Assembly (NCBI GenBank): GCA_003152995.1
Contig: PMBR01000131.1
Span: 40,865-93,333, forward strand
Origin: Chloroflexota bacterium
GTDB lineage: Bacteria > Chloroflexota > Limnocylindria > Limnocylindrales > CSP1-4
Length of the DNA stretch: 52,469 nt
Direction of reading: 5' to 3'
Position 1 is the first letter of the stretch, and each line of letters begins with the position of its first letter. The notes beneath the pieces were generated by a model that saw only the letters and a program-made list of their open reading frames with translations, was not told the origin of the DNA and searched no databases. The translations under genes were made by a program, and so were the position numbers. Below are positions 1 through 52,469 of this stretch, piece by piece.

Positions 1-221
1 TTGTTGGCCAGGTCGAAGTGGGTGATGCCGAGATCGAAGGCCCGTCGGACGATCGCACGCTGCGTGCCGCCGAGCGACGCATCGCCGAAGTTGTGCCAGA
101 AGCCGAGCGAAAGGACCGGCAGTTTGAGCCCGCTGCGCCCGGATCGGCGATACGACATGACCTCGTATCGATCGGGCGAGGCGGCGAAGGGAGGGTCGTC
201 GAGGGGCGGTTTCTGGGTCAT
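1..221 (-). CDS. gpr: L-glyceraldehyde-3-phosphate reductase, aldo/keto reductase (5' part, runs off window)
   Basis: Not in ORF track. Manual minus-strand translation from ATG 221: MTQKPPLDDPPFAASPDRYEVMSYRRSGRSGLKLPVLSLGFWHNFG...RRAFDLGITHFDLAN, the YghZ/Gpr N-terminus. Confidence 0.9.
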   Translation of the reverse strand, partial: MTQKPPLDDPPFAASPDRYEVMSYRRSGRSGLKLPVLSLGFWHNFGDASLGGTQRAIVRRAFDLGITHFDLAN

Positions 222-440
222 GTCGAGGCGGGCCTCATGCGGTTGTCGATAGCGTACGAGCCATGGAGTTTTGGCGCGGGCCGGACCGGCTATGGACGCC
301 GGCCGCGCGCTCGAACTGCGGACTGGACCGGCAGGTGCCACACCTACCCGATTGGTTTTGGTGGCCTGTATCTTTGGCACCGCCGCCGTCCTCGCAACGC
401 CGGATAAGTTCGGGGGAGCGTGCTCACAAGGTGTCGTGAC

Positions 441-1202
441 GTGGACTTTCTGGTTCGCAAACTGACCGGCACGACGGGCCCGGTCAAGAACGGCGTGCCC
501 GGCGACGCGTTCATCGAGAGCATCACCGACACCGGCACGACCATCTCATCGCCGTCGGTCGGGCCGGACGCGCCCGTCTACAAGCTCGGGCTGCAGGTCA
601 CGCCCATCGGCGGCGCCGGCGCGCCGTATCAGGCTGAGGTCAAGTCGGCGATCCCGCGGCTGTACATCCCGATGGTTCTGCCGGGCGCGCACATCGGCGT
701 CATGATCGACCCGCTCAACCCGATGAACGTCTCGCCCGACTTCAGCCGCATCAACGCGGCACCGGTGGCGGCGCCGGTCGCGCCCGGCGGCTTCGCGATG
801 GACTTCGATGCCAGCGGCCAGCCCGCAGCCGGCGAGGTTGCTTCCGTGGCGAGCGGCGTCCGGAGCGGCGCCGTCAACACCATCAAGGGCAGCGCAGATC
901 AGCTGCTGGCAACCGGCACGCACGGCACCGCCGTCGTCACGACGGCCATGCCCCTCGGCAAGACCGTTCGCGACATCAATCCGGCGGCCGATCCGTCGCG
1001 GCTCAACGACCCAGTGTGGATCTTCACCGTCGAGGCCACCGTGCCCGGCGAGGCTCCATTCCCGGCCGTTTTCGGTCACCGCGTACCGCTGGCGAAGCTT
1101 GCGTCCGTGGCGCCGGGCGTGAAGCTGGCCGTCGCGGTCAACATGGGGAACAAGAACCAGGAAGTCGCCATCGACTGGGACCAGTCGCCGCTGAGCGCAT
1201 AG
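441..1202 (+). CDS. Hypothetical protein with two internally similar halves
   Basis: ORF 420..1202, likely GTG start at 441. Halves share a pattern (GAPYQA..PGAHIGVMID / EAPFPA..PGVKLAVAVN); strong GC3 codon bias. Confidence 0.75.
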   Translation: MDFLVRKLTGTTGPVKNGVPGDAFIESITDTGTTISSPSVGPDAPVYKLGLQVTPIGGAGAPYQAEVKSAIPRLYIPMVLPGAHIGVMIDPLNPMNVSPDFSRINAAPVAAPVAPGGFAMDFDASGQPAAGEVASVASGVRSGAVNTIKGSADQLLATGTHGTAVVTTAMPLGKTVRDINPAADPSRLNDPVWIFTVEATVPGEAPFPAVFGHRVPLAKLASVAPGVKLAVAVNMGNKNQEVAIDWDQSPLSA

Positions 1203-1268
1203 CCCGAGGCCGGACCGCCGCATAGCCCGAGGCCGGACCGCCGCCGAGCCACGCCGCCGAGCCACGCC
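1197..1268. repeat. Two short tandem duplications (23 bp x2, 13 bp x2)
   Basis: GCATAGCCCGAGGCCGGACCGCC at 1197 and 1220; GCCGAGCCACGCC at 1243 and 1256. Confidence 0.9.
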
Positions 1269-1304
1269 CGGCGGGGGCGCCCCCGACGGGCGCGCCCCCG
1301 CCGG
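1268..1304. terminator. GC-rich hairpin between convergent genes
   Basis: 13-bp perfect stem CCGGCGGGGGCGC / GCGCCCCCGCCGG; no U-tract. Confidence 0.6.
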
Positions 1305-1305
1305 C

Positions 1306-3546
1306 TCAGGTGACGACGATGCCGGTCTCGCTGCCCTTGATCGAGACGGTAACCGTGTCGGTCGCGGTGACTGACCGGGTTCCCACTGTCTTGAGAGTCA
1401 CTCCAAGCGAGAACGTGTGTGTGCCTGCGGCGCCCGCCGTGAATGTGTAGTTCGCAGGCAATACGGCCTTGGTGTCGCTGCTGGTGAAGTGGATCGTGCC
1501 CCGGTATCCCGTGGCGACGTTGCCGTATGCGTCGCGCGCCGTGACCGCGAGACTCCCCGCTACGCCGGCAGAACGCGGCGAGATGAGCCCGGAGACGACC
1601 AGTGTTGTCGCTGCCGCCGGAGTGACGCTGATGCCCGTCTGGCTCCCTTTGATCGAGGCCGTCACTGTGTCGGTCGCGGTCACGGATTGGGTGCCGGCGG
1701 TCTTGAGGATCACGTTCGCGCTGAAGACGTGGGTGCCGGCGTCCGTGGCCGTGAAGGCGTAGTTCGCGGGTAGCTTGGCCTTGGCATCGCTGCTGGTGAA
1801 GTGGATCGTGCCCCTGTAGCTCGAGACGCGATTGCCGTATGCGTCCGTCGCGGTCACCCGAATGCTCCCGGTCGACCCGGCGGTCCGTGGCGTCGTCATG
1901 CCCGAGACGACGAGCTTGGAGAGAGCTGCCGCAGCGACGCTGATGCCGGCCTGGGCGCCGTGGATCGATGCGGTTACGGTGTCCGTCGCGGTCACCGACT
2001 GCGCGCCGGCGGTCTTGAGGATCAATGGCTTGGCGAGGCTGTGGCTGAAGATGTGCATGCCGCCGTCGGCCGCGGTGAAGGTGTAGTTGGCAGGCACGGC
2101 GGACTTGGTGTCACTGCTGCTGAAGTGGATCGTGCCGCGGTATCCGGTGGCCCGGTTGCCAAAGGCGTCATGCGCGGTGACGGCAAGGCTGTGGGCATCC
2201 CCTGCGACATACGGACTCGGGATACCCGAGACGGTGAGCGTCGCGGCGGCAGCCGGTTGGACGACGATGCCGCTCTGGGTGCCCTTGATCGAGGCCGTCA
2301 CCGTGTCGGTCGCGCTCACGGATTGGGTGCCGGCAGTCTTGAGAGTCACGGCCGTGCTGAAGACGTGGAGGCCCGAGTCGGCCGCCGTGAAGGTGTAGTT
2401 CGCCGGCAGCCCGGCTTTCGTGTCAGAGCTCGTGAAGTGAATCGTGCCGCGGTATCCGGTGGCGCGGGCGCCGTTCGTGTCGTGCGCGGTCACGGCGACG
2501 CTGTGGGCGACCCCTGCCACAAATGGATTCGGGAGGCCGGCGACAACGAGAGTCTTCGCCGGGCCAGGAGTGGCGATGATGCTCCAGGCGTAGCTCGCCG
2601 GTGTGGGATCGACACGCCCGATTCCGTCGACGGCCGCCACCTGGAAGGTGTGCGAACCCGCCGCCAGGCCGGAGTAGCTCTTCGGCGAACCGCAGGCCGC
2701 CCACGAGCCCGAGTCGAGGCGGCACTGGAAGGCCGACCCGCCCAGGTTCGACGTGAACGAGAAGCTGGCCGAGGTCGAGCTCGTGCTGGACGCCGGTTTG
2801 GAGGTGATAGTCGTGTCGACCGCGATCGGCGGGACCCAGATCGGCTGCCAGTCGTACTCCTCGACACCGTTGTCGAACTCGCCTATCGCCCAGTCGTTGT
2901 GATTCGCAAGGTAGCTCTCCGGATTGCTGATGCCGTCAAGCGGCGCGGTAGTCACAACCGGGAACTGTTCCTCGAACATGTAGTAACTGGCGACCGGAAC
3001 GGTGCCGAGCCAGATCGGCAGGATCGTCCCGGTGCCGGGGGTCGGGCACGTGGTTTGCGTGGTAGAAGGGCCGATGAAATAGCAGTACGTCGGATTGGCG
3101 GAGCTGATGGCGAGCTCGGTGTTGTCCGGTAGTGCCACCTGGATATTGGGCATGTCGCCGCCGCTCCCAGGATTGCCGACCACCGCGACGACTATGTGCA
3201 TGTAGTAGACGTCCCCGACCTGCGGAAAGTCGCCCGTCGGATAGCCCTCAGAGTCCGTCCATGGGTAGTAGCCGACGTACGCGGAGTCGTATCCAACCAT
3301 CCAGCCACTGATTTGGTTGCCATACAGGAAGGTCGCGTTCTCGTTGATCAAACCGTCGACCCAGTGGTAGCCGGCCGTGACGGTAGACGGGCTCGCCCCG
3401 GCGGCATGCGGGGCGTGGGCTCCGGCAGCGGCCGGCCCGGATGGTCTCGAGGCAGGAGACGCGGCCGCGACGCCTGGCGCGGTCGGTCCGATCATCGCTG
3501 CGACGAGGGCGACGATTCCAATGGAACGTCCGAGCCAGGTTCTCAC
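1306..3546 (-). CDS. Secreted surface protein: signal peptide, FN3/Ig-like domain, four C-terminal ~105-aa Ig-like repeats
   Basis: RBS GAGGAGG then GTG 3546; DTTITSKP..FQCRLDSGSW..C.SP..HTFQV domain; 4x GYRGTIHFTSSD..LPANYTFTA..LKTAGTQSVTATDT-type repeat. Confidence 0.85.
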   Translation of the reverse strand: MRTWLGRSIGIVALVAAMIGPTAPGVAAASPASRPSGPAAAGAHAPHAAGASPSTVTAGYHWVDGLINENATFLYGNQISGWMVGYDSAYVGYYPWTDSEGYPTGDFPQVGDVYYMHIVVAVVGNPGSGGDMPNIQVALPDNTELAISSANPTYCYFIGPSTTQTTCPTPGTGTILPIWLGTVPVASYYMFEEQFPVVTTAPLDGISNPESYLANHNDWAIGEFDNGVEEYDWQPIWVPPIAVDTTITSKPASSTSSTSASFSFTSNLGGSAFQCRLDSGSWAACGSPKSYSGLAAGSHTFQVAAVDGIGRVDPTPASYAWSIIATPGPAKTLVVAGLPNPFVAGVAHSVAVTAHDTNGARATGYRGTIHFTSSDTKAGLPANYTFTAADSGLHVFSTAVTLKTAGTQSVSATDTVTASIKGTQSGIVVQPAAAATLTVSGIPSPYVAGDAHSLAVTAHDAFGNRATGYRGTIHFSSSDTKSAVPANYTFTAADGGMHIFSHSLAKPLILKTAGAQSVTATDTVTASIHGAQAGISVAAAALSKLVVSGMTTPRTAGSTGSIRVTATDAYGNRVSSYRGTIHFTSSDAKAKLPANYAFTATDAGTHVFSANVILKTAGTQSVTATDTVTASIKGSQTGISVTPAAATTLVVSGLISPRSAGVAGSLAVTARDAYGNVATGYRGTIHFTSSDTKAVLPANYTFTAGAAGTHTFSLGVTLKTVGTRSVTATDTVTVSIKGSETGIVVT

Positions 3547-3719
3547 CAGAACCTCCTCTTCCCCTATGCACGCCGACACGGCTGCTGCCCTGCCCGGGCA
3601 GCGCTATGGTACAGCCGGGTAGGCATTCTAACTACTGGCTCGGGTGGCTTGGTCGATCTTCGGTCACAGCGGGTCGGGGACGGCGATTGCGGCATCGGCG
3701 ACTCGCTGCTCGGCGCGGC

Positions 3720-5684
3720 TCAGTTCACGACGATGCCGGTCTGGCTGCCCGTGATCGTTGGCGTCAGCGTGTCGGTCGCCGTGACCGACTGGGTGCCGGC
3801 CGTCCTGAGGATCAAGTTCCCCGAGAAGACGTGGGAGCCGGCGTCGGTCGCGTTGAAGGTGTAGTTGAAGGGCAGCTTGGCCCTGGAGTCCGAACTCGTG
3901 AAGTAGACGGCGCCCCGATAGCCCGGGGCGCGGTTGCCATATGCATCGACAGCGGTGACACGAATGCTCCCGGTCGAACCCGCGGTCCGCGGCGTCGTCA
4001 TGCCCGAAACGGCGAGCGTCTGTGCCGGAGCCGACTGGCACCCTTCGGGGTTGTAGAAGAGACGGATGCGACCGTCGGTAGTGTCGTGGAAGCGGAAACC
4101 CTGCCTGCCGAGCGAATCGCTGATCGTGCCGTGGCCCGGAACCCAGACCCCAGGCGCGGGAACCAGGACGACGATGATGTCGCTCGAGGCTATCGGGTAT
4201 CTCTTGAGGGAATCCGCGAGGAACTCGTTCTGACCCTGCCGTGCGAGGTAGACCGCGCGCGATTCCAGCTCCGGAGCGTAGAAACCGACCCCGTAGGCGT
4301 AGCCTCGCGACAGGTTGCTGTAGACGTGGCCACCCGGGCAAAGCATCTGCTCGCTAAAGGAACTGGCTGCCCTCCAGTCCTCCTTCGGCTTGAAATCGCC
4401 GGCATACACGCGGTTGAGTGGAGCAATGCTCAAACCCATCAGCGCGATGGCCAGACCAGCCAGAGCCAGCCTGCCGACGGCGACCGGCGACACTCGCGGA
4501 TGCATGACCCTCGCCAGGCGCGCGAGCTCCGAGACGAACGAGTCCAGGCCGACCGCCGCCAGGATGTAGAGAATCGGTACCAGGAAGATGAACTGCCGCT
4601 CGGTGACGAAGTAGCCTGAGCGGTTGTCCATGATCCAGACAAATGGGACGAGGATGATTGCCAGCGAGACCACCGCGATGGCAGTCTCCGGACGAGCGCG
4701 TAGAAGGCGGACCGCCCCGGGAACGGCAAATGCGACGACCGCGGCGGTCAGCAGCCAGTCGGTCCACTGATTTCCACCGGGCATACCGGTCGGAGGGACG
4801 GCAGCCACGAGAGTTGCCATCAGACTGGCAAGACGTTCGGGGCTTAGGGCGGTACTCGCGTAGCTGTACACGGCCGATAATTGAAAGCGAACGGCATAGA
4901 GGTACCAGGGCACAAAGGCCAGCACCGTGACGACGCCGACAAGAGCGAGCGGGAGGAGACTCCGACCCATCTCGACGATGGCCGTGGCAGTCGGTCGCCG
5001 CCGGGCAGCTCGAATGCCGGCTGAGGCCAGGAGCCCCGCCCCCTCGAGCGCCAGGAGCAGCGCCAGAAAGTAGTGGGTATAGACACCGGCAATAGCCGCG
5101 CCGCAAAACACGGCCCAGTCTCGACGGCGCTGGAGGCGAATCGCTCGGGCGAAGGTCCACACGAGCACTACCGTCAGAAGGGTCGAGAAGGAGTAGAACC
5201 GGGTCTCCTGTGAGTAGTAGACGAGGAAGCCCGACAACGCCGTCAGGGCCGCCGCAGTCAGGGCAGCCCGACGCGATCCGGTCAGTTCCAGCGTGGCGCG
5301 CTCTATCGCCCACACCGTCGCCACCCCGCAGAGCCATGGCCACAAGCGAGCGCTCAGGGTGCCGACGCCGACGATCGCGCCCGCGACATCCAATGTGACC
5401 TTTGTGGCGAGGTAGTCGAGGGGGGCGGAAGCGGCATACGAGCGAACCGTCGCCAGCAACTCACCGAGCGGCGATCGCGCGGCGTGGACCTGTCCGAGCT
5501 CGTCCAGCCAGAGGCTGCCGGCTCCAAGGTTGTTCCAGCGAATGACCGCCGCTACCAGAAGGATCGCCAGCGAGGGCGACCATCGGGCGACGCGCGACGC
5601 CCAGGAATCATTCCCACTCGGGCGGAAACCGCGAGACAAGATGGTCCTGCCGCGTGCCAACAGGAGCCGTGCCCTCGCTTTCAA
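3720..5684 (-). CDS. GT39/PMT_2-like membrane glycosyltransferase with a C-terminal Ig-like repeat
   Basis: SLWLDE, YYSQETRFYS and GVYTHYF motifs, many TM segments, KEDWR; last ~100 aa match the neighbour's repeat. Confidence 0.85.
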   Translation of the reverse strand: MKARARLLLARGRTILSRGFRPSGNDSWASRVARWSPSLAILLVAAVIRWNNLGAGSLWLDELGQVHAARSPLGELLATVRSYAASAPLDYLATKVTLDVAGAIVGVGTLSARLWPWLCGVATVWAIERATLELTGSRRAALTAAALTALSGFLVYYSQETRFYSFSTLLTVVLVWTFARAIRLQRRRDWAVFCGAAIAGVYTHYFLALLLALEGAGLLASAGIRAARRRPTATAIVEMGRSLLPLALVGVVTVLAFVPWYLYAVRFQLSAVYSYASTALSPERLASLMATLVAAVPPTGMPGGNQWTDWLLTAAVVAFAVPGAVRLLRARPETAIAVVSLAIILVPFVWIMDNRSGYFVTERQFIFLVPILYILAAVGLDSFVSELARLARVMHPRVSPVAVGRLALAGLAIALMGLSIAPLNRVYAGDFKPKEDWRAASSFSEQMLCPGGHVYSNLSRGYAYGVGFYAPELESRAVYLARQGQNEFLADSLKRYPIASSDIIVVLVPAPGVWVPGHGTISDSLGRQGFRFHDTTDGRIRLFYNPEGCQSAPAQTLAVSGMTTPRTAGSTGSIRVTAVDAYGNRAPGYRGAVYFTSSDSRAKLPFNYTFNATDAGSHVFSGNLILRTAGTQSVTATDTLTPTITGSQTGIVVN

Positions 5685-5782
5685 CCCGGAGTCGCTCCGC
5701 CGTCGGCAAGGCGGCCGGTTCCGCTGCTAGGGAGCAAGCCTGTCCAACCCAGCCGAAGCATCGCCTGCGGTCCGCCAGAACC

Positions 5783-6691
5783 TCACTGCCCGCCTGATTG
5801 CCTGGGCTGTCTCCCAAGCGCGGCAAGCGCCTCAGCCGCCGCCTGGCGCACGTTCGCGAGTGGGTCCTGGAGTGCGGCCTCCAGAGGCCCCACGGCGCCG
5901 GCGTTGCCCAACTTGCCGAGTGCCTCGGCCGCGTAGTGGCGCAGCCAACCGTCTTCGGTGTCGTTGAGCGCGGCCACGAGAGGCTTGACGGCGCGCGCGT
6001 CGCCAGCCCCACCGAGCGCCCTGGCGGCGGCCTTGCGCACCCTGTCGTCCCGATCGCGGAGGGCTGCCACGAGAGGCTCGACGGCGGGGGCGTTGCGCAT
6101 GCGGCCCAGAGCCTCGGCGGCGTCCCGGCGCACGCTCCAGCTCTCGTCCTCGAGTGCGGCTATGAGCGGCCCCACGGCGGGGTCGCCGATCTGGCCGAGA
6201 GCCTCGGCGGCGGCCTTGCGCACGCCCGCGTCCCGGTCTTGCAGAGTCGCGCTGAGAGGCCCCGCGGCGCGGGCGTCGCGAATCTGGCCCAGAGCCTCGG
6301 CGGCGGCCTTGCGAACGCTCCAACTCTCGTCTCGCAGGACGGCCATGAGGCGCTCGACGGCGCGGGCATCGCCGATCCGGCCGAGAGCCTCGGCGGCAGC
6401 CTTGCGCACATCTACGGCCCGGCCTTCGAGAGCGTCGATCAGGGGTTCGACGGCGCGAGCGTCGCGAATCTGACCCAGAGCCTCGGCTCCGGCGCGGCGG
6501 ACGCCCGAAGTCTCGTCTTTCAGGGCGGCGATGAGGGTTTCGACGGCGATTGCGTTACCGATCCGGCCGAGTCCCTCGGCGGCGTCACGGCGCACGCGCC
6601 AGTCCTTCTGATACCCGAGCGCCTTGATCAGCCCCGGGGCGTCTCCCCTGACTTCTAGCTTTTCCACATCGGGCGGTCCGAACAGCGGCAT
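5783..6691 (-). CDS. HEAT (PBS lyase-like) repeat protein
   Basis: ATG 6691 MPLFGPPDVEKL; ~9 repeats of VRxxAAEALGxIGDxxAVxPLxxAL. Confidence 0.9.
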   Translation of the reverse strand: MPLFGPPDVEKLEVRGDAPGLIKALGYQKDWRVRRDAAEGLGRIGNAIAVETLIAALKDETSGVRRAGAEALGQIRDARAVEPLIDALEGRAVDVRKAAAEALGRIGDARAVERLMAVLRDESWSVRKAAAEALGQIRDARAAGPLSATLQDRDAGVRKAAAEALGQIGDPAVGPLIAALEDESWSVRRDAAEALGRMRNAPAVEPLVAALRDRDDRVRKAAARALGGAGDARAVKPLVAALNDTEDGWLRHYAAEALGKLGNAGAVGPLEAALQDPLANVRQAAAEALAALGRQPRQSGGQ

Positions 6692-6827
6692 CCTTGCCCT
6701 CCTGCCGATCAGTCTGACACGGACGGACGCGCACTGGGTGCTGAAGTTCAGCGGCGGGCCAGCCGTCGGCCGGTGGATCGGCGGCCGGCGTCCGCCGAAT
6801 CGGCCAGCAGCCGGCCGTGCCGCGGGC

Positions 6828-6960
6828 AGCCACCCGTCCGAACCGGCCAGCGCGACGATCCTCCCACCCGATTGCATGGGCCTTCTGCCGGAACAATGAT
6901 CCGCCCGGCGGTGCGGCCACATGCGTTTGGCGAAACTCGCGCCGTTGGAGGATTCCTCGA
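6828..6960 (+). repeat. Duplicated upstream/promoter region, copy 1 (copy 2 at 8752-8887)
   Basis: AGCCACCCGTCCGAACCGGCCAGCGCGACGATCCTCCCACCCGATTGCA...GGAGGATTCCTCGA-ATG is nearly identical before both paralogs. Confidence 0.9.
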
Positions 6961-8250
6961 ATGGCTGCCGAACCGCTCACCGAACCCATCGTTCTCGCCG
7001 ATGCCGCTCCCGAAGCTCCACTAGCTGAGCCGGCCCGCTCGCGGCGCTCGATCCTCGGGGCCGGACTCGCCGGCCTGGCGGGTCTGGTTCTCGGCTCGCT
7101 CGGGAGACCGGCTCCGACCGAAGCTGCCGCGGGTGGCTCGCTCATCATGGGTGCGGCCAACAGCGCCGGCACGACGAACACGAGCCTCGCGACCAACTCG
7201 ACCGGCACAGCCATGTACGTCACCCAGGCCGGCACGGGCACCGCCGTGCGGGGCATCGCCAACAACGGCATCGCCGGCTTCTTCACGAGCTCGAACGGCT
7301 CGGGCGTCAGCGGTGTCGTGGCCAACAACACCAAGTACGGCGTGTACGGCGCTAACGACGCGTTGACCAACGGTGGCGGCGCCGCCATCAGGGCCAGCGG
7401 TGAGCAGAACAACGGCCTGGTGGCCACCACCGCCTCCACCAGCGCGCAGGCCATCAAGGCGACCAACACGAACCCGGGCACCGGCTGGTCGGCCGGGGCA
7501 GGTATCCGCGCCCTGGCAGGTGGCGCCACCGACGCCAACATCGTTGCACTGACGACATACCCCGGCGCCGGCGAGTTCTGCGGCGCGAACGGCGTCGTGG
7601 CTGCGGCCACAGGGCCGCTGGGCTACGGCGTCTACGGTTTTAGCGACTCGGGGTATGGCCTCTACGGGGCGAGCGTTTCGAACATGGGGGTCTACGGTTC
7701 CAGCAGTACCGGATACGGCGTCTACTGCTTCGGCACCGCGAGGGTCTATGGCGACCTCGAAGTCGTCGGCACTCTGTCCAAGGGCGGCGGCTCGTTCAAG
7801 ATCGACCACCCGCTCGATCCGGCCAATAAGTTCCTGTACCACAGCTTCGTCGAATCGCCGGACATGAAGAACGTCTACGACGGTGTGGTCACGCTCGATG
7901 CGAAAGGCGAGGCCGCGGTGACCTTGCCCGACTGGTTCGAGACCCTCAACCGAGACTTCCGCTACCAGCTGACGGCGATGGGTCAGGCGGCGCCCGATCT
8001 CCACGTCAAGTCGAAGCTGCACGGCGGCGCGTTCTCAATCGGAGGTGGCAACGCCGGTCAGGAAGTCTCCTGGCAGCTCACCGGCATCCGCCAGGACGCC
8101 TGGGCCGACGCTCATCGTATCCCTGTGGAAGAGCAGAAGCCGGCAGCCGAGCGCGGCCTGTATCTCCACCCGGTCGAGCATGGCCAGGCTGCCGCCAAAG
8201 GGATCGATGCGGTTCGCGACGCTGCGATGAAGCCGCGCGCGGGTAAGTAG
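6961..8250 (+). CDS. Tat-signal, Gly-rich fibre-like exported protein with C-terminal SFKIDHP domain (paralog 1, 429 aa)
   Basis: RBS GGAGG; SRRSILGAGLAG twin-Arg signal; GVYG repeats; GGSFKIDHPLDPANKFLYHSFVESPDMKNVYDG. Confidence 0.85.
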   Translation: MAAEPLTEPIVLADAAPEAPLAEPARSRRSILGAGLAGLAGLVLGSLGRPAPTEAAAGGSLIMGAANSAGTTNTSLATNSTGTAMYVTQAGTGTAVRGIANNGIAGFFTSSNGSGVSGVVANNTKYGVYGANDALTNGGGAAIRASGEQNNGLVATTASTSAQAIKATNTNPGTGWSAGAGIRALAGGATDANIVALTTYPGAGEFCGANGVVAAATGPLGYGVYGFSDSGYGLYGASVSNMGVYGSSSTGYGVYCFGTARVYGDLEVVGTLSKGGGSFKIDHPLDPANKFLYHSFVESPDMKNVYDGVVTLDAKGEAAVTLPDWFETLNRDFRYQLTAMGQAAPDLHVKSKLHGGAFSIGGGNAGQEVSWQLTGIRQDAWADAHRIPVEEQKPAAERGLYLHPVEHGQAAAKGIDAVRDAAMKPRAGK

Positions 8251-8295
8251 CGGACGATCGGCCACGACTCGGATCAGTAAGCCGTAGCTCGCTAT

Positions 8296-8435
8296 CCGGT
8301 GCTCCGGCCGGACTCGATCTCGCAGCCGATGCGCTGGCAAAGACTCTGCGTGCTTTGCCGGCACCCGATCGAACCAAGCTGTTTGGGTGCCCTGGTTGGC
8401 GGCGCGAAGGGTGAGATCGGCTTTGCGACAAACGA
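8296..8435 (+). pseudogene. Degraded internal fragment homologous to the SurA-like gene (29532-29703)
   Basis: CCGGTGCTCCGGCCGGaCTcGAtCTCGcAGCCGATgCGCTGGCaAAGACTCTGCG...GGTGAGATCGGCTTTGCgACAAACGA aligns with a +1 frameshift and a ~33-bp deletion. Confidence 0.8.
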
Positions 8436-8887
8436 CAAGCAGGCCGACAAGCAGGAGCCCGGCGCCGATGACTGCTTCTTTGAAGTCAGCGACTTCCAGG
8501 AGGGACCAGCAACGCTGCTGCTTGACGGTGACTTTAACTGCGGTGGAGGCGGTGCCGGTCCCTGGTATACAGCCGCGATGCTTTCTGGACGTCGCCCGAC
8601 GGGCTTTCGTGGACGCCGCTCGACGTTGCCAGGGTCGTCGGCCAAGGTGGCCTCGGAGCCATCTCTGGTGGCTCCAGGTGCCGACTGCCGGATGAGCGGG
8701 CCGGAAGGCGAGCACCGCTCTGCCGACACGATGACATCCATCGCAACGGGTAGCCACCCGTCCGAACCGGCCAGCGCGACGATCCTCCCACCCGATTGCA
8801 CAGGCCTTCTGCCGGCACAATGATCCGCCCGGCGGTGCGGCCGCATACGCATCCTAGCGAAACTCGCGCCGTTGGAGGATTCCTCGA

Positions 8888-10144
8888 ATGGCTGCCGAAC
8901 CGCTGACCGAAGCGATCGTCGTGTCCGACCCCGCTCCCGAAGCTCCACCAGCTGAGCCGAACCGCTCGCGGCGCTCGATCCTCGGGGCCGGCCTCGCAGG
9001 CCTCGCAGGTCTGGTTCTCGGCTCGCTCGGGAGACCGGCTCCGACCGACGCCGCGGCGGGTGGCTCGCTCATCATGGGTGCTGCCAACAGCGCTGGAACC
9101 ACGAACACGGACCTCGCCACCAACTCGACCGGCACCGCTCTCTATGTCCACCAGAACGGGACCGGCACGGCCGTTCGAGGCATCGCCAACAACGGCATCG
9201 CCGGCTTCTTCACCAGCTCGAACGGCTCGGGTGTCTCGGGTGTCGTCGCCAACAACACCAAGTACGGCGTCTACGGCGCCAACGACGCTCTGACCTACGG
9301 TGGCGGCGCCGCGATCCGCGCCGCGGGTGAGCAGAACCACGGTCTCGTGGCCACTACCGCGAGTGGCAGCGCCTATGCCATCAGGGCCACCAACACCAAC
9401 GCCGGCATCGGCTTTTCGTCCGGGCCAGGCATCCGCGTCCTCTCTGGTGGCGGCACCGACGCCGACATCGATGGTGTGGGGGAGCAGCCAGCCGCCGGGG
9501 AGTTCTGCGGCGCGATCGGCGTCATGGCCGTAGCCAGTCCGGGGGATGGCAACGGCGTCTCCGGCTACAGCAACTCGGGGTTCGGCGTCTACGGTTACAG
9601 CACGTCGAACTACGCCATCTACAGCGACGGCAACGCGGGGGTCAACGGCGACCTGAACGTCGTCGGCAACGTGACCAAGAGCGGCGGCTCGTTCAAGATC
9701 GACCATCCCCTCGATCCGGCCAACAAGTTCCTATATCACAGCTTCGTCGAGTCGCCGGACATGAAGAACGTCTACGACGGCGTCGTGACGCTCGATGCCA
9801 AGGGCGAGGCGACGGTGACGCTGCCGGACTGGTTCGAGACCCTCAATCGCGACTTCCGCTACCAGCTGACGGCGATCGGCCAGGCGGCGCCCGATCTCCA
9901 CGTGAAGGCGGAGGTCAAGGGCAACGCCTTCTCGATTGCGGGCGGAGCGGCGGGAAAGCGGATCAGCTGGCTTCTCACCGGCATTCGCCAGGACGCCTGG
10001 GCCAACGCCCATCGCATCCCGGTCGAAGAAGAGAAGCCGGCCACCGAACGTGGTCTGTATCTCCACCCCACCGAGCTTGGCAAGCCTGCCGCCAAGGGTA
10101 TCGATGCGGTTCGCAACGCCGCGATGAAGGCCGGGCACAAGTAG
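8888..10144 (+). CDS. Tat-signal fibre-like exported protein with SFKIDHP domain (paralog 2, 418 aa)
   Basis: Same architecture as 6961..8250; highly similar termini, divergent centre. Confidence 0.85.
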   Translation: MAAEPLTEAIVVSDPAPEAPPAEPNRSRRSILGAGLAGLAGLVLGSLGRPAPTDAAAGGSLIMGAANSAGTTNTDLATNSTGTALYVHQNGTGTAVRGIANNGIAGFFTSSNGSGVSGVVANNTKYGVYGANDALTYGGGAAIRAAGEQNHGLVATTASGSAYAIRATNTNAGIGFSSGPGIRVLSGGGTDADIDGVGEQPAAGEFCGAIGVMAVASPGDGNGVSGYSNSGFGVYGYSTSNYAIYSDGNAGVNGDLNVVGNVTKSGGSFKIDHPLDPANKFLYHSFVESPDMKNVYDGVVTLDAKGEATVTLPDWFETLNRDFRYQLTAIGQAAPDLHVKAEVKGNAFSIAGGAAGKRISWLLTGIRQDAWANAHRIPVEEEKPATERGLYLHPTELGKPAAKGIDAVRNAAMKAGHK

Positions 10145-10251
10145 GTAGACGGCTGATCTGGGGCTGAGCAAGCCGCCCGCGATCAGCCGCCTCATGCCCA
10201 CGCTATAACTCCATCGGGTCGGAGCCGGAAAGCGGCCAAGCACGGGGAAAT

Positions 10252-10293
10252 GGGGTTTCCATCCTCGTTCCAGCGGGTGCGGACGCGCAGGCT
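10252..10293 (+). promoter_or_regulatory. Putative regulator box plus -10 element (shared motif, copy C)
   Basis: GGGGTTTCCATCCT-N22-CAGGCT; box is 12/14 identical to AGGGTTTTCATCCT at 14990 and 15968. Confidence 0.4.
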
Positions 10294-10500
10294 GCGGCGT
10301 GGAGTCCCATGCCTCTGACTATGCCCAACAGTCTGTTCGCCGGGCTCGTGGCAATCGGGGACGACGATTCTTCTTCAGCTTTCTGGTCCGGCAGCTGGTC
10401 GCACCCGACTTCAAACGCGCCCAGACAACGACGCCACGGTTCTCATGACCACTAGTACGTAATCCGCACATTCATCGCCCGCGTACCTGAAGGAGATCCC

Positions 10501-10764
10501 GTGACCAACGACAGTGCTACCAGTCCGGGCACTCCGGACGCCGTCGACATCGTCACCGCCCCGACGGTGGACGCGCGGCTCAACGAAGACCCAATCGGGG
10601 CCAATGTCGGACCATTGCCGCCCATCGATGCCGTGCCCGGCGGCCCGTCAAACGAGAATGGAGCGATAGACGGCCTGCCCGGCCGCAACGAGCGCCAGGA
10701 TGAAGAGGACGCCGCAGCAGGGTTGGATATGACCCGAGCTCCACTCGGCGCGAGCAATGGGTAG
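10501..10764 (+). CDS. Small acidic hypothetical protein
   Basis: RBS AAGGAG before GTG; overlaps the start of the next gene. Confidence 0.6.
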   Translation: MTNDSATSPGTPDAVDIVTAPTVDARLNEDPIGANVGPLPPIDAVPGGPSNENGAIDGLPGRNERQDEEDAAAGLDMTRAPLGASNG

Positions 10765-10948
10765 CGAGCGTCCGCAAATCATCGTCGTCCGCCAGGGCGG
10801 CGACCATGGCTGCCTCATCACGATCCTTCTCCTGATCGTGGCGTGGCCGCTGGCCATCGTCTATTGGATTCTGCGCTTGATGGCCTGGGGCGTTGGCGCC
10901 ATGGTTGACTGGCTAACCCTCGGGCCGGCCCGACGCCGCCGACGCTGA
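10757..10948 (+). CDS. Small membrane protein
   Basis: Hydrophobic GCLITILLLIVAWPLAIVYWIL segment and Arg-rich tail. Confidence 0.7.
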   Translation: MGSERPQIIVVRQGGDHGCLITILLLIVAWPLAIVYWILRLMAWGVGAMVDWLTLGPARRRRR

Positions 10949-11041
10949 GCGCTTGGGTGTGTGCCTCGCACGCAGGCAACGCGACGACGTACTTGGCGCT
11001 GCGGGCGGCTAGCCTAGAGTAGGGAGGGGAGGAGGTCTGGC

Positions 11042-12394
11042 TTGCCCGAACGGAACCCATCGACCAGGGCTGCCGAGCCGCGGGTGCACTCCGACCGGCC
11101 CGTAGATCCCAAAGCAGCCGAGCTTCGGGCCGAGAAGAATGCACTGAGGCGCCTCGGCAAAGCCCTTGGTCCGGGCCTGATCACCGGGGCATCGGACGAC
11201 GATCCTTCGGGCATCGGGACCTACGCCCAGGCCGGTGCGCAGTATGGCTTTGCCACACTCTGGACGACCATCGCCATGCTGCCCATGCAGACGGCCGTCC
11301 AGTACATGTGCGCCAAGATTGGCCTGGTGACCGGTAAGGGTCTGGCCGGCGTACTGCGCGAGCACTACCACCGCGCTCTCTATCCCGCTGTGATCGCCCT
11401 CGTCATCGCCAACACCTTGAACGCGGGGGCGGACATAGGTGCGATCGCGGCGGCGATCAATCTGCTCGTGACGCCCATCCCGTCTATCGCCTTCGTCGTG
11501 CCGGTCAGCCTGGGGATCATCGCGCTCCAGGTCTTCGGAGGCTATCGCCTCATCGACAAAGTCTTCAAGTGGTTGTCGCTGGCTCTGCTCGCGTACATCG
11601 GGGCGGCCCTCTTCGCACGGCCCGACATCGTCAAGGTCCTGCTCGGATCGCTGGTGCCGACCATTTCTCTCAACCCGGCATACCTCGGCATCCTCGTCGC
11701 CCTGCTCGGCACGACGATCTCGCCCTACCTCTTCTTCTGGCAGGCCAGCCAGGAGGTCGAGGAACAGATCAGCATCGGTCGGCGCACGCTACGGCAGCGC
11801 CAGGGGGCCACAACGTTCGAGCTCAAGTACGCACGTTGGGACACGGTTGCAGGCATGGTCTTCTCCGAGATCGTGGCCTACTTCATCATCCTGACCACCG
11901 GTGCCACCCTCTTCGTGGCCGGCAAGCACGATGTAACTTCGGCAACTGAAGCGGCTCAGGCATTGCGCCCGCTCGCCGGCGACGCATCGGCCCTGTTGTT
12001 CGCCGTCGGGCTCATCGGAGTCGGCGTCCTGGCCGTGCCCGTCCTTACGGGCTCTGCGGCATACGGTGTTTCTGAAGCGTTCGGTTGGCGATCCGGACTT
12101 GATCGCAAGCCTGCTGCTGCGTGGCAGTTCTACCTGGTCATCGTTGCCGCGACGCTCGTCGGGATGGCCCTCAATTTCCTCGGCGTCCCTCCGATAACGG
12201 CCCTCGTCCTGAGCGCGGTGCTGAACGGCATAATCGCGGTGCCGCTTGTCTTCCTGGTGATGGTCGTGTGCAACGATCGTGCGGCGATGGGCGAGAGGAC
12301 CAACGGACGTCTCCTGAATGTCATCGGTTGGACGACGACGATCGCGATGGGCATCGCCGCAGTCGGTCTCATCGTGACAACTATCCTTGGCTAG
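11042..12394 (+). CDS. NRAMP-family divalent cation transporter (DPSG-type subfamily)
   Basis: GPGLITGASDDDPSGIGTYAQAG, LGTTISPYLFFWQ, ~11 TM; RBS GGAGGAGG. Confidence 0.9.
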   Translation: MPERNPSTRAAEPRVHSDRPVDPKAAELRAEKNALRRLGKALGPGLITGASDDDPSGIGTYAQAGAQYGFATLWTTIAMLPMQTAVQYMCAKIGLVTGKGLAGVLREHYHRALYPAVIALVIANTLNAGADIGAIAAAINLLVTPIPSIAFVVPVSLGIIALQVFGGYRLIDKVFKWLSLALLAYIGAALFARPDIVKVLLGSLVPTISLNPAYLGILVALLGTTISPYLFFWQASQEVEEQISIGRRTLRQRQGATTFELKYARWDTVAGMVFSEIVAYFIILTTGATLFVAGKHDVTSATEAAQALRPLAGDASALLFAVGLIGVGVLAVPVLTGSAAYGVSEAFGWRSGLDRKPAAAWQFYLVIVAATLVGMALNFLGVPPITALVLSAVLNGIIAVPLVFLVMVVCNDRAAMGERTNGRLLNVIGWTTTIAMGIAAVGLIVTTILG

Positions 12395-12430
12395 AGGCAG
12401 GCAGCCCGACGAGAGGCGGCGGGCCAGGAC

Positions 12431-14419
12431 ATGAGCGACCCTCGAAAAGTTCTGCCGGGCGCCAAACGCGGCGACCGTCGCGTGCGCGTCGGGCGCCCGC
12501 TGGCCCGGTACTTTCGCTATGAGGCCCCAGGCGTGCTCAGCGCGAAGCTGGCGGCAGAGGAGCCCACCACGCCGCTCGGCTGGGCGTTAGGCCGGATTCG
12601 GGGCGTCGTGTTCGGACGCCCACTCGCGTCCGAGGCCGACCTCGCCGAACGGCTGCCGAAGTGGAAGGCACTGCCGGTCTTCTCCTCGGACGCCTTGTCC
12701 TCGGTGGCATACGGCCCCGAAGCGGCGATGTACACGCTCCTGGCGGCCGGGACGATCGCGATCACCTGGCTTATGCCGATTACCGGTGTGATCCTGCTCG
12801 TCCTCCTGCTCATCACGCTTTCCTACCGACAGACAATCCGCGCCTACCCCAATGGGGGCGGGAGCTACATCGTCGCCCGTGCAAACCTGGGCGAGCTGCC
12901 TGGGTTGGTCGCCGCGGCCGCGCTACTGACCGATTACGTGCTCACGGTGTCGGTCAGCGTGTCGGCGGGCGTCTTCAACCTCGCCTCGGCATTCCCGCCG
13001 CTCCAGCCGATCTACGTTCCGCTGATCGTTGTAGCGATCCTCGGCGTAATGCTCGTCAACCTGCGGGGCATCCGACAGAGCGGCTCGATCCTGGCGTGGC
13101 CGACATACATCTTCCTGGGCAGCACGTTGCTTGTCGTCGCAATCGGTCTCGTCCGAGTGGTGCTGGGTAGCCCACCGCACGTCACCGGTGTCACTCCTTA
13201 CCCTGTGCCGCTCGAAGGCCTGGGCATCCTCCTTGTCATGCGTGCCTTCGCCAACGGCTGCTCGGCCCTAACGGGGACCGAGGCGGTCGCGAACGGTGTG
13301 CCCGCGTTCAAGCCGCCAGAATCCCAGAACGCCCGGACGACGATGGTCATGATGTCGGCTCTGCTCGCGGCGATGCTATTTGGGATCGGTTACCTCGCCG
13401 TCGTGAGTGGGGCCGTGCCGAGCGCTCAGCTGGAGTCGGTCCTATCGCAGATCGGCCGCGCCACCGTCGGCCTCTCGCCCCTCTATTACCTGCTGCAGAT
13501 CTCCACCATGGGCGTGCTCGTCATTGCCGCAGAGACGAGCTTCGCCGACTTCCCACGGGTCAGTGCGCTTCTGGCCAAGGACGGCTATTTCCCCAGCCGG
13601 TTTGCCTTCCGCGGCGAGCGACTGGCGTTCGACTCCGGGATTGTCGCGCTCGCGATCATTTCGATTGGGCTCGTCATCATCTTCGGCGGCCACGTGGAAT
13701 CGCTGATCCCTCTTTACGCCCTCGGGGTGTACACCGCCTTCACCCTCTCGCAGACGGGCATGGTCCACCACTGGTTTGTCGATCGGAGTCCCGGCTGGCG
13801 CCGGAGCGCATTGCTCAACGGACTCGGCGCCGTGGCGACAGGGGTCGTCGTGATCGTCTTTGCGATCACCAAGTTCACTGAAGGAGCATGGATCATCATC
13901 CTTGTGGTGCCGATCCTCGTCGCACTGATGCTGTTCGTACACAGAGAGTACGAAGCGGCATCGCACGGGATGGGTGTTCGGGTCGACGCTCACATCCCGG
14001 GGCCGGACGAGCAGCGGCACGTCGTCGTCGTCGCTCCGATGTTCTCCCGCGCTGTCGTCCAGGCGATCCGGGTGGGGGAAATGATGAGCCGCAAGGTGGA
14101 AGTGGTCCACGTCACCGCCGACCTCGCCGAAGGCGAACTCTTCCGCGGCCAGGTGGAGGCACACCTTGCGGGGACACAGGTCGTAATCGTCGAGTCGCCA
14201 TACCGCACGCTCGTCAACCCGTTTGTCCGGTACCTCGAAACGTCCCGGGCAGAGCACGCGGGCGAAGTCACAGTTGTCCTGATCCCGGAGTACGTGCCTC
14301 GTCACTGGTGGGACCGCGCCCTCTACAACCAGAACGCGCGCCGCATCCGCGAGGCGCTGGTCGGCCGTCGAGACATCGTGGTGCTCGATGTGCCTTACCG
14401 CCGGGAGGAGCCTTCGTGA
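12431..14419 (+). CDS. kimA: APC-family permease, YdaO/KimA-type K+ transporter
   Basis: FSSDALSSVAY, AYPNGGGSY, ALTGTEAVANGVPAFKPPE; cytosolic SPYR..IPEYVPRHWW..LYNQ domain. Confidence 0.8.
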   Translation: MSDPRKVLPGAKRGDRRVRVGRPLARYFRYEAPGVLSAKLAAEEPTTPLGWALGRIRGVVFGRPLASEADLAERLPKWKALPVFSSDALSSVAYGPEAAMYTLLAAGTIAITWLMPITGVILLVLLLITLSYRQTIRAYPNGGGSYIVARANLGELPGLVAAAALLTDYVLTVSVSVSAGVFNLASAFPPLQPIYVPLIVVAILGVMLVNLRGIRQSGSILAWPTYIFLGSTLLVVAIGLVRVVLGSPPHVTGVTPYPVPLEGLGILLVMRAFANGCSALTGTEAVANGVPAFKPPESQNARTTMVMMSALLAAMLFGIGYLAVVSGAVPSAQLESVLSQIGRATVGLSPLYYLLQISTMGVLVIAAETSFADFPRVSALLAKDGYFPSRFAFRGERLAFDSGIVALAIISIGLVIIFGGHVESLIPLYALGVYTAFTLSQTGMVHHWFVDRSPGWRRSALLNGLGAVATGVVVIVFAITKFTEGAWIIILVVPILVALMLFVHREYEAASHGMGVRVDAHIPGPDEQRHVVVVAPMFSRAVVQAIRVGEMMSRKVEVVHVTADLAEGELFRGQVEAHLAGTQVVIVESPYRTLVNPFVRYLETSRAEHAGEVTVVLIPEYVPRHWWDRALYNQNARRIREALVGRRDIVVLDVPYRREEPS

Positions 14420-14595
14420 TCGAGCGACCGGGCGTAGTCAACGGACCCGCGCGCAAGAACTGAGCCCTCGACGTGGGCTGCCCATCATCGCCCCGAAGTC
14501 TCACAGCGCCCGCGGCGGCCTTTAGGTCGTCCTTGATTGCGTTCAGCGTCCGTCAAGGGTTCGCGATTGAAACGCGGATCGCAATGACCCCTGCG

Positions 14596-14892
14596 CTACT
14601 TCCGCGCTTTCTTGTGGGCGGCCGCTTCGCGCTCCAGGACGGCCAGGCGGGTGTAGTAGTCCGGGAACTCCTTCAGGTGGGCGAGCGCGATCTTTCCGGT
14701 GATGTTCCAGTCGTCCCCGCTGACATTCGTCTTGGGGCTTCGAAGCCCGTGCTCGAGCTCGACGTCCAGCCCCATCCGGAACTGCTCGAGGTCGCACTTT
14801 AGCGTCGTGAAGTCGATCCCGAGCTCAGTCGCGACGGCGAGCGCCTCTTCGCGCGTGAACGATTTCTTGACGGGGGTTACAGCAGCTACCAC
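14596..14892 (-). CDS. DUF5661 family protein
   Basis: FRMGLDVELEHG..TNVSGDD..TGKIALAHLKEFPDYYTRL; RBS AAGGAG. Confidence 0.85.
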   Translation of the reverse strand: MVAAVTPVKKSFTREEALAVATELGIDFTTLKCDLEQFRMGLDVELEHGLRSPKTNVSGDDWNITGKIALAHLKEFPDYYTRLAVLEREAAAHKKARK

Positions 14893-14902
14893 AGCTATCT
14901 CC

Positions 14903-15003
14903 TTCAGCCGATGCTTCGTGCTTACACATGCCAGTCATGAACTTTCATGCCCTTCTCCGAAGCCTAGGCTGGATCCTCAGCCGGCCGCCAGGATGAAAAC
15001 CCT
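14903..15003 (-). promoter_or_regulatory. ~100-bp duplicated promoter/leader, copy A
   Basis: Minus strand AGGGTTTTCATCCT-N23-TAGGCT...CACGAAGCATCGGCTGAA; homologous to 15880-15981. Confidence 0.65.
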
Positions 15004-15166
15004 ACGCCCGCCTGAAGTCGAGGCGCCCACGAGCAGGGCTTGGTGAGCGTCGCACGTTTGCCGGCGGGCTGGTCACGCTACGGAACACAGCCTTACCCGA
15101 CCCTATGGCTGAATAGCAGGGCCGGCTTCGATGGCGCGCTCTTCCCGGGCCGAACGTGCCTGGGAA

Positions 15167-15562
15167 TCACACCTTGGGAGCCTCGGGTGTCACGTTCTTC
15201 AGTGATCGGCTGGCCCCGAAGGCCGAGGCGTCCAGCACTTCGGCAGGCCGACCGATGTGACGGCGGAGAACCCTGTGCGTCACCCATGTCGCCGCCCAAC
15301 CCACTGGGAGATATCGAATCGGCAGAAACATGAGGCCGGCGCTCGCAAGTTCCCGGACGGCCGGGTGTCGGGCGGCACTACGAACCAGGTCTCGAGCGTT
15401 CGCAGGAGTGCCCAGGTCTCGCACGAGGGCGCCTCGATCGTGGACGGCGCGCTGACCGATATCGCGAAGGGTCACCGAATGGGCGGCCGCGACGATCAGG
15501 CCACGAGTCTCGGGCAAGGTAACGATGCGGACGAGTCGGGCAAGCCTGGTCACTGAAGACAT
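15167..15562 (-). CDS. Hypothetical protein
   Basis: MSSVTRLARLVRIVTLPETRGL...; fills the gap co-oriented with neighbours. Confidence 0.55.
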   Translation of the reverse strand: MSSVTRLARLVRIVTLPETRGLIVAAAHSVTLRDIGQRAVHDRGALVRDLGTPANARDLVRSAARHPAVRELASAGLMFLPIRYLPVGWAATWVTHRVLRRHIGRPAEVLDASAFGASRSLKNVTPEAPKV

Positions 15563-15760
15563 TCGGACTGTTCCGCGGGGCGGATCTGGACTTCGAGCCA
15601 AGTACCGCAGCAGGTCCGGCCCGATGACGTCGGACGTGCCGCCCCGTCATGACGGCCCGTGATCTCGGCGGGCATCACAAAGGGGCTGGCGTGACGATCC
15701 GGGTCCTTCGTTCCGCGCCTGCCGAGCCAGGCGTCGCCGGCTCGATTCTTCGGTTCACAA

Positions 15761-15844
15761 CTAGATGACGTGGACCAGCCAGAGGATCACCAGCACGATA
15801 AGGATCACGCCGACGATTCCGACGCCACCGCCTCTGGAGTTCAT
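15761..15844 (-). CDS. 27-aa single-TM small protein (DUF3309-like C-terminal pattern)
   Basis: Below ORF-track cutoff: MNSRGGGVGIVGVILIVLVILWLVHVI*; RBS GGGAG 6 nt upstream. Confidence 0.7.
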   Translation of the reverse strand: MNSRGGGVGIVGVILIVLVILWLVHVI

Positions 15845-15879
15845 TTCGATCTCCCGTTCAGCAACCAGTAAGGCCAGCT

Positions 15880-15981
15880 TTCGGCTGATGCTTCGTGGTT
15901 GCACTCTACGTAATGGTCATAAGTTCGACCGTTCCGTGAGTCTGGGCTGCATCTGGCGCCGGCCACAAGGATGAAAACCCT
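15880..15981 (-). promoter_or_regulatory. ~100-bp duplicated promoter/leader, copy B
   Basis: AGGGTTTTCATCCT-N23-CAGACT...CACGAAGCATCAGCCGAA; 32/40 identity to copy A over the box/-10 part. Confidence 0.65.
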
Positions 15982-16353
15982 CCGGTGCCGATGGATCGCA
16001 GATGCCCTGGCCGAGGGTGGCCTGGCGCTGCACGCGGGACGGGGCTACGAGCGGTGGGCCAACTACCGAGACGAACGCGAGGAAGCTTTGCCCTGTCGGT
16101 CTAGCCGGTTCTCCCCGGCGCTATGGCTGCATCGTCCTCGCCGTAAGTGCAAGGACTACCTGAACCGCGGCAAGGACGCCCCGGTGCTGTCTCAGAGTCG
16201 GTGTATCCATCGAGTCCCGCACGTCCCCCATGGGCGAGTTGCCAGCGATACCGGATCGATGACGATCGCGATCGCTGGCGACCAACCTAGCTTGATGCCT
16301 GATCCGGGTTGTCCGATCGGACACGCCGAAGAGAGGGCGTCAGTTCGAGGAAA

Positions 16354-16875
16354 TCACCCGGGCCCGCCACCGGGAGCGATAAGGCCGTGGCGAGCGACGA
16401 GGTCCGGAACCTCCGACAAGTCGAACGAGAGTCCGAAGCGTGCGGCGATTGCGCCCATAACCGACGGATCGGGAACTCTACCCGCGGCCGCGACGGCCTC
16501 GGCCAGCTCGACGAAGTACCTCTCGAAGCCCGCAGGGCTGATGATCTCGATCATGCGGGCAGGTGTGCTGCCGGCGTTCCACATCGAGTGGAGCTCGCCC
16601 CGCGGCTTGACGATGTAACCGCCGGCCGCGAGCGTGACCTCCTTGCCGTTCGAGCGGAAGCCGATCTCGCCCGACACGACGTACGAAATCTCGTCCTCGA
16701 GCGTGTGCGTGTGCGGCGGGACGAGGGTTCGCGGCGAGAAGACGTGCTCGACGATCGAGATCGAACCCGTCTCAGCCGACGAGAGTCGTGTAGTCGCTGT
16801 CAGGCCGGGGATGAGCGGAGTATCCAGGCCGTGAGGTTCGACTACGGCCAGGTGTGCCTTGGACAAGGTGAGCAT
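16354..16875 (-). CDS. Cupin domain protein
   Basis: PPHTHTLEDEISYVVSG..KPRGELHSMWN; RBS AAGGAG. Confidence 0.9.
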   Translation of the reverse strand: MLTLSKAHLAVVEPHGLDTPLIPGLTATTRLSSAETGSISIVEHVFSPRTLVPPHTHTLEDEISYVVSGEIGFRSNGKEVTLAAGGYIVKPRGELHSMWNAGSTPARMIEIISPAGFERYFVELAEAVAAAGRVPDPSVMGAIAARFGLSFDLSEVPDLVARHGLIAPGGGPG

Positions 16876-16941
16876 GGTTGGTCTCCTTGGATGCGCGAGT
16901 GGTGGGTTGATGGCAATCGGCGCCGCGGCCCGAGCGGCCGC

Positions 16942-17478
16942 CTAGAGGTTGGGCACTGCGGTCCGCGCCAGCGTGACCAGCGCGTCCCTGGGCGCCGTAT
17001 CGGTGTCGGAGCTCAAAGCGAAGTCCGGGTCCGAAAACGCGATCCCGCGGTCGCCCTTCCGCACGAACAGGACACCCGCGCCGGATGACCAGAAAGCATC
17101 GTCGCCGAGACCCGCGACGTGTTCGGCGCTCGACTCGAGCGAGAGATCCGTGGCCATCTCGGCCTGGCTCTTGAAGATCTGGACGGACAGATACTTGCTC
17201 CTATCCGAGTTCTGGAAGATGCACGTCCCGCCGGCGCCGGAATAGCTGGCGACGGCAAAGCCGCCGGCCGTCGCCACGGCATCGGACGTAACGAGTGCGC
17301 AGGAGGAGTCCGTGTTGCCGGTGGCAGAACGCGGGGCGTCGGTCGCTCCGGCCACCGGGGAGGCTGCGGACGTCACCCCCTGGACGTTCGAGGTCGCACC
17401 CGGCGCGGCGGTACTGGAGCACGCACCGAGCATCAACGCCATGCCTAGCGCCAGAGAGATGTGTTTGCCATTGATCAT
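16942..17478 (-). CDS. Lipoprotein
   Basis: Lipobox LGAC; CALVT..CIF..VAGLGDDAFW. Confidence 0.8.
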   Translation of the reverse strand: MINGKHISLALGMALMLGACSSTAAPGATSNVQGVTSAASPVAGATDAPRSATGNTDSSCALVTSDAVATAGGFAVASYSGAGGTCIFQNSDRSKYLSVQIFKSQAEMATDLSLESSAEHVAGLGDDAFWSSGAGVLFVRKGDRGIAFSDPDFALSSDTDTAPRDALVTLARTAVPNL

Positions 17479-17556
17479 GCTGATCTCCGTGGAAGTTCGT
17501 AAGTCAGTGGTGTATCGTGATCGTGATGATCCTCACCCTGAGTAGTGCGTCTGTCA

Positions 17557-18180
17557 ATGGCTGAACAGAACCGTCTCACGAAACCTAATCGCCCGTACCG
17601 CCTCCGGGCCCGCGCGGCGGCCATGGACCGGACACGCGAGCGCATCACGCACGCGGCGGTGGATCTGCACGGGACGGTCGGGCCGGCCGCCACCACGATG
17701 AGCGCGGTCGCCGAACGCGCCGGTGTCACGAGGGCAACGCTCTACCGCCACTTTCCGAACGAGGAGGCGCTCTTCACGGCGTGCAGCGCGGACTGGCTTG
17801 CAGCGAACCCTCGTCCGGACCCTGCGGGCTGGGCCGCTATCGTCGATCCTGCTAGCCGGCTCGGCGCCGCACTCGATGAGCTCTATGCCTACTACCGCTC
17901 GACCGAGCAGATGCGGTCGAATCTTCTCCGAGACATCGCCGCGATCCCAGAGCGTTTCCGCCCGGGCATCGTCGCGTTCCCGCCCACTACGGTCCAGGTC
18001 CTCGAAGCCGGCTGGCCTGGACTCTCAGAGGCCCACGTGCGGCACGCAGCCATCGGGCACGCGGTCGGGTTCGAGACATGGCGATCCCTGGCCAGAGAGG
18101 GGCTGACAGACGAGGAAGCCGCAGAGTTGATGGTCCGGTTCGTCACGTGTATCGGACCGGAGGAGGAGGGCAAGTCATAG
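17557..18180 (+). CDS. TetR/AcrR family regulator
   Basis: TTMSAVAERAGVTRATLYRHFP HTH; divergent from the lipoprotein-cupin pair. Confidence 0.92.
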   Translation: MAEQNRLTKPNRPYRLRARAAAMDRTRERITHAAVDLHGTVGPAATTMSAVAERAGVTRATLYRHFPNEEALFTACSADWLAANPRPDPAGWAAIVDPASRLGAALDELYAYYRSTEQMRSNLLRDIAAIPERFRPGIVAFPPTTVQVLEAGWPGLSEAHVRHAAIGHAVGFETWRSLAREGLTDEEAAELMVRFVTCIGPEEEGKS

Positions 18181-18467
18181 GGTCGGGTCATCCGCAGTCA
18201 CCCTCGCACCACGCTCCGGCACGTCGGGCCGGAGGTCTTGCTCCGGTCGCCTGTCCCTTATCCCTCATTCACGCTCAGAACGACACGATGACCTGATCGT
18301 GCCGCGTTTGGCGCTTGGACCGATGCCTCCTTCGCACGGGACGACTCACACGCGACCCCCCGAGATGCGTGGCCTTGGCCGGCGGCAAGAACGTGACCAC
18401 GTTCATTGACTGACGGAGCGTCCAGCCTCGACGGGCCGCCGGGGGCCGTACCCTTCTGTGGCCGCCG

Positions 18468-18683
18468 TCAGACGTCGCCCAGGATCTCCGGCGCCGCGTC
18501 AGGATTGCGCTTCCCCGTGCCCGGCGGGTCGTCGAGCCGGTCGCTCTCCTCCCAGGCCGGTTCGCCGGTCTCCTGATGCCGCTCACGACCCGCCTCGCGT
18601 CGCTCGTGGCGCGGTGGCGGCTCCGCTGCCGACGCATCCGGCGCGCCCGTCAGGGTTCGCTTGATCCAGGACAGCAGCGACAC
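18468..18683 (-). CDS. Small hypothetical protein
   Basis: RBS GGAGGAG then GTG; MSLLSWIKRTLTG... Confidence 0.5.
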   Translation of the reverse strand: MSLLSWIKRTLTGAPDASAAEPPPRHERREAGRERHQETGEPAWEESDRLDDPPGTGKRNPDAAPEILGDV

Positions 18684-19304
18684 CAGGGTCTCCTCCGCGA
18701 CGATCGAACGGCGTGGCTCGACCCCGATTGTAAGTCTCCGCGGCAACCGCCCGCCGCCAGCTTCGACTGGCCGACGGGAGCCGTTTGTCGTGACCTTCAG
18801 CCTGTACCCGTGCATCCCGTGCGTTGACGCTGAGCCTCGTCAGAGGCCCGTATCACCCTGTGAACATCACCTACGAGGATGTCAAACGGGCCGCGGATGC
18901 CAATCGCATGACCGTTGATGCGACCCTCGCCATGATCGCCAAGACGGCCGACAAGGATCGCGGAGACCATCCGCAGGAGTATGCAGCGAAGAAGTAGGTC
19001 CGGCCTCTCGGCCGGGGCGCTTCTGTCCGCAATCGCAACATCTGCTCATGGTGATCAGGCGCTATCCGCGGCGGGTCGACTGCCCTCCTGATCGCGCCTT
19101 CGGACGTCCGGGCGCTCTCTATCTGTCTGTTTCGGAATCGACCGCGACTACTTGGGCTCACCGTGGACTTCTCTTAGCACGGCCAAACGCTCGTTCAACA
19201 CCTCAAGCTGTTCGAAGGAAACCCAGACAGCGCTTGAGCCGTGTGCCGCGATCTTGGCGAATATCGCGAGGCAGGTTGCCCGACAGAGAGGCCGAGCCGC
19301 GCGG

Positions 19305-22262
<2,958 letters not shown>

Positions 22263-22614
22263 CTGAACGGACCCTTAACCATCTTGTTCTTTGGCGTCGG
22301 TGGTTGAGTTCGGCCATGCCGAGCGCTCGCCCGGGACCGTCGGAAGCCCGGGAAGAAGGAGCGTCATCGGAGCCGGGCCCAGTGGCCGGACCAGAGCCTC
22401 GCGCGAAATGGGTGAGCCGTCGTGGGACTGAACCACAGCTGCGAGTGGCTTCACGGAACCATGCTGCTCTCTCATCAGTACAACCCGTGCTCGCAACGGT
22501 ACTTGGCGCGGTGACGGGGCAACATAGGCCACTTGGGTAGCCTTCGGGCGTACCCAGCCCAGCGCCTGTACTCTCCTGTTGGCGCAGGCCGAAGGTCACG
22601 GACGTCCTTTCCAA

Positions 22615-23062
22615 GAGAGCTACAGCCGGATGTTGTGGCCGCTGTTCCGCGACCTCGGCAAGACTCCGCATCGAGTCAAGCCGGCTGACGTCCTCGCCTG
22701 GGTCCATGGCATCGGCCGCTCTGGCCGGACACCATCAGCCACGACGGTCGGCGCCCGGATAGCCTGCCTGTCGAGCTACTTCCGGTTCCTGATCAGGATG
22801 GGCTTGGTCGTCTCGAACCCCTGCGACGCCGTCGAGCGACCGAGAGCCATCCAGTCAGTCGCCCGCGGATACAGCGCGAATGAGGTCCGTCGGCTTCTGG
22901 CCGTTGTCCCGGACAGTGTTGCCGGTCGGCGCGACCGCGCCATTCTGCTGACACTGGTCCTGACTGGACGACGGAGGGCCGAGGTGATCTCGCTTCGCGC
23001 AGGGGATCTCAGCCTCGAAGGCGAGACTTGCTTATACGCCTACCGGGGCAAGGGCGGCAAGA
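22615..23062 (+). pseudogene. Truncated tyrosine recombinase (paralog of 41869..42804)
   Basis: ESYSRMLWP..YRGKGGK is near-identical in protein to the intact copy; lacks the N-terminus and the HxLR/H/Y catalytic half. Confidence 0.9.
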
Positions 23063-23221
23063 CTCACCCCGGCCGTCTATGCCCACGGCCTGGCACTGGC
23101 GTTGCCCGAAAATGTTGCAATGGCGCGCCCGACAAGTGATGGACACGCGTTTGCAACCGACCGCATCCCAATCGAGGGCCTTTGTGAGTGGCTGGCCGCG
23201 GCAACGGCCAGGTCGGCATGA
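23063..23221 (+). pseudogene. 3' remnant of a large serine recombinase (homolog of 52256..52414)
   Basis: LTPAVYAHGLALALPENVAMARPTSDGHAFATDRIPIEG..ARSA* vs LTPAAYAHGLALALPEIVAKARPTGVGHALATCRIPIKG..AKSA*. Confidence 0.9.
23114..23157. other. att-like junction (left), 44-bp quasi-palindrome
   Basis: GTTGCAATGGCGCGCCCGACA-AG-TGATGGACACGCGTTTGCAAC; TGGCGCGCCCGACA is the reverse complement of the tRNA-Arg(CCG)-type 3' end TGTCGGGCGCGCCA. Confidence 0.75.
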
Positions 23222-24450
23222 ACGCCCTCCGCATGCTCACCGTCGAGCAGATACCGATCGACCAGCTCCGGCCTGACCCGGCCAACCCCCGACGGATCGG
23301 CGACGAGGAACTCGAGTCGCTCACCCGCAGCCTGCGCCAGTTCGGCTTTGTCCAGCCGGTCCTCGCGCGCAAGGAAGACGGCACGGTCATCGGCGGCCAC
23401 CAGCGTCTCCTGGCCGCCAGACGCCTCGGACTCACCACCGTGCCAGTCACGTACCTCGACCTGAGCGTCGAACAGGCCCGCCTGCTCAACCTCGCCCTCA
23501 ACAAGATCTCGGGCTCCTGGGACGACCAGCTCCTGGCCCGGCTCCTGGCCGACCTGCAGGCCAGCCCGAACATCGACTTGACGCTCTCGGGGTTCGGCGA
23601 GGACGAGATCCGCGATCTGCTGCGGAGCCTGGAGACCCGCGAGAAGAAGGAGCGAGTCGAGGACTTCGACCTCGACTCCGCACTAGAGGACGCAACCCGG
23701 ACTCCGCGCTCCAAGCCCGGCGACCTCTGGGCCCTCGGCGAGCATCGGCTCCTGTGCGGGGACGCCACCAGGCCCGAGGACGTCGAGCGGGTGCTCGCCG
23801 GCAAGCAGGCCGCTATGGCCTTCACCGATCCGCCATACAACGTCAGCCTCGGCGACCACGGTGGCCAGCAGCGAGGAAGCAGGAAGCGTCGGATCGCCAA
23901 CGACTCCATGGACCCGATCGCCTGGGAAGTATTCGTCCGAGCCTGGGGACGAACCCTGCTCGCGGGCGTGGACGGCGCGATCTACGTCTGCATGAGCAGC
24001 AAGGAGATGCCGCTGGTCTCGCGGGTCCTCGCAGAGGAAGGCGGCCACTGGAGCGACACGATCATCTGGCACAAGGATCGCTTCGTCCTCGGTCGTGCTG
24101 ACTACCAGCGGGCATACGAACCGATCTGGTTCGGCTGGCGAGAAGGTGCAAGCCACCACTGGTGCGGAGATCGCGATCAGGACGACGTCTGGGAGATCAA
24201 TCGACCATCCGATGCACCGCTGCACCCGACGATGAAGCCGTTGCCGTTGATGGAGCGCGCGATTGCCAATAGCAGCAAAGCCGGCGACCTGGTGCTGGAC
24301 CTCTTCGCCGGCTCAGGCAGCACCCTCATCGCCTGCGAGCGGACCGGCCGGCGGTGTGCGGCCCTCGAACTAGATCCTCGCTATGTAGACGTAGTGCTGG
24401 CCCGCTTCGAGAGGTTCAGCGGCCAGACTGCGGAGCGGCTCGATGGCTAG
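23218..24450 (+). CDS. ParB/Srx N-terminal domain + N6/N4 DNA methyltransferase (beta class)
   Basis: LRPDPANPR..IGGHQRL; FTDPPY; HPTMKP; DLFAGSGST; ATGA coupling to the recombinase remnant. Confidence 0.92.
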   Translation: MNALRMLTVEQIPIDQLRPDPANPRRIGDEELESLTRSLRQFGFVQPVLARKEDGTVIGGHQRLLAARRLGLTTVPVTYLDLSVEQARLLNLALNKISGSWDDQLLARLLADLQASPNIDLTLSGFGEDEIRDLLRSLETREKKERVEDFDLDSALEDATRTPRSKPGDLWALGEHRLLCGDATRPEDVERVLAGKQAAMAFTDPPYNVSLGDHGGQQRGSRKRRIANDSMDPIAWEVFVRAWGRTLLAGVDGAIYVCMSSKEMPLVSRVLAEEGGHWSDTIIWHKDRFVLGRADYQRAYEPIWFGWREGASHHWCGDRDQDDVWEINRPSDAPLHPTMKPLPLMERAIANSSKAGDLVLDLFAGSGSTLIACERTGRRCAALELDPRYVDVVLARFERFSGQTAERLDG

Positions 24451-24844
24451 ACGAGTATCGCCACCCAAGCCGGCGTCGGGCGCCACCGTGGCTCGTGTGC
24501 GACGATCGAGATCCAAGTCGGCCAATCAGGCGACTCGCGCTCTGCTTGCGAGCGTGGACGCCCTTGGCGCCAAGGTTGCCCTCCAGGGCGCAGACCGCAA
24601 CGACACGACCGGCTGGGCGCTCCGCTACCTCGAGTCGAGCCGACCGACGAGCGTCCTAGCACCCGCTCCCCTGAGCGCGGAAGACAAGACCAAGATGGTC
24701 TATGTCCAGGCCGATCAGTTGGTGGGCGTGATCAGAGCCGTGCTGGAGGGGCTCAACCTGTCGGACGCCGACTACACCCGCGGCATCGACCTCGCGATCA
24801 AGGAGCTTCGGGCTGCCTCCTCGCAAGGCTGGGAGCCGCTGTGA
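24443..24844 (+). CDS. Hypothetical protein
   Basis: Start overlaps the MTase stop; typical codon bias. Confidence 0.7.
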   Translation: MARRVSPPKPASGATVARVRRSRSKSANQATRALLASVDALGAKVALQGADRNDTTGWALRYLESSRPTSVLAPAPLSAEDKTKMVYVQADQLVGVIRAVLEGLNLSDADYTRGIDLAIKELRAASSQGWEPL

Positions 24845-24920
24845 GCAGGCTTCCTCTCCCCTGTCAAATCCGACACTATGGCGAGATATCGGGCACTCGG
24901 CGGTATACCAGAGGTAAACG

Positions 24921-25340
24921 ATGGTAAACCGCGGCTGCACTTACGAGATGCTCGACGGCCTCCTGTGTCAGGCTCCAGCGCTGCGCGGCAAGGCGCTCTG
25001 CTACTGGCACGAACCCGACGCATCCGACGCGGCGCAGGAGGCTCGGCGGGTCGGAGGCCACCATCGGCGCAAGGCCCGAAGCGTCGCGACCATCTACGAC
25101 TTCGCAGGGTTGCGCACCGTCGAGAGCGCCCAGCGACTGCTGGAGACCGCGGCCATTGAGACGTTGGCCTTGGAGAACTCGATCCAGCGCAACCGCACCC
25201 TCATCAGCGCCGCAGCCGGTGCCGGCAAGCTCATCGAGGCAGGCGATCTAGCAGACCGACTGACCGCCGTTGAAGCCGCCGTTGGCCCCAAGGTCCATCC
25301 CGAAGGCGATGCCGCCTTCCCCGAGGAGCCAGCTCGATGA
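24921..25340 (+). CDS. Hypothetical protein with CCCH (HGGxSTG-like) Zn motif, terminase-small-subunit-like
   Basis: C-x9-C-x10-C-x2-H, ARRVGG, helical LADRLTAVE tail; RBS GAGG; function inferred from pattern and context. Confidence 0.55.
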   Translation: MVNRGCTYEMLDGLLCQAPALRGKALCYWHEPDASDAAQEARRVGGHHRRKARSVATIYDFAGLRTVESAQRLLETAAIETLALENSIQRNRTLISAAAGAGKLIEAGDLADRLTAVEAAVGPKVHPEGDAAFPEEPAR

Positions 25341-26122
25341 CCCTGAAGCGACGCCTCGACTCCCTTGAGACCTCACTGTCCCCCACCCAGCTTGTCCTGC
25401 GCTGGCTGGCCGAGGCTCATGCCTACGGCGACCTCGTCCCCTACTTGAACTCCCTCCTCGCCCAGGACCCGCCGGTGGCTCCTCTAGATCGTCTAGCCCG
25501 GGAGGCGGTCCAGGGGGCTAGGACTGCAATGCGCGGCAAGCGTCCCGAGCTTGTCGATGCCGCGGTCCGGAGCGCCCTGCGCGAGACCGTCTTTCGGTTC
25601 GAGCTGGTGATGCGCATCAACGTGACCGCGCACGAGTTGCTGGAGCGTGAGGCCTTGATCGATGCCGCCCTGTCAGCCAACCTCGCCCTGGCGTTCAAGG
25701 ACGATGACCAGCGGGCCGACCAGAGACGCCTGGAGCACCTGGCGACACTGCGCGATCTGATCTGCGTCCAGGTTGACGAGCTATTGGCCAGCGGGGAAGC
25801 GCGCACGCTTGCGGAGGGGCGCTACCTCGACGGCCATGGCGCGCTCTTCCCTGCCGTCGCAGCGGCCTGGGATGAGCAGGTCCACAGCACGCAGCTGATC
25901 GCGGCCCTGGCAGTCCGTATGGCCGAACTCGACGGCGCCCAGGCCGCTCCTACTCCGGACCCTGAGGTGCTGTCCCGGCGGACGACGGAACTTGTAGCCG
26001 ATCTCGTCGAACCTGCGAAGTCCGAGGCGCTCGACAAGCTCGGGGAGGGCCGGCGGTCGCTGGACATCGCCAACGCCTGGGTGCGGCGCAAGCTGCGCCA
26101 GGTTCCGCAGCCCGAGCCGTGA
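25337..26122 (+). CDS. Hypothetical helical protein
   Basis: ATGA-coupled; MTLKRRLDSLE N-terminus. Confidence 0.75.
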   Translation: MTLKRRLDSLETSLSPTQLVLRWLAEAHAYGDLVPYLNSLLAQDPPVAPLDRLAREAVQGARTAMRGKRPELVDAAVRSALRETVFRFELVMRINVTAHELLEREALIDAALSANLALAFKDDDQRADQRRLEHLATLRDLICVQVDELLASGEARTLAEGRYLDGHGALFPAVAAAWDEQVHSTQLIAALAVRMAELDGAQAAPTPDPEVLSRRTTELVADLVEPAKSEALDKLGEGRRSLDIANAWVRRKLRQVPQPEP

Positions 26123-26325
26123 ACGCCGTCACCATGGAACGATCGCCACACGGAAGAATGGGCAGATCGAGAGACCGGCAGTGGCACCTCTCATGGAGGC
26201 CGAGCCTAGCGTGTCCAGTCATCGCGTCGTCCCGTGGCCTTGCCAAGCGGCGATGGGAACTCCAGGCGGACAGCCGCGGGATTGATCGTGGTCACAATTC
26301 GGCCCGTGGCGAGCAAACTCCGGAA

Positions 26326-27591
26326 TTACGGCCAGTACAGATCAGCGGACACCGTTCCCAAACCCGAGTGGTAGACAACGAGGACGCGCCCGTCGGCCAA
26401 GAGGATCGCCGTCCCATACTCAGACCCGGCCGCCATCGGCCCGGTCGGTGCGAATCGACCGGTGGTTGGGTCGTACAGGTCCGCTGAAGCAATGGGGTCG
26501 CCATTCTCATCCGAACCGTCGGCGACGAGAACGCGGCCGTCGCGGAGCCGAGTGGCCGTGTGGCCTGTGCGAGGAACCGACATCGATCCGGTCTTTGTGA
26601 ACCTGCCGGTGGCCGGGTCGTACAGCTCCGCGGAAACAAGGAAGCCGCCATCCGCGTCGCGGCCGCCGGCGACAAGGACCTCGCCATTGATCAGAAGGGT
26701 CGCGCTCGCGCCGACGCGCGGGGTCGTCATGGACCCCGTGCGGGTCCACTTCCCGCTCGTGGGGTCGTACAGCTCAGCCGACGCGAAGACGTAGCCGCCG
26801 GCCTCGCCCCCATCGTCGCCGCCGGCGACGAGGACACGTCCGTCGCGAAGCAGCGTCGCCGTCTCGCCATGGCGCGCAGTCCTCATGGAGTCGGCCCGGG
26901 TGAACTTCCCCGTGGCCGGATCGTAGATGTCGGCCAACGGAGTGGCGCCACGAGGCAGAGCGTACCCACCCACGCAAAGCAGGCGCCCATCGGGCAGGAG
27001 AACGGCCGCGTCTGGTCTGTGAGACCCAGGTTCCGCAGCGGCGAGAGTGAACTCACCAGTCGAAGGGTCGTAGAGCTGCGCATTGAAATCGTTGAACGTC
27101 AGGACACGTCCATCTTGGAGCGCAATCGACAGGTTTGGACCGTAGGGCACGTCGTAGGGGAGCGGAGACCCGGTGCTCCGGAACTGCCCCGTGGCCGGGT
27201 CTAGCAGCGCCGCTGCGCCCTCGCCAATCACGATAACCTCGCCATCGTTAAGCAACGCGGCCGTATCCACGAGGTTGGGGAGGTCCGTCTGTCCAGAGGC
27301 GGTGAACGTGCCCGGCCTGCCGGTGGGTGTGGGCGTGCTTGAAGGTGCGACCACTGGTGTGGCCACGGGCGAGGGCAGCGACGGAAAGGGTGGACGCGCG
27401 GTCGGGCTCGCCAGAGGTTCAGGCGACAATGTCGGAACCGAGCCGTTGCAGCCGGCTACGACTATCGCAAGACAGAGGAGTGGCCCGGCGCCTCGGTTCG
27501 ATCCCACGTGCCTGAGTGACCGGCTGCGGCCGTCGTGTTGTCTCCCGCTCAATGCCAGCATGTTCGTCAAGGACGACCCCTCGCCTTCCAA
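26326..27591 (-). CDS. Kelch-repeat lipoprotein
   Basis: VAGC lipobox; repeats R.GHTAT.L.DGRVLVAGG..SAELYDP.TG.F; start uncertain. Confidence 0.88.
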   Translation of the reverse strand: MEGEGSSLTNMLALSGRQHDGRSRSLRHVGSNRGAGPLLCLAIVVAGCNGSVPTLSPEPLASPTARPPFPSLPSPVATPVVAPSSTPTPTGRPGTFTASGQTDLPNLVDTAALLNDGEVIVIGEGAAALLDPATGQFRSTGSPLPYDVPYGPNLSIALQDGRVLTFNDFNAQLYDPSTGEFTLAAAEPGSHRPDAAVLLPDGRLLCVGGYALPRGATPLADIYDPATGKFTRADSMRTARHGETATLLRDGRVLVAGGDDGGEAGGYVFASAELYDPTSGKWTRTGSMTTPRVGASATLLINGEVLVAGGRDADGGFLVSAELYDPATGRFTKTGSMSVPRTGHTATRLRDGRVLVADGSDENGDPIASADLYDPTTGRFAPTGPMAAGSEYGTAILLADGRVLVVYHSGLGTVSADLYWP

Positions 27592-27922
27592 GTGATCTCG
27601 GCCTACGAGTTCTGAACCGCCCTGGGTCCCGCGGAGCCTCTCGATCTTGAATCAGGCGGCGGCGGTTGCTTCTAGTTGACCACGATAGGCCTGCATGAAC
27701 TCGGCCGGAGCGACGTCTCCGTGGCGCCTCCGACACGATGACCTTCTTGTGGCCCCGCCCCCGATCGACCGATGTGCGGATCTCACCGGTTTTCGCCACC
27801 TGATTCCACGCGAATTCGCCGCGCGTTTTGCGGGTCTTGGCCGCGCGACTAAGGCCTGCACAACGATACCGTCTGGGTGGGGCCAGATCTGATGACGGTG
27901 GGGCCGAATTCCCATCGAGCGG

Positions 27923-28231
27923 CTAGCTTCGCCGATCGGGTGTCCGGGTCTCCCACTGGCACGAGCGTACAAGTGGGCCAGGCCTGACTACCCACAGGGC
28001 AAAGAGAGGCAATGTTCCGCTGTATGTCGCGAACAAGGTGACTGGGTGTCGGCGGGGCGTCTTTCTCCCCATGGGCTTGGGCTGCGCCGGGTCGTTGATA
28101 AAGAAGTCATTCCCGCTCAGGCCCGTGACCACGACGAAGTGCTGCTGGTTCTTGTTCAAGTAGAGCTTGGCGATCAGTGGGTAGCCCTGAGCTATCACCG
28201 CTCGAATGCTCGGTATGAGAGCCTGGACGTG
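27923..28231 (-). pseudogene. C39-like cysteine peptidase C-terminal fragment
   Basis: QGYPLIAK..QHFVVVTG..FFINDP (His/Asp part) present; no upstream catalytic Cys segment. Confidence 0.55.
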
Positions 28232-28366
28232 CCTATCACTCCATCGCGTTCGCATCGGCCGCCCTGCCCGGACCCCCGGCTGATTGGCTTCGCTCGCGGG
28301 GCCCTGACGTGCCCCCGGTCGGCTCGGTATCCTGTCGGGGCTGACCAAGGCGAGGGACAAGAGGGC

Positions 28367-30337
28367 ATGGCCAAACGCTCAACGTCCACCTATAAGCCTG
28401 TGAGGCCACGCAGTCGCGATCGCGCCCTCGGTGGCTGGCGTGGCCGCTTGCGCCTCCGGCGAGCTCGACCGCGACGCGAAGCCGTCCTGGTCGGTGGGCT
28501 CGCCCTGGCGGTGATCGTGGCCCTGGCCACTCTGGGCGGAGCGGTCCTGCTGGCCAAGGTGGACCACGACTGGGCGAGCATCGCAACCGTGAACGGCCAG
28601 TCGATCAGTCGCGAGGCTCTGCGCTCACGGGTGAGCGTTCTGGAGTTACTCGCCACTGAGCGCTACTCGTTCATCGCTAGCGAAGTCGGGCCGGGCGTCA
28701 TCAGCGCCAGCGAGGCGAGCGATCTGCAGGCCGGGGCATCCGCACCACTGGCCGATGCCGTGACCGCTGCCCGCGAGAGCCTGATCGACGATGAGCTGGT
28801 CCGACAGCTCGCAGATCGTGAAGGGGTCGCCACTAGCGCGCCTCCCGATCCCTGGGCCGAGGCACTGGCGTACATCACGGGCGATCTGCGCCATCAGGTC
28901 CGAGTCGTGCGCTTTGGCCTGCCAACGGGCGGCGCAGGTTCGAACACCGCAACTGGCGGCTCTGGGCCCTGGCCGCCCGCCACCTCGGCCAACATCGCCG
29001 CCGCCACCGAGCGCCTGCGAGTGGAGCTTGCGGCCAACACGAAGGTCGAGACGATCGTGGCCGGCCTCCACGACGCGGGCTGGACCGTCACCGGCGAGAA
29101 TGTAGCGCTGTCATCGAGCGGCGTGCCTGCCGACGCCTCGCTCGCGCTCGACCCACAGATCGCCGCCGGAGCCGAGACCGCGGGGGTCGACGATCTCCTG
29201 GGTCCCGCGACCGATGAATACGGCGAGATCGCCATGGCCCGGGTCCTGGCTCCGACAGACACCAACCGCGCCCTGATGGGTCTGCGCGAGGACGCCGGGA
29301 GCGCCAGGCTCGATACCGGAGCTCTGGCGGACTGGGCCGAGGGCCAGGCTCTCTCGCGTGCCCTGGCCGGGGACCTGCTGACCCGCCAGAAGACCGCGGG
29401 TGCGACCCTCGCCCACTTTCGAGAGCTTGTCATCGGAGATGCACCCGACTCATCGGGAACAGCCGGTCCCTGGGTCGAGCTATCGGGTCTGGCACTCGAT
29501 CGACTGACCGGCCTGAACCCGGGCTCGATTGCCGGTGCTCCGGCCGGTCTGGACCTCGGAGCCGATACGCTGGCGAAGACTCTGCGGGGCCTGGCGGCAC
29601 CCGATCGGATCAAGCTATTTGGTGCCCTGGTCAGCGGCGCCAACGCCGCACCCGGCTCGGATGGCCCCGATTCCTCTGGTGAGATCGGCTTTGCCACAAA
29701 CGATGGTCTCCTCCCCGACATCGGCAAGGCTGCCTTCGATGCCAGGGTTCGGACCACCGACATCCTGGGGCCGATCACGACAGCCGCTGGTCCGCAGCTA
29801 TTCCTGGTCGAAGCCCGCTTTGGTGGAGCGCTCGACGAACGAGCGAAGGCCGCCCTGCAGGAGGTCCGGGCCGATCCCTCACCCGATCTACTGACCTACA
29901 CCACACGCTTCTCGGCGGCCGATGCACCACTCGCGCGCGATGGCGGCTGGCGTGCCGATGCCGAGTTCGGAGCGGCGGAGGACGTTCGCTCCGCTCTCTT
30001 CGATACACCCATCGGGACTCTGTCGGGTCCGTTCGTTCTCGATGGCAAGCTCGCCTGTGCCATCGTGGACTCCCGTTCGAGCGGCATACCCTCTGCTCGA
30101 ACGCTAGCTCGACTCTCGCTCGATGGCTTCGATGCCTGGTATCACGATGAGCGCATAGCGGCCACCATCACCCGCTCGGATAACCCTCTACCCGAGCTGG
30201 CGTCTCCATCCCCGTCACCGACTCTCGCCCTGCCCACGATGCCCGGCCTTGCGACCCCGGCTCTGCCGACGATCCCGGGCCCCCCTGGCGCCACTCCGGT
30301 CAGGACCGATGAGCTCGGGTTGCCGGCGCTGCCGTAG
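28367..30337 (+). CDS. Membrane-anchored SurA/PrsA-like (foldase-like) protein
   Basis: Basic N-terminus + TM, IATVNGQSIS, ESLIDDELVRQLA, degenerate parvulin-like GEIGF..AAF..ILGPITT and ALFDTPIGTLSGP. Confidence 0.7.
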   Translation: MAKRSTSTYKPVRPRSRDRALGGWRGRLRLRRARPRREAVLVGGLALAVIVALATLGGAVLLAKVDHDWASIATVNGQSISREALRSRVSVLELLATERYSFIASEVGPGVISASEASDLQAGASAPLADAVTAARESLIDDELVRQLADREGVATSAPPDPWAEALAYITGDLRHQVRVVRFGLPTGGAGSNTATGGSGPWPPATSANIAAATERLRVELAANTKVETIVAGLHDAGWTVTGENVALSSSGVPADASLALDPQIAAGAETAGVDDLLGPATDEYGEIAMARVLAPTDTNRALMGLREDAGSARLDTGALADWAEGQALSRALAGDLLTRQKTAGATLAHFRELVIGDAPDSSGTAGPWVELSGLALDRLTGLNPGSIAGAPAGLDLGADTLAKTLRGLAAPDRIKLFGALVSGANAAPGSDGPDSSGEIGFATNDGLLPDIGKAAFDARVRTTDILGPITTAAGPQLFLVEARFGGALDERAKAALQEVRADPSPDLLTYTTRFSAADAPLARDGGWRADAEFGAAEDVRSALFDTPIGTLSGPFVLDGKLACAIVDSRSSGIPSARTLARLSLDGFDAWYHDERIAATITRSDNPLPELASPSPSPTLALPTMPGLATPALPTIPGPPGATPVRTDELGLPALP

Positions 30338-30590
30338 GGTGAGGGCAGGCGACGGGTAGCCAGTCGCGACGAGCCCCCATCGACATGACCGAATCAAGCG
30401 GCGCAACGAACCTATCTGAGCCAGAAAGTGTCCAAGATTCTTGACGCGGGCCGGTCTCACCAGTCCCAGGATCAAAGGCTTCGACGGAGTCGCTGACGCG
30501 GAGCGGGGCGTTGGCTATTGGGCCGGCAGGTGTGGCGACCGCGATGGCTGGGCAGGTGGCGCTCCCCGTTGGGTCACAGTTTCTCCAAGG

Positions 30591-30887
30591 TCACGTCAAT
30601 CCAGACCTCACGCGGCCATTCGTCGAGGATCTCTGCCGGTCCCAAATCGGAACGACTAACGCATCGAAGATCAGGTCGATGCGCGGATGGATGATGGTGC
30701 TCTCCAATTCGAACCCCTCGAGTCCGATGACGACCTGGCCCGTCGACTGCAAATCGTCGATCACGGCGCGGATACCGCGGCCATCGATCAGGAGCGTGCC
30801 AGGAGACCGCCAGAAGAAGCGAACACGGTGCCGAAGACAAGCCTCTATCAAGAGTCTATGTCTCGTCAGATCGATGTCTTCGGTCAT
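30591..30887 (-). CDS. Hypothetical protein (3' end possibly degraded)
   Basis: MTEDIDLTRH..VVIGLEGFELE..HPRIDLIFD. Confidence 0.45.
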   Translation of the reverse strand: MTEDIDLTRHRLLIEACLRHRVRFFWRSPGTLLIDGRGIRAVIDDLQSTGQVVIGLEGFELESTIIHPRIDLIFDALVVPIWDRQRSSTNGRVRSGLT

Positions 30888-31019
30888 CGCTGGAAGTTCG
30901 CATCGAGCCATACCTGCTTCCACTCAGGATCGAAGAGGTCGCTCACCTGAATATCCCCGCCTCTGGGCCCATTCCACCACAAAAGTACTGACAAATCGCG
31001 CGCCGCCTTCGACGCCAGA

Positions 31020-31925
31020 CTAAGGTGCCGGGAAATTGGGTTGGTCGAGACTATATCTGAGCGACGGCAGGATCGAATTGGCGGGGTCTGAAGCCAGCCA
31101 ATTCGACACGTCGTCAGCCCGAGCCTTCGGCCACGGGATGAAGGTCGTGGACACGGCAGGAAGGACGACTTCATCACCCTCGGTCAAGACCTGGGCGACA
31201 GTGCGGTCCCCCAACAGGAGCCAGACTTGCTGACGGATGCGGACGGGATAACGGTTGTTGTTCACCCACGAGCAACCCCGAAACGGGGCTTCGGTGGCAC
31301 AGGAAAGATCGTACGCCGGGCTCACGAAGGACGAGACCACTTCGGCCGGCAGCCAGCGGACATGGAGATCGACCCTGGCGGTCTGGGTCTCCTTTGGCAC
31401 GTTGAGATAGTCCCAATACTGACCTCCCGCCGGGATGAATAGGCCTTCCTCGCTGCCGAACAGAGAACCGGTCGTCGTCGTCACGCTGGTGTTTCCGGGG
31501 CCAAACAGGGTGTACGCCGGCGTGACGATGGCACCCGCGTCGGCCCTCAGGTTCTTGAACGCAACAGCGAGCCCAGTGGTCATCGACTGCCCGCCGCCCG
31601 AGTGCTGGGGCACCCCCCAGCACACCCAGATCGCATCGATGGTTTCTTCATAGGGGGTGTCACATTGCGAGTCGAACGAAGGGGATGCCCCAGCTGTCCT
31701 TGTCGAAGGACTCGGCATCACCGGATAGGTCAACGCAGCCGCCGACGCTGGAGAAAAGGGGCTCGCCTTCGGAGTCGTAACTAGCGACTGGTTCGCGCCC
31801 TCCAAACCCGAACAACCCGCGAGCACGATGGCGAGCAGTATCCCCAAGTAGAGACGCGGCCCGAGTCGGCCTGTCGGACGCGCCTTCGCCCAGATGCGCA
31901 TGCCGACCCCACGAGCCTTCCCCAT
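31020..31925 (-). CDS. Lipoprotein
   Basis: LLAIVLAGC lipobox then Ser/Pro linker; the longer 477-aa ORF overlaps the next gene. Confidence 0.75.
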   Translation of the reverse strand: MGKARGVGMRIWAKARPTGRLGPRLYLGILLAIVLAGCSGLEGANQSLVTTPKASPFSPASAAALTYPVMPSPSTRTAGASPSFDSQCDTPYEETIDAIWVCWGVPQHSGGGQSMTTGLAVAFKNLRADAGAIVTPAYTLFGPGNTSVTTTTGSLFGSEEGLFIPAGGQYWDYLNVPKETQTARVDLHVRWLPAEVVSSFVSPAYDLSCATEAPFRGCSWVNNNRYPVRIRQQVWLLLGDRTVAQVLTEGDEVVLPAVSTTFIPWPKARADDVSNWLASDPANSILPSLRYSLDQPNFPAP

Positions 31926-32020
31926 TGCGTGTCGCCCCTGGAAGGCCGATAGCCTTCCAACCGCTCGCGACCGGAGTCCGGCGAGTGGCATTACCGGACC
32001 AGCGCACGTCGCCAACACGA

Positions 32021-32965
32021 TCACTTCCCCTGAACGAGATCGGGCACCGCAAAGCAGAGTCGATGGCTGAACCCGGCCTGGTCGCCGTAGGCGAGGACGC
32101 CTGTAGACGAGAGGACTACTGGGGAAGCTCCCAACCCGAAGGGAAGGGGCACCCTGACAATGTTGTCCGACCCGCCGACGAGCGCTACTCGGTGGAGCTC
32201 GATGCTGGTTCCGTGATCCTTGAGGTCCGACTCCGGACGATAGATCACAGCCGTGCGGTCTGGGGACATGCCCACGAGTCTTGCGACAACGGGCGATCTT
32301 ACCGTCAGGACATCGACGCCGTGGAGAACCTCGAAGAGCTGCCCGCCCGAATCCGTCTTGCTGGACAAGACGATCCATTGGCCCTGTCCATCGATCCATG
32401 TTTGGAGCACCGGAAGACGCGACGGGACGATCGTCTGCGTCGTCCCCGCCCAATCCATCTTCCGCACCGCCAAAGTCAACGACTGTATGTCGGAAAACGA
32501 GCTCCAGACGAAGCCTTGGGAGGTTGCGACAGCCATGTCAACGGGCTCATCGGGGGCAGAGCCGATGAGCGTAGAGTCGCCTGACGCTGAAAGGCGCCAG
32601 AAGCCGTTCACGTCGTTATGCCTCCCGAACCAGTAGAGCGAACTGCCATCGTAGGCGGGCACGGTCGGACCGAGCGGATAGCCTGGCCGATACTGTTGTC
32701 GCACCGTCGGCGATGGCCAACTCACCAGATCGACGTTTGAGTAGCCGCCTGCGGGTGCAGAGAAATCCATCAACACGGCCAGCGTGGACCCATCGGCGCC
32801 CCAAGAGATCCCCGTCACGCCGGCGGGCAGGGTGACGCAGTCAGGTTGGCTGGAGCCGGACAGCCCGAGCGTAGATGTTGGGCTCGTTGGGCCCGGCTTC
32901 TGCGCAGTACAAGCCGTGGCGATTGACGCCACGACCACTGAGATGACAACTATTCGTCTAATCAT
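32021..32965 (-). CDS. Lipoprotein, beta-propeller-like
   Basis: IATAC lipobox; SWGADGSTLA and MSPDRTAVIY motifs; RBS GGAG. Confidence 0.75.
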   Translation of the reverse strand: MIRRIVVISVVVASIATACTAQKPGPTSPTSTLGLSGSSQPDCVTLPAGVTGISWGADGSTLAVLMDFSAPAGGYSNVDLVSWPSPTVRQQYRPGYPLGPTVPAYDGSSLYWFGRHNDVNGFWRLSASGDSTLIGSAPDEPVDMAVATSQGFVWSSFSDIQSLTLAVRKMDWAGTTQTIVPSRLPVLQTWIDGQGQWIVLSSKTDSGGQLFEVLHGVDVLTVRSPVVARLVGMSPDRTAVIYRPESDLKDHGTSIELHRVALVGGSDNIVRVPLPFGLGASPVVLSSTGVLAYGDQAGFSHRLCFAVPDLVQGK

Positions 32966-32983
32966 TGCTGGGCTCCGCTTTCG

Positions 32984-33683
32984 TCATGCACCGGCAGGGG
33001 ACAGCAGCACGGCTCCTGCGAGCAACGCCGCCAGGGTCAGGTACGGGATCCATCTGGGAGGGTTATTGAGATCGCCTGGGTCGAGTTTCCATGGCGTGTG
33101 GTAGACAATCGTCGTAGACTCATCGACCTTCAGACGGCAACAATCCCGCGTTGTTGCTGTTCAGAACTTGAGTAAGCCCCAACCGCGGTCCCGTTGTCCA
33201 CATTCCGGACGCATTGCCATCCCAGGCTTTGGCCAACCAGGCTTGCTGGCCGGCGATCCCCCACTCCGCATCCGCCGCCCGCATGGCCAGCTCGGCACAC
33301 TGGAACTTCGTACCCCATGTCCCAACCTCGTCACCACCAGGTAGGCCGGCGTTGTACGGCAGGCGGTCACAGCTTCCGTCTCTGAAGTTGCTGTAGACAT
33401 CGTAGGTCGCTCCGTCCTGGCTGATGTTCCAGAGCTGGCCCGCCCAGTCGGACGCCGGAACGATGATCGCCCCATATCTGGTGCCGCATGAGTAATCGGG
33501 ATTCGAAGCTGCGACCGGGACCGGGCCACTGAGACTTAGCCCCCCTGCGACGAGAAGCCCAGCCGGCAGCAGCAACCAAGCCGGTCGCGACCATGTCGGT
33601 CTCTGTACAGGGTGGACTCGCACCCGCGAAAACGGACGTAGACCGGCCGCCGCCAGTGCTACAGCCCGACTCCTCACGGACAC
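32984..33683 (-). pseudogene. Internally deleted secreted CHAP-domain gene
   Basis: Signal peptide, KFQCAELAMR and GNASGMW; stops at PSEG before the catalytic His; an out-of-frame tail ..WIPYLTLAALLAGAVLLSPAGA* follows. Confidence 0.6.
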
Positions 33684-33967
33684 CGCACGCCCTCCTCTTC
33701 GCGTCGCAGCCAGCTGGCTACCACCGCTGGGACTTCTCCGTTGCCGCGAGGATAGCCGTTGTTTGCAGCGGGCTGACAGTGCCGAACGTACCGACGGGGT
33801 TCGCCTGCCCTGATCCCAAACCGCATGACATGCTCTGGGAGTTCACGGCAGAGCAGAGCCGCACCACAGTCCAAACACGATCGCAGGATCGTGATCACCG
33901 GCCAGGCCGCCCTGGGGCAAAGCGCGACATTGTCGTACCTGCCCGGAGCGCTTCGCCGCGAGCTTCC

Positions 33968-34324
33968 CTACTGGATCGGCTGCTGACGCAGCTGGGCGAG
34001 AAGCTGGTTCACGGCGTTGCGGCACCCCATTCTTGGATGAACGCCCACGAAATGGCCCGATTCAAGCGACAGTTCCGCTGGGATGACAAAGGGGATTCGG
34101 TTGAACCACGCTGTGTAGATCCAGGTTTCAATGCGAACGTTCGGTCCGAGCTGGCGGACCACACAACACCAGGCGCCCCCCATTGCCCGTGAGCGTCGGT
34201 AATGCCTGCTCCCATCCGGCTCGACGAACACAAGGCTAAAGGCGTTCGCGAAAGCCCACGCGTCGGCCAGAGGAGCGACAACGAACGGGATCTGGAAATC
34301 TCGAACAGTCCGGCTATTCGCCAT
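33968..34324 (-). CDS. Hypothetical protein
   Basis: RBS GGAGGG; 118 aa, globular composition. Confidence 0.7.
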   Translation of the reverse strand: MANSRTVRDFQIPFVVAPLADAWAFANAFSLVFVEPDGSRHYRRSRAMGGAWCCVVRQLGPNVRIETWIYTAWFNRIPFVIPAELSLESGHFVGVHPRMGCRNAVNQLLAQLRQQPIQ

Positions 34325-34405
34325 CGAATCCGTTTCCCTCCGTGCTATCCGGAAGAGTCGTTCATGGGTCTATGCGTTCTGGCTCCCGACGATCTGCTCA
34401 TCGTG

Positions 34406-37400
34406 CTACCCCTCGTTTAGGTCCTCGTCCTCCACCGCGTCTTCAGATGCCGACGATCGAAGGTGGCCGATGAGCATGCGCATGTCGGCAAGCTCCGTCG
34501 ATGACAGACCCCAGTACGTCCCAGCCGCATTGTCGATGTCGGTAACCGCGCTGGCCAGAGCGACCGGATCAGCGGACCCAACAGCAAGATGGGCTTGCCT
34601 TGAACCGTCTGCCAAGGCGCGGTGCGCCGCATCGTTTGGGCGGAACTTGCTAATCCGGATTCGTTCAAAGAAGCCGCCGCTCCCGAAGCTCTTGCCGCCC
34701 CGGACGCTGCTGTAGGTTGCCAAGTAGTTGAGAGGGCTACTGTTCAGCAGGGCGCACAGGTAATGCGCTTCATCGGGCGTCTCCGTCGGGGCGAAGATGA
34801 CCGTGTTCTTCACCTGAGGTGGGCGCTTGCCCAGGAGCGGGTCGTCGACTGTCTCGACGACGGCGGCCCTGAACCCGCTCCCCATCGTCGCCCAGACGAC
34901 CCGGGCTGGCGCGAGGTTGTCGTTTCCGAAGTTGAAGACGGAGTAGAACGCATCAGAAGTCCGGCCCTTCTTCCGAGCGAAGTACCGCCGGAAGCCGCTG
35001 CGTTTCTCCAAGTCGGCGCGGAACTGGGACAGATAGTCGTACGTCCGCGGGTGAGTGACCTTCAACATCGACTCGGTGTAGCCGCGCCTCGTGACCGGGT
35101 CCTGTGGCACGAGGATGTGAGCACGGGGCGTCGCCGAAAACGGCTTGACGTCCCGCCAATCGATGAATGGGAAGATGAAGTCAGGCTCGATAGCCATCGG
35201 TCGCTCGGGCGGATGCTTCCCTTTCGCACGTGCCGCATCGTTGACGAAGGTGATCCGGCCGTCAGCAAGCCTCGGGCCGATGAAGCCGTAGTAGATGCCA
35301 TCGGCCCACGTTGTGATTCCCGCACGCGGCTCATACGGGCTCTTGCCCGTCATCCTCTGAGCGCCGGCTATCGACTCGACGGTCCCGATGACCCATGGCG
35401 AAGTCGGGTCTTTCGAATTACACGGCGCGGCCAGAAGCTCGTGCTGATGGGATGCCGCCAACGCGTCGGCCAGTTCAGCGTCTCGGGGGATAGCCCCGCC
35501 CCGGCGGGTCCAGAGCGTGTACGGGATCGGGTACTTTGGGGTGTGGCCGCGTTCCCCGATGAGTAGCCCACTCCAGTTGGACGCCCCTTCAAAGGGCTGA
35601 ATGGCAACCAGATCTGCAGCGGCAGTGGGACCGATTGGCGTTGTGTCGCTGAGCATGAAACGACGGAAGCCATCCGCGGCCGGGGAGTTCTGGAAGGTGG
35701 TCTGAGGGAATAGAAACGCGATGGTGCCGCCGTCCGCGAGGTAGTAATCGGCGCAGCAGTACCAGAAGAGCATCGCGATGTCCCGCTTCGAACCGCCCAG
35801 GATGGTATTGAAGCCGGTCAGTGTGAACAGGCCGTGGATCTCCCACAGCCGACGGGTCACCTTCCGATACTCATCGGAAACGGACTCCCAGTTGACCCAT
35901 GGCGGGTTACCGACGACGTAGTCGAATCTCCCGACGAGGGCTGGGGCGAAGGCGTTGCGAAGCAGGCGAGCCCAGATCTGGTTCTTGCCCTGCTCGTCCA
36001 GCTTCTGGACCTTGCGGAACAGCTGTTCGAGAAGACGGCGGGTGGAGGCGCTTGCCGTCTGTCGTCGACGCTCAACGCGTGCCACGAACTCAGCCGGCTC
36101 GATCTTCGATGCGATGCCCAGCTCCAGCTCCTCGGTCACCAGGCGCAGGCCCTCGGCGTCGGCGAGGTCGATGGGGTACTTGAAGTCGCCCTCCGAGCTT
36201 CCCCGGACAAGGTGGTCGCTCGTCGCCGTGGTGATCGAACTTGCGACGAGTCGACTGTACGGGAGCGGAGCGAGCAGCGAATCGGCGATGAAGACAGGCA
36301 GACTCAGCGGCGTCGCCTTCCTCAGAAGGGGCCCCAGGGCTAGCAGGTAGTTGGTCCGGGCGGCGAGGACTGCGACAGGGTTCAGGTCGAAGCCGACGAC
36401 GTTTCTCAGGATGGCCCTGGCGGTTTCCTCGTCGGTCGCGAGGTTTGCGACCGCGCGCTTGCGAATTCGGGTGATCGCCCGCACTAAGAACGTGCCGCTA
36501 CCGCAGGCTGGATCGAGGAACCGCGCAGTGAGGTCGCCGTCATACCCGGCCTGGTCCAGCGTGTAGTCGGCGAGCCAATCTGGCGTGTAGTACTCGCCCA
36601 GGTCGTGGCGGACTTTCTTGGGAACGAGGTACTGGTAGAGCTCCTTGAGGAGATCGCGAACGGACTCAGGGTCCAGAGTGCTCGTGGCCGGCTCGAATTG
36701 CGTGAGTCCCTCGGCCAGGCGCTGCACGAGCTCCGCGGTGTTGGAGTCCCAGGTTTCCAGGTACCACCCGAAGTAGTCCGCTTCCAGGAAGTTCTCAATC
36801 CCGTGGGCGGCGAACAGCCGGCCTGCCTCGAGGTCGGCAAGGATTCGAGCGCGATCTGAGGGCCCGGCGTTGGCGATCTTGGAGGCCTCAGATGAAATCA
36901 GTGATCCCGCCTGGAGCGACAACACTTCGACTGCAAGCAGCTTCATGAGCAGGGCGTAGTACGTCTGCACCGTGAACAGGAGCCTCGGCAGGCCCGTACT
37001 TGGTGGAACGCCGTACAGCTTTGCCAGGAGCCCCGCATCCCGACGTGCTTTGGTGGTGTCCTGCTCATACACCGCGCCGAAGGAGCGTATCCACTCGGCG
37101 TAGAGCAGCTGGGCCTTCGGTGGAGCCGCTGGGTCTGCGAGACGAGAAAGTAGGTGGGTGACGAAGTCACAGGCCAGCGGTGAGCCAGCCGCTTCGGGAC
37201 CAAACGCGTCGGCTAGGGATCGTCCGTCAAGTCGTTTCCTCCCGAGCGCCCGTAGGTACAGCAGGAGTTGGCTGACCGAGCCCGTGTTCAGTGGATATGG
37301 CCCCTCCAGCGGAATCAGGACTTCGAGTTGGCCCAGGAGTGGGCCCGCTCCCAAGGGTCCAGTGGCCCGCAGGAAACCGATCTGCCGTCCGTCGAAGACG

Positions 37401-37759
37401 ATGCCCGCGTGACGCCGCAGAGCGTCAAGCTCGTGGGGCCTCGAGACAGAGGCCGACAGCAGCATGTACTCCCGGGCCTGCTTGGCCGCGTGGGCAAGGC
37501 CGCCGGCGGTAGATAGGCCGCCTGGCGGCTCGTACTCAATCACTAGGGCGCCGTACATCGTGTCAGCTCGGCCTCGGAGCGTAACAACGCTGTTCCTGGC
37601 GTCTAGGGTCTTCTCTCGTTCCGGGTCGGTCGCTACTCCCAGGCCAACACGAGCCATGTCGATAAGGGGCTCGATCCGGATGCGGAGATCGGTTTCATTG
37701 GCTGAAGCGGCCGCTTGGGCCTGCAGGTCAGCAGTTAGTGCCGCGATGTCGACCGACAT
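34406..37759 (-). CDS. Type IIG (Eco57I-like) restriction-modification / N6-adenine methyltransferase fusion
   Basis: N-terminal GRADTMYG..IEYE nuclease-like motif; LGEYYTP; FLDPACGSGTF; VGNPPW; C-terminal TRD (YLCALLNS). Confidence 0.9.
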   Translation of the reverse strand: MSVDIAALTADLQAQAAASANETDLRIRIEPLIDMARVGLGVATDPEREKTLDARNSVVTLRGRADTMYGALVIEYEPPGGLSTAGGLAHAAKQAREYMLLSASVSRPHELDALRRHAGIVFDGRQIGFLRATGPLGAGPLLGQLEVLIPLEGPYPLNTGSVSQLLLYLRALGRKRLDGRSLADAFGPEAAGSPLACDFVTHLLSRLADPAAPPKAQLLYAEWIRSFGAVYEQDTTKARRDAGLLAKLYGVPPSTGLPRLLFTVQTYYALLMKLLAVEVLSLQAGSLISSEASKIANAGPSDRARILADLEAGRLFAAHGIENFLEADYFGWYLETWDSNTAELVQRLAEGLTQFEPATSTLDPESVRDLLKELYQYLVPKKVRHDLGEYYTPDWLADYTLDQAGYDGDLTARFLDPACGSGTFLVRAITRIRKRAVANLATDEETARAILRNVVGFDLNPVAVLAARTNYLLALGPLLRKATPLSLPVFIADSLLAPLPYSRLVASSITTATSDHLVRGSSEGDFKYPIDLADAEGLRLVTEELELGIASKIEPAEFVARVERRRQTASASTRRLLEQLFRKVQKLDEQGKNQIWARLLRNAFAPALVGRFDYVVGNPPWVNWESVSDEYRKVTRRLWEIHGLFTLTGFNTILGGSKRDIAMLFWYCCADYYLADGGTIAFLFPQTTFQNSPAADGFRRFMLSDTTPIGPTAAADLVAIQPFEGASNWSGLLIGERGHTPKYPIPYTLWTRRGGAIPRDAELADALAASHQHELLAAPCNSKDPTSPWVIGTVESIAGAQRMTGKSPYEPRAGITTWADGIYYGFIGPRLADGRITFVNDAARAKGKHPPERPMAIEPDFIFPFIDWRDVKPFSATPRAHILVPQDPVTRRGYTESMLKVTHPRTYDYLSQFRADLEKRSGFRRYFARKKGRTSDAFYSVFNFGNDNLAPARVVWATMGSGFRAAVVETVDDPLLGKRPPQVKNTVIFAPTETPDEAHYLCALLNSSPLNYLATYSSVRGGKSFGSGGFFERIRISKFRPNDAAHRALADGSRQAHLAVGSADPVALASAVTDIDNAAGTYWGLSSTELADMRMLIGHLRSSASEDAVEDEDLNEG

Positions 37760-38066
37760 CTGGCTTCCCCCTTGGGTAGTGTCTTGCGGTGAGCGGCCTA
37801 CCACGTCTCTTGCCGCTGTCACGAGACTAGATCAAGGCGGAGTTCCACGTATGCCATGATTGCTAGGGTCGCCTCGCCAGCATTCACGATGCGAACATCG
37901 TGGTGCAATATGGCCAGTGGGGCGACGGCCGTCACGCGCCAATGTCTAGATAATCCCTCGCCCGGCGCTGCTACTCGCTCGCTTGCAACCGTGTCGCGCA
38001 GGTGCCACCCTCGCCCGTGTCGGAGGGCATAGAGTCCGCCCGCTGGCACCCAAGGAGGCGGCAAAG

Positions 38067-38405
38067 ATGAACCAACAGTCGAAGGAATGGGTCAAGGTTT
38101 GGGAGGAACTCGTGCTTCCCGATTACCACGAGCACCCTGAGCGGGGCTTGGAGGCGCGGCTGCCCCAGGAGGATCGTGAGCTGGCGGCCGATCTCGTTGG
38201 GCTAGCGCGCCGCGGCTTTCCCGAGGCGATGTTGACGGTGGAACTCATGGACGGAGGGGACGAGGCCGCGGTGTTTGTATTGTTCGCGGCCTCGCTCTCG
38301 GGGACCTTCACAACCAGCGACCCGCCCGGCCTCGTGGTTGTGGACTTCAGTTTCCGTTCGGCGGTCGACCGGCTGAGGACGATGCTGGAGGCTCGACAGA
38401 ACTAG
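38067..38405 (+). CDS. Hypothetical protein
   Basis: Strong RBS AAGGAGG then ATG 38067. Confidence 0.7.
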   Translation: MNQQSKEWVKVWEELVLPDYHEHPERGLEARLPQEDRELAADLVGLARRGFPEAMLTVELMDGGDEAAVFVLFAASLSGTFTTSDPPGLVVVDFSFRSAVDRLRTMLEARQN

Positions 38406-38967
38406 CCGACGACGCGGGCCGCTCGAACTGGCCAGCATTAGGCCCGGGCCACTATCCTCGTATTCGTTTAGAACATGCGCCGAGGCGGATGTCGATGGCT
38501 GACCAACCAGCACGCAGACCGCCCCGGAACCGAGCGCTGAGGCCACCACGATCGAAGTGCCGAAGGCCACCTCGGACGCCCAGCTTGTGGTCCTGGCGAT
38601 CAAGGAAGCGGTAACAGGTCTGGGTTCCCAGGTCCGAGACATGGGCCAGATCGCCGTGGCTTCCTCGGCCGAGCTCTCGGGCCGTGCGCGCCGCCTCGAA
38701 GTCCTTGCGGATCTGCTCCAGCCTTCTCTTCTCCCGATTCAGACCTGCCGGGTGATACGTCGGCACGACCGCTGCTTGGCCAATCCTGGACCGGGCGTCC
38801 AGGCGACTCATCAGGCTCCCCGGTCCGAGCAAGTGGCGGGTCGCGGTAGAGCGAGGATCGCTCTGGGCTTCACGAGGGCGATCTGATCCCCGAGGAACGT
38901 CGAGCAACACTTGTTCTCGTTTCGGGCTGGCGGTCGATTGCCCGGCGGCCGACACATGACCACGTTC

Positions 38968-39077
38968 GCAAGCCACGAGCACCGGCGAAGCCGAGGTCCA
39001 TGACCGCCCAGGCGAGGGTGAGACAGCTCGTCTCGCCGGGGAACCGGCCGATCACCTTGGTCCGCCGCCGGACCTTC
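38968..39077 (-). pseudogene. IS256-family transposase C-terminal remnant
   Basis: VRRRTKVIGRFPGETSCLTLAWAVMDL matches the IS256 terminal motif. Confidence 0.75.
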
Positions 39078-39209
39078 GGACGGCGATCGTGACGAGCGGC
39101 CGTTACAGGTTGTGTGGCATCGCACGAAGTCGGCGGATTGGCCCAACGGCACGCCGAGGCTGCGCGTAGACTCCCGTCGTTCACGGCTGCACGCGCGGGG
39201 GTAACAGGG

Positions 39210-40037
39210 GTGTCATCAAGCGAAGGGCCCGAAGAGCCGGTGGCAGCCAGGAGGGCGTTTAGGCTTCCTGGCCTGGGCATAGAGAAGCTGGTGCGCTGGC
39301 GGCCTCGCTGGCATCCTCCGCTTTGGCTCAGTCTGCTGGCCTTCGCGATCGTTGTGATCCCTGTCGGGGACCTAGCCGAGCATCTCGATTGGCCGAGTGC
39401 AGGTTTCTGGGCGTGGGGCAGCGAGATCTTGATCCTTCTTGCCGCCGTGGTTAACGGGGGGTCGGCCGTGTGGATCTATCGAGCGGAGCAGCGAAACGCC
39501 GCTCTCGAGAGCACGAAGCTCCTTGAGCAGGCAGCCTTGCTGCTGCTCATTGGCGTCAATGACAAGACCGGCCTGCTCATGAAGACGCTGAGCTGCTCGG
39601 TCTGGGCCGTACCAGGGGAAGACGAGGAGCAGCACCTCAAGCGGGTGATGCACGTCCCCGAGCCGGCGACCGGACCGTCCGGGATCACGTTCGAAAGAGG
39701 CGTAGGTGTCGTCGGAAAGTGCTGGCTCGAAGGAGAGCCCTTCGTCGCCTCGCTTGCACATCTGCAGCCCATGGGAAAGGAGCCATTTGAGCAATTAAGT
39801 GGAGATCGGCGCTATAATCTCGGCTGGGAGGCCTTTTGCAAGACCCGGCGATATGCAGCGATTGCGACGTGGCCCCTAACCGAAGGTGGTCGGCTGGTGG
39901 GGTTCGTCTGTGTCGATAGCACTGACCCGGCTCTGTACGGATTCAGCGAAGCCATAGACGCTTCATGGAGTATTGCCCAAGGAATCGGCAGAGTAAGAGA
40001 GCGATTCCAGCAGTGCGCGGAGGGAAACCGGCGATGA
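39210..40037 (+). CDS. 2-TM protein with C-terminal GAF-like domain
   Basis: Two hydrophobic segments; FERGVGVVGKCW..AIATWPL..LVGFVCVDS. Confidence 0.7.
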   Translation: MSSSEGPEEPVAARRAFRLPGLGIEKLVRWRPRWHPPLWLSLLAFAIVVIPVGDLAEHLDWPSAGFWAWGSEILILLAAVVNGGSAVWIYRAEQRNAALESTKLLEQAALLLLIGVNDKTGLLMKTLSCSVWAVPGEDEEQHLKRVMHVPEPATGPSGITFERGVGVVGKCWLEGEPFVASLAHLQPMGKEPFEQLSGDRRYNLGWEAFCKTRRYAAIATWPLTEGGRLVGFVCVDSTDPALYGFSEAIDASWSIAQGIGRVRERFQQCAEGNRR

Positions 40038-40252
40038 ACGTGCCAGATCAAGGTAACAAGCAGTCCGCGACTCACGTCTACTACCTCCGCCGTGACTTCG
40101 AGGAGCGGGGGGAGCCGATTGAGGAATCGATCGACCTCCTTGAGGATCTCAACGCACCGCCGACTCTGATCGAGGTCACTCGGGACGCAGTCCGGGAGCG
40201 CCGGGGTTCCGGAGCGACCGAGCCGGCGGCGACACCGGACGGCCACCTTTGA
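40034..40252 (+). CDS. Small protein coupled to the 2TM-GAF gene
   Basis: ATGA overlap at 40034-40037; MNVPDQGNKQ... Confidence 0.6.
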   Translation: MNVPDQGNKQSATHVYYLRRDFEERGEPIEESIDLLEDLNAPPTLIEVTRDAVRERRGSGATEPAATPDGHL

Positions 40253-40441
40253 CGGAGAACGGGTTCTACTGTCGGGACGATTCGATATTGGGGGCGTTTT
40301 CGCCTATCAAGATCCATTGATCCGTGGCAGACTGCTAACCGTAGAATAGGTGCGGGATCGCAACGGATTGGGACCATGGTCCCATTGTTGATTGAGCCTA
40401 CAGAGCAGATAACCCTGTAGCGCATTGAAGGAGCATTTGGG

Positions 40442-40672
40442 ATGTCGGTTCTTGTGGCGAGGCGGCGGCCGGAGGGGCATGAGACCGAGGAGCTTGATCC
40501 TCAGGTCATGCACGAGCTGCTTCGCTACCCGGGCCAGTGGGCGGCGGTGCAGGGACTGCGAGTTCTGGCAGTGGATCCAGACCCGTCCGTGGCGCTGCGG
40601 ATTGCCCGCAAGAAGCACGTCACAGAGCCGCTCCTCTTCCGGATCCCCGACTCGTCCGTCTGCCTCTACTGA
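40442..40672 (+). CDS. DUF5678-like small protein
   Basis: LRYPGQWAAVQGLRVLA..PLLFRIP; RBS AAGGAG. Confidence 0.75.
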   Translation: MSVLVARRRPEGHETEELDPQVMHELLRYPGQWAAVQGLRVLAVDPDPSVALRIARKKHVTEPLLFRIPDSSVCLY

Positions 40673-40684
40673 GGCGGGACGGGG

Positions 40685-41215
40685 GTGGTACGCGAGCTGG
40701 CTGTGCCCGTCTATGACAAGCAGAGGAGACTTCTCGGGTATACGCCGCGCGTGGGGGTCGCTTTCAGCCTCAACGGAGGCGAGCCGATAAGGCGCTTGGC
40801 GATCTTCGATTCCGGCGCTGATGACACGACCATACCGGCGGAGGTCGCAAGGGACCTAGGCCACCCCTTCGAGGACCTTCCGTTCGTCCACAAAGCCACC
40901 GGAGTCGGCAGCAGCTTCGACTGCCATTGTCTTCAGGGTCTGACGATCGGATACCACGATTGGGCAGTCGTTGGTGATGTCCTCGTGGCTGAGCCGGGGG
41001 TACTCGACGTCACCCTGCTTGGAAGGGCCGACTTCTTCTCGCACTTCAGCGTCCAGTTCTGCTGGTACGCGAAGCCGCCCGAGTACTACGTATTGCCCGC
41101 GGACGGAGCCGCCCCGCCCCCAGTCACGGGAGAGTATCCGGGCAATATCGACCCTCCGGGCCCAACGGCCACACCGTCAGTGCCGCCGATCATCGTCGCA
41201 GGCCCCACGGGCTAG
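40685..41215 (+). CDS. Retropepsin-like aspartic protease
   Basis: AIFDSGADDTTIP, ATGVG flap, LLGRADFF..FSVQF. Confidence 0.85.
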   Translation: MVRELAVPVYDKQRRLLGYTPRVGVAFSLNGGEPIRRLAIFDSGADDTTIPAEVARDLGHPFEDLPFVHKATGVGSSFDCHCLQGLTIGYHDWAVVGDVLVAEPGVLDVTLLGRADFFSHFSVQFCWYAKPPEYYVLPADGAAPPPVTGEYPGNIDPPGPTATPSVPPIIVAGPTG

Positions 41216-41493
41216 ACCCGGCCGCTCGACCTAACTGCGACTGCCGCCGTCAATGTGCGCGGGGAGAGGCGCCAGGCGGCGACCGGCAACGGCATCTCCG
41301 CTCACTCCCTTCCGCTACCGCGGCCGCCATCGCAAGCGGCTCCGCGAGCGGCATCTATCACGTCGGCGACGAGAGCAGGGTGACGCTGCCGGAGACGCTC
41401 GATCTGGCCTGCGATCAGTCGGGGTGCCCGCGGCCCTGGAGGATGACGCTGCCGGTCATCTACGGTGTGGCCCGGGCACGCCCGGGCGTGCCC

Positions 41494-41648
41494 GGCTGTG
41501 GTCCAAGCTGACCGGCTCAACCTCGCCCCTCACTCGCGACTTCCTCGACATCGGTCGGGTTTCCTACTACAGCGACACGACGCGGATGCGCGCCGAACTC
41601 CTCCCGGTACTCCACTACCCCACGATACGCGAGGGGCGTCAGCCGTAG
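41494..41648 (+). pseudogene. Gene remnant, possibly an NAD-dependent epimerase C-terminus
   Basis: ..DFLDIGRVSYYSDTTRMRAELLPVLHYPTIREG; upstream frame broken. Confidence 0.35.
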
Positions 41649-41868
41649 CAGTGGCGGAGGCGCCGTATGGGCGGCGACCTATGTAGGCTCGGCAGCACAT
41701 TGCTCACACGTCCCTAGCCCTACTTCGCGCAGGGTGTTGTTGCTAGAGCGTCTCAAGCCCGTCGGCCGATCCGGATCTGGGGCCCAGCGCCATTTGGTCA
41801 TAGCGTTGCTATCCGAGCGCGCCTGAGTGATGGATGTGGGCGTCCATCCCGCACCCGAGGCGCCCACG

Positions 41869-42804
41869 ATGACCGCTCAACCCCTCCCCGCCCTGACCAG
41901 CGGAGACCCCTCCGCCTGGGACCAGGCCCTCTACGCCTTCTTGATAGAGAAGGGCAACCGCTCGGGATCGAAGCGGACCGTCGAGTCATACAGCCGGATG
42001 CTCTGGCCCTTCTTCGCTGAGCGCAGCAAGACACCCGACCGAGTCAAGCCAGCTGATGTGCTGGCCTGGGTCCACGGCATCGGCAAGTCAGGCCGGACTC
42101 CTTCGGCGACCACGGTCGGTGCCAGGATCGCGTGTCTGTCCTCCTTCTACCGCTTCCTGATCCGGATGGGCTTGGTCGTCTCCAACCCCTGCGATGCCGT
42201 CGAGCGGCCCAGAGCGGTCCAGTCAGTCGCTCGGGGATACAGCGCCGACGAAGTCCGGCGATTGCTGGTGGTCGTCCCTGACACCGTCGCCGGCCGGCGG
42301 GACCGGGCGATCCTGCTGACCCTCGTCCTCACCGGGCGGCGTCGGGCCGAGGTGATCGGCCTGCGCGCAGGCGACCTGAGCCCCGAGGGCGAAACGGTCT
42401 TCTACGCCTATCGCGGCAAGGGCGGCAAGAGAGGACGACGAGAACTACCCCGACCTGCCTACGAGGCCATCTGCGCGACCCTGGCCGACGCCGGCAAGGA
42501 GCTGGCGACCATGGCTCCTGCCGAGTCGCTCTGGCAGGCTGCCGCTCGACCCGAGGGAGTCACGAGTGGGACGTTCTACGCTCGCTTCCGTCGGTACCTG
42601 GCGGCGGCTGGCATGGCGCCGACCGGCATCCATGTCTTGCGCCATACCGCGGCAAAGCTCCGGAGGGATGCTGGCGAGTCGATCGAGTCGGTCAGCCAGT
42701 TCTTGGACCACTCGAGCCTCGCGGTTACGAGCGTCTACTTGCGCCGACTCGAGGGTCAGGAGGACCTGACTTGGCGCGAGGTCGCCCAAGCTATCGGGGT
42801 CTAG
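41869..42804 (+). CDS. Tyrosine recombinase (Xer-like)
   Basis: SAM-like N-domain; LTGRRRAE (R), GKGGK (K), HVLRH, LDHSS, TSVY. Confidence 0.93.
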   Translation: MTAQPLPALTSGDPSAWDQALYAFLIEKGNRSGSKRTVESYSRMLWPFFAERSKTPDRVKPADVLAWVHGIGKSGRTPSATTVGARIACLSSFYRFLIRMGLVVSNPCDAVERPRAVQSVARGYSADEVRRLLVVVPDTVAGRRDRAILLTLVLTGRRRAEVIGLRAGDLSPEGETVFYAYRGKGGKRGRRELPRPAYEAICATLADAGKELATMAPAESLWQAAARPEGVTSGTFYARFRRYLAAAGMAPTGIHVLRHTAAKLRRDAGESIESVSQFLDHSSLAVTSVYLRRLEGQEDLTWREVAQAIGV

Positions 42805-42936
42805 GGGCGGAATGGAAGAGGCTCCCGGCATCCGAGGGGGAGGACGACGGGAGCCTACGGGACCGGCCCACCAATGGCGAGCGGTCGTAGGGCACAGTCT
42901 AAAACCGGGCTGCACGTGTCGCCATCCGCAATGGGG

Positions 42937-42973
42937 CCTATCGGAGATAAGCCGCGGATAAGTCCCAGATAAG
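42937..42973. repeat. Phased GATAAG direct repeats
   Basis: GATAAG at 42946, 42957 and 42968 (11-bp period), plus an inverted CCTATC at 42937. Confidence 0.6.
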
Positions 42974-43095
42974 CGGCGTTCGCTAATGTCGATTTCGGGT
43001 CGGGCTCCGCTCTGTGACCGGGCCGATGCCGGACGACGGTGAGCGAGCCAGCGAGGCGGCTGCCCCAGGCGTCCCGACCCAACTGGCCGGCGTCT

Positions 43096-43311
43096 CTACC
43101 GATTGGTATCGCGTAGTCGACGGCGAAGCTCGTCGCCGTCTTTGTCGCCGACACTGAGTCTCGGGTCAGGAAAGTACGGGCCCGCACTGACGGTTGCGCC
43201 ACAGACTGGACAGCGGAACTTCGGACTGCCACGCAGGTGGCCGGTCTTGCGCACGAACCGATGTCCACTCGGGCAGATCAGCTCCAACTGCTGATCGTCA
43301 AAAGGCGCCAA
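43096..43311 (-). CDS. Small Zn-ribbon protein
   Basis: CPSGH..CPVCG; AGGA precedes the TTG start. Confidence 0.6.
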   Translation of the reverse strand: MAPFDDQQLELICPSGHRFVRKTGHLRGSPKFRCPVCGATVSAGPYFPDPRLSVGDKDGDELRRRLRDTNR

Positions 43312-43329
43312 ATGCTGATCCTCTAACGC

Positions 43330-44270
43330 GGCGCATAGGCAGATGAGCCGTGGCGCGAATCTAAGTCCTGGGCGGAAAGCCTATCCGCCCGGGTCGAGCT
43401 CCGCTCTGGCGCCGGGGGAAAGAAGGCCCGCGAATATCGAGATTGTGCAATCGGGCACATGCCGTGGATATCGAGGGAACCTGCGGCCTGGGGGTCGCCA
43501 CTGACCCTCTCCATGGCCCGGTCGCGGGCGTCACCGCCTTGGGTATCGAGGGTATGTGCGAGGGCGTCACGCCCAAAGTGAAACCACTGAACCTGGCTGC
43601 CACCTGAGCGGGGTCTGCTGGGGTCTACGCATTGGCCTTCGGCCTAGGGAAATCGACCCCCTACCCCCAGCAGGAAAAGGGTATTTGAATTGGCGGCACA
43701 CGAAGAGCGCCACCCGGGTCATCCAGGATCTGCGTCTCGGCTAGTTTCGACCCAGCTACCCCTCCGAAGCGGTATGCCTGCGTCGCCGAAGGGACAGACC
43801 GCCGCCGAGCTGACCCACTTATCCGCAAGCATCCCGCCGCTTTACAAGTGTGCAAGACTCCGGTCGGGTCATCCGCGGACGCGTCGTCGCCCGTGTAGAC
43901 CCCACCCCCGTAGTCGTCCGCGCCTTCGGCCAGGTCAGCCTGGAAGTTTTGAACCTGACTGACCGGCGAGAATGGGGCTAGATGGTCCCAGGGAGTGGTG
44001 TTTGCGAGAGATTTCCCGACAGGGGTGGGGCCCGTCGCCGCTTCCGGCTGGTCGCGACGAGCGAGCCGCATATCCTCCGGAGTGGATACAGGGGGGTCTG
44101 CAATTCCCAGCCGCGAACGCAAACGGATGGCGCGGTCCCTTCGCAGCCTCAGCGGCCTGTAAGGTTCCCCGCCCCTGGCCAGGCAGTCGTCCGAACGAAC
44201 AGGCTGGCCGAGAGGCGGGGTTGCTGCGGCGAGGCTTTAGGTCACCGTCACCCGAGCGCCATTCCGACCG
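43330..44270 (+). ncRNA. Candidate large structured ncRNA (~940 nt), family unassigned
   Basis: No credible CDS; many nested helices and a 9-bp potential pseudoknot; G-U pairs mostly favour the + strand; ends approximate. Confidence 0.5.
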
Positions 44271-44274
44271 AAGT

Positions 44275-45306
44275 CTAGAAATGGTCGAAGACATCCCTGA
44301 GCGTGACCGCCAGCCGAGTCGTCTCCACTCGAGCCCGGCACATCCTCGCAACTCGCCGCTTGGCGCCGCTGGCGCAACGGACCTCGATGTCAACGTGTCG
44401 CGCGTCCTTGGGAAGCACGCAAACGTCGTGAGGAAGCCCGCTCAGCCTGCTCGTTTCTACCCAACAGCGATCATGACCGGGGTGTGGCCGGTGCTGCCGC
44501 CAGACCCTGCTTACCACACCGCTTCGCCCCAACTCGGCATGCATTTCGCGCCAGGTCGAGTAGCGGCTCGCTGGATCCAATGCCATTGCTTTCTCCACAC
44601 GCTCGGCGAGACGCCGAGACACGTGCGGAGCCACATCACGCAGTCTGGTGTAGTCCCCTGCCTGCACCAGCGCGCTTATCTCTTCTCTTGTTGTGGCGTC
44701 GAAGGGCCATTTACCGATGAGGAGCCGATAGGTGCTTACGCCCATCGAGTAGATATCCGAGGCAACCGAGCCTCGTCCCGTCGCCCACATCTCTGGCGCA
44801 ATGGTGTGTGGGCTACCTTCGGCTGGCGATGTGCCGTCGAGGTCGAGCTGATATGCCAGGCCGAAATCGCCGAGGAGCGCAAACTCAGGAGTATCCAGGA
44901 AGATGTTGGCCGGCTTGATGTCGCGATGAACAAGCCGGCGGTCGTGGCACGCACCGAGGCCGACCAGTGCCTGTCGCATCCAACTGACAACTGTGTCGGC
45001 CGGTAGGCCAAGAGGGTTGACCGCGACGAATGCCTCGGCGGTGCCCATGCCTGCGATGCGGGTCGCAATGTATGGGATGTCGCCGAATGTATCGGCGTTG
45101 TAGACGCGCAGGATACTCGGACCCTCCAGCGCCGTCAGGACCGTGGCTTCCCCGTAGGCGTGGATCGTCGATAATCCGGGTCTGAACAGTTTGAGCGCGA
45201 CGAGTTGGTTCTGATGGGTGTCATTGGCCTTCCAGACGTCGGCTGAGGCGCCCTCACCCAGCTGGTCGAGGATCTCGTAGCGGTTCGCGAAAGTAGTTCC
45301 GATCAC
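44275..45306 (-). CDS. Hanks-type Ser/Thr protein kinase with a short unknown C-terminal domain
   Basis: GTG 45306 MIGTTFANRYEIL; LGEGASA, VALK, HRDIKPAN, DFG, APE, SDIYSMG; no TM. Confidence 0.93.
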   Translation of the reverse strand: MIGTTFANRYEILDQLGEGASADVWKANDTHQNQLVALKLFRPGLSTIHAYGEATVLTALEGPSILRVYNADTFGDIPYIATRIAGMGTAEAFVAVNPLGLPADTVVSWMRQALVGLGACHDRRLVHRDIKPANIFLDTPEFALLGDFGLAYQLDLDGTSPAEGSPHTIAPEMWATGRGSVASDIYSMGVSTYRLLIGKWPFDATTREEISALVQAGDYTRLRDVAPHVSRRLAERVEKAMALDPASRYSTWREMHAELGRSGVVSRVWRQHRPHPGHDRCWVETSRLSGLPHDVCVLPKDARHVDIEVRCASGAKRRVARMCRARVETTRLAVTLRDVFDHF

Positions 45307-45329
45307 GAGCAAGAGTGTAGGAGGGTGAC

Positions 45330-45788
45330 GTGACGGTCTGGGGGGTGGCGGCGCGAATAGAGCGCGGAAACCCAGTCGTCTTCGGCGTCGAGCTATCGGG
45401 GTCCCGGGCCGCCCCCGTCGGACGGCAAGTCTTCTTGCATCGCTGTGAGTCGACTGATATGGCCCGGGCGCTGATGCTCCTCGCGAACGATCTCGAGCAG
45501 GAGCTCGCCAAGAAGCCTCCGACGGTGTTCGTCGTGCGATCGATGGATTGGTTTCGTACTCCACACGAGAAACCCACCAGGGCTCGCCTCCAAGTCGAGG
45601 GAGTCCTGCTGGCAGTCGCACGGGAGGCGGTCCCGACCGTGGCCGCCTACTCCGGCAAAGAGATCGGCAAGCTCTGTGGCTGCACGAAGTCGGACATCGA
45701 GGCGGAGGCCACCCGCGTTCTACCAGATCTCGACCAAGACGCGGCAATGGCCGGGCTCGGCGCATTGGTCCTCGCCGAGCAAGGTTGA
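45330..45788 (+). CDS. RuvC/RNase H-fold protein, predicted catalytically inactive
   Basis: By-eye colinear alignment with RuvC: VWGVAA~ILGIDP, PTVFVVR~PDYFAIE, EGVLLAVA..VAAYSGKEI~RGVAIVAA..VFEYAARQV, DAAMA~DAADA. Confidence 0.6.
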   Translation: MTVWGVAARIERGNPVVFGVELSGSRAAPVGRQVFLHRCESTDMARALMLLANDLEQELAKKPPTVFVVRSMDWFRTPHEKPTRARLQVEGVLLAVAREAVPTVAAYSGKEIGKLCGCTKSDIEAEATRVLPDLDQDAAMAGLGALVLAEQG

Positions 45789-45795
45789 TCGTCCG

Positions 45796-46293
45796 CTATA
45801 GGGCGGCAGCCAACTCGCTGAGTGCGTGCACTTCGTCCCCTATTTCGAGACGACACATTGCGAGGCCTCGAGGCTCGGCGACAACGGCCGCGCCGACGAC
45901 ACGCGCGGCGCCAGCGGCGCGAACCCTGCTTGCTGTCCTGACCAGTTGAGCGCCGGACGCAAGGACCCCCTCCACGACAAGCACCGTGCCGTGCGCGCCA
46001 TTCTGTGCCCAAAGGGTAAGCGGCCTGGCTGCTCTGCCTGCCACGATGCCCGCAAGTTGGTTACCGAGTGACGATGCTCCGGTAATCATGCCGGCGCCGG
46101 CAGCGTCTGCCACCGCCGCCAACTGTGAGGCCACTTCGTTTAGCCTGTCCGGGTCGGCAAGAGCTTCCTCGAGTTCCCGCGCTGCGCTGAGGATCCCGCT
46201 CGCCCAATCGCCCTGTGGTCGCCCGGCCACAACGGGTCCAGCCGTCTCCATGTTCTTCACCGTCCATACCGGGGATAGACCTGTGTTTATCAC
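45796..46293 (-). CDS. Type I phosphoribosyltransferase-fold protein (PyrE-like, degenerate)
   Basis: ITGASSLGNQLA..VLVVEGVLASG..RAAGAARVVG; alternative start ATG 46251. Confidence 0.7.
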   Translation of the reverse strand: MINTGLSPVWTVKNMETAGPVVAGRPQGDWASGILSAARELEEALADPDRLNEVASQLAAVADAAGAGMITGASSLGNQLAGIVAGRAARPLTLWAQNGAHGTVLVVEGVLASGAQLVRTASRVRAAGAARVVGAAVVAEPRGLAMCRLEIGDEVHALSELAAAL

Positions 46294-46314
46294 AGGTCTA
46301 TCGTAGTCCTGGCC

Positions 46315-46647
46315 ATGGACGAGAGCAACGTCGTAATCAATCCCGAGACTCGAATCTCAGCTTGTCCCGAGCGCCAGATCACCATCGGCCTCGCTGGACC
46401 GCTCAATGAGCGTCTCGACCGACTCGTCGAGCTGGCGGATCTCGAGGGAGCGAGGACCAACCGCAAGGAACTCTTAGCCGCCCTCGTTCTCGGAGCACCG
46501 GCTTCGGCTAGCGCTCTAGCAGAAGCGGTGATCACGCTACGGAAGGCGAAAGCCCGAGAGGCGGCAGTGTTCGGCGACCTGGGCGATGTCCTCCCGTTCC
46601 GGCGACATCAACCTGGGCCTCGCCGTAAGCGCGGATCCGCAGGTTAG
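46315..46647 (+). CDS. Small putative DNA-binding (RHH-like) protein
   Basis: RQITIGL strand, LNERLDRLVE helix, TNRKELLAAL helix; basic tail. Confidence 0.55.
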   Translation: MDESNVVINPETRISACPERQITIGLAGPLNERLDRLVELADLEGARTNRKELLAALVLGAPASASALAEAVITLRKAKAREAAVFGDLGDVLPFRRHQPGPRRKRGSAG

Positions 46648-46745
46648 CCTCATTGCCGCCAGTCTCCGCGTCCTCGCTCACTAAGCGAAGATCAGTGCGG
46701 AGCAGCTCGATCGGAAACCTCCCGCCTGGGCCAGATCCCCGACCG

Positions 46746-47948
46746 TCAGTCGATTCTGGCTTCGATCTCGGACTCAGCCTCGCTGACATGTGCGGCTATG
46801 CGGCGTCGGCGCTCGCGCTGCGAGAAGCGGAACCGCTCCCGGTCGGTGCAGAAGCTGGAGCGACGCGCGTCGAGGGTCAAGAACGGCTGACCGCACTCCC
46901 GGCAGAAGGCGGCCCCGCGCTGACCTTCGGTGACTCGGCGCAGACCCTCGAGCAGCTGGAGGTAGACGGGCGCGAGCAGCGAGCCCCACCAGCGACGCTC
47001 GTAGACAACGAGCGGACCCGGGAAGTGGTCACTCATAGACTCGCCCTCGCGTGTGAGGTCCCGCCCATACCCGGCTCGCCGGATCTCGACTTGATACTCC
47101 GCGGCCCTATGGACAAAGGACGACAGCAGACGACGCTCAAGCTCGACCAGTCCCCACCAGTCGGCGCTGAGCCGACCTGTGGGAGCGCGTCCTGACGGCG
47201 GTCCCACCTCGACGTCGTACTCCGACCATTCGTAATCCCAATCAGACTCGGGCGCCCACAGGATCGGGATGTCCTCCGTGATGATCTTCTCGTAGGCCGT
47301 GCGGGCCTGGCGCCACCATTCCTGGTATTCGGTTGGGCTCATCCCGGGGGGAAGTGTGAGCCCGCTGAGCGGCGTCTCCTTGAAGACGTCCTCCGGCCGA
47401 GCAGCACGCCGAACGAGGGGCATGATGTGCGTCTCGTAGTTCGTGGACCCGCCGAGCCATAGGAGTTCTGACGGCGACTGGATCGCGGGTTGAGCCCAGC
47501 GCGGATCCCAGCCTTCGGCCGGGGCCCAGCCAGATCGGGGCTGGCTTCCGTCGGGCAGGTGGTCGCTCAGACGCGCGAGCGAGAGCAGGTGCCAGCGCAC
47601 GTTCAGTTGTTGCTGAAGAACGTCGACCTGGGCGTCGTGGAAGGGCGTGTCTTCGCGGACGTGATGCGAGACGTCGAACGTTTCGGCCGGGAAGAAGTGC
47701 GAGAGGTCGAGAACGCCGTGCTCCTGGTACCAGTCGCGGGCAGTCTTCCGATCAGTGACATCGACCCGCGCGAACTCCTCCGCAAGCAACAGGCCGCTCG
47801 CCACGCGCTCGAACGGGTCGTAGCCCGCGTCAGCGAGATCCCCGATGATGTCGCCCCGAGCCCCGTCGTCACCGGAGCGATAGAGGATCTGCACGCTTGC
47901 CGGAAGCCGGAGGCGGCCGTCGCCAGCGAAGCGCGGACGAACGCTCAC
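46746..47948 (-). CDS. Protein with C-terminal CGNR-like zinc finger (putative element regulator)
   Basis: FCRECGQPF..RRSSFCTDRERFRFSQRERRRR; divergent from xis; RBS GAGG. Confidence 0.75.
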   Translation of the reverse strand: MSVRPRFAGDGRLRLPASVQILYRSGDDGARGDIIGDLADAGYDPFERVASGLLLAEEFARVDVTDRKTARDWYQEHGVLDLSHFFPAETFDVSHHVREDTPFHDAQVDVLQQQLNVRWHLLSLARLSDHLPDGSQPRSGWAPAEGWDPRWAQPAIQSPSELLWLGGSTNYETHIMPLVRRAARPEDVFKETPLSGLTLPPGMSPTEYQEWWRQARTAYEKIITEDIPILWAPESDWDYEWSEYDVEVGPPSGRAPTGRLSADWWGLVELERRLLSSFVHRAAEYQVEIRRAGYGRDLTREGESMSDHFPGPLVVYERRWWGSLLAPVYLQLLEGLRRVTEGQRGAAFCRECGQPFLTLDARRSSFCTDRERFRFSQRERRRRIAAHVSEAESEIEARID

Positions 47949-48065
47949 GATGCTTGACCTCGGCTAGGCGTCATCGCCAGATCGGGGATTGCAGGTGACA
48001 CATGGCCCCTATATAGTATCCGTGGCGTCAGCAGCAGTTGCTGTGGACGCGATGACAGGTAGAGG

Positions 48066-48290
48066 ATGCCACAGGTGGCGACGCAAAGAAAGCCCGTGGA
48101 CGCGGTGGATGGGACCAACCGCCCTCTGCTCCGTATCGAGCAGATTGCCGAGCGATTATCCATCAGCCGATCGATGGCCTGGAAGATCATCTCGACTGGT
48201 CAGCTGCGTTCTTTACGGATCGGCAGGGTAGTGCGCGTCCGGTCCGAGGACCTCGACGCCTACCTAGCTGACCCAGCTCGCCAGCGATGA
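48066..48290 (+). CDS. HTH_17 / excisionase-family DNA-binding protein
   Basis: LLRIEQIAERLSISRSMAWKIISTGQLRSLRIGRVVRVRSEDLDAYL. Confidence 0.9.
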   Translation: MPQVATQRKPVDAVDGTNRPLLRIEQIAERLSISRSMAWKIISTGQLRSLRIGRVVRVRSEDLDAYLADPARQR

Positions 48291-50545
48291 ACTCGCCGTG
48301 CGCCCTTCTTCAGGGCGCTCTGGGAATGGCAGCCGCCGGCTGGGCGGTGCTCCCGTTGCACACGCCGATCGGCGGCAGCTGCGATTGCCGTCGTCCCGAT
48401 TGCCCCTCGCCCGGTAAGCACCCGCGGACCAAGAACGGCCTTCTCGACGCGAGCACCGACCCCGACCAGATCCGACGCTGGTGGGGCATGTGGCCCGACG
48501 CGAACGTGGGGATCGCGGTCCCGTTGGGCACCGTCGCGGTCGACATCGACGGGCCGGAAGGCGTGGATGCCCTCCAAGCCCGTGGCTACGCCCTACCCGA
48601 GACCGCCACGGTCGAAACTGGCCGTGGCCACCACTACCTATACCGGACGACCGAGCCGATCGGACCCAAAACCGCTGTCCTACCCAAGGTCGACCTCCGC
48701 GGCCTCGGCAGCTATCTCGTCGCACCACCCTCGCTGCACCACGGTGGGCGCCGGTACCGCTGGCTTCGCGAGCCCGAGGATGGCATCGCCGAGGCACCTG
48801 CCTGGATCAGCGATATCGTGGGGAGTGGTCGGGGACTCGACAGCCCCATGCCTTCGATCCCCGATGTGATCGTCGAGGGCCAGCGCAACGCCACTCTGAC
48901 CTCACTGGCGGGCTCGATACGCCGACGTGGGGCGCCGACGCCGGTCATCGTCGCTGCGCTCCTCGAGGCCAACCGTCTGCAATGCCGGCCACCACTGGAC
49001 GAGGACGAGGTTCGGGCGATCGCGGCCTCGATCGGGCGCAAGCCGCCAGGCGAGGGCTTCCGGGTTAGGGCGAGCCTGGCCGGGGAATTCCGCGAAATGG
49101 AAGACGCGACGCCTGGTGCTGCAGACGAACCGATGGAAGCGGCCGCCGATCAGGTCGACCATCTGAGCCGTCAATCGCTCGCGGCCTACCATTTCGCCGA
49201 CCGGAGAGGCGCCGAGGTCCGGTTCGACCACGGCCGACGCGTCTGGCTCATCTGGCATGGCCATCGCTGGCAACCGGATCGGGACCAGGAGATCCGCAGG
49301 CTGTGGCTCAAGGCCCTGGGCGATCGATTCCTCGAAGCACTGCGGATCACCGATAGCGAGATGCGGGAGCGGACGATCGGCGCGATCATGGCCGCGGGCG
49401 CCACGGACGACGCGATCGCGGCGGGTCTGCGGATCACGGCGTCGATGAAGCCCGTGGCCACGAGCGGTGACGCCTGGGACCCGGACCCCTGGCTCCTCGG
49501 CTGCGAGAACGGCCTGGTCGACCTTCGGACCGGCGCGTTGCGGGTGGGACGTCCCGCGGACATGGTCAGTCGCTCCACCCGACTCGACTACGACCCGCGG
49601 GCAACGTGTCCACGCTGGGATCGGTTCCTCACAGAGGTGTTCGCCACCGACGAAGATCTCATTAGCTGGTTCGCGCGCCTCATCGGTGCATCGCTCGTCG
49701 GCACCTCCAAGGAGCTACTCGCGGTCCACTACGGCTCGGGCAACAACGGCAAGTCCGTGGCATTCCGAACCCTCGGTCGCGAGGTGGCGGGCGACTACAG
49801 CGTCGAGGTCGCGGTCGAGACCCTGCTCAACGCCAACCGGGCAGCCGGTGCCCCCACCTCCGATCTGATGCGCCTGCGAGGGGCACGCCTGGCCTTCACA
49901 AGCGAACCCGAGCAGGGCGCTAAGTTCAAGGGCGGCACGCTCAAGCGCCTCGCGACGATCGATCTCATGACCGGCCGCGAGCTCCACGGGCGGCAGGAGG
50001 AGTGGCCCCCGACTCATACCCTCCATCTGGCCACCAACCACCTGCCCGCGGCCGACGACGCGTCCGAGGGGTTCTGGCGGAGGATCGCCCTAATCCCCTG
50101 GGCGGTCCGGTTCGCCAAACGCGGCGAGGAAGGCGATGGGCCGGCCGAAGACCCTGGGCTGGCGGCCATCCTCGCTGGAGAGGCCCGCGGCATCCTCGCC
50201 TGGGCGGTCAGAGGCGCCGTGGCCTATGCGACCGCTGGGACGCTCCACCCCTTCCCAGCAGCGGTCGCCCGCGAGACGGCCGCCTATCGCGAGGACGAGG
50301 ACCCCCTGGGAGGTTTCCTGCGCGAGTGGGTCACGGCCCAGGCGGATGCCTCCACGCCCGGACCCAAGGTCTACGAGCAGTACGTGGCCTGGGCCGATTC
50401 GATCGGGTCCAAGGCCATGACCGCGCCGGTCTTTGGCCGAGCGTTCACCGAGCGCTACGACGGGCTCGGCTTCCCCGTCCGTCGCCGCAAGGTCCACGGC
50501 AGCCCCGTTTACGAGGGACTCGTCGTCGTGAGGCCCTGCCCGTGA
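48287..50545 (+). CDS. Bifunctional primase/polymerase + PriCT + D5_N + SF3 (P4-type) helicase
   Basis: GWAVLPL..GKHP, VDIDG, GHHYLY, YLVAPPS; EGQRNATL; ENGLVDL; GSGNNGKS; ATNHLP..FWRRI. Confidence 0.95.
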   Translation: MNSPCALLQGALGMAAAGWAVLPLHTPIGGSCDCRRPDCPSPGKHPRTKNGLLDASTDPDQIRRWWGMWPDANVGIAVPLGTVAVDIDGPEGVDALQARGYALPETATVETGRGHHYLYRTTEPIGPKTAVLPKVDLRGLGSYLVAPPSLHHGGRRYRWLREPEDGIAEAPAWISDIVGSGRGLDSPMPSIPDVIVEGQRNATLTSLAGSIRRRGAPTPVIVAALLEANRLQCRPPLDEDEVRAIAASIGRKPPGEGFRVRASLAGEFREMEDATPGAADEPMEAAADQVDHLSRQSLAAYHFADRRGAEVRFDHGRRVWLIWHGHRWQPDRDQEIRRLWLKALGDRFLEALRITDSEMRERTIGAIMAAGATDDAIAAGLRITASMKPVATSGDAWDPDPWLLGCENGLVDLRTGALRVGRPADMVSRSTRLDYDPRATCPRWDRFLTEVFATDEDLISWFARLIGASLVGTSKELLAVHYGSGNNGKSVAFRTLGREVAGDYSVEVAVETLLNANRAAGAPTSDLMRLRGARLAFTSEPEQGAKFKGGTLKRLATIDLMTGRELHGRQEEWPPTHTLHLATNHLPAADDASEGFWRRIALIPWAVRFAKRGEEGDGPAEDPGLAAILAGEARGILAWAVRGAVAYATAGTLHPFPAAVARETAAYREDEDPLGGFLREWVTAQADASTPGPKVYEQYVAWADSIGSKAMTAPVFGRAFTERYDGLGFPVRRRKVHGSPVYEGLVVVRPCP

Positions 50546-50552
50546 GCGCCAA

Positions 50553-50652
50553 GGGGGGAGCAGGGGGAGCATTTTGCCGATTCTCAGGTTCGCTCCTCGC
50601 GTGTATTAGGAGGAGACCTAGAAACGGCGGTTTTGCTCACCCTGCTCACCCC
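50553..50652. promoter_or_regulatory. Putative replication origin (inverted iterons)
   Basis: GGGGGAGCA x2 facing TGCTCACCC x2 around an imperfect inverted repeat, immediately after the primase stop. Confidence 0.65.
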
Positions 50653-50699
50653 GGAGCCGCGATGGCTGACGCGGTCTTCGCGATGGCTGGGGGCCTCGA

Positions 50700-50879
50700 A
50701 TGAACGCCCCCGTCCAACCGCCCGTCGCTCGCGACCCCTTGATCGCGGCCCTGGCCCGCTATGTCGAAGCGCTCCACGCCCGCTATCCCGACGGTCCTGA
50801 CCAGATGCGCAAGGAGAACCTTGACGCCAGAGGGAACATGCCTCGGATGTGCAAGAACAGCGGTGGCAGGGCGGCATGA
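50700..50879 (+). CDS. 59-aa protein coupled to the serine recombinase
   Basis: Below cutoff: MNAPVQPPVARDPLIAALARYVEALHARYPDG..GGRAA*; ATGA overlap at 50876-50879. Confidence 0.65.
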   Translation: MNAPVQPPVARDPLIAALARYVEALHARYPDGPDQMRKENLDARGNMPRMCKNSGGRAA

Positions 50880-52414
50880 AGCGGCTGCCCCGCTCTCTCG
50901 ACGACATCGGCGGTCTACGGGTGGCCCGCTGGATACGAGAGTCCACCAAGGGGCAATACGACCGCTTCGGTCCAGCGAGTCAGCGCGAGCAGCAGGATCG
51001 CTTCATCGAACGCTATGGCCTCATCGACACGGGACTGACCTTTCAGGTGGCCCAAAGCGGCACCACGGTCTGGCGCTCGGCGGTGATGACCCAGATGCTC
51101 GCCGAGGCCAAGGCAGGCGCCTTCGATCTCCTCCTGGCGGGCTACTCGGACCGCTGGCAGCGCAACCTGCGCCGAACTCTCGAACTCCTCGAAGACAACC
51201 TCCATCCGGCTGGCGTCGCGCTGGTGATGTGCGACCGGCGGATCATCAGCTCCGATCCCCACGACTGGGACGAACTCGTGGCGGAGTCGGCGGGAGCCGA
51301 GAAGTACAGCCGTCGGCTCTCGGAACGGATCACCGAGGGGTACGCCGCCAAGTTTGCCCAGGAGAACGATCCGGGCGGCCATGCCGGCCTTGGGTTCCGA
51401 CGCTCTCCCGAGCCTCCGAATGTGCTCCAGATCGATCCGGCGACCATCGGCACAGCTGTCAGCCTATTCGAGCGTTATGCCCTGGGCACCCTGAGCGCCC
51501 AGCAGCTCGCCGCCGAGACTGGCCTTGAAGCAACTCGCATCCGCGCCATCCTCATGAACCCGATCTACAACGGCTGGATACGCCGACACCGTGGGCCCAA
51601 CGAGACCCGCCGCCCCGCGCCATGGCGTTCGAACCCACCGGTCTCCGACGAGCTTTGGGCGCGAGTTGAGGATGTCCGGCAGACCAAGTGCCGAGGCAGC
51701 GGTCCGCGCCGCAATGATCGAGTCGATCTGCTCGGTGGCTTGCTCTACTGCGTCTGCGGCAAACCCATCAGGAGCGACGGATGGGCCGCTAACAGACGGT
51801 ATCGCAAGCTCCATACCAAGCCGTGCCAGGAATGGGGTGCCGCAGCTCGAATTCCGGCCGAGGCCTGGGAGGAGCCTATCCTCGCGCAGGTCGGCGGGAT
51901 CACGCTCGACGACGGGGTCATCGCCAGAGTCGTGGCCGCCCTAGGCTCGACGGTCCGTCCCGTCGCCATCGACCGGACTCGGATCGAGCGCCAGATGCGC
52001 GAGCTTGCCCTCGAACACGTCGGAGGCGGGATCAGCGACGAGACGTACCTGGAGCGTCTCAAGCACCTCCGAGCGTCTCTGGCGGAGGCTGAGGAGCACG
52101 CACAGGTCGGAGTCCCGGCCGATCGGGCCGTGGAGTGGCTGCGAGCCCTTGCGGAGACCTGGCAGCAAGCGGACGTCCCAGAAGCAAGGAGCGAACTACT
52201 CCACGCCATCTACGAGCGCATCGTCATAGCTGGGAGGGAATTCGTGTCAGCCCGCCTCACCCCAGCCGCCTACGCCCACGGTCTGGCGCTGGCGCTGCCC
52301 GAAATTGTTGCTAAAGCGCGCCCGACAGGTGTTGGACACGCGTTAGCAACCTGCCGAATTCCGATCAAGGGTCGCGATGAGTGGGTGGCTGCGGCGGAGG
52401 CCAAGTCAGCATGA
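50876..52414 (+). CDS. Large serine recombinase (integrase)
   Basis: WIRESTKGQ catalytic Ser, SDRWQRN, ILMNPIYNG recombinase domain, LLGGLLYCVCG Zn ribbon, coiled coil. Confidence 0.95.
   Translation: MKRLPRSLDDIGGLRVARWIRESTKGQYDRFGPASQREQQDRFIERYGLIDTGLTFQVAQSGTTVWRSAVMTQMLAEAKAGAFDLLLAGYSDRWQRNLRRTLELLEDNLHPAGVALVMCDRRIISSDPHDWDELVAESAGAEKYSRRLSERITEGYAAKFAQENDPGGHAGLGFRRSPEPPNVLQIDPATIGTAVSLFERYALGTLSAQQLAAETGLEATRIRAILMNPIYNGWIRRHRGPNETRRPAPWRSNPPVSDELWARVEDVRQTKCRGSGPRRNDRVDLLGGLLYCVCGKPIRSDGWAANRRYRKLHTKPCQEWGAAARIPAEAWEEPILAQVGGITLDDGVIARVVAALGSTVRPVAIDRTRIERQMRELALEHVGGGISDETYLERLKHLRASLAEAEEHAQVGVPADRAVEWLRALAETWQQADVPEARSELLHAIYERIVIAGREFVSARLTPAAYAHGLALALPEIVAKARPTGVGHALATCRIPIKGRDEWVAAAEAKSA
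52307..52350. other. att-like junction (right), inside the integrase CDS
   Basis: GTTGCTAAAGCGCGCCCGACA-GG-TGTTGGACACGCGTTAGCAAC; 17 of 21 arm positions are Watson-Crick complementary. Confidence 0.8.
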
Positions 52415-52469
52415 CCGCCCTGACCGTCGACCAGGTCCCAATCGACCAGCTTCGTCCGGACCCGGCCAA
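52411..52469 (+). CDS. Start of a second ParB-methyltransferase gene (next element; partial)
   Basis: MTALTVDQVPIDQLRPDPA vs MNALRMLTVEQIPIDQLRPDPAN at 23218. Confidence 0.85.
   Translation, partial: MTALTVDQVPIDQLRPDPA

Follow-up and report, generated by a model that had tools for sequence, protein, structure and literature searches.

The closest precedent for the locus described here lies in the same phylum, Chloroflexota, in the ssrA islands of Dehalococcoides (McMurdie et al. 2011, PMC3146451), which are arranged in tandem and carry a serine integrase, DsiB, that overlaps the att site. That study already considered that only the circle, or a position beside another island, may give a complete integrase. 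In the second described case, the integrase IntP of myxophage Mx8, attP lies within the integrase coding sequence and integration gives a new 3' end and altered enzyme behaviour (PMC4383910, PMC6070905), a position of attP and a replacement of the 3' end that the present locus shares. However, IntP is named among the integrases in PMC4383910, a term restricted there to tyrosine recombinases, and so its enzyme family is unrelated and differs in chemistry and in the architecture of its sites. The SSV-type archaeal integrases also have their recombination site inside the integrase reading frame, as here (PMC7253208, PMC4383910), but they are tyrosine recombinases whose gene is split in two on integration, whereas the exchange proposed here is that of a short tail. 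As a target class for serine integrases, tRNA genes were described as unknown in 2015 (PMC4383910).

The predicted fold of the integrase studied here matches over its full length those of canonical large serine integrases (LSIs; phiC31, Bxb1, the Listeria phage integrase 4kis, and 9dxf/9dxh), and the short quasi-palindromic sites are alike. In these canonical LSIs attP generally lies outside the integrase gene and attB in protein-coding genes. In mycobacteriophages with integration-dependent immunity, such as BPs, attP is inside a gene and integration alters the C-terminus of the product and hence its stability or activity, but there attP lies in the repressor gene, and a tyrosine enzyme serves as integrase. 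The target of Mx8 is a tRNA-Asp gene.

We analysed a stretch of 52,469 bp, here called the window, and conclude that it very probably covers a section of an array in which integrative islands have accreted in tandem at the tRNA-Arg(CCG) gene, in a bacterium of the Limnocylindria (Chloroflexota). Each island would be moved by a large serine integrase that has attP within the 3' end of its coding gene, and the tail of this gene would be exchanged on integration. A single 29.2-kb island is complete within the window; beside it are a 0.5-kb remnant from an older one and the opening bases of a third (Table 1), which continues past the window edge; the contig ends 399 nt beyond it. An earlier note on this DNA had counted the left side as an element of the array, but all that is left there is a 0.5-kb remnant, in which part of a tyrosine recombinase gene runs into the final codons of a serine integrase. 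The tyrosine recombinase part is 79% identical to 41989-42430 within the intact tyrosine recombinase of element 1 and gives a partial Pfam Phage_integrase match (E 4.9e-6), and homology to 52256 onward begins abruptly at 23063.

Table 1. Features of the island array, with positions counted from the first base of the window
Feature	Position	Strand	Remarks
Element 0 remnant, N-terminal half of tyrosine recombinase	22621-23062	+	broken off mid-gene at 23062
Element 0 remnant, 3' end of serine integrase	23063-23134	+	last ~24 codons, ...LTPAVYAHGLALALPENVAMARPT
Site L	23114-23157	.	junction P(element 0) / P'(element 1)
Element 1, complete island	23137-52329	+	29,193 bp, bounded by both crossover centres
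Element 1 P' arm and tail-coding stretch	23137-23221	+	...DGHAFATDRIPIEGLCEWLAAATARSA and stop; no intact integrase upstream
Element 1 first gene, ParB-N domain fused to N6/N4 DNA methyltransferase	23218-24450	+	Pfam ParB_N E 1.8e-11, N6_N4_Mtase E 1.3e-24
Cargo, type IIG-like restriction-modification protein	34406-37822	-	Eco57I / N6_Mtase / MmeI_Mtase domains
Intact tyrosine recombinase of element 1	41827-42804	+	Pfam Phage_integrase E 1.2e-16; not the att-linked integrase
Cargo, Ser/Thr protein kinase	44275-45765	-	Pfam Pkinase E 2.4e-33; PHROG match
Small HTH_17 protein, excisionase-type helix-turn-helix	48066-48290	+	Pfam HTH_17 E 2e-10
Prim-Pol / PriCT / D5_N primase-helicase	48287-50545	+	752 aa; Pfam domains
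59-aa ORF directly upstream of integrase	50700-50879	+	stop overlaps integrase ATG (ATGA)
Large serine integrase of element 1	50876-52414	+	512 aa; ATG 50876; open frame from 50849
Site R	52307-52350	.	junction P(element 1) / P'(element 2)
Element 2 start	52330-52469	+	P' arm, tail codons VGHALATCRIPIKGRDEWVAAAEAKSA and stop, ParB-MTase gene from ATG 52411

Gene presence was counted over 57 related loci, and tRNA genes over 55 loci from Limnocylindria MAGs. The 59-aa ORF matched no Pfam family but is kept at the same position in 36 of the 57 loci, and homologues of the primase-helicase occur in 11. The small HTH_17 protein encoded upstream of the primase is a candidate regulator or directionality factor. 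There are no virion genes among the element 1 ORFs scanned.

The likeness to the Dehalococcoides islands is closer than the earlier note had stated, as in that system the 3' end of the serine integrase gene is reported to overlap att in every case (PMC3146451). In both systems the islands stand in tandem at a small stable-RNA gene and are bordered by copies of its 3' end, and the 3' end of the integrase gene overlaps att, the stop being supplied by the target gene or by the adjacent island. Both also have a ParB-domain gene, a DNA-modification gene, and a large primase-like gene (about 700 aa in the ssrA-island module and 752 aa here). The differences lie in the methylase, which is a ParB_N and N6_N4_Mtase fusion here and a Mom homologue there (PMC3146451), and in the target, which is tRNA-Arg(CCG, TCG, TCT) and tRNA-Pro(CGG) here and tmRNA (ssrA) in Dehalococcoides. 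A second small serine recombinase, DsiA, is described as part of the Dehalococcoides module (PMC3146451). Here no second Resolvase-domain gene was found among those element 1 ORFs that were scanned, a set covering part of the small ones, or by searching the genome with the integrase. All module genes of the ssrA islands sit on the same side of att, but the present operon extends across attP into the first gene; and the overlapping C-terminal part, divergent and probably non-functional in DsiB, is here conserved and predicted to fold.

Two homologous 44-bp quasi-palindromes had been pointed out previously, and we find both as placed, with starts 29,193 bp apart; their surroundings (23063-23285 and 52256-52469) are 78% identical. 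Site R lies in the last codons of the intact integrase and consists of arms of 21 nt each (52307-52327 and 52330-52350) that are 81% complementary in a repeat search and flank a 2-nt centre, GG, at 52328-52329. It is the sole spot in the whole 52-kb window with at least 17 of 21 complementary bases around a 2-nt spacer, and there were none in 20 Markov-1 random windows. A short quasi-palindrome (~40-50 bp) with crossover at a central non-palindromic dinucleotide is the format of LSI att sites, which site R follows, and homology in relatives breaks off directly after GG. Site L is weaker, with 17-nt arms that are 76% complementary in the repeat search, or 15 of 21 when scored with the geometry of site R, and its central dinucleotide (23135-23136) is AG, as against GG at all other junctions examined; with this mutated centre it is probably dead. 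The ARPT peptide is in the integrase frame at both sites as claimed, but at site L this frame is a remnant of only 45 codons and not a gene.

As the earlier note had it, the left arm matches tRNA-Arg(CCG) in antisense: its reverse complement can be aligned to the 3' end of such genes, an annotated E. coli tRNA-Arg among them. The P arm of element 0 holds the complement of the tRNA-Arg 3' end with its CCA, and site R has the acceptor and T-stem portion without CCA. Because the GC-rich 11-mer core alone is frequent in this genome, the tRNA match is not significant by itself, and it is the relatives that make it so.

The gene overlapping att encodes a serine recombinase, without tyrosine recombinase chemistry. 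Its catalytic domain is recognized by Pfam Resolvase PF00239 at residues 28-172 (E 5.1e-11, 43.3 bits, cut-off 23.3), the Recombinase match falls under the cut-off (17.7 versus 21.1 bits), and its database homologues begin at MKRLPRS. A PDB search with the sequence, including a profile, gave no match. The AF2 model (mean pLDDT 79) aligns over about 500-520 columns with the LSI structures 9dxf, 9dxh, 9tep and 9iu2, and the top Foldseek matches are full-length LSI cryo-EM structures (E 2e-15 to 1e-12); on this predicted fold, a recombinase domain, a zinc-ribbon domain and an inserted coiled coil would follow the catalytic domain. Members of the family were found in seven of 151 Chloroflexota genomes by profile search at E <= 1e-25, all of them Limnocylindria.

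The related loci bear out three further expectations of the earlier note. A minus-strand tRNA-Arg is present at or near the integrase end in 38 of the 55 loci (35 with anticodon CCG, two TCG and one TCT), and tRNA-proximal integrases read exactly as predicted, ARPTGFEP..., running through the antisense tRNA as ...ARPTGFEPATFGSGGRRSI(R/H) to a stop; at 33 of 37 tRNA-side junctions, 20 or more codons of the integrase continue in frame into the tRNA. Similarity to the window stops right after GG, at the palindrome centre: tRNA-side relatives are identical at 95-113 of 120 nt to the left (79-94%) and at only 20-22 of 60 nt to the right (about 35%), compared with 44-52 of 60 nt in array-internal relatives. 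The 20 internal junctions, from 15 sources, without exception have the core in common as far as GG and diverge thereafter. In paralogues the same frame runs over tRNA-Arg(TCG), tRNA-Arg(TCT) and tRNA-Pro(CGG), and the integrase's own codons vary with the tRNA targeted; ARAGORN reported no tmRNA (ssrA) in any locus. Contig C103 of the window's own genome terminates in a sequence complementary to the 3' end of a different tRNA, which we tentatively read as tRNA-Pro by its likeness to locus L107. No matched triplet of empty attB, attL and attR was obtained from near-identical genomes.

These arrangements suggest a scheme in which attP is a quasi-palindrome of about 44 bp with the central dinucleotide GG. 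Its left arm, P, serves both as integrase codons ~486-494 and as an antisense copy of the last 14-17 nt of the tRNA, and the right arm, P', with about 25 further codons completes the integrase, the stop overlapping the start of the island's first gene. As attB we propose the 3'-terminal ~40 nt of the tRNA, GG facing tRNA positions 61-62 at the T-stem; we place the crossover inside the 14-17 bp identity block by symmetry. On integration, for which we infer catalysis by this integrase, the P arm would rebuild the tRNA and the integrase would then read antisense through it, and the displaced P' tail and first gene would end up at the far end of the island. A further island entering the rebuilt tRNA would restore a full tail to the older integrase with its P' arm, and site R would represent the state after such an entry, if the islands were inserted in this order.

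The last 28 integrase codons lie past the crossover. The tail had been expected to come from the next element, and in the arrays of relatives it does. At array-internal junctions it is conserved (IPIEGRDEW...), the stop overlaps the next gene's start at 10 of 14 junctions (as with the stop at 23219-23221 and the ATG at 23218-23220 in element 1), and, judged by its codon-position entropy (0.28/0.22/0.88, 12 junctions), the P' tail is coding. It is also apparently folded in AF2 models, with pLDDT 87 and 77 for residues 501-520, whereas in the tRNA-tail form the final 20 residues have 26-29; the two models also differ overall (mean pLDDT 79 versus 69). We tentatively suggest, as a possibility that falls short of an even chance, that the swap of the last ~28 residues is a built-in state switch of this tRNA-targeting family of serine integrases. 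The circle would encode the full enzyme, including a C-terminal module (IPIEGRDEW and a helix) that is folded, in translational coupling with the first gene; a freshly integrated copy would have a disordered antisense-tRNA tail and may differ in activity, directionality or stability; and a newcomer island would re-arm the older integrase by tail donation.

We consider it less likely than not that the swap has no regulatory meaning, the integrase frame simply running over att to the next stop, as the Dehalococcoides authors found likely for DsiB, with both isoforms alike. An antisense tRNA-Arg tail is nonetheless the majority form among the closest database proteins (65 of 120, with 17 ending in a P' tail) and is seen with at least 480 uninterrupted codons at 16 of 37 tRNA-side junctions; as tRNA-tail integrases are so abundant and many look intact, the conserved tail is dispensable for keeping the gene, and these forms would need activity for any excision. 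The overlapping part of DsiB, moreover, was judged divergent and unlikely to be functional (PMC3146451). Against this, the part past the crossover is conserved as protein, with variation concentrated at third positions, (I/V)PIEG is kept at 15 of 20 internal junctions, also where the P' arm differs, the tail is predicted to fold, and its stop is tied to the next start.

That there is no array, site L being a stray duplicated fragment from an unrelated rearrangement and the window holding a single island, we consider improbable. To the left of site L there is no more than ~70 nt of integrase and ~440 nt of tyrosine recombinase, the 22 kb further left hold ordinary-looking genes (Nramp, permease, TetR, hybrid kinase), and a search of the contig turned up no more att remnants. 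However, at site L the P, centre and P' parts are all in place and lead into the first gene of the island, and the ParB-MTase start after site R is only 78% identical to that of element 1 and so is not a repeat of it. Arrays with two to three such junctions are known in six related loci (L021, L038, L048, L050, L031 and L060). Synteny with a same-genus genome places the conserved backbone at positions 460-10209 of contig C48, and therefore at least 83 kb of non-syntenic DNA lies between backbone and tRNA side; for the three left-hand genes tested, close orthologues are missing from most or all of the four same-genus genomes compared.

The array is thus our preferred reading, but its end is not visible here because this assembly, 73% complete, lacks the tRNA-Arg(CCG) gene and the contig stops so soon; from the relatives and synteny with contig C132, the tRNA probably lies beyond the right edge of the window. 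Peat metagenome unitigs include a 1751-nt contig identical to the window that ends at 52329, after which the unitigs branch, and single contigs in two studies run on past 52329 with tRNA sequence, ATTCGAACCTGC, although these loose ends are 12 nt long, from unitigs, and may derive from related strains. No circular form or free attP was found, and two matches in viral collections are linear fragments.

It is hardly credible that the tyrosine recombinase is the true tRNA-targeting integrase and the junction-adjacent serine recombinase has another role: tyrosine enzymes are known tRNA-gene integrases (PMC4383910), element 1 has an intact one with a second copy in the remnant, and the 14-17 bp attP/attB identity block would fit such an enzyme too, but its homologue is found in only 15 of 57 loci and it lies 9.5 kb away, whereas the serine integrase overlaps the junction wherever the tRNA-side junction is intact, its codons change with the targeted tRNA, and the site format of 2 x 21-nt quasi-palindrome around 2 bp is of serine-integrase type. 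A classical Islander-type island was rejected on the same two figures, no tyrosine integrase being constant at the tRNA junctions.

The tRNA target for a serine integrase family, together with a conserved and apparently folded tail past the crossover, looks new. The family, with hundreds of members in the databases, takes as attB the 3' half of tRNA genes, which is highly conserved, and has attP in its own coding frame, so that every integration rewrites the integrase C-terminus. The att site set (Arg-CCG, Arg-TCG, Arg-TCT, Pro-CGG) can be read from the end of the integrase gene itself. Serine integrases are valued for genome engineering in that only short sites are needed, and control of direction is a central question; the natural isoform pair (512-aa versus 500-aa) is directly testable for activity and direction, and a state switch, if true, would be a directionality or copy-control device that works without a separate factor. 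The principle of the Dehalococcoides ssrA islands is thereby extended to another class of Chloroflexota, common in peat and soil, and such arrays appear to build large accessory regions in Limnocylindria.

The right-hand att junction in the window (site R) consists of two 21-nt arms that are 81% complementary and flank a GG spacer, and it lies within the last codons of a serine integrase ORF. It is the sole such palindrome in the window, and 20 random windows matched to it in first-order composition contained none. The earlier note had described two homologous 44-bp quasi-palindromes 29,193 bp apart, and this is borne out by the upstream copy, site L, with 23063–23285 being 78% identical to the segment from 52256 to the window end, a match that covers both flanks of the palindrome. 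The centre of site L is AG, and that of site R and of all related junctions is GG. Left of 23063 the sequence abruptly becomes that of a tyrosine recombinase's N-terminal half, so that all that precedes site L is a remnant of about 24 serine integrase codons joined via a deletion to the truncated tyrosine recombinase. Resemblance of the att site to tRNA-Arg is weak evidence when taken alone, as the GC-rich 11-mer core of the match is frequent in the host genome (G000) and a 15-mer of it has 62 matches genome-wide at up to 2 mismatches. The host assembly is a 3.05-Mb MAG in 140 contigs, 73% complete, and the contig carrying the window (C48, in which the window spans 40865-93333) stops 399 nt past it; contigs related to the window are labelled Limnocylindria/Limnocylindrales, phylum Chloroflexota.

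Coordinates of islands, att sites and genes in the window
Feature	Coordinates	Basis or remark
Older-island remnant (element 0)	left of site L	homology
One full island (element 1)	23137-52329	crossover centres of sites L and R
Further island (element 2), first 140 nt	from 52330 to window end	ParB-methylase gene 78% identical to that of element 1
Site L	23114-23157	
Site R	52307-52350	arms 52307-52327 and 52330-52350; GG spacer 52328-52329
Internally repetitive genes	1302-4017 and 5826-6600	
Paralogous ~1.4-kb segment pair	6823-8259 and 8747-10158	82% identical
Tyrosine recombinase piece	22621-23062	79% identical to the intact gene
Intact tyrosine recombinase	41827-42804	
Kelch-repeat protein	26326-27591	
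Type IIG-like restriction-modification	34406-37822	
Ser/Thr kinase	44275-45765	
HTH_17 protein	48066-48290	E 2e-10
59-aa ORF	50700-50879	
Serine integrase	ATG at 50876	512 aa; longest frame from 50849

The integrase matches Pfam Resolvase (E 5.1e-11), with the Recombinase domain match falling below threshold, and no PDB match came from sequence searches, whether with the single protein or with a profile of 16 sequences. An AlphaFold2 model (mean pLDDT 79), for which 37 homologues were used, contains catalytic, recombinase and zinc-ribbon-like domains and a long coiled coil, and its top Foldseek matches are full-length large serine integrases on att sites (9dxf, 9dxh, phiC31 9tep and Bxb1 9iu2; E 2e-15 to 1e-12). 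As modelled, the att-overlapping enzyme has a serine-integrase fold.

A scan of one genome per species yielded 55 related loci, and most alignments to these end at about residue 495 of 521 in the integrase, which is the palindrome. By ARAGORN, 38 of these 55 loci have a tRNA-Arg on the minus strand (35 CCG, 2 TCG and 1 TCT), and in nearly all of them it overlaps the end of the integrase match by about 20 nt; the exceptions noted are L027, L031, L036, L050 and L051, in which an IS, a further island or a deletion parts the tRNA from the matched integrase. The integrase frame continues through the antisense tRNA as ...LPE(K/Q)VAM-ARPTGFEPATFGSGGRRSI(R/H) followed by a stop codon, so that the antisense-tRNA peptide predicted in the earlier note is present in these relatives. 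Among the 37 tRNA-side junctions captured by a sequence pattern, at least 20 integrase codons are in frame at 33 and at least 480 uninterrupted codons are present at 16, although the shorter frames are not taken as decay because many of those MAGs may carry assembly frameshifts. Four are off frame: L027 is an IS flank, L028 has a stop one codon upstream, L036 carries a deletion and all that is left in L051 is a remnant of 10 codons. Left of the GG, six tRNA-side relatives match the window at 95–113 of 120 positions, and right of it at 20–22 of 60, whereas four array-internal relatives match at 44–52 of 60; similarity therefore breaks directly after the GG, at the palindrome centre where the breakpoints had been predicted. 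The last 14–17 nt of the tRNA are rebuilt from integrase codons, with or without the CCA. A tRNA-Glu beside one family member (L101) was rejected as a target, as no integrase-like frame reads through it.

Junctions of the array-internal type, with an integrase-type left arm, the common core through GG and a non-tRNA right arm, number 20 in 15 sources, the two in the window included. In several loci (L021, L038, L048, L050, L031 and L060) two or three internal junctions are followed by the tRNA, and tandem accretion is thus common in this integrase family; if accretion proceeds as it usually does at a rebuilt target, the island closest to the tRNA would be the youngest. The window has no tRNA by ARAGORN, which likewise finds no tRNA-Arg(CCG) in the 73%-complete host assembly; the T-arm 15-mer of that tRNA is missing from the genome too. 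In a same-genus genome (G080), the DNA on the 5' side of tRNA-Arg matches host contig C132, and the conserved backbone 3' of it matches C48:460-10209 in the orientation expected for a tRNA past the right end of C48. This orientation fits the proposal that a minus-strand tRNA lies beyond the right edge, although the gene itself is absent from the assembly. The same comparison leaves 83 kb or more of C48, the window's left 22 kb among it, as non-syntenic DNA between the backbone and the tRNA. G080 was rejected as an empty site, its tRNA being flanked by an IS end. Left of site L, the hybrid kinase and Nramp genes have only distant matches in four same-genus genomes and the TetR gene has a close match in one of the four, and no further att remnant that could mark the left boundary of the array was found on C48. 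The cargo of this left part looks ordinary (Nramp, amino-acid permease, TetR, cupin and hybrid histidine kinase) and includes the internally repetitive genes and the segment pair. For four candidate B-P' junctions (L038, L044, L060 and L021), the left flank was checked as a possible attL and matched nothing else in the sequences compared, and a matched triplet of empty site, attL and attR was not obtained.

Peat and permafrost metagenomes from 14 studies contain sequence corresponding to 50849-52469; the evidence comes from assembled unitigs, which leave some parts of the stretch without cover. One run (X1) contains a 1751-nt contig that is identical to the window and ends exactly at 52329. 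Two short contigs share their first 30 bases (52300-52329), after which one continues into the right arm of the window and the other differs over its six remaining letters. A single contig in each of runs X2 and X6, which belong to different studies, goes on past 52329 with ATTCGAACCTGC, which is tRNA sequence. The tail variants part at 52351-52352, the outer edge of the palindrome. These unitigs agree with alternative partners being joined at GG in natural populations, with the proviso that the loose ends are short and that related strains may be their source. The unitig alignment also has two skips, at 51001/51547 and 52002/52197.

Within the 3' end of the integrase gene lies a site of 2 x 21 nt centred on GG. 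The point from which tRNA-side and island-side junctions diverge is exactly the GG, and two C-terminal isoforms of the integrase exist. We propose that the integrase would cut both sites at GG, opposite tRNA positions 61–62, and that the halves would be exchanged. Because the flank past the CCA is not conserved among four unoccupied-looking sites, attB would be confined to the 3' ~40 nt of the tRNA. The rebuilt tRNA, with its integrase arm, would be reusable as a target, and site L, with its AG, would presumably no longer be able to recombine with GG sites; with such a centre, element 1 would not be expected to excise by itself. The alternative that the tyrosine recombinase is the enzyme doing the work is a weak one, since that gene is found in only 15 of 57 loci and lies 9.5 kb away from the junction.

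Element 1 encodes a type IIG-like restriction-modification protein, a Ser/Thr kinase and a Kelch-repeat protein, which may amount to a defence-type load like that of other islands. It also encodes a small excisionase-type helix-turn-helix protein (HTH_17), a candidate directionality factor, whose end overlaps the start of a Prim-Pol/D5 gene. A phage identity for element 1 is unsupported, as no virion genes were found in the ORFs scanned (PHROGs, Pfam), although two relatives sit in IMG/VR; the viral contig L061 has no terminal repeat, its record being linear and 46% complete.

At one locus an IS of about 1.3 kb (L027:4957-6270), with an rve/rve_3 (DDE) transposase and terminal inverted repeats of about 27 bp, lies exactly in the att core beside tRNA-Arg(CCG), flanked on both sides by the same 16 bases of the tRNA 3' end through CAG. 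Its right end also borders the tRNA in at least two other genomes, as seen in L063 and L071 (G080:C1, next to 27904), and its end also occurs in a peat unitig, a contig of run X1, at window position 52316. Its placement suggests an IS that strongly prefers this att-core site.

The 120 nearest database proteins were sorted by their ends: the antisense tRNA-Arg(CCG) tail is present in 65 and the P'-tail (island-side) pattern in 17. ARPT is followed by another ending in 11, and the five of these that read ARPTVS... (P0060, P0063, P0103, P0105 and P0122), as in ARPTVSEFTT and a stop, are explained by the IS. ARPT is lacking in 27, many of which finish in other ...GFEP... peptides, corresponding to an antisense tRNA T-loop. 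Paralogues overlap tRNA-Arg(TCG), tRNA-Arg(TCT) and tRNA-Pro(CGG) in the same frame. The host has a second family integrase (G000:C103:39827-41298, 38% identical), and its contig breaks off within the last codons, where the sequence is the complement of the 3' end of another tRNA, a candidate tRNA-Pro from its likeness to L107; the CGG isoacceptor of tRNA-Pro is absent from the host assembly. Contig C103 also carries a tyrosine recombinase fragment resembling the piece beside site L. At E <= 1e-25 the family profile matches 7 of 151 Chloroflexota genomes, namely the window's own genome, two of the three sampled in its family and four of ten in a second family of its class; other Chloroflexota families gave no match in this set, which is a sample and not proof of absence. 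Across the family, 30 tRNA-Arg(CCG) loci were surveyed and 27 had a usable left flank, classed by tblastn or by reading the printed flank: integrase or fragments in 16 (tblastn), last-codon remnants by eye in five, an IS end in two and unrelated sequence in four. The tRNA is held by 121 of 121 genomes, a tally that includes one flagged unpublished (G082).

The closest known case is that of the Dehalococcoides ssrA islands, and the likeness drawn to them in the earlier note holds, as PMC3146451 describes islands in tandem, with copies of the ssrA 3' end at their borders, in which the integrase overlaps att. There, a serine integrase of ~540 aa is said 'always' to overlap att, its stop codon falling in ssrA or in the next island, the module holds ParB, Mom-like and primase-like genes, and the authors explicitly raise the possibility of an integrase that is whole only in the circular form or when it adjoins another island. 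The Dehalococcoides islands differ in targeting ssrA rather than tRNAs, in having a second small recombinase, none being seen in the present family, in that no operon runs across attP, and in a divergent distal tail, which in the present family is conserved and, by prediction, apparently folded. 'attP inside int' is described for tyrosine recombinases, Mx8 IntP and the SSV type, in PMC4383910, PMC6070905 and PMC7253208, and according to the Islander paper (PMC4383910) no serine integrase was known to target a tRNA gene. Beyond the items cited we found no later report of a tRNA-targeting serine integrase or of attP inside its gene, although supplementary tables of TIGER/Islander and integrase-mining papers may hold such cases. 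A preprint reports, with no att detail, that a minority of tRNA-associated 'tycheposon-like' elements of marine cyanobacteria have a large serine recombinase.

Beyond the crossover, the P' tail at internal junctions reads GVG(H/R)A..TY.IPIEGRDEWLAAA...A, with an (I/V)PIEG-like motif at 15 of 20, even where the right arm is quite different. Codon-position entropies of 0.28, 0.22 and 0.88 (12 junctions) bear the signature of protein-level selection in this frame. In the AlphaFold2 model, residues 491–498, encoded by the att core, have pLDDT below 50, and residues 501–520 form a strand and a helix (pLDDT 87 and 77), whereas the last 20 residues of a 500-aa relative with the antisense-tRNA tail have pLDDT 26–29 and no secondary structure; this contrast is a hint only, because the relative's model is poorer overall (mean pLDDT 69). 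A real functional difference between the two tail isoforms has about even odds. At 10 of 14 junctions the tail ends in a TGA that shares bases with the following gene's start codon, as (A/G)TGA; the product of that gene is a ParB-methyltransferase in L006 and the window, and elsewhere a small protein of ~82–109 aa. In L021, L048, L050, L038 and L062 the small protein begins M(R/K)DGY(L/R)RG...DVLAAYVA.GGS and looks like a helix-turn-helix regulator. Upstream, the 59-aa ORF, which has no Pfam family and is a candidate accessory or directionality factor, adjoins the integrase in the window and is kept in 36 of 57 loci, its stop overlapping the integrase ATG (ATGA). Given these overlapping starts and stops, an operon would run on the circle from the 59-aa ORF via the integrase across attP into the first gene, and integration would cut it.
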